A stretch of 28,326 nucleotides of DNA from Acidimicrobiales bacterium (GTDB lineage Bacteria; Actinomycetota; Acidimicrobiia; Acidimicrobiales; CADCTF01): assembly GCA_046596815.1 (NCBI GenBank), contig JBKJLU010000197.1, positions 1 to 28,326 on the forward strand. The letters are read 5' to 3'. The position numbers and the translations under genes are program-made. Below are positions 1 through 28,326 of this stretch, one piece after another. The notes below the pieces were generated by a model. That model saw only the letters and a program-made list of their open reading frames with translations, was not told the DNA's origin and made no database searches. Within the stretch, counting starts at the first letter, position 1. The number at the start of each line of letters is the position of its first letter.

Positions 1-1
1 A

Positions 2-997
2 GCGTGGCAGGCCGACGGCGCCCGCACCCCCGCAGCCTGGTTGACGGCCCGATGCCATCTCCCCGCAACCGAAGCGAAACGGCGCTGCCGGTTGGGGCGC
101 GAGTTGCGTCACCTGCCCGCCGCCGAGAAGGCCTGGCTGGCGGGCAACATCACCGGGGCCCACGTCAGCCTTCTCGCCTCTGCTCGCCGACCCCGCACCG
201 AGGAGGCGATGGCCCGCGACGAGCAGTTCCTCGTCGACAACGCCAAATCGCTCTCGTTCAAAGGGTTCGCAAGGACGATCGCCTACTGGTCGCAGCGGGT
301 CGACCCCGACGGCGCCGAGCGATCGGATGCAGAAAAGCGCGACGACCGGAGCATGCACCTCTCCGAGAGCTTCGGCGGTATGTGGTTCGGCAACGTGACC
401 CTCGATCCCGTCTCGGGGGCGATCGTGTCGAAGGAATTGTTGAAGCTCGACAAGGAGATGTTCGAGGCCGACTGGGCCGAGGCTCGCGCCCGGCTCGGAC
501 GGGAGCCCGCCTTCACCGAGTTGGAACGCACGCCGGCCCAACGACGCGCCGACGCACTCGTCGAGATGGCCACACGCTCCGGCACCGCTCCCGAAGGCGG
601 CCGCCGGCCCGAACCCCTCTTCACGGTGCTCGTCGGTTGGGAGACGCTGGCGGGTCCTGTCTGTGAACTCGCCAACGGCACGGTCGTGGCGCCGGGCACC
701 CTCGTACCGTGGCTCGATCGGGCGTGGCTCGAGCGCATCGTCTTCGAGTCACCGTCGAGGGTCCTCGACGTCGGCGTCAAGCGGCGGCTCTTCGAGGGCG
801 CAACTCGACGGGCGGTGCAGGTTCGTGACCGCGAGTGCTTCCACCGCACCTGTGACGAGTCAGCCGACCACTGCCAGATCGACCATGTCATCCCTTGGTC
901 AGCCGATGGACCGACCATCCAGAGCAATGGTCGCGTGGCCTGCGCGGACCACAACCGGCGCCGCCACCAGCGCCCTCCTCCGAATGCACCGCCGTGA
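2..997 (+). CDS. DUF222-domain / HNH endonuclease family protein (REP13E12-like), 5'-truncated by the window edge
   Basis: The frame is open from base 2 (AWQADGARTPAAWLTARCHLP...). It contains RTPAQRRADALVEMA and a C-terminal HNH/zinc region RDRECFHRTC...CQIDHVIPWSADGPTIQSNGRVACADHNRRRH, typical of actinobacterial DUF222-HNH proteins. Confidence 0.85.
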   Translation, partial: AWQADGARTPAAWLTARCHLPATEAKRRCRLGRELRHLPAAEKAWLAGNITGAHVSLLASARRPRTEEAMARDEQFLVDNAKSLSFKGFARTIAYWSQRVDPDGAERSDAEKRDDRSMHLSESFGGMWFGNVTLDPVSGAIVSKELLKLDKEMFEADWAEARARLGREPAFTELERTPAQRRADALVEMATRSGTAPEGGRRPEPLFTVLVGWETLAGPVCELANGTVVAPGTLVPWLDRAWLERIVFESPSRVLDVGVKRRLFEGATRRAVQVRDRECFHRTCDESADHCQIDHVIPWSADGPTIQSNGRVACADHNRRRHQRPPPNAPP

Positions 998-1010
998 CCC
1001 TGGGCGTGGT

Positions 1011-1607
1011 TCAGCTGGACGCGGGGTCGCCGGCGGGAAGGACGTCGCTGGCCAGGGACGAGCGCTTCCAGTCGGGAACGGGGGTCTCGACCTCGGGCCG
1101 GGGGACGAATTCCGAGCGCTCGACGAGCGTGCGGCGATGGAGGTAGCGGGGACAGTTGGGGAAGACCTCGCGAACTGCCACCCGAACCACCAACTGCGCG
1201 CCGGTGTACTCCCCCATCAACGGATCGTCGGGATTGATGGATGCCGTGCCGTGGATGCGCATGCGCGAACCCTCCTCGAAGTTCACGAGCAACAGCCCAA
1301 CCTCGGGGTTGACGAGCGTGTTGCCGAGCGAGACGAACATGCCGTTGCCGTCGTAGGAAGGAAAGGCCAGCGTCGACTCGTCGAGCGCGCGGAGGAAGCC
1401 AGGGTCACCCCCCTTGTACGAACAGCTGGGGCGTCCCTCGGCGTCGGCCGTGGCCAGAAAGAAGCAGTCGAGGCGGGCCAGGTAGGCCTGTTGGTCTGCG
1501 GACAGGGTCGCGCGCACGATCTTGTCCTCCATGCGGTCGGCCAAGCGACGGGAGTCGAATCGGTCCTGCATCTCCCGGCTGCCTTCGTGGTAGCGCGTTG
1601 ACGTCAT
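1011..1607 (-). CDS. Pyridoxamine 5'-phosphate oxidase-like flavin-binding protein
   Basis: Motifs FFLATADAEGRPSCSYKGGDPGF and FPSYDGNGMFVSLGNTLVNPEVGLLLVNFE. The ATG overlaps the upstream stop (ATGA at 1604-1607). Confidence 0.85.
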   Translation of the reverse strand: MTSTRYHEGSREMQDRFDSRRLADRMEDKIVRATLSADQQAYLARLDCFFLATADAEGRPSCSYKGGDPGFLRALDESTLAFPSYDGNGMFVSLGNTLVNPEVGLLLVNFEEGSRMRIHGTASINPDDPLMGEYTGAQLVVRVAVREVFPNCPRYLHRRTLVERSEFVPRPEVETPVPDWKRSSLASDVLPAGDPASS

Positions 1608-2161
1608 ACCCCGACGGTAGCGATCACGCCGTCGAGGCGCCCGGACGGATCCTCAAGGAGCGGCCGCACCTTCACCATGGCCGGCCGGCGTGGGGGCTCG
1701 CTGAAGCCGAACCTGGCCGGCTGGGAGAAGGGAACCAGAGGGCCCGCATCTCGCCCGTCCACCATCGCTGAGGCGCCCGCCAACGGACGGTACTCATCGG
1801 CGCGATACCACTCCCGCACCCCACTCGGGCTTGTCCCGAAGGTCGTGACCCCCAGGATGCGGCGGGCGATCGGGCCCTCGATCCACCGGGTGAACGAGGG
1901 CGGCCGCAGACGGCTGAACGGCAGCCGCCACCCCGGTCCGGCCCGGAGGTCGAGCGAAACCACGCCGGCGTCGAGCCGCAGCCATCCCCCGCCGAGGGCG
2001 CCCTCGATCGGCCCTTCGATCACGCGGTCGAACTGGTAGACGGCGGCGATGAAAGCGGCTGCCTCCGGGCGGTCGACCAACAGCACCCGTTCGCCGTCCG
2101 GGCGCGCCCACATGACATCGCGCAGCGGCCCGATCGGCGACTGCGACCACCACCCGACCAC
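1604..2161 (-). CDS. Conserved actinobacterial hypothetical protein; true start probably upstream of 2161
   Basis: Coding-like ORF (VVGWWSQSPIGPLRDVMWARPDG...GVREWY...FGFSEPPRRP) coupled to the PNPOx gene. The frame stays open upstream (PARFELLGTISHAGFASGDRF) with no canonical start; see findings. Confidence 0.7.
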   Translation of the reverse strand: MVGWWSQSPIGPLRDVMWARPDGERVLLVDRPEAAAFIAAVYQFDRVIEGPIEGALGGGWLRLDAGVVSLDLRAGPGWRLPFSRLRPPSFTRWIEGPIARRILGVTTFGTSPSGVREWYRADEYRPLAGASAMVDGRDAGPLVPFSQPARFGFSEPPRRPAMVKVRPLLEDPSGRLDGVIATVGV

Positions 2162-2202
2162 GAACCGATCGCCCGAGGCGAACCCCGCGTGGGAGATGGT
2201 GC

Positions 2203-2424
2203 CTAGGAGTTCGAAGCGCGCTGGCGTTCCCGACTCCCCGTGCGCTGGACGATGATCCAGGTGGCTACGGCGAAAGCGATCGAGACCGCCGCCAACACGA
2301 CGTGGACGGCCTTGAACCCGGTGGACCGGGCCTCGTCGCCCACGATGTTCCAGATACGGGTGCCCCAGACGTAGACCGTCCAGATGGCGAAGGCCCGAAG
2401 GACGATGCGGGACGAGCGACTCAC
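2203..2424 (-). CDS. Small two-helix membrane protein (SCO4848-like)
   Basis: 73 aa with two hydrophobic segments (IVLRAFAIWTVYVWGTRIWNI; VHVVLAAVSIAFAVATWII). The GTG start is preceded by GGAGG and by TAGCGT 7 nt upstream. Confidence 0.7.
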   Translation of the reverse strand: MSRSSRIVLRAFAIWTVYVWGTRIWNIVGDEARSTGFKAVHVVLAAVSIAFAVATWIIVQRTGSRERQRASNS

Positions 2425-2462
2425 GCCTCCGACGCTAACGCCACGGGCGGAGCTACCCGAGA

Positions 2463-3173
2463 TCAGGCCGACCGGCCCGGCCGGCCCGGCCGACTCTTGC
2501 GTTCGAGCTGTGCGACCAAGCGGATCAGGGGCAACGTGATGATCAGATAGGCGATGCCGCCGGCGACCAACGCCGAGCTGTTGGACCGGGCGTTGGCGAA
2601 GTCACGGGCGAACTTGGTGATCTCCTTCCCCCCCGCCAGGGTGCCGAGCACCGCCAGCAACGACGTGTCCTTGAACAGCAGGACGAGTTCGTTGGTCAGC
2701 GGGGGGATGACCAGCCGGAACGCCTGGGGCAGGATCACCTCACGCATCGCCACCCACCGCCGCATCCCAAGCGATCGGGCCGCCTCCATCTGGCCACCGG
2801 GCACACCTTCGATGCCCGCCCGGAAGGTCTCGGCCATGTAGGCCCCGCCGACCAACGACAACGCCAGGCAGCCGGGGAAGTATTTGGGGAAGGGGAACTG
2901 CCAGCCGGTGGCGATGGGGATGCCGAAGCCGATGAAGATGATCGTCAGCAACGCGGGCAGGCCGCGCAGCGTGTCGGTGAAGACGGCGGCTGGCCACCGC
3001 ACCCACCGGGTGCCGCTCAATCGGGCCAACGCCACGAGCAGGCCGATGGTCAGTCCGCCCGTGAAACTGAACAGGGTGAAGACCAGCGTGTTCTTGGCGC
3101 CCTCGGTCAGCAGCTCCGGGAGCATGTCCCGGATGATCGAGAGGTTGAAGAACTCGTCGAAGAAGGTGCTCAG
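2463..3173 (-). CDS. Polar amino-acid ABC transporter permease (HisM/GlnP family)
   Basis: Motifs FTDTLRGLPALL, AYMAETFRAGI, EAA loop EAARSLGM, PPLTNELVLLFKDTSL. The first canonical start is ATG 3125; a CTG at 3173 overlapping the upstream stop is proposed as the real start. Confidence 0.92.
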   Translation of the reverse strand: MSTFFDEFFNLSIIRDMLPELLTEGAKNTLVFTLFSFTGGLTIGLLVALARLSGTRWVRWPAAVFTDTLRGLPALLTIIFIGFGIPIATGWQFPFPKYFPGCLALSLVGGAYMAETFRAGIEGVPGGQMEAARSLGMRRWVAMREVILPQAFRLVIPPLTNELVLLFKDTSLLAVLGTLAGGKEITKFARDFANARSNSSALVAGGIAYLIITLPLIRLVAQLERKSRPGRPGRSA

Positions 3174-3985
3174 TTCGACTTCGCCTGCGCTCCGAGGTAC
3201 TCCTTCAGGATCTGGTCGTAGGTGCCATCGCTGCGCAGTTCAGCCAGCGCAGCGTCGACCTTCTCGAGCAACTTCTTGCTCTGCTTCGGGATGACGAAGC
3301 CGTACGCCTCGGCCTCGTTGGCTTCGAAGGTCTTCGACACGGCCGTATCGCCGGTGGTCTCGGCGTTGTAGGAGTTGATGGGGAAGTCCTGGACGACGCC
3401 GTCGATCTGCTTGGCCTTCAAGGCGGTGAACAGCTCGTCGGCCCCGGTGAACTCCTTCACCTCGACGCCCGCCTTGGCCGCCTCGGCCGTGGCGAACTCG
3501 GCGCCGGTGGTTTCGGACTGCACGCCGATCGTCTTGCCCTTGAGGCTGGCGAAATCGGTGAACGTGGTTGCGTCCTCCTTGCGCACCAGCAGCGACTGGC
3601 TGATCTCGAAGTAGCCCTCGGAGAAGTTGTTCTCCTTCTTGCGCTCGTCCGTGATCGACACCGACGAGGCGATGAGGTCGCAGTTCCCCGCGGCCAACGC
3701 CGCGAAGATGCCGTCGAAGTCGGTGTCGCGGAAGTCGGCCTCGAGGCCGAGCTTCTCGGCGATGGCCTTGACCAGATCGATGTCGATGCCCTTGACCTCG
3801 CCGTCTTCTTCGTATTCGAACGGGGCGTACGGAATGTCGGAGCAGGCGGTGAGCTTGCCGTCCTCGACGGTGGAGATCTCCGACGTCGACTCCGCTTTGG
3901 GACTGCTCTCCGAGCCGCAGGCGGCGAAGGAGAGGAGGGCGACGAGAGCGAGAGCGAGTGCGGAGCGGCGGGGGGAACGCATCAT
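3170..3985 (-). CDS. Polar amino-acid ABC transporter substrate-binding lipoprotein (PBPb / family 3)
   Basis: ATG 3985 with SD AAGGA. Signal peptide and lipobox (LLSFAACG); motifs YAPFEY, GIDIDL, FDGIFAAL, SITDERK, GVQSETTG, GTYDQI. Confidence 0.92.
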   Translation of the reverse strand: MMRSPRRSALALALVALLSFAACGSESSPKAESTSEISTVEDGKLTACSDIPYAPFEYEEDGEVKGIDIDLVKAIAEKLGLEADFRDTDFDGIFAALAAGNCDLIASSVSITDERKKENNFSEGYFEISQSLLVRKEDATTFTDFASLKGKTIGVQSETTGAEFATAEAAKAGVEVKEFTGADELFTALKAKQIDGVVQDFPINSYNAETTGDTAVSKTFEANEAEAYGFVIPKQSKKLLEKVDAALAELRSDGTYDQILKEYLGAQAKSN

Positions 3986-4713
3986 GGTTGGCTTCCTTCG
4001 GAGAAGAGGTCGAGTTGGTCGGGGTCGGTACGCGGCGGTCGGGGAAGGCCCCAGACCAGGTGATCCATGAACACCCAGGAACGACGATGTATCGACGTCG
4101 GTCCGTAGGCCCGAAGCGCCGACTTGTGGCGAGGACACGGATAGCCCTTGTTGAGCTCGAAGTCGTAGGCGGGAAAGTGGGGCGCTTCTTCGCGCATCAT
4201 CCGGTCACGCGTCACCTTGGCGAGAATCGAGGCGGCGGCGATCGAGAGACACGTGGCGTCTCCCTTGATGACCCGTTGCGTCGTGCCGCGACCGATGAAA
4301 TCCCAGTTGCCGTCGACGAGCACCTTGTCGGGCTCGCCGACGCCCAGTCCGTCGATGGCACGGCGGGCGGCAAGTTTTTGCGCAGCGGTCATGCCGAGGT
4401 CGTCGCACTCCTGCTGCGACGCATGGCCCACCGACCAGGCCTGGCACCAACCGGCCACGCGCTCGAAGAGCTGTTCGCGCTCTCGCTCGGTGAGCATCTT
4501 CGAATCGCGGACCTTGTAGACCCGCCGATCCTTTGGCAGCACGGCGGCGCCCACGGTCAGCGGGCCCGCCCACGCACCCCGCCCGACCTCATCGACCCCG
4601 ACGACGACGTCGTGTCCCGAAGCCCACAGCGCCCGCTCGAGCACGAGGGAAGGAGCGTCCTTCTTCGTGGGCTTGCGCTTCATCCGCAGTGCGGGTGGCG
4701 AGCCACCTCTCAC
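3982..4713 (-). CDS. rnhB: Ribonuclease HII
   Basis: Motifs VGVDEVGRGAWAGP, VRDSKML, VLVDGN, KGDATCLSIAAASILAKVTRD, NKGYP; the acidic catalytic residues are present. Start is GTG 4713 or ATG 4683. The stop overlaps the next ATG (ATGA). Confidence 0.95.
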   Translation of the reverse strand: MRGGSPPALRMKRKPTKKDAPSLVLERALWASGHDVVVGVDEVGRGAWAGPLTVGAAVLPKDRRVYKVRDSKMLTEREREQLFERVAGWCQAWSVGHASQQECDDLGMTAAQKLAARRAIDGLGVGEPDKVLVDGNWDFIGRGTTQRVIKGDATCLSIAAASILAKVTRDRMMREEAPHFPAYDFELNKGYPCPRHKSALRAYGPTSIHRRSWVFMDHLVWGLPRPPRTDPDQLDLFSEGSQP

Positions 4714-4741
4714 GAGATCACCAGCGTCATTCCCGGCGACG

Positions 4742-5782
4742 TTACCGGCTCGCTCCTTCGCAGAGTTCGACCGCCGCTTCGCCCTCGATCACGCGACCGA
4801 TCACGACGAAGCCAGCGTGGGCAGCCAGGTGCTCGGCGGCAGCCGGCGACACCGACGCCAGTAATCCGCCCGAGGTCTGGGGGTCGTAGGCGATGGCCTC
4901 GAGCGCCTCGGAGACCGTCGTGCGAACTCGGCCCTCGAGGTGCGTGCGGTTCCGGGGATCGCCGCCCGTGCGGGTGCCACCCTCGGCGAGGCGCAGCGCA
5001 CCCGGATAGAGCGGGAGCAAGTCCGCTTCGAAGCGCAACACCGAGCCGGAGCGCTCGGCCATTTCCCAGCCATGGCCGAGGAGCCCGAAGCCGGTCACAT
5101 CGGTGACGGCATGGGGCGCCTCGCCGCCCGGGAGATTGGCCAGAGCCTCGGCGGCCGCCTTGTTCAACGTGCGCATGCGCAGGATGGCGGTTGCCTTCTC
5201 TTCTTCGGTGCCAGCGGCGAGGACGATGCCCGTACCCAACGGCTTCGAGAGCACGAGCACGTCGCCGGGGAGGGCGCCCGCCTTGGTCCAGATGCGGTCG
5301 GGATGGACGAGTCCCTGGACGGCCAACCCGAAGATCGGCTCCTCGGATCGGATGGTGTGGCCGCCGCCGACGGCGCCGCCGGCTTCGGCGACGACCTGCC
5401 CGGCGGCCGTGAGGATGGCCTCGATAGCGGCGATCGGCATCCGCTCAGGAAACGCGGAGATGTTGAGGGCGAGCACGACGCGCGCTCCCATGGCGAACAC
5501 GTCGCTACAGGCGTTGGCGGCGGCGATGGCGCCGAAGTCGCCGGGATCATCGACGAGGGGAGGAAAGAAGTCGGTGGTCGACACCATGGCCAGGTCGTCG
5601 GCCACCCGATACACGGCGGCGTCGTCGAATGGCGCAAGTCCTACCAAAAGCGCTGGATCCGTGGATGCGGCCAGGTCACGCACCAGCGCCGATAGGGGCG
5701 CGGCGCCCCACTTGGCCGCGCATCCGCCGCAGGCCGTCCACTCCGTCAGACGGATGGGGTCGGAGGTGATCGAGTCGGCCAT
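4742..5782 (-). CDS. selD: Selenide, water dikinase (selenophosphate synthetase), Cys-type
   Basis: ATG 5782. N-terminal LTEWTACGGCAAK (catalytic Cys and Lys); DDAAVY, STTDFFPPLVDDP, AAANACSDVFAMG, GGHTI, LSKPLGTG, TDVTGFGLLGH, DPQTSGGLL. Confidence 0.95.
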   Translation of the reverse strand: MADSITSDPIRLTEWTACGGCAAKWGAAPLSALVRDLAASTDPALLVGLAPFDDAAVYRVADDLAMVSTTDFFPPLVDDPGDFGAIAAANACSDVFAMGARVVLALNISAFPERMPIAAIEAILTAAGQVVAEAGGAVGGGHTIRSEEPIFGLAVQGLVHPDRIWTKAGALPGDVLVLSKPLGTGIVLAAGTEEEKATAILRMRTLNKAAAEALANLPGGEAPHAVTDVTGFGLLGHGWEMAERSGSVLRFEADLLPLYPGALRLAEGGTRTGGDPRNRTHLEGRVRTTVSEALEAIAYDPQTSGGLLASVSPAAAEHLAAHAGFVVIGRVIEGEAAVELCEGASR

Positions 5783-5912
5783 GTGTCCAGTCTGGTCTTT
5801 CAAGATGAATTCCTGGCACCAGCCCTTGCCACGAGCGCGGAACGCACCCAGAATGGGCACCTCATCGGGGGCGTTCAGAACGCGGACTTCCCCCCGAACG
5901 AAGGGTCCGGTC

Positions 5913-6113
5913 ATGACGCTCGAACTGCAACCCGGTACCGAGGTGGAAGTGAAATGCACCTTCGATGCCAGTTGGAAGCGTGGATTCGCCGTGGAGGGCG
6001 CTTCGGAGCAGGGCTACCTGATCCGTCGGCGGTCGGACGACTCGGTGCTCCCGACGGCCTTCGCCCCCGACACCGTGCGGCCGGCGGACGTCGTCGCCGA
6101 CCGCTGGATCTGA
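5913..6113 (+). CDS. Small conserved hypothetical protein (66 aa, predicted SH3/KOW-like beta-barrel)
   Basis: MTLELQPGTEVEVKCTFDASWKRGFAVEGASEQGYLIRRRSDDSVLP has a short-strand beta pattern and GC-biased codons, and fills the gap between selD and the GH38 gene. Confidence 0.65.
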   Translation: MTLELQPGTEVEVKCTFDASWKRGFAVEGASEQGYLIRRRSDDSVLPTAFAPDTVRPADVVADRWI

Positions 6114-6150
6114 CCTCGGCCCCGGCCCGCCGGAGCCGTACGCTCGGTCG

Positions 6151-8811
6151 ATGAACTCCGAGCTGGCGCGAACAACCGTCGCCATCGTCCCGCACACCCA
6201 CTGGGACCGGGAGTGGTACGCCCCGTTCCAGACGTTCCGACTGCGGCTGGTCGACCTCCTCGACGAGTTTCTCCCGGCGCTCGAGGACGACCTGTCCTAC
6301 GCCCGCTTCCTGCTCGACGGGCAGATGGCCGTCGTCGACGACTACCTCGAGGTGCGACCCGAGGCCGAGGCGATGCTGCGACGCCTCGCGGCCACCGGGC
6401 GGGTGGCCATGGGGCCTTGGTACACGCTGCCCGATGAGTTCCTGGTCTCGGGCGAGACCCACATCCGCAATCTCCAGCTCGGGCTCGAGCGGGCGGCGGC
6501 GTTCGGTGGCGCCATGGACGTGGGCTACCTGCCCGACATGTTCGGCCACGTCGCCCAGATGCCACAGATCCTGAGCCAGTTCGGGTTCGGGCACACCGTC
6601 TTGTGGCGAGGCGTCCCGGCGGCCGTCGACCGCACCGCCTTCCATTGGAGCGCTCCCGACGGCACCACCATCCGGGCGCAGTACCTCGCACGTGGCGGTT
6701 ACGGCAACGGCGCCGCCATCCCCGATGACGCCAAAGCCCTCGTCCGGCGTATCGCCGCCCACGAACGCGAGCTGGGCGACATGCTCGTCGGCGGCATCCT
6801 CTTCATGAACGGCACCGACCATCAGGTGCCGCAGGCCTGGCTGGGCAGGGTCGTCGCCGAGGCCAACGAGATCCAGGACGACTACCACTTCGTGGTCACG
6901 TCGCTGGCCGAGTATCTCAACGGTCCGGCCGCCGCCACCGAGGGTCTGGCGGCGTGGACCGGCGAGTTACGCTCGGGTGCCCGGGCCAACCTGCTCATGG
7001 GCGTGGGCTCGAATCGGGTCGACACCAAACAGCTGGCGGCGCGGGCCGAGCGGGCGCTCGAGCGGATGGCCCAGCCGCTGTGCGCACTCTTCCTTCCTTC
7101 CGATGCATGGCCGTCGTCGTTGCTCGACCTCGCGTGGCGCGAGGTCATTCGCAACGCCGCCCACGACTCGATCTGTGCGTGCTCGCACGACGAGGTCGTC
7201 GACGCCGTGAACCACCGGTATGCCGAGGCCAGGCAGATCGCCGACGGGCTCGGTGATCGGGCGCTTCGAGCGCTCGGCCGATCGATGGTCGACGCCGGGC
7301 CGGTGATCGTCAACCCCAGCGCCGTTCCACGGAGCGGCCTGGTCGAGGTCGTCATCGACGACGACACGCCCCTGGCCGGGACACAGGTCTTACGAGCTCG
7401 GCCGGCAGGCCCGACGGAGAGCCGCCGCATGCGTCCATCGGACGTGGCCTCGCTGCTCGGCCAGATCCGGGGCCAACGCTTCAGCGACAACTTCTTCGTG
7501 ACCTCGCTGTCCGTCGAAGATCGCGAAGACGGGCCCGAAGTGGTCTTCCATCTCGACACCAAGCCGGCCGTCGACGCCAACGTCGAGGAGACCCGACGAG
7601 AGTTGTACGCGGTGCTGGGTTCGTCCGAGCACGAGTGGTTCCACGTGCGTATGCATCGCCCGCCGATGCAACGTCTCCTGGCACGCGTCGAAGACGTCGC
7701 CGGGTACGGCTGGCAGGCCTGGTCGGCCGACGCAGCGGCGACCTCCCATCCCGTGGTCGTGTCCGACGACGGACTGGCGATGGGCAACGGGCGGGCCGTC
7801 CTCTCCATCGATCCGGATTCGGGGACGTTCACCCTCGACGGGGTCGCCGGGATGGGCCGACTCGTCGACGACGGCGAGGCCGGCGACACCTACAACTACT
7901 GCCCGCCGACGACCGACTCGGTCATCGACACCCCGACCGCCGTCGATGTCGTGGTGATCGAGCGCGGTCCCGTCCGCGGCATCGTCGCCGTCGACCGGAC
8001 GTATGTGTGGCCCGAGCGGGTCGATGACTCCACTGGCACCCGCGTCGGCGAACGAACGGTCGTGGTGCGCAGCCTGCTCGAGCTGCATGCGGGCGAGCGA
8101 CTCGTGCGCGTCACCACCAGTTTCGACAACCACGTGCGCGATCACCGCCTGCGGGCATGGTTCCCTCTCGGCGAGCGCGTCGACGCCAGCCGGGCCGAGT
8201 GCGCCTTCGCCGTCGTCGAGCGCGGGCTCTCCGCCGAGGGAGGCCCCAGCGAAGCTCCTCTGCCGACCTTTCCCTCGCGCCGGTTCGTTTCCGCGGGCAC
8301 GGTCACCGTGCTCCACGAAGGCCTGCTCGAGTACGAACTCGTCGACGGCGGCGCGGCGTTGGCCTTGACGCTGGTGCGGGCCAACGGCTGGCTCTCCCGG
8401 GGCCCGATGGCCACCCGTCCCGAGCCTGCCGGGCCGGTCGTGCCTCTGGAAGGACCGCAACTGCAGCGCCGGCTCGAGGTGCGCTACGCCGTGCAGGTCG
8501 GCCCGGCGGACCCCTATCGGCTCGTCGACGAGGCCTTCGTTCCCCTGGCCGTCGTCGTCGCTCCCGGCGGCGGGTCTCGTCCCTCGACGGGTCAAGAGCT
8601 GTCGATCGAGGGGGCCGAGGTGTCGGCCCTGCGTCGGGCCCCCGGCGGACTCGAGGTGCGGGTGTTCAATCCGACGAACGACGAGGCGACGGTGCGAACG
8701 GCCGGCCGCCGAGGGTGGCTCGTCGATCTCCGGGGCCGGCCGATCGAACCCTTCGAGGGTTCGTTCGCATTGCGCCCCTGGCAGATCGCAACGGCCCGCC
8801 TCGACGACTGA
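6151..8811 (+). CDS. Glycoside hydrolase family 38 alpha-mannosidase (MngB-like)
   Basis: Zn-binding PHTHWDREWY, LLDGQ, GPWYTLPDEFLVSGE, nucleophile region GYLPDMFGH, AHDSICACS. TACGCT lies 6 nt before the ATG, suggesting a leaderless transcript. Confidence 0.93.
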   Translation: MNSELARTTVAIVPHTHWDREWYAPFQTFRLRLVDLLDEFLPALEDDLSYARFLLDGQMAVVDDYLEVRPEAEAMLRRLAATGRVAMGPWYTLPDEFLVSGETHIRNLQLGLERAAAFGGAMDVGYLPDMFGHVAQMPQILSQFGFGHTVLWRGVPAAVDRTAFHWSAPDGTTIRAQYLARGGYGNGAAIPDDAKALVRRIAAHERELGDMLVGGILFMNGTDHQVPQAWLGRVVAEANEIQDDYHFVVTSLAEYLNGPAAATEGLAAWTGELRSGARANLLMGVGSNRVDTKQLAARAERALERMAQPLCALFLPSDAWPSSLLDLAWREVIRNAAHDSICACSHDEVVDAVNHRYAEARQIADGLGDRALRALGRSMVDAGPVIVNPSAVPRSGLVEVVIDDDTPLAGTQVLRARPAGPTESRRMRPSDVASLLGQIRGQRFSDNFFVTSLSVEDREDGPEVVFHLDTKPAVDANVEETRRELYAVLGSSEHEWFHVRMHRPPMQRLLARVEDVAGYGWQAWSADAAATSHPVVVSDDGLAMGNGRAVLSIDPDSGTFTLDGVAGMGRLVDDGEAGDTYNYCPPTTDSVIDTPTAVDVVVIERGPVRGIVAVDRTYVWPERVDDSTGTRVGERTVVVRSLLELHAGERLVRVTTSFDNHVRDHRLRAWFPLGERVDASRAECAFAVVERGLSAEGGPSEAPLPTFPSRRFVSAGTVTVLHEGLLEYELVDGGAALALTLVRANGWLSRGPMATRPEPAGPVVPLEGPQLQRRLEVRYAVQVGPADPYRLVDEAFVPLAVVVAPGGGSRPSTGQELSIEGAEVSALRRAPGGLEVRVFNPTNDEATVRTAGRRGWLVDLRGRPIEPFEGSFALRPWQIATARLDD

Positions 8812-8835
8812 ACAGCTACCGAACGAACTGCATCG

Positions 8836-9456
8836 TCAGCGAACGATCAGGCCGCCGAACACGGCCAGGAACCAGACGAGGATGGCCAGCCCGGGCAGCA
8901 GCACGAGCACAGCCAGGAGGACGAACTTCCGGCTGATGCCGGTCTTCGACGCCGCCGAGCTCGATGTCGTCGACGGTGCCGCTCGGGTCACGCCGTGGTC
9001 GGATTTTTTGGTGAGCAGCTTCTCCATGCGGTCGATGCCCGGGTCGAGGGGCTTCTCCGAATTCGGCGCCAGGTCGGGACGCAACCGAAAGATCGTTTCC
9101 ACCAGCCTTTCGAACGGATCGAGTTTGCCCACGACGGCGTGCGCCCCGACCCGCTCGGCCTCATTCCTCGTCGCCAGGCCGGCTTCCGCCGTGTAGATCA
9201 CGATGGCGGTTGCCGGAGCGGCCTCGATGATCTGGGGCACGGCTTCGAGGCCGTTCATCACGGGCATGGCGGCATCGACGATGGCGATGTCCGGCCGGTG
9301 GGTTTCGCACAGATCGATGGCTTCTCGTCCGTCGGCGCCCTCGGCGACGACATCGAAGTTCCCGTGCCGGCGCAGGCGGAGCGCAAGGAGTTCACGCACG
9401 TCTTGTTGATCATCGACGACGACGACGCGCACGCGTTGAGATTGCATAACGGACAT
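8836..9456 (-). CDS. Response-regulator receiver-domain protein with C-terminal transmembrane anchor and no DNA-binding output domain
   Basis: Receiver motifs VVVVDDQQDVRELL, DIAIVDAAMPVMNG (phosphoacceptor Asp), IVIYTA, VVGK. A low-complexity linker precedes the hydrophobic tail FVLLAVLVLLPGLAILVWFLAVFGGLIVR. Start is GTG 9480, ATG 9456 or ATG 9447. Confidence 0.85.
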   Translation of the reverse strand: MSVMQSQRVRVVVVDDQQDVRELLALRLRRHGNFDVVAEGADGREAIDLCETHRPDIAIVDAAMPVMNGLEAVPQIIEAAPATAIVIYTAEAGLATRNEAERVGAHAVVGKLDPFERLVETIFRLRPDLAPNSEKPLDPGIDRMEKLLTKKSDHGVTRAAPSTTSSSAASKTGISRKFVLLAVLVLLPGLAILVWFLAVFGGLIVR

Positions 9457-9498
9457 CAAGTCTGCCCGTTCTGTCCGCACCGGTCGGTCATGCGTCCC

Positions 9499-10575
9499 TC
9501 ATCCGAGCGAGGGATGTCCACGCCGGCAGCGCCAGAGGCGCACCCGGCCGATGTCCTTCAGGGTGCGGGCGCGGAGCCCCCGAAAGGCGTAACGACCGTC
9601 GTCGATGAGGGCGTCGTGCACGGTCTCGGACACCACGACGGCGCCAGGGATGGCGATGTTCACCGTCCGGCTGGCCAGGTTGACGACGGGCCCGTAGTAA
9701 TCGCCCTCGCGTGCGAGCACCTCACCGGCCGCCAGGCCGACCCGCACATCGGAGAGCAACTCGTCGTCGGCATAGGCCTCCGAGAGCGACAACGCCGTCT
9801 CGACGGCCGCGCCGATGTCCTCGACCACGAACATCACCTCGTCGCCGATCATCTTGGCCACGCGCCCTCCGTGAATGGCCACCTGATCGAAGGCGAGGGT
9901 CTCGAATCGGCTGACCACCTCGGCCAACTCGACGTCGGAGATCTGCTGGCTCAGCGCGGTGTAGCCCACCAGGTCGGCGAAGCCCACGGCGAGCTGGACG
10001 GTCGGGCGACCCGATCGGTCGTCGGCCATCAACGCCCGACGACTGGCGGCCTGCAGGTGGCGACGCCACACGTAGTCGAGCAACCGTGACTGGGTTTCGA
10101 GCGTTCTGTCGGCCGACATCGTGAAGAGGTCCCGCTCGAGGGGACGACCCTGTCGTGCCCGCTGATCACTGCTGCGCACCATGGCCTCGGCGATCCGGGC
10201 GAGCGACGATCCGATCACCCGAGTCAATTGCATCGAGACGTCCACGCTGGTGAAGCCCATCGTGAGCATGGCGTTCACCGTTGCGAGGGCCTCGACGTCG
10301 GCGTCATTGAACATGCGGTCGTCGTCGCCGACGTCCGGGAATCCCAGCGCCCGCCAATAACGCTGGGCGAGCGTTCGATCGATGCCGACCGACTCCGAGA
10401 GTTCCGCGGGGGTGTACAAGCCCGGACCCGGGAGTGCGGCTGCAGCCACGGCCAGAAGACTCTCGAGGCCGTTGTCGCGGGCACGACGGATCTCATCGGC
10501 GGCGACGCCCCATTCGACGAGGCGGGCATCGGCCTCGTTGCGCAGGACTTGCTCGTCGTCCCCGGGCGAGCTCAG
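9499..10575 (-). CDS. Class III adenylate cyclase with N-terminal regulatory domain (Rv1264/Rv2212-like architecture)
   Basis: Motifs VGFADLVGYT, KMIGDEVM (Lys for ATP specificity), DYYGPVVNLASR; the canonical catalytic residues are present. First canonical start is GTG 10449; the proposed start is CTG 10575, overlapping the upstream stop. Confidence 0.92.
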   Translation of the reverse strand: MSSPGDDEQVLRNEADARLVEWGVAADEIRRARDNGLESLLAVAAAALPGPGLYTPAELSESVGIDRTLAQRYWRALGFPDVGDDDRMFNDADVEALATVNAMLTMGFTSVDVSMQLTRVIGSSLARIAEAMVRSSDQRARQGRPLERDLFTMSADRTLETQSRLLDYVWRRHLQAASRRALMADDRSGRPTVQLAVGFADLVGYTALSQQISDVELAEVVSRFETLAFDQVAIHGGRVAKMIGDEVMFVVEDIGAAVETALSLSEAYADDELLSDVRVGLAAGEVLAREGDYYGPVVNLASRTVNIAIPGAVVVSETVHDALIDDGRYAFRGLRARTLKDIGRVRLWRCRRGHPSLG

Positions 10576-12674
10576 GTGAACGATCCTTCGCTCGCCGGTG
10601 GGCGCAATCCTGGCGCGGGCGCAAGGAGCGCCTCACCCTTGGACTCCGCCGTCGACCAGTCCGGATCGAGCCCGGGCGCCGTGAGCCGCAGCGGCGCCTC
10701 GACGAGACGCTGCTTGAGGTCCCAGAGCAGGGCCGGGCGATCGTCGTGCCAACGCACGGCAAAGGAAAGCGTTCCCAGATGGGTGGGCGCGTCGTGCACT
10801 TCGAGGTTCTGGCCACGCCAGGCCTCGGGGAGCAGCGAGCACATGGCCAGCGTGCCGTCGTCGGTTTCCCGCACGAGCAGGTTGCGAACCAGTCGGAGGA
10901 AGGCAGAGGCCGCCGGACCGTGGTGGCCGTCTCCTCCACACCCGCCGCCCGAACCCGGATGGATGGCCTCCGGCCACGTGAAGGTCTCGGTCGCTGACTC
11001 GACGAGCCAGACCAGACGGTCGAGGCATCGACGATCGCCGGACGCCAATTCGACCTCCGCCAGCTGCACGGTGAGCGACGGGTCGAGCCCGGGCTCGCCG
11101 CCCTGGGGTCGGTACACGGCCGATCCGACACACGACCGCTCCCGTATGGCGTCCGCCGACGCCACCACGAAGGGATGGTCGGCGGCCAGCAACCGCAACG
11201 GCGCGTACGCCATCAGGTTGTCCAGCGTCACGGTGTCGATCCGACCCGTCGGTCCCGCAGGCATCAACCGCGCCCCGAGCTGCTCGACCGCCCGCGTCAT
11301 CGACGGTTCGAGACCGGCGCGGCGACGATCCGCCCACACCGCACACTCGGCCGCGAGGCGGTCTTCGCCCAATGCCCCCAGCAGTGCAGCGGCGTCGAGC
11401 AGTCCCCGAAGCGACCAGAAGTCCTCGGCCCTCCGGCGGCGGCGCTCGATCCATCGGGCGCTGCGTATGACGGCGTCGGCGTCGATGGCCTCGAGCGATC
11501 CGGTGAGGCGCCAGTGTTGGGCCATCGTGAAGAGCGCCGCCCCCGACGCGCTGGCGTCGCCGCGGTGATCGAGGAAGCGCCCGTCGACCCGCAGACGGGA
11601 AGGGAATCGGCGCACGACCTCGGCGCTCTCGGCGTGGAAGCCGAAAAGATCGAGCGCTCCGAGTTCGGCCGCCGCATCGCGAAACGAGAACGCCGCGGAA
11701 GTCACGGGCTCGGTCACCGACTCGTCTCCCGGGTGCAACGCCAGGAGGTAGCGGCGATTGGCTTCAATGGCCAAGGCCAACCGACCCTCGGGCAGCACGA
11801 GCCGCAGACCGCGTGACGACGTCTGCGCCTGCCAGGCGCGAACGACGTCGTCACTCGACGGGACGTCGTCGAGTGGCACGGCTTCGGGACCATCGACGCG
11901 GCGGTCGGGTCGTCGCCGCCGAGAGCCGGTGCCGCGTTCGAGAGGGACACCGACCCGCAATGTCGCCGTGTGGGCCAGCGGAAACACGAACGCCGCCGTT
12001 GCCAAGCCCGAGGGGCAACGCAGATCGGAAGGAAAGTCGCCCCCCGTGTCCTCGGCGACGACACGACGAGCCACGTCCCCATCAACGAGGGTCGATGCCA
12101 CTGCGCCCTGTGGACGCTTCGGAAGCAGCAACGCCGAATGGCCGTCGACGCTCACGGTGTGCTCGTGCAGCTCCACGTGCTCGACGACGGCCAGACCCTC
12201 GGGGTTGTAGGGCCGGATGCTCAGCACCACGGCGATGGGCGTGGTCGTTCGGTTGGTGATCTCGGCGATGGCCATGGGCCGGGGCGAGGGCACGGCATAC
12301 ACGCGATGGACGGCGTCGCCGCCCCGAATGCGCATCGTCGTCTCGACCACCGGGGTTTCGTCCACGAGCTGTTGGCGAACCGCTGCCTCTCGAGACGGGA
12401 AGTGCCACCGATCCTCGCCGAGGATCCACCAGTCGAGTGACCAGCCCCCCTTCCAGGGCGTGAGCAACCCGCGCGGGTCGACGATGCCTCGGTGGGACGA
12501 TGCCACGGTCCCGACCGCAGTCCAGTTGCGGAGGGTGACGTTGTCCGGCGTTGCTGACGATCGCCCATACGGAACATACGTCGGGGACTGAGGGTCGAGC
12601 TGACGCTCGAGCCAGTGAGGCCAGATCCAGTCGGTTCCCAACTGACGACCGGATCGTCGGGTCTTCGGCCTCAC
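10572..12674 (-). CDS. Conserved hypothetical protein, probable (alpha/alpha)6 six-hairpin glycosidase-like fold
   Basis: 700 aa, with a GTGA overlap with the gpsA stop. Trp-rich N-terminal domain (DWIWPHWLERQLDP, RNWTAVG, WSLDWW), helical core (FRDAA, DFWSLRGL, TWPEAIHP...GDGHH) and a C-terminal beta region (LEVHDAPTHLGTLSFAVRW). The fold is inferred by recall, not searched. Confidence 0.7.
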   Translation of the reverse strand: MRPKTRRSGRQLGTDWIWPHWLERQLDPQSPTYVPYGRSSATPDNVTLRNWTAVGTVASSHRGIVDPRGLLTPWKGGWSLDWWILGEDRWHFPSREAAVRQQLVDETPVVETTMRIRGGDAVHRVYAVPSPRPMAIAEITNRTTTPIAVVLSIRPYNPEGLAVVEHVELHEHTVSVDGHSALLLPKRPQGAVASTLVDGDVARRVVAEDTGGDFPSDLRCPSGLATAAFVFPLAHTATLRVGVPLERGTGSRRRRPDRRVDGPEAVPLDDVPSSDDVVRAWQAQTSSRGLRLVLPEGRLALAIEANRRYLLALHPGDESVTEPVTSAAFSFRDAAAELGALDLFGFHAESAEVVRRFPSRLRVDGRFLDHRGDASASGAALFTMAQHWRLTGSLEAIDADAVIRSARWIERRRRRAEDFWSLRGLLDAAALLGALGEDRLAAECAVWADRRRAGLEPSMTRAVEQLGARLMPAGPTGRIDTVTLDNLMAYAPLRLLAADHPFVVASADAIRERSCVGSAVYRPQGGEPGLDPSLTVQLAEVELASGDRRCLDRLVWLVESATETFTWPEAIHPGSGGGCGGDGHHGPAASAFLRLVRNLLVRETDDGTLAMCSLLPEAWRGQNLEVHDAPTHLGTLSFAVRWHDDRPALLWDLKQRLVEAPLRLTAPGLDPDWSTAESKGEALLAPAPGLRPPASEGSFT

Positions 12675-13684
12675 CGACCCGGGTCCGCGATGCCGTGCAA
12701 CTCGGCCCTCGATTCGCGCTGCATCAGCGCAGAGATCACGTCCGCAGCCCGCTTGCCCTCATAGAGCACGGCGACCACCTGCTCGGCAATCGGCATCTCT
12801 ATGCCGTGGGTGCGGGCCAGGTCGACGACGGCTCGCGACGTCTTGACGCCTTCCGCCACCATGTTCATCTCGGTGGTGATCTCTTCGATCGTCCGGCCCC
12901 GGCCGAGTTCCTCGCCGACGTGACGATTGCGGCTCTGGCGACTGATGCAGGTGGCCACGAGATCGCCCATCCCGGCCAGACCAGAGAACGTCATCGGCTG
13001 GCCGCCGAGGGCGACGCCGAGGCGGGTGAGCTCGGCGAGGCCTCGGGTGATGAGGGCGGCCCGTGTGTTGTCCCCGAAGCCCATGCCGTCCGCCATACCC
13101 GACGCGATCGCCATGACGTTCTTGAGCGCGCCCGCCACCTCACATCCGACGACATCGGGGTTGGTGTACACCCGGAGGACATCCGTGCTGAACAGACGTT
13201 GAAGGTCGGTGCACACCCTCTCATCGGCCAGGGCAACGACGGTGGCGGCGGGGTACCCGGCCAGGATCTCCTTCGCCAGATTCGGGCCGGTCAGCACGCC
13301 GGCGGCGCACGACGGGAGCAGCTCGCTGATCACTTCCGTCATTCGCTTCAGCGACTGCTGCTCGACGCCTTTGGTCAGGCTGATGACCGGCACTCCCGGT
13401 GTGACGAACAGAGCGGCCTCGGCCAACACCTCGCGGAAACCGTGAGACGGCACCCCCATGACGATGACCTCAGCGTCGTGCACCGCTTCTTCGAGTGACG
13501 AAGTCGCCCGCAACGTCTTCGGCAACTCCACGTCTGGGAGGTAGCGGGTGTTGCGATGGTCGACATCGATGTCGTGCGCGAGTTCGGAACTCCGCGCCCA
13601 GAGCCACGTGGGGGCGTTCTGCGCGGCGATGGACGCCACGGCGGTTCCCCACGAGCCTGCACCGATCACAGCGACCTTGGTCAT
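12671..13684 (-). CDS. gpsA: NAD(P)H-dependent glycerol-3-phosphate dehydrogenase
   Basis: MTKVAVIGAGSWGTA Rossmann motif; SLTKG, GPNLAKE, GALKNVMAIASG, GDNTRAALITRGLAE, GDLVATC, SRNR, VAEGV. Confidence 0.97.
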   Translation of the reverse strand: MTKVAVIGAGSWGTAVASIAAQNAPTWLWARSSELAHDIDVDHRNTRYLPDVELPKTLRATSSLEEAVHDAEVIVMGVPSHGFREVLAEAALFVTPGVPVISLTKGVEQQSLKRMTEVISELLPSCAAGVLTGPNLAKEILAGYPAATVVALADERVCTDLQRLFSTDVLRVYTNPDVVGCEVAGALKNVMAIASGMADGMGFGDNTRAALITRGLAELTRLGVALGGQPMTFSGLAGMGDLVATCISRQSRNRHVGEELGRGRTIEEITTEMNMVAEGVKTSRAVVDLARTHGIEMPIAEQVVAVLYEGKRAADVISALMQRESRAELHGIADPGR

Positions 13685-13727
13685 CGAGCTCAGGTTAGTG
13701 ACCGGCACCGCTCGTAGACTCGTTGCC
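13685..13727. promoter_or_regulatory. Divergent leaderless promoters for gpsA and cofC
   Basis: Minus strand: TAACCT (13697-13692) 7 nt before the gpsA ATG. Plus strand: TAGACT (13715-13720) 7 nt before the cofC GTG. Both match the actinobacterial TANNNT -10 consensus and no SD is visible. Confidence 0.65.
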
Positions 13728-14303
13728 GTGGGAAACGCGAAAGCCGCCGCCGTGCTCGTGCCGGTCAAGGCGTTCGCAGACGCGAAGTTGCGTTTGGCGC
13801 CCGCGCTCTCCCCGTCTGAGCGGGCGGCGCTCGCGCAGTCGATGGCCGAGCGCCTGATCGCCGCTGCGACTCCGATTCCTGTCGCCGTCACCTGTGAGGA
13901 CCGTGGGGTCGCAGCCTGGGCCGAAGGTCTGGGGGCGAGGGTCGTGTGGACGCCAGGTACCGGATTGAACGGTGCCGTGCAGATGGGATTCCGCGAGCTC
14001 GTCGACGACGGCTACGACCTCGTGATCGTGGCCCATGCTGACCTCCCCCACGCCCAGCGACTTGAACGCGTCGTCGACTTCGACTCCATCACGATCGTTC
14101 CCGACCGACGCGACGACGGCACCAATGTGCTCGCCCTCCCGGCAAACGTCCCCGACTTCAGGTTCTCCTACGGTCCCGCGTCGTTCGCCCGTCATCTGGA
14201 GGAAGCATCGAGAACCGGTGGCCGCGTCCGCGTGCTCAGACTCCCGGACCTGCAGTGGGACGTCGACACCCCCGACGATTTGCCGTTACCTGCCAGCACC
14301 TGA
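13728..14303 (+). CDS. cofC: 2-phospho-L-lactate/phosphoenolpyruvate guanylyltransferase (F420 biosynthesis, CofC/FbiD)
   Basis: Motifs VLVPVKAFADAKLRLA, GLNGAV, VIVAHADLP, IVPDRRDDGTNVL, FSYGPASFARH, DVDTPDDL. The divergent position next to gpsA matches the mycobacterial gpdA2/fbiD arrangement. Confidence 0.93.
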   Translation: MGNAKAAAVLVPVKAFADAKLRLAPALSPSERAALAQSMAERLIAAATPIPVAVTCEDRGVAAWAEGLGARVVWTPGTGLNGAVQMGFRELVDDGYDLVIVAHADLPHAQRLERVVDFDSITIVPDRRDDGTNVLALPANVPDFRFSYGPASFARHLEEASRTGGRVRVLRLPDLQWDVDTPDDLPLPAST

Positions 14304-14316
14304 ACGGAAGCCGACC

Positions 14317-15048
14317 ATGGAACCCACGACTGATCTGCCAACGCCGGCGCGCGCCCTCGCCATCGCCGCTCATCCCGACGACGTCGAGTTCGGGGCGGGC
14401 GCCACGCTGGCAAAGTGGGCCGCCGACGGGTGCCAGATCTTCCACCTCATCTGTACCGATGGGGCCAAAGGCTCGTGGGACCCATCCGAAGATCAGGCAC
14501 GGTTGGTAGCGACGAGGCAGGAAGAGCAACGGGCTGCGTCACGCGCCCTCGGAGGTACCGGGGAGTGCATCTTCCTCGGATGGTCGGACGGCGAACTCGA
14601 GTCCGGACTCCGCCAACGGTGGGAGGTCGCGTACTGGATCCGGAAGTGTCGCCCCGACGTCGTCCTCGGCCACGATCCCTGGCGGAGGTATCGATTGCAT
14701 CCCGACCACCGCAACGCCGGTTTCCTCGCCACCGACGGCATCGTGGCCGCGCGTGATCCCCACTTCTTTCCCGAGCAGGCCATCGCCCACCACCGACCGA
14801 CGACCCTGCTGCTGTGGGAGGCCGAGGAACCCGACCACGTCGAGTCGGTGGCCGGGTTCGAGACGCGCAAGGTGGCCGCGCTTCTCGCCCACGCCAGTCA
14901 GTTCGAGACGACGATGTCGATCGAGGACGCCGCTTCGGGTGACCAGGTGACGGCATTCCGCGAGCGGATCGAACGTCGACTGGCCGAGCACGGGGCCATC
15001 GCCGGCGTTGCCCTCGGCGAGGCCTTCAAAGCGATGCGCGACCTCTAG
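14317..15048 (+). CDS. PIG-L/LmbE family deacetylase
   Basis: Motifs AIAAHPDDVEFG, CTDGAKG, RQEEQRAA, RPDVV, HPDHR; ATG 14317, 13 nt after cofC. Confidence 0.9.
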   Translation: MEPTTDLPTPARALAIAAHPDDVEFGAGATLAKWAADGCQIFHLICTDGAKGSWDPSEDQARLVATRQEEQRAASRALGGTGECIFLGWSDGELESGLRQRWEVAYWIRKCRPDVVLGHDPWRRYRLHPDHRNAGFLATDGIVAARDPHFFPEQAIAHHRPTTLLLWEAEEPDHVESVAGFETRKVAALLAHASQFETTMSIEDAASGDQVTAFRERIERRLAEHGAIAGVALGEAFKAMRDL

Positions 15049-15060
15049 GACCAGAACAAA

Positions 15061-15088
15061 ACGGAGGGGGCCCGTGGGCCCCCTCCGT
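15061..15088. terminator. Intrinsic terminator hairpin between convergent genes
   Basis: Perfect 13-bp inverted repeat ACGGAGGGGGCCC-GT-GGGCCCCCTCCGT, followed on the minus strand by TTTGTT. It lies between the PIG-L and H1-like stops. Confidence 0.8.
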
Positions 15089-15111
15089 GCACATCGTTCA
15101 GAAAGGCCGAG

Positions 15112-15555
15112 TCAGCGCTTGGTCGCCTTGCGGGCGGCGGTAGCTCGCTTGGCCGGAGCCTTACGGGCCGTCGCCTTCTTGGCGGTGGCCTTCTTGGCCG
15201 GAGCCTTACGCGCGGTCGCCTTCTTGGCGGGAGCCTTACGCGCGGTCGCCTGCTTGGCGGGAGCCTTACGCGCGGTCGCCTTCTTGGCGGTGGATGCCCG
15301 CTTGGCCGGAGCCTTACGGGCGGTCGTGGCCTTCTTGGCCGGGGCCTTCTTGGCAGCCGTCGCGCGCTTGGCCGGGGCTTTCTTGGCGGTGGCCTTGCGG
15401 GCCGTTGTCTTCGCCGCCTTCTTGACCGTGCTCTTGGCGGCCGAGGCCGCCTTCTTCACGGTGCGCTTGGTTGCGGTCGCCGCCTTCTTCGCCGTCGCCT
15501 TCTTGGCGGTGGCCTTTCGTGCGGACGGTGCGGCCTTCTTGGCTGCAGGGCTCAT
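15112..15555 (-). CDS. Histone H1-like Lys/Ala-rich nucleoid protein (147 aa)
   Basis: Built from [10 protein letters not shown] repeats using only M, S, P, A, K, R, T, V and Q, with no acidic or aromatic residues. ATG preceded by GAAAGG. Confidence 0.75.
15201..15290. repeat. Tandem 30-bp repeat x3 within the H1-like gene
   Basis: GAGCCTTACGCGCGGTCGCCTTCTTGGCGG at 15201, 15231 (one mismatch) and 15261. More degenerate copies flank it. Confidence 0.9.
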
Positions 15556-15579
15556 TGGTGGCGTCTTGCCTTTCGCTCG

Positions 15580-15984
15580 CTACTTCTTCTTGGTGGACTT
15601 GGTGGCCTTTTTGGCCGGTGCCTTCTTGGCTGCGGTCGACTTTGCAGTCGTAGCGGCCTTCTTTGCCGGTGCTGCCTTCTTCGCGGGTGACGACTTCTTG
15701 GCGGCGCTCTTTCCATTGAGCGTCGTCTTGAAGGCAGAGCCCGGGGAGAATCGGACGCCCTTGCTTGCTGCGATCTTCACGGGGGCGCCGGTCTGTGGGT
15801 TACGGCCCATGCGCGCCGTGCGCGACGTCGGGTTGAACGTCCCGAAGCCGAGAACGGCTACACGGTCACCACTCTTGGTCGCATCCATAACGGCATCGAC
15901 GAAGGCATTCAGCGCGCCCTCTGCCTGGCGCTTGTCGAGTCCGGCCCGCTGGACCATCTCGTCGACGAGTTCACCTTTGTTCAC
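15580..15984 (-). CDS. hup: HU family DNA-binding protein with Lys/Ala-rich C-terminal tail (HupB/HupS-like)
   Basis: MNKGELVDEM...GDRVAVLGFGTF...RMGRNPQTGAPVKI...VRFSPGSAFK, then an AKK-rich tail. SD AGGAGG lies 5 nt before GTG 15984. Confidence 0.95.
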   Translation of the reverse strand: MNKGELVDEMVQRAGLDKRQAEGALNAFVDAVMDATKSGDRVAVLGFGTFNPTSRTARMGRNPQTGAPVKIAASKGVRFSPGSAFKTTLNGKSAAKKSSPAKKAAPAKKAATTAKSTAAKKAPAKKATKSTKKK

Positions 15985-16028
15985 CGCCACCTCCTGGCGT
16001 TGTTGGGGAAGTTGAGGAAGTTGTTGCA

Positions 16029-16057
16029 ATGAAAGAGGTTTTGCGCGGTGAGGTCAA
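16029..16057 (-). promoter_or_regulatory. Housekeeping-sigma promoter for hup
   Basis: Minus strand TTGACC (16057-16052), a 17-nt spacer, then TTTCAT (16034-16029), about 45 nt upstream of the start. Confidence 0.5.
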
Positions 16058-16087
16058 GCACTCTCCGCCGTCGCGTCAGCCCAGAAG

Positions 16088-16149
16088 CCTTGCGCTACAA
16101 GGGTTTCGGAAAGCGAGATGCGGTGGATCCCTTGTTCTGTAAGGGTTTC
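16088..16149. promoter_or_regulatory. Pair of imperfect palindromes CCTTG-N5-YAAGG(GTTTC), 42 bp apart
   Basis: CCTTG-CGCTA-CAAGGGTTTC (16088-16107) and CCTTG-TTCTG-TAAGGGTTTC (16130-16149), in the hup divergent intergenic region. Confidence 0.55.
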
Positions 16150-16154
16150 AGGCC

Positions 16155-16385
16155 ATGAGCGACTTACCCGATGGTCGATACGACGTCATCGTCGTCGATG
16201 CAGAAACATTCGACGAGACCACCATTCGCATCGAGTTGGCGATGGTCGACGGTGACGCGCGCGGTGATGTCATCACCATTCGCGGTCCGCGTCGCGCGTC
16301 GGATCCGATCGCGCTTCTCGGACTTCCCGGTGTTCTCATCGTGGAGAACGGCGTGCCTTCGTTTCACGTGGAGCGGGGTGCATGA
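16155..16385 (+). CDS. Small conserved hypothetical protein (76 aa)
   Basis: MSDLPDGRYDVIVVDAE...IRIELAMVDGDARGDVITI...DPIALLGLPGVLIVENGVP is a beta-rich sequence resembling small proteins I recall from Acidimicrobiia (not searched). Confidence 0.65.
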   Translation: MSDLPDGRYDVIVVDAETFDETTIRIELAMVDGDARGDVITIRGPRRASDPIALLGLPGVLIVENGVPSFHVERGA

Positions 16386-16412
16386 CAACGAGGTGGTAGG
16401 TGTTCACCTTGC

Positions 16413-18488
16413 TTGGGTACATGGCGCGATGTGCGTTGGACCGCCCGACTCGTTCTTGCCATCGTCGTTGCAACGACCTTGCTCGCGTCGGGACTCGGAC
16501 TGACGTACCTCGGTGCGTCGACCGTTCGAGCAGCCGCACGTCATGACGGACTTCCAGAGATCGACCTGCGACCGCTGGCTCAGCGAAGCGAGATCGTCGC
16601 AGCCGACGGGACACTGCTGTCGGCGTTGTTCGAAGAGGACCGGGTTCCGGTCACGCTCGACCAGGTGCCCGACGTTCTCGTCGATGCCGTCATCGCGGTC
16701 GAAGACAGTGCGTTCTTCGACCACCGGGGTGTCAGTGTGCGCGGTCTCGCCCGCGCGGCAAAGGCGAATGTCACCGAAGGCGGAGTCGACCAGGGCGGAT
16801 CGACGATTACCCAGCAACTCGTGAAGAACGGCATCTTGAACGCCGACCGGTCGTACGACCGCAAGGCGAAGGAGGCCGTGCTCGCCTTCCGCATGGAGCA
16901 CGAACTCTCGAAAGAGCAGATCCTCGAGACCTACCTCAACACGGTGTACTTCGGGCAAGGCGCGTACGGCGTGCACGCCGCTGCCCGTCGATTCTTCGCC
17001 AAGCCCCTCGCCGAGGTGGGCCTGGCCGACGCCGCGCTGTTGGCCGGCATGATCTCCAGCCCCCAGGCCTATGACCCCGTACGACGTCCCGATGCGGCGA
17101 AGGCCCGTAGGAGTCATGCCCTTCGACGCATGGTGGGCCACGGCGTCGCCACACAGCCAGAGGCCGACGCCGCCGATCGGGCTCCACTACCGACGGAGGT
17201 GCAACGCGACGAGGCCCAGCCGAACGATCACTTCACCGAAGAAGTGCGTCGGCTCCTCCTGGGCGATGCGCGCCTCGGTGCGACCCCGGCGGAGCGATCG
17301 GCGCTGCTGTTGCGGGGCGGCGTGCGAGTGGAGACGACTCTCGACCCGGTTCTGCAGTCGCAGGCCGAACAGGCCGTGAGGGAGAAGCTCCCGCCAAGTG
17401 AGTTCACGGCTGCGCTGGTGTCGATCGATCCGGCTGACGGCGCCGTTCGTGCACTCGTGGGGGGCTCGAACTTCGGCGACGCCAAGTTCAACCTCTCGAC
17501 CCAGGGTCGCCGGCAGATGGGGTCATCGTTCAAGACCGTCGCCCTCGCGGCATGGATCGCCGACGGCCACTCCTCCGAAGACCTCGTCGACGCGACCGCG
17601 CCGTGCCAGTTCCCGATGCCAGCGCCCGAGCCGGCTTGGACCGTCGACAACTATGACGGCGGCAGCGGGCAGGTCCTCGTCACCAATCTCAGGGAAGCCA
17701 CGATCAAGTCATCGAACTGTGCCTTCGCCCGAGTTTCGCTGGCGCTCGGACCGCAGAAGATCGTCGACATGGCGAAGAAGCTCGGCATCAAGGGTGACCT
17801 GCCGGTCTTCAACTCCGTCGTCCTCGGCACCGGGGAGGCCACGCCACTCGAAGTTGCGTCGGTGTACGCCACGTTGGCGGCCGAAGGAATGCGCCGCGAG
17901 CCCATGTTCATCCGCAGAGTGATCGCCAACGACGGGACGATGCTCTTCGAGAACCAGATCATCGAAGAACGGGTGCTCGAACCGCAGATGGCCTGGACGG
18001 TGACCGACGTACTTCGGGGCGTCGTCGATCGCGGCACCGGGCGCAAGGCCGGAATCGGTCGCCCTGTCGCTGGTAAGACGGGCACGGCGCAGGAGTGGCG
18101 GGACGCCTGGTTCGCCGGATACACCCCGCAGTTGGCGACGGCGGTATGGATGGGTCACCCGAAGGGTCAGATCTCCATGCTCGACGTCGGTGGCATTCGA
18201 GTGACCGGCGGTTCCTACCCCTCGATGATCTGGTCGCAGTACATGGGGATGGCCATGGCTCCTCTCCCCGTGGTCGACTTCGCACCACCCGACGCCTTGG
18301 CGTGGCCTCCGAACAACTGGATCGGCATGCCTCCGCCTGTCCTTCCGCCGGGGTTCGTCCTCCCTCCGCATCTCGTTCCGCCGCCTCCGGTGCCCGCCGA
18401 GGTACCCCCGCTCCCCGACTCGCCGACCACCTCGACCACCTCGACAACCTCGACAACCTCGACGACGCAACGCAAGGGCAAGGGCTGA
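16413..18488 (+). CDS. Class A penicillin-binding protein (transglycosylase plus transpeptidase) with Pro/Thr/Ser-rich tail
   Basis: N-terminal TM helix. GT51 motifs EDSAFFDHRGV, GGSTITQQLVKN, RKAKE, YLNTVYFGQGAYG. Transpeptidase motifs SSFK, SSN, KTGT. Start is TTG 16413 or GTG 16431. Confidence 0.93.
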   Translation: MGTWRDVRWTARLVLAIVVATTLLASGLGLTYLGASTVRAAARHDGLPEIDLRPLAQRSEIVAADGTLLSALFEEDRVPVTLDQVPDVLVDAVIAVEDSAFFDHRGVSVRGLARAAKANVTEGGVDQGGSTITQQLVKNGILNADRSYDRKAKEAVLAFRMEHELSKEQILETYLNTVYFGQGAYGVHAAARRFFAKPLAEVGLADAALLAGMISSPQAYDPVRRPDAAKARRSHALRRMVGHGVATQPEADAADRAPLPTEVQRDEAQPNDHFTEEVRRLLLGDARLGATPAERSALLLRGGVRVETTLDPVLQSQAEQAVREKLPPSEFTAALVSIDPADGAVRALVGGSNFGDAKFNLSTQGRRQMGSSFKTVALAAWIADGHSSEDLVDATAPCQFPMPAPEPAWTVDNYDGGSGQVLVTNLREATIKSSNCAFARVSLALGPQKIVDMAKKLGIKGDLPVFNSVVLGTGEATPLEVASVYATLAAEGMRREPMFIRRVIANDGTMLFENQIIEERVLEPQMAWTVTDVLRGVVDRGTGRKAGIGRPVAGKTGTAQEWRDAWFAGYTPQLATAVWMGHPKGQISMLDVGGIRVTGGSYPSMIWSQYMGMAMAPLPVVDFAPPDALAWPPNNWIGMPPPVLPPGFVLPPHLVPPPPVPAEVPPLPDSPTTSTTSTTSTTSTTQRKGKG
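18429..18464 (+). repeat. Tandem 9-bp repeat x4 (ACCTCGACN) encoding (TST)n in the PBP tail
   Basis: ACCTCGACC ACCTCGACA ACCTCGACA ACCTCGACG. Confidence 0.85.
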
Positions 18489-18534
18489 GCACTGCGTCAC
18501 GAAGACCGGTGAATCGGGGAAGGATGCAGACGTC

Positions 18535-19602
18535 ATGTCGACGCCCGACGCCCACGCAGATCACGACCACCACGTTCATGACGGCGACCAAGGGCACGGG
18601 CATGAGCACGAGGAGGCGGGCAGGGTCCGAGGGCTCCTCGGACTGAACCGCCGCCACAGCCACGACTCGGCCGCCAAGATCGATCGGGCCCTCGAGACGA
18701 GTGCCGACGGTATTCGAGCCCTCAAGTGGTCACTGATCGGCCTCGGCATCACCGCCATCCTCCAAGGCGGCATCGTCGTGCTCACCGGCTCGGTCGCGCT
18801 GCTCGGTGACACCCTCCACAACGTCGCCGACGCGTTGACGGCTCTTCCCCTCTGGGTGGCGTTCCGCCTCGGTCGGCGCAGGCGGACCCGTCGCTATACC
18901 TACGGGTACGGACGGGCCGAGGATCTCGCCGGCTTGGGCATCGTGGTTGCGATCCTGGCCTCGGCGGCGTTTGCCGGATACGAGTCGATCATCCGGCTGT
19001 TCAACCCACAACCGGTTCGCTATGTCGGCGTGGTGATGGCCGCCGGGTTCATCGGATTCGCTGGAAACGAGTTGGTCGCGCAGTACCGCATCCGTGTCGG
19101 TCGGCGGATCGGCTCGGCCGCGCTGGTGGCCGATGGACTCCACGCCCGCACCGACGGGTTCACCTCGCTGGCCGTCGTGGTCGGCGCCATTGGCGTCGCT
19201 CTCGGTTACGAGCAGGCGGATGCGTTGGTGGGGCTCGTGATCACCGCCGCCATCCTCGTGGTCCTCCGGTCGGCGGCGCGCGACGTCTATCGCCGGCTCA
19301 TGGATGCCGTCGATCCCGAACTCGTCGACACCGTCGAACGGGTCGCCGGCGGTGTCGACGGCGTGAAGGAGGTCGAGGACGTGCGCATCCGCTGGGTCGG
19401 GCACCGGTTGCGGGCCGAGGTCGAGATCGCCGTCGGTCCTGCACTCAGCGTCGTCGACGGCCACACAATCGCCAACAACACCTCGCACGCCCTCCTGCAC
19501 GAGGTGCCGCGCCTGACGTCGGCGCTCATCCATGTCAGCCCCGCAGGACCCGAGGGGGCGGCGAGCCACGCCGATCTCGCCCACCACGACGACATCTTCT
19601 GA
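18535..19602 (+). CDS. Cation diffusion facilitator (CDF) metal efflux transporter
   Basis: His-rich N-terminus (HADHDHHVH...HGHEHE), SVALLGDTLHNVAD, YGYGRAEDLAG, SAALVADGLHARTD, and the C-terminal dimerisation domain. The HxxxD/HxxxD site A suggests Zn preference. Confidence 0.93.
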   Translation: MSTPDAHADHDHHVHDGDQGHGHEHEEAGRVRGLLGLNRRHSHDSAAKIDRALETSADGIRALKWSLIGLGITAILQGGIVVLTGSVALLGDTLHNVADALTALPLWVAFRLGRRRRTRRYTYGYGRAEDLAGLGIVVAILASAAFAGYESIIRLFNPQPVRYVGVVMAAGFIGFAGNELVAQYRIRVGRRIGSAALVADGLHARTDGFTSLAVVVGAIGVALGYEQADALVGLVITAAILVVLRSAARDVYRRLMDAVDPELVDTVERVAGGVDGVKEVEDVRIRWVGHRLRAEVEIAVGPALSVVDGHTIANNTSHALLHEVPRLTSALIHVSPAGPEGAASHADLAHHDDIF

Positions 19603-19608
19603 GAGTCT

Positions 19609-20379
19609 TCAGGCGGATTGGCCGTGGCGCCCGGCGCCCGCCGCGAACCGAGCTGCGCCGGCCTGCGTCTCGCCTGATCGGATCGTCTCGAGGCCCAGCC
19701 CGGTTTCGCGCAACAGCGCGTCGTCCGTCGACAGGTCCCACTGCTCATAGGCCGAGCGGCGGTCGCTTCGGAGGCAACGTTGCGGAAGGGCCGACAGCTC
19801 TGCGGCCAGTTCTATCGCCGCCGCCCGCGCTCCTCCCGTCGCGACCGATCGATTGACGAGACCCATGGCGACGGCCTCGTCACCCGAGACACCCCGGCCA
19901 GTCAGCATCAGATCCATTGCGCGGCTCTGTCCGATGAGGCGGGTCAGCCGGATGGTGCCGCCGTCGACCAAGGGCACGCCCGACCACCGGCAGTAGACGC
20001 CGAACACCGCATCAGCCGCGGCCACCCGCAGGTCGCACCACAATGCAAGTTCGAGGCCGCCGGCCACGGCGTGGCCCTCGACGGCGGCGATGACCGGCTT
20101 TGAGAGCAGCATCCGGGTCGGCCCCATCGGACCGTCACCCTCGAGCCGCACTTTGTTCCCGTTCCCGCCGGCGACCGCTTTGAGATCGGCGCCGGCGCAG
20201 AAGGTTCCGCCAGCCCCCGTCAGGACGGCGACGGACAGATCGTCGTCGCTGTCGAAACGTCGAAACGCGTCGGCCAGTGCTGCCGCCGTCGGTCCGTCGA
20301 CGGCATTGCGCACCTCGGGCCGATCGATGGTGATGACGGCGACAGGCCCCTCGGAACTGAACTGGACGGTCTCGGTCAT
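19609..20379 (-). CDS. Enoyl-CoA hydratase/isomerase (crotonase) family protein
   Basis: Motifs ITIDRPEVRNAVD, FCAGADLK, KPVIAAVEGHAVAGGLELALWCDLR, GVPLVDGGT. ATG 20379 overlaps the DUF971 stop (ATGA). Confidence 0.93.
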   Translation of the reverse strand: MTETVQFSSEGPVAVITIDRPEVRNAVDGPTAAALADAFRRFDSDDDLSVAVLTGAGGTFCAGADLKAVAGGNGNKVRLEGDGPMGPTRMLLSKPVIAAVEGHAVAGGLELALWCDLRVAAADAVFGVYCRWSGVPLVDGGTIRLTRLIGQSRAMDLMLTGRGVSGDEAVAMGLVNRSVATGGARAAAIELAAELSALPQRCLRSDRRSAYEQWDLSTDDALLRETGLGLETIRSGETQAGAARFAAGAGRHGQSA

Positions 20380-20735
20380 CGGCTGACGCACCAGGCGCGT
20401 AGGGAGTCGAAAGGGAAGATGCCGGTGCCGTGGCCGTCGTTCCACGCAAAGCTGATACCCCAATTGCCGACGAGTTCGGCGTTGAGAATCATCACCTCGG
20501 GAGGTGATCCCTCACGCGGCCACGCGACCTGACCGACGCTTCGCAGGTCACGGCAGGCGGCGCACGGACAGTTGACCCGCAGCTCTTCGTTGGCGAAGAC
20601 GCACACGTGACCATCGCCGAACGTGATCGTGACGCCGGTTTCGCGATCGACATCGACCTTGTCCGCGCGCGTCTGCGTGCCTCCGGCGTCGGAAGGCCTT
20701 GGCTCGTCGTCGTGCTCCGGGCGGGCGTCGCTCAT
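20376..20735 (-). CDS. DUF971 / GBBH-like N-terminal domain protein
   Basis: Motifs ITFGDGH, LRVNCPCAAC, VGNWGISFAWNDGHGTGIFPFDSL. SD GGAGGAG before ATG 20735; ATG 20756 is an alternative start. Confidence 0.88.
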   Translation of the reverse strand: MSDARPEHDDEPRPSDAGGTQTRADKVDVDRETGVTITFGDGHVCVFANEELRVNCPCAACRDLRSVGQVAWPREGSPPEVMILNAELVGNWGISFAWNDGHGTGIFPFDSLRAWCVSR

Positions 20736-20763
20736 GACGGCAGTCTCCTCCATCACCGGGGGC

Positions 20764-22083
20764 TCACCGACGCTCGCGGCCGACCACCGACCAGTGCGGT
20801 CCGGCGAAACGCCAGAGGTTCCCGGCCAGGCGGGCCACCATCAGCAGGGCGAGTGAACCCCAGAGGTAGGAGAGGGAAAGGTCGAGGCGAAGCACGATCA
20901 GCGCCGCCGGAATGAAGACGACGATGCCACTCATCGCCATGGCCTTGGCCAGGAAGCGGAGATCACCGGCGCCGATGAGGATGCCGTCGAGCACGAAGAC
21001 GATGGCGTTGATGGGCTGGAGAACGGCCACGACGACGAGCACGTCCAAGGCCATGGCGATCACCTCGCGGTCGTCGGTGAAGACCGGCACCAAGAGGGCT
21101 CGGGCAGCAAGGACGACGGCGGCGAAGACCACCCCAGCGACGATCCCCCACTGCACCATGCGGCGTCCGGCGGCGCGAGCCTCGGTCGCCTCTCCGGCAC
21201 CGAGGAAGCGACCGATCATCGCCTGCCCGGCGATGGCGATGGCGTCGAGAACGAGGGCCAGGAAGCTCCACAGTTGAAAGGCGATCTGGTGGGCCGCCAG
21301 CTCGATCGATCCGAGGCGGCTGGCGACGGCGGTGGCGACGGCGAGGGCCGCCAACAACGATCCCGTCCGGATAAACAGGTCGCGCCCGACGACCAGCAGC
21401 GCCCGAATGCGGCGGCCGACTGGCCCCAGGCCGACTCCGGCCGACCGCACATTGTTCACGAGGATTCGCAGATAGACGGCGGCGGCAGCCGTCTGGGCGA
21501 AGACGGTGGCCGCCGCCGATGCGGCGATGCCCATGCCGAGGCCGTAGACCAGCACGAGCTCGAGGATCAGGTTCAAGACGTTCGAGGCCACGGCGACGAA
21601 GAGGGTGCGTCGGGTGTCCTGCAGCCCGCGGAGATATCCGACCCCCACCAAGGCGATGAGCACGGCGGGCGCGCCGAGCGCGCTGATGCGCAGGTACGTG
21701 ACGGCGTTGACGCGTACGGGCGCGGACGCCCCGAAGACGCCAACAGCCGCCGGCGCGAACAGGACACCGAGCACCAGCAGGAGGGTCCCGATGACGACCG
21801 CGAGCCAAAGCCCCTGGACCGCTTGGTGGGCGGCGGCCCGCTCGTCGCCGGCACCCACGAGCCGGGAGACCACGGCGGTGGTTCCGTAGGCGAGAAAGTT
21901 GAAGAGGAAGAATGACGTTGTGAGGATCGTGCCGGCCACGGCCAGACCGCCGAGCTGGGCGGTACCGAGATGCCCGACGACGGCGGTATCCACCAGGATG
22001 TAGAGCGGTTCGGCGGCCAACGCGCCGAGTGCCGGGACGGCCAATCGCAGGATCTGGCGGTCGTAGGGTCGGGCTGCGGGCAG
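20764..22083 (-). CDS. MATE family efflux transporter (DinF-like)
   Basis: DRQILRLAVPALGALAAEPLYILVDTAVVGHLG, FNFLAYGTT, LRGLQDTR, AAHQIAFQLWSFLALVLDA, LDGILIGAGD; about 12 TM helices. The proposed start CTG 22083 gives 439 aa. Confidence 0.92.
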   Translation of the reverse strand: MPAARPYDRQILRLAVPALGALAAEPLYILVDTAVVGHLGTAQLGGLAVAGTILTTSFFLFNFLAYGTTAVVSRLVGAGDERAAAHQAVQGLWLAVVIGTLLLVLGVLFAPAAVGVFGASAPVRVNAVTYLRISALGAPAVLIALVGVGYLRGLQDTRRTLFVAVASNVLNLILELVLVYGLGMGIAASAAATVFAQTAAAAVYLRILVNNVRSAGVGLGPVGRRIRALLVVGRDLFIRTGSLLAALAVATAVASRLGSIELAAHQIAFQLWSFLALVLDAIAIAGQAMIGRFLGAGEATEARAAGRRMVQWGIVAGVVFAAVVLAARALLVPVFTDDREVIAMALDVLVVVAVLQPINAIVFVLDGILIGAGDLRFLAKAMAMSGIVVFIPAALIVLRLDLSLSYLWGSLALLMVARLAGNLWRFAGPHWSVVGRERR

Positions 22084-22104
22084 AACGGTGACACTATCGA
22101 CGCC
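22084..22104. promoter_or_regulatory. 21-bp bidirectional promoter with overlapping -10 hexamers
   Basis: Minus strand TAGTGT (22096-22091) lies 7 nt before CTG 22083. Plus strand CACTAT (22092-22097) lies 7 nt before ATG 22105. Confidence 0.5.
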
Positions 22105-22329
22105 ATGCGGACGTATCGCTTCTACGGGTTCACGCCGACCGGAGCCGTAGAGATGGCGTCGGCCCTCAACGAGGACGGCATGCAGGCCGCCGTTCTCGAC
22201 CCCGGGGCCCGTCCCCTCCCCGGCTGGGTGGTCGAAGCCGACGGAGAAGACCAGAGCGAGGGCCTGCTCGAGATGCTCGCCCAATTCTTCGGTGGCGCGT
22301 ACGAAGGCGAGAATCTCTCCGGCGCGTGA
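22105..22329 (+). CDS. Small hypothetical protein (74 aa), possibly RraB-like
   Basis: MRTYRFYGF...VEMASALNEDGM...LLEMLAQFFGGAYEGE. The C-terminus resembles the 'la...gG.YdG' end of RraB-type domains (by recall only). Confidence 0.55.
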   Translation: MRTYRFYGFTPTGAVEMASALNEDGMQAAVLDPGARPLPGWVVEADGEDQSEGLLEMLAQFFGGAYEGENLSGA

Positions 22330-22396
22330 TGAGCATCCGCGTGCCCGACTTGCCGCCTCGGTAACTTCGAGCCAGGCCGCACCTCCGGGAGGCGAG

Positions 22397-23110
22397 ATGG
22401 ACACAAGCGACGATTTCGATCTCCTCGGCAAGGCGGTTGCCCGGGTACTCCGTGAGAGCTTCGCCGTAGCCGCCGACGTACGAGCGACGGCTTCGACACG
22501 CATCGATGTCGACGAACGTGCCCTCGACGAGCGTCTCGAGCGAATCTTTGCGGAGGCGACCGAATTGGCGGCGCGAGCGCAGCGCCGCCATGACCAGTCG
22601 AACGCCTCGTTCGATGTCGCCCTCGAGAGCACGCGCCGCGAGGTCGAGGAGGTCCTGTCGAGCTCCGTCGCCGAAGCCGAGGCCATCCGCGCCCAGGCCC
22701 TGGCCGATGCCCGCACCATCATCGAAGGGGCTCAGGCCGAGGTGTCGAGGGCAAAGGAGTTCGTCGCCGAAGAGCGCGTCCGTCTCGATGCCGAGCTGAA
22801 GGACCTCGTGCGTACGGTGCACCGTTCGGTTTCAGCCCTCGAGCGCTCCGCCCAGGGCGACCACGACCAATTGCTGCAGCGGGCGACATCCGAAGCCCAG
22901 ATGATTCTGCGCCAGGCCCGCCTTCATCACCGGTCGACGGCGCGAGAGGTCGACCGCATGATCGAAGCGGCCGCACGCGAGGCTGCCGCCCTTCGGAGTT
23001 CGGCGCTGTCCGACGCCGCTCGGGTCGCGGCCCGGGTGCGTGGCGTCGTCGATCTCGACGCCGCCGACGAGCCGTCGGCGCCGGCCCGGCTCCGCCCCGT
23101 CGCCAGCTAG
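22397..23110 (+). CDS. Coiled-coil protein (DivIVA/FilP-like composition, no canonical DivIVA N-terminal motif)
   Basis: SD GGGAGG before ATG 22397; TAACTT -10 at 22362-22367. A/E/R-rich helical repeats (AEAEAIRAQALADARTIIEGAQAE). Its TAG overlaps the convergent TAG (CTAG 23107-23110). Confidence 0.75.
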   Translation: MDTSDDFDLLGKAVARVLRESFAVAADVRATASTRIDVDERALDERLERIFAEATELAARAQRRHDQSNASFDVALESTRREVEEVLSSSVAEAEAIRAQALADARTIIEGAQAEVSRAKEFVAEERVRLDAELKDLVRTVHRSVSALERSAQGDHDQLLQRATSEAQMILRQARLHHRSTAREVDRMIEAAAREAAALRSSALSDAARVAARVRGVVDLDAADEPSAPARLRPVAS

Positions 23111-24648
23111 TTGACCTGGCGGTCGCGACCCTCCCAGTAGGGCGACCGCAGCTTGAACTTCTGCAGTTTGCCCGTGGCCGTACGATCTAGTGCGTCGCGA
23201 AAATCGACCGACGTCGGGCACTTGTAGTGGGCGATGCGGCTGCGGCAGAAGTCGATGATCTCCCGCTCGTCGGCCGTCACCCCCGCCCGTAGGACGACGA
23301 GCGCCTTCACCGTCTCGCCCCACTTCTCATCGGGGACGCCGATGACCGCGCACTCGGCCACGGCCGGATGTTGGAACAGGGTGTCCTCGACCTCGATCGA
23401 CGACACGTTCTCGCCGCCGGAGATGATCACGTCCTTCTTGCGGTCGGCGATCACCACGTACGACCCGTCGAGGTAGCCGCCGTCACCGGTGTGGAAGAAA
23501 CCCGCGCGGATGGCCTGGGCCGTCTCGTTCGGCTGTTCCCAGTACCCCTCGAACACATGGTTGCTTCGCGCGCAGATCTCCCCTTCGGCATCGATCTCGA
23601 TACGCACCCCCAGGACGGGCGCCCCTGCGCGCGAGAGCCGACGGGCCTGTTCGGGGATGTCGACGTCGTCCCACTCCGAACGCAGTCGGTTCATCGTCAG
23701 CAACGGCGACGTCTCGGTGAGGCCGTAGATCTGGATGAACTCCCATCCGAGCTCTTCCATCACCCGCTCGATGGTCTTCGACGGTGGCGGCGCGCCGGCC
23801 ACGACCATGCGGACCTGGTCGCGTCCCGGCACCTCACGACCCGTGGCGCGCCGCGTCGCCGCGGCGTCGAGAACGGCCGCGACCACGGCCGGAGCGCCGC
23901 ACAGAAGGGTTACCCCGTGCTCCTCGATACGGGTGAGGATGTCCTCGCCGTCGACCTTGCGCAAGACCACCTGCTTCACGCCCATCGATGTCACGGCATA
24001 CGGCATACCCCAGCCGTTGCAGTGAAACATCGGCAACGTGTGCAAGTACACGTCGCGATCACTCACACCGGCGTTCCAACCGAAGTTGGTGGCATTGAGC
24101 CAGGCGTTGCGGTGGGTGATCTGCACGCCCTTGGGACGCGCCGTCGTTCCCGAGGTGTAGTTGATGCTGGCGGTCGCGTTCTCGTCTGGCTCCCAGGCGA
24201 GTGGGTCCGCTTCACGATCGGCGAAGAGCTCGGCGTCGGCCATGCCGTCGAGCAGGATTCGCTCCTTGGCCGTCACCCCGGCCAGCGCTTCGTCGAGCTC
24301 AGGATCGACCAGGAGCACCGACGCCCCGGAGTGCTCGACGATGTACGCCACTTCCTCGGCATTCAGCCGGAAGTTGATGGGGACGAGCACCCGACCGAAG
24401 GCGCTGACGCCGAAGAAGGCGATGACGAACCGGGCGGCATTCGGACTCACGATGGCGACCCGCTCACCTTGGGCCACCCCCAACCGGTCGAGGGTTGCGG
24501 CCATGTTGCGAGCCCGCCGAGCGATCTCGGCGTACGTCAATGCACCGAGATCACCAGGCACGCCGGGCTCGTCGACGACGGCGACCCGGTCTCCGTAGAC
24601 GGACGCCGCCCGCTCCAGAAAGTCGCCGACCGTCAAGGGAACCTGCAT
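23107..24648 (-). CDS. Acyl-CoA synthetase / AMP-binding enzyme (long-chain fatty acid-CoA ligase family)
   Basis: Motifs INYTSGTTARPKGV, LPMFHCNGWG, QIYGLTETSP, FHTGDGG, DRKKDVIISGGENVSSIEVE, TATGKLQK; SD GAGAGG. Confidence 0.95.
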   Translation of the reverse strand: MQVPLTVGDFLERAASVYGDRVAVVDEPGVPGDLGALTYAEIARRARNMAATLDRLGVAQGERVAIVSPNAARFVIAFFGVSAFGRVLVPINFRLNAEEVAYIVEHSGASVLLVDPELDEALAGVTAKERILLDGMADAELFADREADPLAWEPDENATASINYTSGTTARPKGVQITHRNAWLNATNFGWNAGVSDRDVYLHTLPMFHCNGWGMPYAVTSMGVKQVVLRKVDGEDILTRIEEHGVTLLCGAPAVVAAVLDAAATRRATGREVPGRDQVRMVVAGAPPPSKTIERVMEELGWEFIQIYGLTETSPLLTMNRLRSEWDDVDIPEQARRLSRAGAPVLGVRIEIDAEGEICARSNHVFEGYWEQPNETAQAIRAGFFHTGDGGYLDGSYVVIADRKKDVIISGGENVSSIEVEDTLFQHPAVAECAVIGVPDEKWGETVKALVVLRAGVTADEREIIDFCRSRIAHYKCPTSVDFRDALDRTATGKLQKFKLRSPYWEGRDRQVN

Positions 24649-24683
24649 ACCGAACGCCTCTCGTTTCCGTCCCGTCGCTCGGA

Positions 24684-24699
24684 CGTGACTCTTGTCACG
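24684..24699. promoter_or_regulatory. Candidate CRP/GlxR-type binding site
   Basis: cGTGA-CTCTTG-TCACg matches 8 of 10 positions of TGTGA-N6-TCACA. It lies between the divergent acyl-CoA synthetase and rpf genes. Confidence 0.55.
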
Positions 24700-24716
24700 A
24701 CCACGCTACCCAACGT

Positions 24717-24823
24717 TTACCTGCGGTTCCTCGGGGGCAGAGCTACCGCATCCCTCGCACGCGGTGCGTGTGGCGCGGTCCGCCCGGGCTCCGCCTCCGC
24801 CGCTCCCCCAAGGACTGTCAGGT
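24717..24823 (+). ncRNA. Candidate structured cis-regulatory leader of rpf
   Basis: Nested complementarity found by eye: ACCUG/CAGGU, CGGUUCCU/AGGACUG, GGGGG/CCCCC, AGC/GCU, ACCGC/GCGGU, CGCAC/GUGCG. The stem buries the putative SD AAGGA. No known riboswitch consensus was recognised. Confidence 0.35.
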
Positions 24824-24825
24824 CA

Positions 24826-25338
24826 ATGAGACGCCTGGCGGTGATCGTGCTCTTTTTTGCCGTCATCGCTGCCGCCCAATGGGGCCTCGAGCCCACTTCT
24901 CGCGCTGCGGGTGCCCCGTCGCCGCCGCGCCAGCGGTCGACGACACTCGACCAGGCGCGGGCTTCGGTCCCCCTCCCTCGCCATGTCGCGCTCGCTCCTG
25001 TCCCTGGGCAACCTCAGGACCCAAAACTCGAGGAAGCAGCCCGGCGACGGATGGCGGCCCGCCAAGCGGCGCGGGCCACGCGGTCAGCTGCTCCCCGAGG
25101 TGACGTTTGGTCTGCGCTCGCCCGCTGCGAATCCGGTGGGAATCCGGCGGCTCGCAGCTCCAGCGGCCTGTACTTCGGGGCCTTCCAGTTCAGCCTGGCT
25201 ACCTGGCGCAGCCTGGGCTACGGCGGCAACCCTGCGGACCACTCGTACGACGACCAACTTGTCGCGGCACAGCGATTGCAAGCGCGGTCGGGATGGGGTC
25301 AGTGGCCCCGATGCTCCCGGCGCCTCGGGCTGCGCTGA
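24826..25338 (+). CDS. rpf: Resuscitation-promoting factor (Rpf)-type lytic transglycosylase, secreted
   Basis: Signal peptide MRRLAVIVLFFAVIAAAQW; Rpf domain VWSALARCESGGNP (catalytic Glu), GAFQFSLATW, QLVAAQRL, GWGQWPRC. Confidence 0.92.
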   Translation: MRRLAVIVLFFAVIAAAQWGLEPTSRAAGAPSPPRQRSTTLDQARASVPLPRHVALAPVPGQPQDPKLEEAARRRMAARQAARATRSAAPRGDVWSALARCESGGNPAARSSSGLYFGAFQFSLATWRSLGYGGNPADHSYDDQLVAAQRLQARSGWGQWPRCSRRLGLR

Positions 25339-25345
25339 CCAAGGA

Positions 25346-27565
25346 CTAGCGGCCGCCGAAGAGTCGCGGAAACCGTCGGCGCTTTGGGAGATCATCCTCG
25401 TCGATCGAGGACTCGCTCGATGCCGGGTCGACGGGCTCGATCGCCGAGGTCGTCGGACGCACCGCCGGGACGGACCGGTCACGGCTTCGCGAGCCGATCA
25501 GCGGCTCGCGATCGACGGGGAGGCGCACCGGGTCGACGGCCCGTAGTTGTGGCACGGGCGCCGGTGCGATCGCCTCGATCTTCGCCGCCGCGAGATCCCT
25601 TCTGGCCGGCTCGAAATCGGCAGTGATCTGACGACGCCGCTCCTCGGCCTCTGCTTCCGCTCGGGCCAGGGTGGAGTCCGCTTCCGTCGTCGCCTCCTGA
25701 AGGCGCCGGGCGAAGATCGACGCCGCCTCCGCCTTCACGACGTTCGCTTCGTCGATCGCCGTCGCCGTGAGCGTCTCCATCTCTTGCTCGATCTCCTGGC
25801 GGCGAGCGGCCGCTGCGGCTACGGCCCCGGAACGGATCTCCTCGGCCTGGCGCTCGGCCGCTTGCAGCAGATCGTCGGCCTGCTCCTGTGCAGCCGCCAG
25901 GATCACCTCGGTCTCGGCGGCGATGCGGTGGTCGGCATCCTCCTGCATGCGCTCGACCTGCGCCCGGCCGTCCTCGACGATCTCCGCTCCGAGACGCCGG
26001 CCCTCCTCGATCGCCTCGGAACGCAAGCGCTCGGCTGTCTCATGCGCCTCGGCCATGAGGGTGTCGGCGCGACGTTGGGCGTCGGCCAGCAGCAACTCGG
26101 TTTCGGCCACCGCCGCGGCCCGCTCGGCCTCCCGCGCGGCGGCACCTTCCCGATGAATTCGCTCGACTTCAACCTCGGCCTGGGCCGCGGCTTCGGCGAC
26201 GATGCGGTGAGCCTCATCGTGGGCGGCGGCGGCGGCTCCGGCAACGACGGCCCGCCGCTCCTCGGCCGCCTCGTCGAGCCACTCCTCGGCCTCCGCCGCA
26301 GCCTCGGCCAGGACGGCGGCGCGATCCTCGACCAGTGCCGCCCGGTCGCGTTCGAGCTGGGCTTCGAGCGCGGCCAAGCGATCGGCGAACGAGCGACGAT
26401 GTTCCTCGTTGTCCCGCAGGAGCGCGGCGCGGGCCGCAGCCACCTCGGCCTCATCCCTGCGGCGTCGCTCGGCCGCTTGCCCGTCGAGCTCACGTTGGCG
26501 TTCGCGCAATGTTTCGACCGCCGCGTTGTGTTCCATCTCGAGTCGGGCGGCGCGCTCGGCCTGTTCGCGTTCGAGCGTTTGTCTGCGCTGATCGACGTCG
26601 GCCAGTGCCGCGTCCTTGCGGGCCGACAACTCGGATTCGAGGGTGCGCCGCTGCTCCTCGATGTCGGCCATTGCCTCGACGTGCTGGCGTTCCAAGACGG
26701 CGGCCTGCTCGGCCAGCCGCCGATCGAGCGCCTGTTCTCGGCTGGTGACCTCGGACAGTGCCGCCGCCAGCCGATCCGAGGCGTGTTCCTCGACCTCTCG
26801 ACGGCGTTGCTCCAGGGCGGCGAGCGCGGCTTCTCGTTCGGCCCCAAGGGCATCGGCCCGCTGCTCGACGCGGCGATGGTGCTCGGCGACCTCGGCCATC
26901 GAGATCGCGTGCTCGTTCTGGAGCGCCTCCCGTTCGCGTTCGAGTTCGGACCTGGCTCGCTTCGCCTCGCCTCGCAGGTCGACCCGGATCCGGGCGATCT
27001 GCTCCTCGGCCTCGGCGACGAAGGCCGCCGCTTCGACTTGGCCCCGCTGGCGGGCCGCCTCCACTTCCCGCTCCGCCGCTTCGGCGGCCGCGGTTGCGGC
27101 CTCCGCACGGATGCGATGGGCCTCGACCTCGGCGATGCCCCGAACCCGCTCGGCCATGGCCTCTGCATCGGCCCGCACCCGAACCGTGGCCTCGTCGGCC
27201 CGGCGGCGGATGAGCACGGCCTCGTCCTCGGCCTTCGCCTGGAGGTGGCGGCGCTGGTGCTCGGCCTCCATTCGCTGACGGACGAGGTCGGCGCCGGTTT
27301 CCCGCTCGACGCGGCGGATCTCTTCCTGCCTCCGGCGGACGTCGTCGAGCAGCCGCGCCCGCTCGGTTGCGGCCGCCGCCATGGCCCGCTGGTACAGCTC
27401 GGAGCCCACGACCGACGCCTCGCCGACACCGCTTGTCGGAGAAGTCATGTCGGCCTTCGGCCGCAAGGCTCGACGCCGCGACGCATCATCGCGGCGCTCG
27501 CCGTCGAACAGTTCGAGTTGTGAGTCCTCGCCCGACTTGTCAGGCGGTTCCTCGTCGTTGGACAC
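25346..27565 (-). CDS. Large coiled-coil protein (739 aa; Scy/DivIVA-like composition)
   Basis: About 600 aa of A/E/R-rich helical repeats flanked by disordered ends. It begins 17 nt after the PilB/GspE stop, and its codon usage is that of the coding strand. Confidence 0.8.
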   Translation of the reverse strand: MSNDEEPPDKSGEDSQLELFDGERRDDASRRRALRPKADMTSPTSGVGEASVVGSELYQRAMAAAATERARLLDDVRRRQEEIRRVERETGADLVRQRMEAEHQRRHLQAKAEDEAVLIRRRADEATVRVRADAEAMAERVRGIAEVEAHRIRAEAATAAAEAAEREVEAARQRGQVEAAAFVAEAEEQIARIRVDLRGEAKRARSELEREREALQNEHAISMAEVAEHHRRVEQRADALGAEREAALAALEQRRREVEEHASDRLAAALSEVTSREQALDRRLAEQAAVLERQHVEAMADIEEQRRTLESELSARKDAALADVDQRRQTLEREQAERAARLEMEHNAAVETLRERQRELDGQAAERRRRDEAEVAAARAALLRDNEEHRRSFADRLAALEAQLERDRAALVEDRAAVLAEAAAEAEEWLDEAAEERRAVVAGAAAAAHDEAHRIVAEAAAQAEVEVERIHREGAAAREAERAAAVAETELLLADAQRRADTLMAEAHETAERLRSEAIEEGRRLGAEIVEDGRAQVERMQEDADHRIAAETEVILAAAQEQADDLLQAAERQAEEIRSGAVAAAAARRQEIEQEMETLTATAIDEANVVKAEAASIFARRLQEATTEADSTLARAEAEAEERRRQITADFEPARRDLAAAKIEAIAPAPVPQLRAVDPVRLPVDREPLIGSRSRDRSVPAVRPTTSAIEPVDPASSESSIDEDDLPKRRRFPRLFGGR

Positions 27566-27582
27566 GCCCCATCTTCGCCGAA

Positions 27583-28326
27583 CTAACCGACGGCCCGGAG
27601 GATCTCCTCGATGCTCGTTTCGCCGGATGCGGCCTTCTGCAGGCCGTCCTCGCGCATCGGCACCATCCCCTGCTCGATGGCCAACTGTTGGACGTCGCGC
27701 GGGATGGAATTGTTCACGACGAGGTGATCGATCTCCTCGGACATCTCCAGCACCTCGTGCACGGCGATACGCCCCCGGTAGCCGGTGTTCGTACAGGCGT
27801 TGCAGCCGACCGGACGGAAGAACGTGTGGCCGGTGTTCTCGTAGACCCAGTCGGGCAGTAGGCCCACCAGGTCCTCCTCCTTCGAGGGGTCGAGCGGCTC
27901 CTTGCAGCGTTCACACAACCGGCGGGCCAGGCGCTGGGCGACGATGCAGTTGAGCGACGACGTCACCATGAACGGTTCGATGCCCATGTCCAGCAGGCGG
28001 ACGGGGGTCGATGCGGCGTCGTTGGTGTGCAGCGAGGTGATGACGAGGTGGCCGGTCAGGGCCGCCTCGCAGGCGATCTTGGCCGTTTCTGGGTCGCGCA
28101 TCTCGCCGATCATCACCACGTCGGGGTCGGCTCGCAGGATGGAGCGCAGCGCGTTCGGAAAGCCGAGTCCGGCTTTGCGGTTCACCTGCATCTGCTTGAC
28201 GCCACCGAGGCGGTATTCGATCGGGTCCTCGACGGTGATGATGTTGCGACTGGGCTGGTTGAGCTCGGCCAGCGTCGCGTACATCGTCGTCGACTTCCCC
28301 GAGCCGGTCGGCCCGGTGACGATGAT
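27583..28326 (-). CDS. PilB/GspE family type IV pilus / type II secretion assembly ATPase (5' part outside window)
   Basis: Walker [11 protein letters not shown], Asp box ITVEDPIEY, Walker [16 protein letters not shown], His box [14 protein letters not shown], tetracysteine CERC...CNAC, GYRGR. Confidence 0.95.

Follow-up and report, generated by a model that had tools for sequence, protein, structure and literature searches.

In E. coli and many other bacteria, the infC gene of initiation factor IF3 starts with AUU, AUC or AUA, and this unusual start codon is part of the autoregulation of IF3. In Deinococcus deserti, the CTG starts of rpsL and Deide_03051 have been validated experimentally by N-terminal proteomics (Baudet et al., PMC2830850), and the non-canonical starts of Deinococcus-Thermus further include those of dnaA (ATC) and infC (PMC2830850). 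In the well-annotated model genomes, about 0.05% of the starts are other than ATG, GTG or TTG, and the initiation from CTG in E. coli amounts to about 1–2% of that from AUG (bioRxiv 10.1101/063800). In mycobacteria, CTG failed to initiate in leaderless or Shine-Dalgarno (SD)-led reporters (Shell et al., PMC4633059), and was not enriched at Ribo-RET peaks (PMC9094748). A different type of start, that of a gene overlapping the stop codon of its upstream neighbor by 4 nt, is explained by termination-reinitiation in the work of Huber, Soppa and co-workers (PMC10666635), which cites trpBA and the phage fr coat-lysis genes as the classic cases of coupling.

The three genes discussed here come from the metagenome-assembled genome (MAG) of an uncultured soil actinobacterium of the Acidimicrobiales (G000; 453 contigs, 78% complete, about 5% contamination, 68% G+C). 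The window is the whole stretch of DNA that was analyzed, 28,326 nt in length. An original prediction made from the sequence of the window placed a CTG at 3173, 10575 and 22083, exactly where the start of a gene is expected, and all three are present on the minus strand with the geometry described. For comparison we used the congeners G001, G003 and G004, the outgroup G011 from a second genus of the same family, and other relatives.

Three genes with CTG at the expected start

The first gene encodes an amino-acid ABC transporter permease (2463..3173, minus strand; 236 aa when read from CTG; Pfam BPD_transp_1). Its CTG (3173..3171) overlaps the TGA (3172..3170) of a co-directional solute-binding protein gene (3170..4138, minus strand; Pfam SBP_bac_3, E=1e-39), forming a 4-nt CTGA overlap at 3173..3170. 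There is no ATG, GTG or TTG among the 22 open codons upstream of the CTG, and no clear SD was seen at the junction in the aligned orthologs inspected. In these orthologs the start column holds CTG in G004, G007, G005 and G001, GTG in G011 and ATG in G020; the amino-acid conservation (LSTFLDEFFNL..) sets in exactly at the CTG codon, and LSTFLDEFFNL.VIR is kept in seven species. The first canonical in-frame codon, an ATG 16 codons downstream (3123..3125), is the start in the public gene calls, and the 220-aa product from it is the permease form on record for this contig. This bears out the prediction that standard annotation truncates such genes: with a rare CTG at the beginning of a gene, the standard gene finders cut the protein short. 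This ATG is a conserved feature of the family, with CTT (Leu) in its place in G020, and could be used either instead of the CTG or together with it.

The second gene encodes an adenylate cyclase having an Rv1264-type regulatory domain and a class III catalytic domain (9499..10575, minus strand; 358 aa from CTG; Pfam Ad_Cy_reg at residues 13-134 and Guanylate_cyc at 194-331). Its CTG (10575..10573) overlaps the TGA (10574..10572) of a co-directional 700-aa ORF (10572..12674, minus strand), again by 4 nt (10575..10572), and both junctions read CTGAGC. While the solute-binding protein gene is established by its Pfam match, the 700-aa ORF has no Pfam family and is recognized as a real gene by its in-frame GC3 of about 0.83 and the gene call by codon log-odds. 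An SD-like AAGGA (10584..10588, minus strand) is located 8 nt upstream of the CTG, and every ortholog has AAGG or GAGG 8-9 nt before its NTGA junction, irrespective of the start codon. None of the 19 open codons upstream is ATG, GTG or TTG; the first canonical in-frame codon is a GTG 42 codons downstream (10447..10449), inside the Ad_Cy_reg match. The start column holds CTG in G006, G005, G004 and G001, and ATG, GTG or TTG in G003, G002, G008, G011 and G017, with ATGA, GTGA or TTGA found at this junction in the outgroup orthologs. In about 80 more loci of the Acidimicrobiales, nearly all have a canonical start, and CTG is confined to the genus of G000.

The third gene, a MATE efflux transporter (20764..22083, minus strand; 439 aa from CTG; Pfam MatE, E=1e-48), does not belong to the overlap class. 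Its CTG (22083..22081) comes 7 nt after a -10-like hexamer, TAGTGT (22091..22096, minus strand), and the arrangement of TAGT[GC]T, 7 nt and CTG is kept in G000, G006, G004, G001 and G003, with variation in the spacer and in the codons that follow the CTG. There is no ATG, GTG or TTG within 45 codons upstream. The open frame in that region runs antisense to a conserved 74-aa gene without a Pfam family (22105..22329, plus strand), which is divergent from MATE and has its ATG at a distance of 21 bp from the CTG. In tblastn, this divergent gene matches four congeners over its full length with 84-90% identity, and G011 with 74%, whereas the antisense frame, the putative extension of MATE, has only 56-64%. 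The first canonical in-frame codon downstream is a TTG (22042..22044, minus strand) sitting in a DRQILRL motif. The DR[EQ]ILRL motif is conserved across the order, with changes mainly at third codon positions, but the TTG is not, being CTG in G006 and G004. In the start column, G000 and G006 have CTG, G007 has TTG, G011 (with a one-codon indel) and G013 have GTG, and G028 has ATC.

Judging from the promoter-like hexamer, the MATE mRNA would most likely be leaderless or have a one-base leader, with its transcript start set by the TAGTGT box and a weak, exceptional use of CUG. TANNNT does show a genome-wide peak 6-9 nt before ATG and GTG starts, and the share of codons with this spacing is 15.5% for ATG and 9.9% for GTG, compared with 0.8% for CTG and 0.9% for TTG, the latter two being background. 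The genome-wide enrichment of CTG 6-7 nt after TANNNT, proposed as a check of the original prediction, is thus not found. A leaderless 5'-terminal start takes AUG or GUG, and the MATE codon is CTG; with the leaderless starts of G000 being ATG and GTG only, a leaderless CUG in MATE breaks the genome's own rule.

It is worth pointing out that a CTGA sequence alone is no evidence of a start, since C precedes TGA at 67% of the stops without an overlapping downstream frame and CTG accounts for 3.4% of the coding codons. Yet all three CTGs align with the canonical starts of orthologs (ATG, GTG or TTG in the same column of the outgroups), the chance of exact alignment for all three being on the order of 0.034^3 = 4e-5, and each gene retains the CTG in 4-5 related species. 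We consider it likely that the permease, the cyclase and MATE are translated from CUG as a near-cognate codon by the ordinary initiator tRNA, as members of a class making up about 1% of genes, with reinitiation operating at the overlaps. That CUG is the codon in actual use is what we infer from the anatomy of the genes, their positional homology and conservation, the counts in the genome and a normal initiator tRNA.

The CTGs could also be plain Leu codons in untranslated DNA, with the true starts at ATG 3125, GTG 10449 and TTG 22044 and the extensions being leftover or regulatory sequence. All three genes do offer a canonical codon downstream, that of the permease being both family-conserved and the choice of the public gene call; CTG is a weak initiator in the bacteria tested (PMC4633059; bioRxiv 10.1101/063800), and long open frames arise by chance at 68% G+C. 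This explanation is nevertheless quite improbable. Starting at GTG 10449 would drop about 30 residues of the cyclase matched by Ad_Cy_reg, and starting at TTG 22044 would cut the order-conserved motif of MATE at a codon which is itself unconserved. The frame and length of the extensions are maintained in 4-5 species, and their peptides, as judged from protein alignments, are as conserved among the CTG-bearing species as they are against the outgroups that start there with ATG or GTG. By codon log-odds, the coding onset is no more than 3-4 codons from the CTG in both the permease and the cyclase. Even less credible is the loss of the start codons by artefact, be it assembly or sequencing error, pseudogene formation or contamination. 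The MAG is fragmented and incomplete, and it has two MreB-like copies that differ in their start codons, a hint of strain mixture or paralogy; the idea of an artefact is contradicted, however, by finding the same CTG at the same site in 4-5 independently assembled species per gene, as well as by the intact reading frames and strong coding signal.

Frequency and context of non-canonical starts

The genome-wide counts were obtained by a home-made, crude gene caller and ortholog comparison. Among reciprocal orthologs, a conserved coding segment extends upstream of the first canonical start in 8/554 genes of G000 and 8/605 of G011, about 1.4%. By this comparison the non-canonical class, CTG with some ATC and ATA, appears to comprise roughly 1% of genes and to be found across the family, the canonical codons accounting for more than 98% of the starts. 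The recurrence of CTG starts elsewhere in the genome, as originally predicted, is confirmed, but three in 19 kb is not representative: the share is about 1%, not about 13%. Nor is the recurrence special to this genome, as G011 has the same rate. The swaps between CTG and canonical codons go both ways between the two, with a NUDIX protein, an M16 peptidase and a lipoprotein having CTG in G011 and a canonical start in G000.

The genes involved are of various kinds. A second permease has CTG in eight species of four genera, also in those cases in which it is not overlapped by the upstream stop. MreB has a CTG start with a good SD in G000 and G011; IF-1 has CTG behind GGAGGA in G004 and G011, and GTG in a Streptomyces-like genome; RecR has ATA in G000 and CTG in G011, compared with ATG, GTG or TTG in most Actinomycetota. 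The CTG starts of a hydrolase, a PolX-like gene and a ThiL paralog were likewise confirmed in the relatives. The suggestion that CTG serves to down-tune membrane and signaling proteins does not agree with its presence, or that of other near-cognate codons, in MreB, RecR, the PolX-like gene, the hydrolase and, in relatives, IF-1.

What many of these starts share is the overlap with a stop. In a list of 11 non-canonical starts curated by hand, on which curation the count depends, about 8 overlap a stop, compared with 19% of all genes (p=1.6e-4). An internal control considered the cases that lack a canonical start upstream and whose next canonical codon is 8 or more codons away: the gap was filled by coding signal at 5/20 CTGA junctions of G000 versus 1/71 in the other frame (p=0.0017), and at 7/25 versus 4/125 when pooled with G011. 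Canonical codons still dominate, the stop-start overlaps of G000 including 466 ATGA, GTGA or TTGA junctions (ATG 213, GTG 206, TTG 47).

This concentration on stop overlaps fits termination-reinitiation. At the permease and the cyclase, the ribosome ending the upstream gene would already be in place and would re-initiate at the CTG, with the AAGGA of the cyclase as a possible added element; the mechanism is suggested here by the arrangement of the genes. In an NTGA overlap, the third base of the upstream gene's last codon doubles as the first base of the start codon; C is strongly favored there in this genome of 68% G+C, so that changes from GTG, ATG or TTG to CTG would arise readily and be tolerated.

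Start-codon discrimination in the lineage

An altered initiator tRNA or IF3 had been put forward as a cause of relaxed discrimination. The initiator tRNA gene and the 16S rRNA are absent from the G000 assembly, where the only tRNA found with a CAG anticodon is a long-arm tRNA-Leu. The initiator tRNAs of the congeners argue against the alteration: in G001 and G004 they are canonical and identical to that of G011, having the three G-C pairs (GGG/CCC), the 1:72 mismatch and the CAU anticodon, and the sole change in that of G003 is a compensated T-stem pair, with GGG/CCC and CAU kept. The infC gene, inspected at its start codon, has ATC behind a GAGGAG SD in both G000, where it is cut by the contig end, and G011. 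This is as expected if IF3 still discriminates; such a start makes regulatory sense only under that condition, which argues against loosened checking. In all, no sign of an overall loosened checking of start codons was seen in the infC start codon, the congener initiator tRNAs, the leaderless starts or the overlap counts, although there may be a modest lineage-wide shift in stringency.

A stronger version would have the machinery of the Acidimicrobiales accept CUG and AUC/AUA far better than that of model bacteria, in all contexts and for abundant proteins too. The 1.4% of ortholog pairs without a usable canonical start is high compared with about 0.05% in the model genomes (bioRxiv 10.1101/063800), and the starts of MreB, IF-1 and RecR, together with the second permease, where CTG persists across four genera with or without a stop overlap, can be read in the same way. 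With a strict cut-off, an 800-kb Streptomyces-like control gave a lower count (1/672 versus 23/3665), but the difference is not significant (p≈0.09), and annotation-based baselines undercount. Further against it are the canonical initiator tRNA, the same in the CTG-using G001 and G004 as in G011, the infC start, the predominance of canonical codons, the exclusion of CTG and TTG from leaderless starts, the concentration of non-canonical starts at stop overlaps, and the CTGA at RecR, which is also found in an unrelated actinobacterial family. We regard this version as unlikely. Slightly less doubtful, and still speculative, is a shifted hierarchy in the Acidimicrobiales, perhaps in all Acidimicrobiia, in which CUG is a routine, selectable initiator for IF-1, MreB and coupled operon genes, and the set-point is held by feedback through the CUG-start IF-1 and AUC-start IF-3. 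If true, it would contrast with the mycobacteria, in which CUG does not initiate.

Comparison with known systems

The ATC start of infC in G000 and G011 resembles the known autoregulated infC, and the CTG start of IF-1 in relatives suggests, by analogy, the same kind of feedback logic. The permease, the cyclase and MATE are different: none of them is a translation factor, and they cannot be given a role in feedback.

The case of Deinococcus (PMC2830850) is similar in having CTG or ATC starts at intact, conserved genes in a high-G+C lineage, kept in relatives and mis-annotated, alongside a non-canonical infC. Those starts were validated by proteomics, whereas the share of about 1% here comes from comparative inference, involves other genes, and is mostly at stop-start overlaps. 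The likeness to the leaderless mRNAs of Mycobacterium (PMC4633059) is in the TANNNT located 6-9 nt before about 10-15% of the ATG/GTG start candidates, with the MATE CTG at 7 nt; the mycobacterial system needs ATG or GTG, CTG and TTG being ineffective, and the MATE CTG would be an exception. The permease and the cyclase, like the 466 canonical junctions, have the 4-nt overlap with an upstream TGA known from termination-reinitiation (PMC10666635), except that the overlapping start here is CTG, while that paper treats starts as NTG and leaves CUG unmentioned. The CTG start seems to be an already known kind of feature, of which the permease, the cyclase and MATE are new cases.

Three predicted CTG starts and their orthologues

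The genome carrying these genes (G000) is a metagenome-assembled genome of 2.95 Mb in 453 contigs, with 68% G+C, 78% completeness and about 5% contamination. A CTG stands, as the original prediction had it, at 3173 in the permease, at 10575 in the adenylate cyclase and at 22083 in the MATE efflux transporter; all three genes lie on the minus strand, and their identities are backed by Pfam. The permease CTG has 22 open codons above it without an ATG, GTG or TTG, and the first canonical start is the ATG at 3125. The cyclase CTG has 19 open codons above it; the first canonical start is a GTG (10449) 42 codons downstream, and the Pfam Ad_Cy_reg match begins at residue 13 when the protein is read from the CTG. 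The contexts described earlier were also seen: in the permease and the cyclase the CTG overlaps the TGA of the preceding gene as CTGA, both junctions reading CTGAGC, and the MATE CTG has a –10 spacing, with TAGTGT 7 nt upstream. The next canonical start of MATE is a TTG (22044) within the conserved ILRL motif. Two long minus-strand ORFs of the window, at 10572–12674 (700 aa) and 25346–27568 (about 740 aa), score well in coding statistics and match no Pfam family.

The counting of CTGA overlaps was dropped as evidence for CTG starts: at stops without an overlap the base before TGA is C in 67% of cases, CTG makes up 3.4% of coding codons, and the 160 open-frame CTGA pairs are mostly chance occurrences. 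The decisive evidence that the three predicted starts are more than chance is comparative. In the cyclase, the start column holds CTG in four congeners (G001, G004, G005 and G006), ATG in the congener G003 and in the outgroup G011 (same family, another genus), GTG in genomes G002 and G008, and TTG in G017. Every orthologue read at this junction keeps the 4-nt overlap of start and TGA, with AAGG or GAGG 8–9 nt upstream. Among about 80 further Acidimicrobiales cyclase loci nearly all have a canonical start, CTG being limited to the genus of the window genome. The permease column reads CTG in G001, G004, G005 and G007, the last from another genus, GTG in G011 and ATG in G020, and amino-acid conservation begins exactly at this column. 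For MATE, G000 and G006 have CTG in this column, G007 has TTG, G011 and G013 have GTG, and G028 has ATC; five congeners preserve TAGT[GC]T followed after 7 nt by CTG, although the spacer and the codons after the CTG vary.

The MATE promoter region and leaderless starts

A 74-aa gene (MRTYRFYGF...; 22105–22329, plus strand), for which no Pfam family was found, diverges from MATE at a distance of 21 bp. Its identity is 84–90% in four congeners and 74% in the outgroup, against 56–64% for the antisense frame. The frame that runs up from the MATE CTG is non-coding. We rejected a MATE protein with a long N-terminal extension starting at the ATG at 22722, since its frame is antisense to a divergent gene that is better conserved, and outgroups have in-frame stops 8–25 codons upstream. 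Also rejected was a minus-strand gene at 22166–22822 that would make MATE an operon member; the plus-strand frame 22292–23110 is better conserved. CACTAT, 7 nt before the ATG of the 74-aa gene, overlaps the opposite-strand TAGTGT of MATE, which suggests a compact bidirectional promoter between the two genes. A scan of the gap for sigma-70 consensus promoters gave no match, a result that is uninformative for actinobacterial promoters.

Across G000, the –10 box TANNNT peaks sharply 6–9 nt before the start, in 15.5% of ATG and 9.9% of GTG candidates; before TTG and CTG it is found in 0.9% and 0.8% of candidates, equal to control codons. Roughly 15% of the genes look leaderless, with ATG or GTG only and never TTG. 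A general leaderless use of CTG was rejected on this background level. Since CTG with TANNNT is no commoner than control codons, MATE is a lone case, and its leaderless CTG reading conflicts both with the ATG/GTG pattern of its own genome and with mycobacterial reporters (PMC4633059).

There are also three genes with TANNNT, 6 nt and ATC, one in G000 (contig C66, 45–656, minus) and two in the outgroup G011 (C6, 32612–33499, minus; C17, 490–1080, plus). None has an upstream canonical start, and the next one is 15–37 codons downstream. This arrangement is enriched for ATC (3/70, compared with 3/2319 for other pre-start codons; p=4.5e-4), which hints at leaderless 5'-AUC initiation.

Non-canonical starts across genomes

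With a home-made gene caller based on codon log-odds, 2879 genes were called in G000. In 40 of them a clear coding signal precedes the first canonical start; many of the 40 are antisense frames and spurious, and about a dozen are convincing. As an internal control, we took junctions that lack an upstream canonical start and whose next one lies 8 or more codons away: the stretch between was coding in 5 of 20 CTGA junctions versus 1 of 71 other-frame junctions (p=0.0017). Four further candidates were compared in relatives. One of them, another ABC permease, carries CTG in eight species from four genera and GTG, TTG or ATG in others; in a hydrolase and a PolX-like gene CTG alternates with GTG or ATG among close relatives; and a ThiL paralog has CTG in the window genome only, among the relatives checked. 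In an MFS-type transporter (G000 contig C294, 4662–5882, plus), conserved N-terminal helices lie about 60 codons above the first canonical start, and translation probably starts at one of two ATH (Ile) codons that stand side by side.

The idea that CTG initiation is special to this genome, or to its genus, did not survive comparison with the outgroup, where the same pipeline, run on 1.32 Mb, gave at least as many cases. Placing the start of homology where BLAST alignments of open-frame translations begin had left an implausible 30% of genes with no canonical start, because upstream genes are conserved as DNA and their off-frame translations align too; this measure was replaced by alignment plus in-frame codon log-odds. 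Among reciprocal best hits, with in-frame coding signal and at least 50% identity required upstream of the first canonical start, 8 of 554 genes in G000 and 8 of 605 in G011 were found. The window permease and the hydrolase have CTG in G000 versus GTG in G011, and the reverse holds for a NUDIX protein, an M16 peptidase and a lipoprotein (CTG in G011 versus GTG or ATG in G000). Non-canonical in both are RecR, MreB (CTG behind GAGG) and infC (ATC). In a Streptomyces-like control of 800 kb the rate was lower, 1 of 672 at the strict cut-off, the difference not being significant (p=0.09).

RecR has no canonical start in either genome: in G000 (contig C362, locus L204) an ATA overlaps the upstream TAA 8 nt after GGAGGG, and in G011 (C17, L168:18900–19559) a CTG overlaps TGA. 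The RecR start is canonical in most of 30 Actinomycetota sampled, and the CTGA is seen again in an unrelated family, in two genomes. Two MreB-like genes, on G000 contigs C415 and C285, are nearly identical at their N-termini; one starts with CTG (GAGG 7 nt upstream), the other with GTG. Paralogy, or a strain or contaminant mixture in the assembly, may account for the pair.

Mechanism, annotation and precedents

The altered initiator-tRNA context offered as a cause of relaxed discrimination found no support in three congeners, where the tRNA is canonical and equals that of the outgroup, except for one compensated T-stem pair in G003; the initiator tRNA gene and the 16S rRNA are absent from the G000 assembly. 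The infC gene of G000 (contig C48, locus L128; cut by the contig end) starts with ATC 9 nt after GAGGAG, and that of G011 has the same ATC start. IF-1 (infA) starts with CTG 4 nt after GGAGGA or AGGAGGA in G011 (C16, L335) and in the congener G004 (C219, L336), and with GTG in the Streptomyces-like G084, the copy of G000 being cut by a contig end. Globally relaxed start-codon discrimination is unproven.

By our own curation of the list of 40 genes, about 8 of 11 non-canonical starts lie on stop overlaps, compared with 19% of all genes (p=1.6e-4). Because of this concentration, we propose that terminating ribosomes would re-initiate at the overlaps, a context that may tolerate a weak first base of the start codon; C at this position would be favoured by the third-position bias of the upstream gene. 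The overlap is not the sole context, as the CTG starts of IF-1 and MreB, led by a Shine-Dalgarno sequence, and that of MATE indicate. The clustering of weak starts on stop-start overlaps is natural evidence for re-initiating ribosomes being less choosy about the start codon, and can be tested in culturable relatives.

CTG is not among the start codons considered by gene finders such as Prodigal, so proteins with CTG starts are truncated in databases or extended into upstream junk. The expected truncation is borne out by the permease, which is recorded in truncated form on the window contig; for the cyclase, truncation means a functional loss, with about 30 residues of the regulatory domain missing. 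The estimated share of genes with such starts is roughly 1%, and if about that proportion is affected in this widespread soil and water order, there would be systematic error in protein families, N-terminal signal predictions and operon models.

No account of this pattern came up in our search of the literature on CTG starts in Actinobacteria or Acidimicrobiia. In model genomes non-canonical codons make up about 0.05% of annotated starts, and CUG gives about 1–2% of the initiation of AUG in E. coli (bioRxiv 10.1101/063800). The starts described here are candidates from sequence comparison, whereas CTG and ATC starts have been validated in Deinococcus (PMC2830850), a known precedent for a finding that is real and helps annotation.

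What the first reader, a model, noticed from the sequence alone, without database searches (positions are those of the whole stretch)
3982..4030. Bacterial RNase HII ending in a canonical beta-clamp-binding motif (QLDLF)
After the catalytic domain a flexible tail reads ...RTDPD-QLDLF-SEGSQP (QLDLF at 4003-4017), a perfect match to the bacterial sliding-clamp motif QL[S/D]LF. Archaeal RNase HII and eukaryotic RNase H2 dock on PCNA through a C-terminal PIP box. I do not know an equivalent for bacterial RNase HII. This suggests clamp-coupled ribonucleotide excision repair in this lineage. Caveat: the tail overlaps the SD of the next gene, though the motif itself lies upstream of that SD.
Basis: partly seen in the sequence, partly recalled or inferred. 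Interest (0 to 1): 0.7.

Follow-up and report, generated by a model that had tools for sequence, protein, structure and literature searches.

The report
Clamp-docking tail on bacterial RNase HII
The enzyme that cuts stray RNA letters out of DNA ends, in this bacterium and in roughly a third of a cross-phylum sample of bacterial species (but not in the E. coli or Bacillus copies read here), in the short peptide that replication proteins use to grip the sliding clamp, so it probably works from the clamp as its archaeal and human counterparts do; binding has not been measured.

Summary
rnhB (3982-4713, minus strand) encodes an intact RNase HII of an Acidimicrobiales bacterium. Its flexible tail carries QLDLF at 4003-4017; QL[SD]LF occurs in only 2 of 2678 predicted proteins of the genome. 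The tail varies, yet the motif persists: 104/117 close homologues (shuffled 12), 48/86 Acidimicrobiia genomes (6), 30/91 RNase HII from a cross-phylum sample (5; neighbouring genes 5%). Orthologues alternate between the five- and six-residue clamp motifs, and some end in the NucS-like Gln-less xxLF. Streptomyces, Coriobacteriia, Bacteroidota, Verrucomicrobiota and Gemmatimonadota carry it. E. coli, Bacillus velezensis, Nocardia and 27/28 Pseudomonadota do not. Downstream genes differ between orthologues, so the Shine-Dalgarno overlap is not the cause. A model places QLDLF in the canonical pocket of the genome's own DnaN (0.67, best control 0.02; may be recalled from solved complexes). I found no report of bacterial RNase HII binding DnaN; a 2024 review says the E. 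coli enzyme does not. Binding about 0.88; functional clamp-coupled repair about 0.65. First readers in this scan noted similar tails in three other genomes, unchecked.

The parts
3982..4713 (-). rnhB, RNase HII, 243 aa from GTG 4713 (233 aa if ATG 4683 is the start); the only match to this protein in the 78%-complete genome
4072..4602 (-). RNase HII catalytic domain (aa 38-214) with acidic residues D41, E42, D134, D152, the GRG motif (44-46) and the junction-sensing Tyr191
   Evidence: Pfam; invariant or near-invariant columns; residue check; 7UWE alignment
4051..4080 (-). Conserved extension after the HRR motif (aa 212-221) with a short helix at 214-218; typical of Acidimicrobiia, with a similar stretch in Streptomyces
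4018..4050 (-). Pro/Arg-rich variable linker (aa 222-232), no predicted secondary structure, pLDDT about 65
4003..4017 (-). Beta-clamp-binding motif QLDLF (aa 233-237)
   Evidence: Q233 and L236 at least 90% conserved among 76 homologues (I picked these rows mostly from motif-bearing hits); docks in the DnaN pocket in the model
3982..4002 (-). Last six codons and stop of rnhB; they hold the Shine-Dalgarno-like GAAGGAAG (3999-3992) and the ATGA overlap of the next gene; not conserved
3170..3985 (-). Downstream amino-acid ABC transporter substrate-binding lipoprotein; neighbour only, found in 2 of about 55 loci with wide flanks
4742..5782 (-). Upstream selD (Cys-type selenophosphate synthetase); neighbour only, found in 3 of about 55 loci with wide flanks

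Best explanation
The C-terminal QLDLF is a real clamp-binding motif. It tethers RNase HII, through a flexible linker, to the peptide pocket of the DnaN sliding clamp. Shown: the enzyme is an intact RNase HII; the motif is selected at protein level in an otherwise free tail; the genome's DnaN keeps the pocket. Inferred: Gln enters subsite II and Leu-Phe subsite I; the enzyme rides clamps at or left behind the fork, nicks 5' of misincorporated ribonucleotides (and perhaps primer junctions) on new DNA, and hands the nick to Pol I and ligase. This would be replication-coupled ribonucleotide excision repair, the bacterial counterpart of the PIP box-PCNA link in archaea and eukaryotes. My odds: binding about 0.88; binding plus a functional role in repair about 0.65.
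For: Rarity: 2/2678 proteins carry QL[SD]LF. Conservation against tail shuffles: 104/117 vs mean 12.4; 48/86 vs 6.2, 19/76 vs 2.6, 30/91 vs 5.4; neighbouring ORFs 29/583 vs RNase HII 29/91 in the last 30 aa. Spacing: of 85 L-F/W pairs in tails, 49 have Gln exactly three residues before, at most 5 at any other distance. Five- and six-residue forms, the two known clamp-motif classes (PMC11139829), alternate at least 21 times on a tree built without the tail. Gln-less ...GRLF tails resemble the tested NucS motif ELTLF (PMC6159515), and this genome's NucS ends DLKLF. Synonymous codons, distance to the stop (0-17 aa) and downstream genes all vary. The tail is unstructured in the AlphaFold2 model. 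DnaN pocket residues are conserved in the class. Complex model: score 0.67, best of 3 controls 0.02; the mark was reached by 58 of 80 solved and 2 of 110 mismatched pairs; runs agree in at least 84% of contacts, partner pLDDT at least 47; interface is tail 230-237 on DnaN 177-182, 247-252, 325, 349-351, 365-372 (likely helped by solved clamp-peptide structures). A bare QLDLF peptide binds the E. coli clamp at KD 0.103 uM (bioRxiv 10.64898/2026.05.27.728225).
Against: No binding or genetic data. The motif is absent in many lineages (E. coli, B. velezensis, Nocardia, 27/28 Pseudomonadota, 12/12 Bacillota, 21/86 Acidimicrobiia), so RNase HII works without it. The PIP box of yeast RNase H2 is dispensable for repair in vitro (PMC13492167), so docking need not matter much. 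E. coli RNase HII is reported to ride RNA polymerase instead (PMC11253446). The model pass may be memory. The search pattern was widened after seeing the tails, though controls use the same pattern, and related genomes are not independent. Motif-like strings also occur in unrelated proteins (QLELF in the coiled-coil protein at 25346-27565).
Confidence: 0.65

Rival explanations
1. The tail binds DnaN, but mainly for Okazaki-primer processing, fork-associated RNA-DNA hybrid removal or simple local concentration; single-ribonucleotide repair goes mostly by diffusion or with RNA polymerase.
For: PCNA stimulates archaeal RNase HII on both primers and single rNMPs (PMC3089482). RNase HII can cut primer junctions (PMC12724664). 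E. coli repair is transcription-coupled. Frequent gain or loss (at least 36 changes among 247 rows) suggests a modest benefit.
Against: The genome also encodes an RNase H type 1 protein, which could handle primers and R-loops. The junction-sensing GRG and Tyr module is intact. No direct test separates the substrates.
Confidence: 0.22
2. The motif is selected for another partner or role: folding back on the enzyme, an SSB-tail-like or RNA polymerase contact, or a protease tag.
For: Some six-residue forms end in ...LPF, like SSB tails (own knowledge). Many forms are near the C-terminus and hydrophobic.
Against: Fixed Gln spacing, interchange of the two clamp-motif classes, up to 17 residues after the motif in the class sample, and no packing on the enzyme in the monomer model. 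With DnaN replaced by an unrelated protein the model scored 0.00.
Confidence: 0.1
3. Chance match, or a by-product of the overlapping ribosome-binding site of the next gene.
For: The last codons overlap the next gene's start signals. The wide pattern hits 3-5% of ordinary C-termini.
Against: Observed counts exceed every shuffle in the large sets. The downstream ABC gene is present in only 2 of about 55 loci. Codons vary synonymously and the motif lies upstream of the SD.
Confidence: 0.03

Closest known systems
Archaeal RNase HII-PCNA (Archaeoglobus fulgidus, PDB 3P83; Bubeck 2011, PMC3089482)
   Same: Monomeric type 2 RNase H with a C-terminal clamp peptide on a flexible hinge; expected role on new DNA.
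   Different: PIP box and trimeric PCNA there; bacterial five- or six-residue motif and dimeric DnaN here. The linker here is longer and variable. Binding and stimulation are shown there, not here.
Eukaryotic RNase H2 (PIP box on RNASEH2B)
   Same: Clamp tether that localises the enzyme to replication sites.
   Different: Heterotrimer with the motif on an accessory subunit; here the motif is on the catalytic chain.
Bacterial clamp-binding motifs QL[S/D]LF and QxxLxL/F (Pol II, III, IV, V, Hda, MutS; review PMC11139829)
   Same: Exact consensus match, in a disordered C-terminal tail, with the same predicted pocket.
   Different: RNase HII is not mentioned in that review or in PMC9690074.
Actinobacterial NucS/EndoMS (C-terminal ELTLF; PMC6159515) and Mycobacteriales Pol I (QLSLL; bioRxiv 10.64898/2026.09.19.751633)
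   Same: Precedents for lineage-restricted clamp motifs on repair enzymes that E. coli-based work missed. NucS likewise has a PIP box in archaea and a beta-clamp motif in bacteria.
   Different: Different enzymes and substrates; both are experimentally validated.
E. coli RNase HII (PDB 7UWE/7UWH; transcription-coupled repair as reviewed in PMC11253446)
   Same: Same catalytic family (E 2e-33).
   Different: The E. coli chain ends shortly after the HRR motif without a clamp motif and is stated not to bind the clamp.

Membership tests
Bacterial RNase HII (rnhB) | Passes the family models | tested here: met
   PF01351 124.8 bits; NF000595 218.9 against cut-off 167
Bacterial RNase HII (rnhB) | Four acidic catalytic residues, GRG and junction-sensing Tyr | tested here: met
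   D41, E42, D134, D152, G44-R45-G46, Y191
Bacterial RNase HII (rnhB) | Cleaves 5' of a single embedded ribonucleotide | not testable with these tools
   needs an enzyme assay
Beta-clamp-binding motif client | Matches Q-phi-x-[LM]-[FL] or the six-residue form | tested here: met
   QLDLF equals the consensus
Beta-clamp-binding motif client | Lies in an accessible, unstructured segment | tested here: met
   no secondary structure after aa 218; pLDDT 65, 63, 50
Beta-clamp-binding motif client | Conserved in orthologues above background | tested here: met
Beta-clamp-binding motif client | Cognate DnaN keeps the canonical pocket | tested here: met
   dnaN at G000:C410; R157, L160, T177, R181, L182, P247, L252, N325, M367, P368, R370 conserved in 29 class members; read as E. 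coli numbering +5 against the list (my mapping, by motif)
Beta-clamp-binding motif client | Peptide occupies subsites I and II | tested here: inconclusive
   the model supports it (0.67 vs 0.02) but may recall solved clamp-peptide complexes
Beta-clamp-binding motif client | Measured, motif-dependent binding to DnaN | not testable with these tools
   needs FP, ITC or pull-down
PIP-box RNase HII/H2 (archaea, eukaryotes) | PIP box Q-x-x-phi-x-x-aromatic-aromatic and a PCNA partner | tested here: not met
   spacing is Q-x-x-L-F and the clamp found is DnaN; it works like this class but is not a member

The most novel reading that the evidence does not exclude
A large, patchy fraction of bacteria (most Acidimicrobiia, Streptomyces, many Coriobacteriia, Bacteroidota, Verrucomicrobiota, Gemmatimonadota) run replication-coupled ribonucleotide excision repair by docking RNase HII on DnaN. 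Clamp tethering of type 2 RNase H would then occur in all three domains, and the clamp-free E. coli and Bacillus enzymes would be only one of two bacterial modes.
Probability: 0.6. Interest if true: 0.82.

Novelty: new variant of a known kind. Interest (0 to 1): 0.72.

Why it matters
A 2024 review contrasts eukaryotic RNase H2, which rides PCNA, with E. coli RNase HII, which does not bind the clamp and is carried by RNA polymerase (PMC11253446); a 2026 review describes the clamp link only for eukaryotes and archaea (PMC13492167). The two model bacteria appear to lack the motif (E. coli and Bacillus velezensis read here), while about a third of a cross-phylum sample has it. If binding holds, this adds a client to the bacterial clamp network and a second way of targeting ribonucleotide repair in bacteria. 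It is cheap to test: one peptide assay, and a 5-6 residue chromosomal deletion in tractable Streptomyces or Bacteroides. It also gives a natural comparison of replication-coupled and transcription-coupled repair, and of five- versus six-residue motif preference across clamps.

Tried and rejected
SD-overlap explanation: rejected. Lineage-specific oddity: rejected, the motif is found across phyla. Functional link to selD or the ABC transporter: not supported, since they are neighbours in only 3 and 2 of about 55 loci; no PafBC-type site upstream of selD here. PIP box: spacing does not fit. DnaE and DinB as in-genome positive controls: both dnaE matches and at least one Y-family match lie at contig ends, so I read no motifs from them; NucS served instead. 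Gain versus loss: the tree is unrooted and poorly resolved, so 36 changes cannot be polarised. Dalrymple 2001 (PMC58780) and Hao 2023 (PMC10515295) were not held, so I could not check whether the original survey lists RnhB, nor test the RNA polymerase interface. Ten full-text searches found no report of the interaction; paywalled papers and patents were not searched. Cluster look-up named only 2 of 10 distant hits. Searches were input slips; one search stopped early and was finished. Genes were called with a home-made hexamer model, so proteome counts are approximate.

Full report
Observation. The minus-strand ORF 3982-4713 encodes a 243-aa protein ending RTDPD-QLDLF-SEGSQP; QLDLF lies at 4017-4003. 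It is RNase HII by Pfam (aa 38-214) and NCBIfam, with D41, E42, D134, D152, GRG and Tyr191 intact. Named close homologues are Acidimicrobiales/Acidimicrobiia, and this is the only match in the 78%-complete genome. The next gene, an ABC substrate-binding lipoprotein, starts at 3985 with an ATGA overlap; its SD-like GAAGGAAG (3999-3992) lies in the codons after the motif.

Is it chance? In 2678 predicted proteins of the genome, QL[SD]LF occurs twice: here and near the end of a small HTH-like protein. Among the best database homologues (72-97% identity) the linker is freely variable, but a Gln followed by Leu-Phe/Trp or Leu-x-Leu/Phe recurs. With one pattern (Q..[LMF][FLWY] or Q..[LFIMV].[LF]) applied to data and controls alike, 104 of 117 tails match against 12.4 in shuffles (max 25). 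I widened this pattern from the published consensus after seeing the tails, and kin are not independent, so these are enrichments, not p-values.

Spread. In 86 genomes of the class, 32 have the five-residue form, 16 the six-residue form, 17 a Gln-less terminal xxLF and 21 none (shuffle mean 6.2). This sample was not an even draw: the 1-Mb low-GC family f18, tail-less in the two copies read, is under-represented. Other Actinomycetota classes give 19/76 (shuffle 2.6). Named examples: Streptomyces QLGFDF, Nonomuraea QETLF, Collinsella ERLF; Nocardia has none. A pattern scan on the N-terminal catalytic motif, blind to the tail, gave a cross-phylum sample: 30 of 91 complete RNase HII match (shuffle 5.4, max 12), against 29 of 583 neighbouring ORFs. 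Matches occur in Bacteroidota (12/16), Verrucomicrobiota (3/3), Gemmatimonadota, Rokubacteria, Chloroflexota, Deinococcota and a few Pseudomonadota, and in 0/12 Bacillota; single weak matches in such a list may be chance. Even draws give Bacteroidota 8/29, Gemmatimonadota 7/19 and Pseudomonadota 1/28. E. coli and Bacillus velezensis end without a motif.

Why a clamp motif and not something else. (i) Spacing: 49 of 85 L-F/W pairs have Gln exactly three residues upstream, at most 5 at any other distance. (ii) The two known classes, Q-phi-x-[LM]-[FL] and Q-phi-x-[LM]-x-[FL] (PMC11139829), replace each other at least 21 times on a tree built from the catalytic core alone (shuffled mean 33). (iii) The Gln-less tails resemble the tested NucS motif ELTLF (PMC6159515), and this genome's NucS ends DLKLF. 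(iv) Codons vary synonymously, 0-17 residues follow the motif, and downstream genes differ; the ABC gene and selD are neighbours in only 2 and 3 of about 55 loci. (v) AlphaFold2 gives a confident core (mean pLDDT 90.5) and no secondary structure after aa 218.

The partner. The genome's dnaN keeps the pocket residues across 29 class members. Folding DnaN with tail aa 212-243 scored 0.67 against a best control of 0.02. The mark was reached by 58 of 80 solved and 2 of 110 mismatched pairs; runs agreed in at least 84% of contacts; partner pLDDT was at least 47. Contacts were tail 230-237 on DnaN 177-182, 247-252, 325, 349-351 and 365-372, which I map by motif to the canonical subsites (E. coli numbering +5). 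Many clamp-peptide structures are solved, so this shows likeness, not binding. Independent of the model, a bare QLDLF peptide binds the E. coli clamp at 0.103 uM (bioRxiv 10.64898/2026.05.27.728225), and QLSLLDD binds the M. tuberculosis clamp at 272 nM (bioRxiv 10.64898/2026.09.19.751633).

Mechanism. Shown: intact enzyme, selected motif on a flexible tail, conserved pocket. Inferred: RNase HII docks on DnaN at or behind the fork, nicks 5' of embedded ribonucleotides in new DNA, and Pol I and ligase finish the repair, as archaeal RNase HII does on PCNA through a hinged PIP box (PMC3089482). I put binding at about 0.88 and a functional role in ribonucleotide repair at about 0.65. The main rival (0.22) is binding that serves primer or hybrid processing, or adds little: the yeast PIP box is dispensable in vitro (PMC13492167), and the motif changes state at least 36 times among 247 sequences (shuffled 78). 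The genome also has a type 1 RNase H. Another partner (0.10) or chance (0.03) fit the spacing and class switching poorly.

Known versus new. [quoted passage not shown] A 2026 RNase HII review gives clamp binding only for eukaryotes and archaea. Two clamp reviews do not mention RNase H. Ten searches found no report. I could not read Dalrymple 2001 or Hao 2023, and paywalled work is not covered, so prior mention cannot be excluded. First readers of this scan noted similar RNase HII tails in three other genomes without follow-up; these are not independent evidence. The protein is a member of RNase HII and a predicted clamp client; it works like the PIP-box RNase H2 enzymes but is not one.

Verdict. 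Real, conserved, widespread and apparently unreported: a new variant of a known kind, directly testable. Interest 0.72.

Noticed in passing
window 25346-27565 (-): 739-aa Ala/Glu/Arg-rich coiled-coil protein with no Pfam hit, downstream of a PilB/GspE-type ATPase fragment; carries QLELF near aa 16 in an acidic N-terminus. Probably a chance match, a reminder that the motif alone is not proof.
   Followed up: partly
G000:C116:3357-3716 (-): The only other QL[SD]LF in the proteome: a 119-aa excisionase-like HTH protein with QLDLF five residues from its end; a possible clamp-docking mobile-element protein.
   Followed up: no
G000:C136:3245-4084 (+): DivIVA-like protein (my reading of its N-terminus) with QFDLF about 20 residues from its C-terminus.
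   Followed up: no
G000:C273:375-1034 (-): NucS/EndoMS ending DLKLF, a Gln-less clamp motif of the actinobacterial type.
   Followed up: partly
window 4742-5782 (-): Cys-type selD directly upstream of rnhB; the pairing recurs in only 2 other loci examined (L002, L010); no PafBC-type site upstream.
   Followed up: partly
L048-L059, L061, L064, L066: A clade of the class whose RNase HII ends in P-x-P-G-R-L-F without the Gln; a natural test of Gln-less clamp binding.
   Followed up: partly
L413, L416-L418, L423, L425, L426: Gemmatimonadota RNase HII with an extra helical C-terminal extension of 50 or more residues; in L423 a QGALF sits between the core and this extension.
   Followed up: no
L341, P0164, P0220, P0253; L288: RNase HII fused to a YraN-like domain in several lineages; L288 is fused to what looks like an RNase HI hybrid-binding domain.
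   Followed up: no
L377, L365 (phylum of G341): GTDB Bacteroidota outside the Bacteroidia-like group mostly have short motif-less tails (for example seven ending ...LGEK or similar), so the motif is patchy within that phylum too.
   Followed up: partly
window 41-997 (+): DUF222-HNH protein, a common actinobacterial mobile-type gene, at the contig start.
   Followed up: no

Follow-up and report, generated by a model that had tools for sequence, protein, structure and literature searches.

The window analysed here (the whole stretch of DNA, 28,326 nt, from an uncultured soil bacterium of the order Acidimicrobiales) contains a gene for an HU-family nucleoid protein (hup) which ends in a TAG codon and is followed, after exactly 24 stop-free nucleotides, by the in-frame ATG of a 147-codon ORF encoding a histone-H1-like polycation. 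This layout had been pointed out in the original prediction and is confirmed by the sequence. It raises the question of whether the TAG is an amber codon that some ribosomes read through, a scar left by the splitting of an ancestral long hupB, or simply the end of one gene in front of another. Based on the comparison of related loci, it is very likely that hup and the H1-like ORF belong to one bicistronic operon as distinct genes, that each is initiated independently, and that the frame they share is neutral.

Anatomy of the hup locus

The features of the locus, all of which are found on the minus strand, are as follows.

15990..15995, minus strand: Shine-Dalgarno (SD) sequence of hup, AGGAGG, 5 nt before the GTG, by direct reading of the sequence
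15580..15984, minus strand: hup, HU-family nucleoid protein of 134 aa; GTG start at 15984-15982, TAG stop at 15582-15580
15556..15579, minus strand: intercistronic spacer of 24 nt, stop-free in the hup frame, in which it reads RAKGKTPP
15574-15569, minus strand: GAAAGG, ribosome-binding site of the H1-like gene, inside the 24-nt spacer
15112..15555, minus strand: stand-alone gene for the H1-like polycation of 147 aa; ATG at 15555-15553, TGA stop at 15114-15112
15182..15290, minus strand: 30-nt tandem repeat within the H1-like gene, 3.6 copies, 94% alike (Tandem Repeats Finder), encoding a decapeptide repeat
15061..15088, minus strand: predicted intrinsic terminator just past the H1-like gene, a 12-bp GC-rich stem followed by a T-rich tail

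The product of hup is a member of the HU/IHF family. It scores 95.6 bits with the Pfam profile Bac_DNA_binding (PF00216; cut-off, 22.4; E-value, 2 × 10−27), and the match spans residues 1–90 of the protein and positions 1–90 of the 90 in the profile. The 90-aa HU fold is followed by a basic tail of about 42 residues, composed of K, A, P, S and T and ending in KSTKKK. The H1-like protein is rich in K, A, P and T, and K, A and R together make up about 73% of it. A hypothetical product of read-through at the hup stop would thus comprise 134 + 1 + 8 + 147 = 290 residues. Among the neighbouring genes, Pfam analysis recovered gpsA and cofC, as had been proposed earlier, along with a gene for a PIG-L-family deacetylase.

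In the region 14900-16300, the predicted terminator at 15088-15061 is the sole terminator-like site. As none is found between hup and the H1-like gene, the two are assigned to one operon. Folding of the RNA around the hup/H1-like junction revealed no notable structure.

The same genome encodes a second HU paralogue (contig C327, locus L002, 1021-1479, minus strand), a protein of 152 aa that is 44% identical to the HU of the window. It has its own fused tail of the AKKA type, and no H1-like gene is located downstream of it; the genome therefore has both a fused-tail HU and a split pair.

Spacer and reading frame among relatives

For comparison, hup orthologues were collected from 40 relatives together with the DNA that follows them, and a second sample was taken as an even draw of 300 genomes of Acidimicrobiales. 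HU orthologues were found in 40 of the 41 related genomes, all of them starting with VNKGEL or VNKSEL. In total, 95 distinct HU loci were compared, 90 from Acidimicrobiales genomes and five from metagenome contigs. A Lys/Ala-rich gene lies directly downstream of hup on the same strand at 45 of the 95 loci, which are spread over many Acidimicrobiales families.

According to the original prediction, some ribosomes decode the TAG at 15582-15580 and continue through the spacer, giving a 290-aa HU–H1 fusion, in effect a long-tailed HupB, so that one locus yields three nucleoid proteins and tunable chromosome compaction. Such a product would resemble the two-domain HupB of mycobacteria (PMC5676037). 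Conservation of the downstream frame, which is a mark of programmed read-through, was not observed. At the 45 tandem loci, the H1-like gene is in frame with hup in 19 cases, shifted by +1 in nine and by +2 in 17. With the genus of the window set aside, 39 tandem loci are distributed 13/9/17 over the same three states, an in-frame share equal to the one third expected by chance, and the original estimate that a frame coincidence has a one-in-three chance agrees with this share. When each genus and spacer state was counted once, by hand, the distribution was about 10/7/12.

Outside the window's genus, the spacer varies from 2 to 99 nt. On the HU tree, the frame changes from one sister genome to another, with spacers that are one or a few nucleotides apart (21, 21 and 20 nt in one family, 14 versus 15 nt in another, and 18, 19, 20 and 22 nt in a third), and a single genus was found to contain both 14- and 18-nt spacers. 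Three of the in-frame long spacers hold a further in-frame stop. In the nearest outgroup (G069), whose HU core is 79% identical, hup ends in TAA and the spacer is 23 nt long, which argues against read-through. It had been proposed to look in relatives for either an in-frame spacer of 24 nt or a sense codon in place of the stop; the spacer proved to vary out of frame, a result named in advance as refuting read-through, and among the lineages sampled none has a sense codon at this position or a fusion of the two genes fixed in this way.

Within the genus of the window, the picture is more uniform. All six genomes keep the exact 24-nt, in-frame, stop-free spacer, and so do four metagenome populations. 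This is the main point in favour of read-through and a point against the operon reading, as the same constancy would also be expected if the fusion mattered. On the other hand, in another genus all three genomes share a spacer of 8 nt, which is out of frame; constancy of the spacer at the level of a genus is therefore normal and uninformative on frame. Five of the six genomes have TAG as the hup stop, while the sixth (G002) has TAA, which speaks against amber read-through. The fifth spacer triplet is AAG, CAC, GAT or AAA in the genus, varying at its first and third positions in ways that would radically alter the encoded residue (K, H or D), while GAAAGG is invariant. Such variation is not what a translated linker under selection would show.

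GAAAGG is also present at most of the tandem loci of other families, 8–13 nt from the ATG. The ATG of the H1-like gene and its N-terminal motif are kept in more than 25 genomes regardless of the frame relative to hup; across families, the protein usually starts with MSP(A/T).KKAAP. The C-terminus of HU, KSTKK(K/R), is likewise conserved across many families. The conservation of the SD sequence, the ATG and the N-terminus, whatever the frame, indicates that translation of the H1-like gene starts independently of hup, and the earlier suggestion that the internal SD permits a free H1-like protein is borne out. Since in two thirds of the lineages the H1-like gene could be expressed in no other way, independent initiation appears to be the ancestral and general mode.

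Several lineages have an HU of 91–97 aa without a tail (loci L009, L010, L015, L017 and L148; genomes G012, G011, G008, G010 and G056). At these loci, a GC-rich spacer of 91–99 nt, predicted to form strong hairpins (−21 to −36 kcal/mol), precedes the H1-like gene, and TAGCGAGCGAAAGGC, a relic of the old hup stop plus SD, is retained at the end of the spacer in G012 and G008. Contig C78 of G055 carries two pairs of hup and H1-like genes, at 215-619 and 9613-10017 (L121 and L120), about 9.4 kb apart and both with a 14-nt spacer.

A search of genome contigs with a DNA pattern combining the SD and MSPAAKKA returned 10 loci, seven of them from duplicates of genomes already sampled, and no further relatives. 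The other three are unrelated: two are Thermoleophilia proteins that merely start with MSPAAKKA, and one is a small gene for a polycation that follows a WhiB-like gene. When metagenome contigs were searched with HU, the matches listed comprised distant HUs alone (at most 53% identity) and no additional members of the genus.

The TAG codon and its decoding

The window is contig 224 of a fragmented metagenome-assembled genome (453 contigs, 78% complete), in which a TAG could arise as a sequencing or assembly error in one long hupB, or mark such a gene as a recent pseudogene. This explanation is refuted with near certainty, because five other genomes of the same genus, dozens of other genera and contigs from four independent metagenomes have the stop, SD and ATG as well. 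A check of the reads at 15580-15582 had been called for: four soil metagenomes, belonging to four studies, have Logan contigs that cross the junction, and every one of them shows the TAG and the spacing of 24 nt without change.

The sole variant of the junction among the four metagenome runs is 15566 T>A (plus strand, run X5), which converts the spacer triplet AAG to ATG and creates an extra in-frame start three codons before the H1-like ATG. In each of the four runs, contigs are broken or mis-joined at 15148-15290 of the window, in the array of 30-nt repeats of the H1-like gene, which suggests that the repeat number varies among strains, as it does in Chlamydia Hc2 (PMC2848022). In G005, which belongs to the same genus (L003 and L039), the H1-like ORF extends over more than 250 codons and its AKK frame slips to a PRRR frame within the repeats, owing either to a real frameshift or to a consensus error in the tandem repeat.

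In 874 long, high-GC3 ORFs of this genome, TGA is used as the stop in 68%, TAG in 23% and TAA in 9%, and the commonest context of TAG is TAG-C. TAG is thus an ordinary stop in this organism, which weighs against its being recoded at hup. No stop-reading anticodon (CUA, UUA or UCA) was found by Aragorn among the 48 tRNAs of the 78%-complete genome, and a suppressor tRNA could be encoded in the missing part.

The hup genes of the 45 tandem loci end in TAG (25), TAA (13) or TGA (7), that is, in TAG or TAA in 38 of 45 cases; of the hup genes without an H1-like partner, a larger share ends in TGA (20 of 50). TGA is generally the leakiest of the stop codons. The under-use of TGA in tandem hup would, if anything, point to efficient termination, as a trend only, given that the loci are phylogenetically related.

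The junction of a product in which TAG is read as Q (residues 112–165) was compared with 5.8 billion proteins, and no match with an E-value of 0.01 or less was obtained; this is a weak negative, from a search that scored just the 8000 candidates sharing most words with a query whose words are low-complexity.

Taken with the spacers scattered over all three frames, the switching of the stop among TAG, TAA and TGA and the lack of a detected suppressor tRNA, these results make a functionally used or programmed amber read-through highly improbable. The sole likeness of the locus to known cases of programmed read-through is the open in-frame extension past the stop; here, neither the frame, nor the identity of the stop or a leaky context, nor the junction peptide is conserved, and no recoding signal was found. 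The making of three nucleoid proteins from a bacterial chromosomal gene by this route, with tunable compaction as its outcome, is accordingly left without comparative support for its third product. Some near-cognate read-through is unavoidable at any stop, and HU is abundant; a trace of the HU–H1 fusion is probably present in the cell. We give very little credence to a narrower version, in which the genus keeps its 24-nt in-frame spacer for the sake of a minor fusion made by low-level near-cognate decoding, a long-tailed HupB alongside free HU and the H1-like protein.

Under the preferred reading of two separate genes, a single transcript would start upstream of hup and end at the terminator (15088-15061). 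Translation of hup would terminate normally at its TAG, releasing the short-tailed HU, and the H1-like cistron would be translated from its own GAAAGG and ATG, possibly with the aid of translational coupling over the short gap. Both proteins are expected to be expressed in this uncultured organism, as far as can be told from their genes: a short-tailed HU and a free, intrinsically disordered, Lys/Ala-rich polycation. By analogy with the fused C-terminal domain of mycobacterial HupB, the latter presumably binds DNA non-specifically. The length and sequence of the 24-nt spacer would be held within the genus by the ribosome-binding site it contains, with the shared frame being neutral rather than selected for read-through.

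Origin of the gene pair and known counterparts

In mycobacterial HupB (Hlp, MDP1) and in Streptomyces HupS, an HU fold is likewise combined with a Lys/Ala/Pro-rich sequence of the PAKK/KAAK type that resembles the tails of histones H1/H5, and HupB of M. smegmatis needs its PAKK/KAAK-rich C-terminal domain to bind DNA (PMC5676037). The HU of the window differs from these proteins in that only about 42 tail residues, followed by the TAG, are fused to the HU fold, in place of the C-terminal domain of about 100 aa or more that characterises the two-domain HupB/HupS type; most of the basic sequence (147 aa) is assigned to a second protein, whose gene has an SD and an ATG of its own. In all sampled relatives with the pair, a stop codon separates hup from its partner.

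It is possible that the pair arose long ago when a two-domain hupB was split by a nonsense mutation combined with an internal start in the tail, and that the in-frame state is a relic of this event, although we regard such an origin as doubtful. Several observations fit it: single long-tailed HUs (up to 239–266 aa), with no H1-like gene downstream, occur in other families of the order; HUs with a partner tend to be shorter than those without (median 137 versus 151 aa); the two ORFs are alike in composition; and other Actinobacteria typically have a two-domain HU (PMC5676037). If the fission took place, however, it must be old, as both KSTKK[KR], the C-terminus of HU, and MSP..KKAAP, the N-terminus of the H1-like protein, are shared by many families, and no junction-like motif was found in any sampled long HU tail. 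The low-complexity tails are not reliably alignable, and the HU tree, built on 92 columns, forces at least seven changes of state and has too little resolution to place the root, to order the events as fission or fusion, or to count origins. The pair could just as well stem from a duplication of tail-coding repeats or from the capture of a pre-existing polycation gene, and a fusion in the opposite direction, or such a capture, fits the pattern of long and short HUs as well as fission does. Because the frames are randomised among relatives, the frame shared in the window's genus is not evidence for fission.

Other bacterial polycations offer a second comparison. Chlamydia Hc2, the H1-like protein of Burkholderiales and Pseudomonas AlgP are also small to medium-sized, repeat-built, disordered and Lys/Ala-rich, and AlgP has been described as histone-H1-like (PMC9239181). 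The H1-like protein of the window shows no demonstrable homology to any of them. Of the two Hc2 models, Pfam HC2 (PF07382) gave 51.3 bits (cut-off, 40) and NCBIfam NF038052 gave 23.1 bits (cut-off, 135); the equivalog model for the Burkholderiales protein (NF038053) gave 31.6 bits (cut-off, 80), and all of the NCBIfam H1-like models stayed under their cut-offs. The match to Pfam HC2 is compositional, a product of low complexity, and no evidence of homology. To our knowledge, none of these three proteins is encoded in an operon directly behind hup, and nothing on an operon of hup and an H1-like gene was met in the literature looked over, which was aimed at other questions.

The "split HupB"-like layout of the original prediction, with a short-tailed HU and a free polycation from a separate gene, thus stands. 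The basic domain that is fused to HU in mycobacteria and Streptomyces is here a free protein encoded in the hup operon, and the locus is relevant to the function of the HupB tail in that the tail appears, in these Acidimicrobiales, to act in trans.
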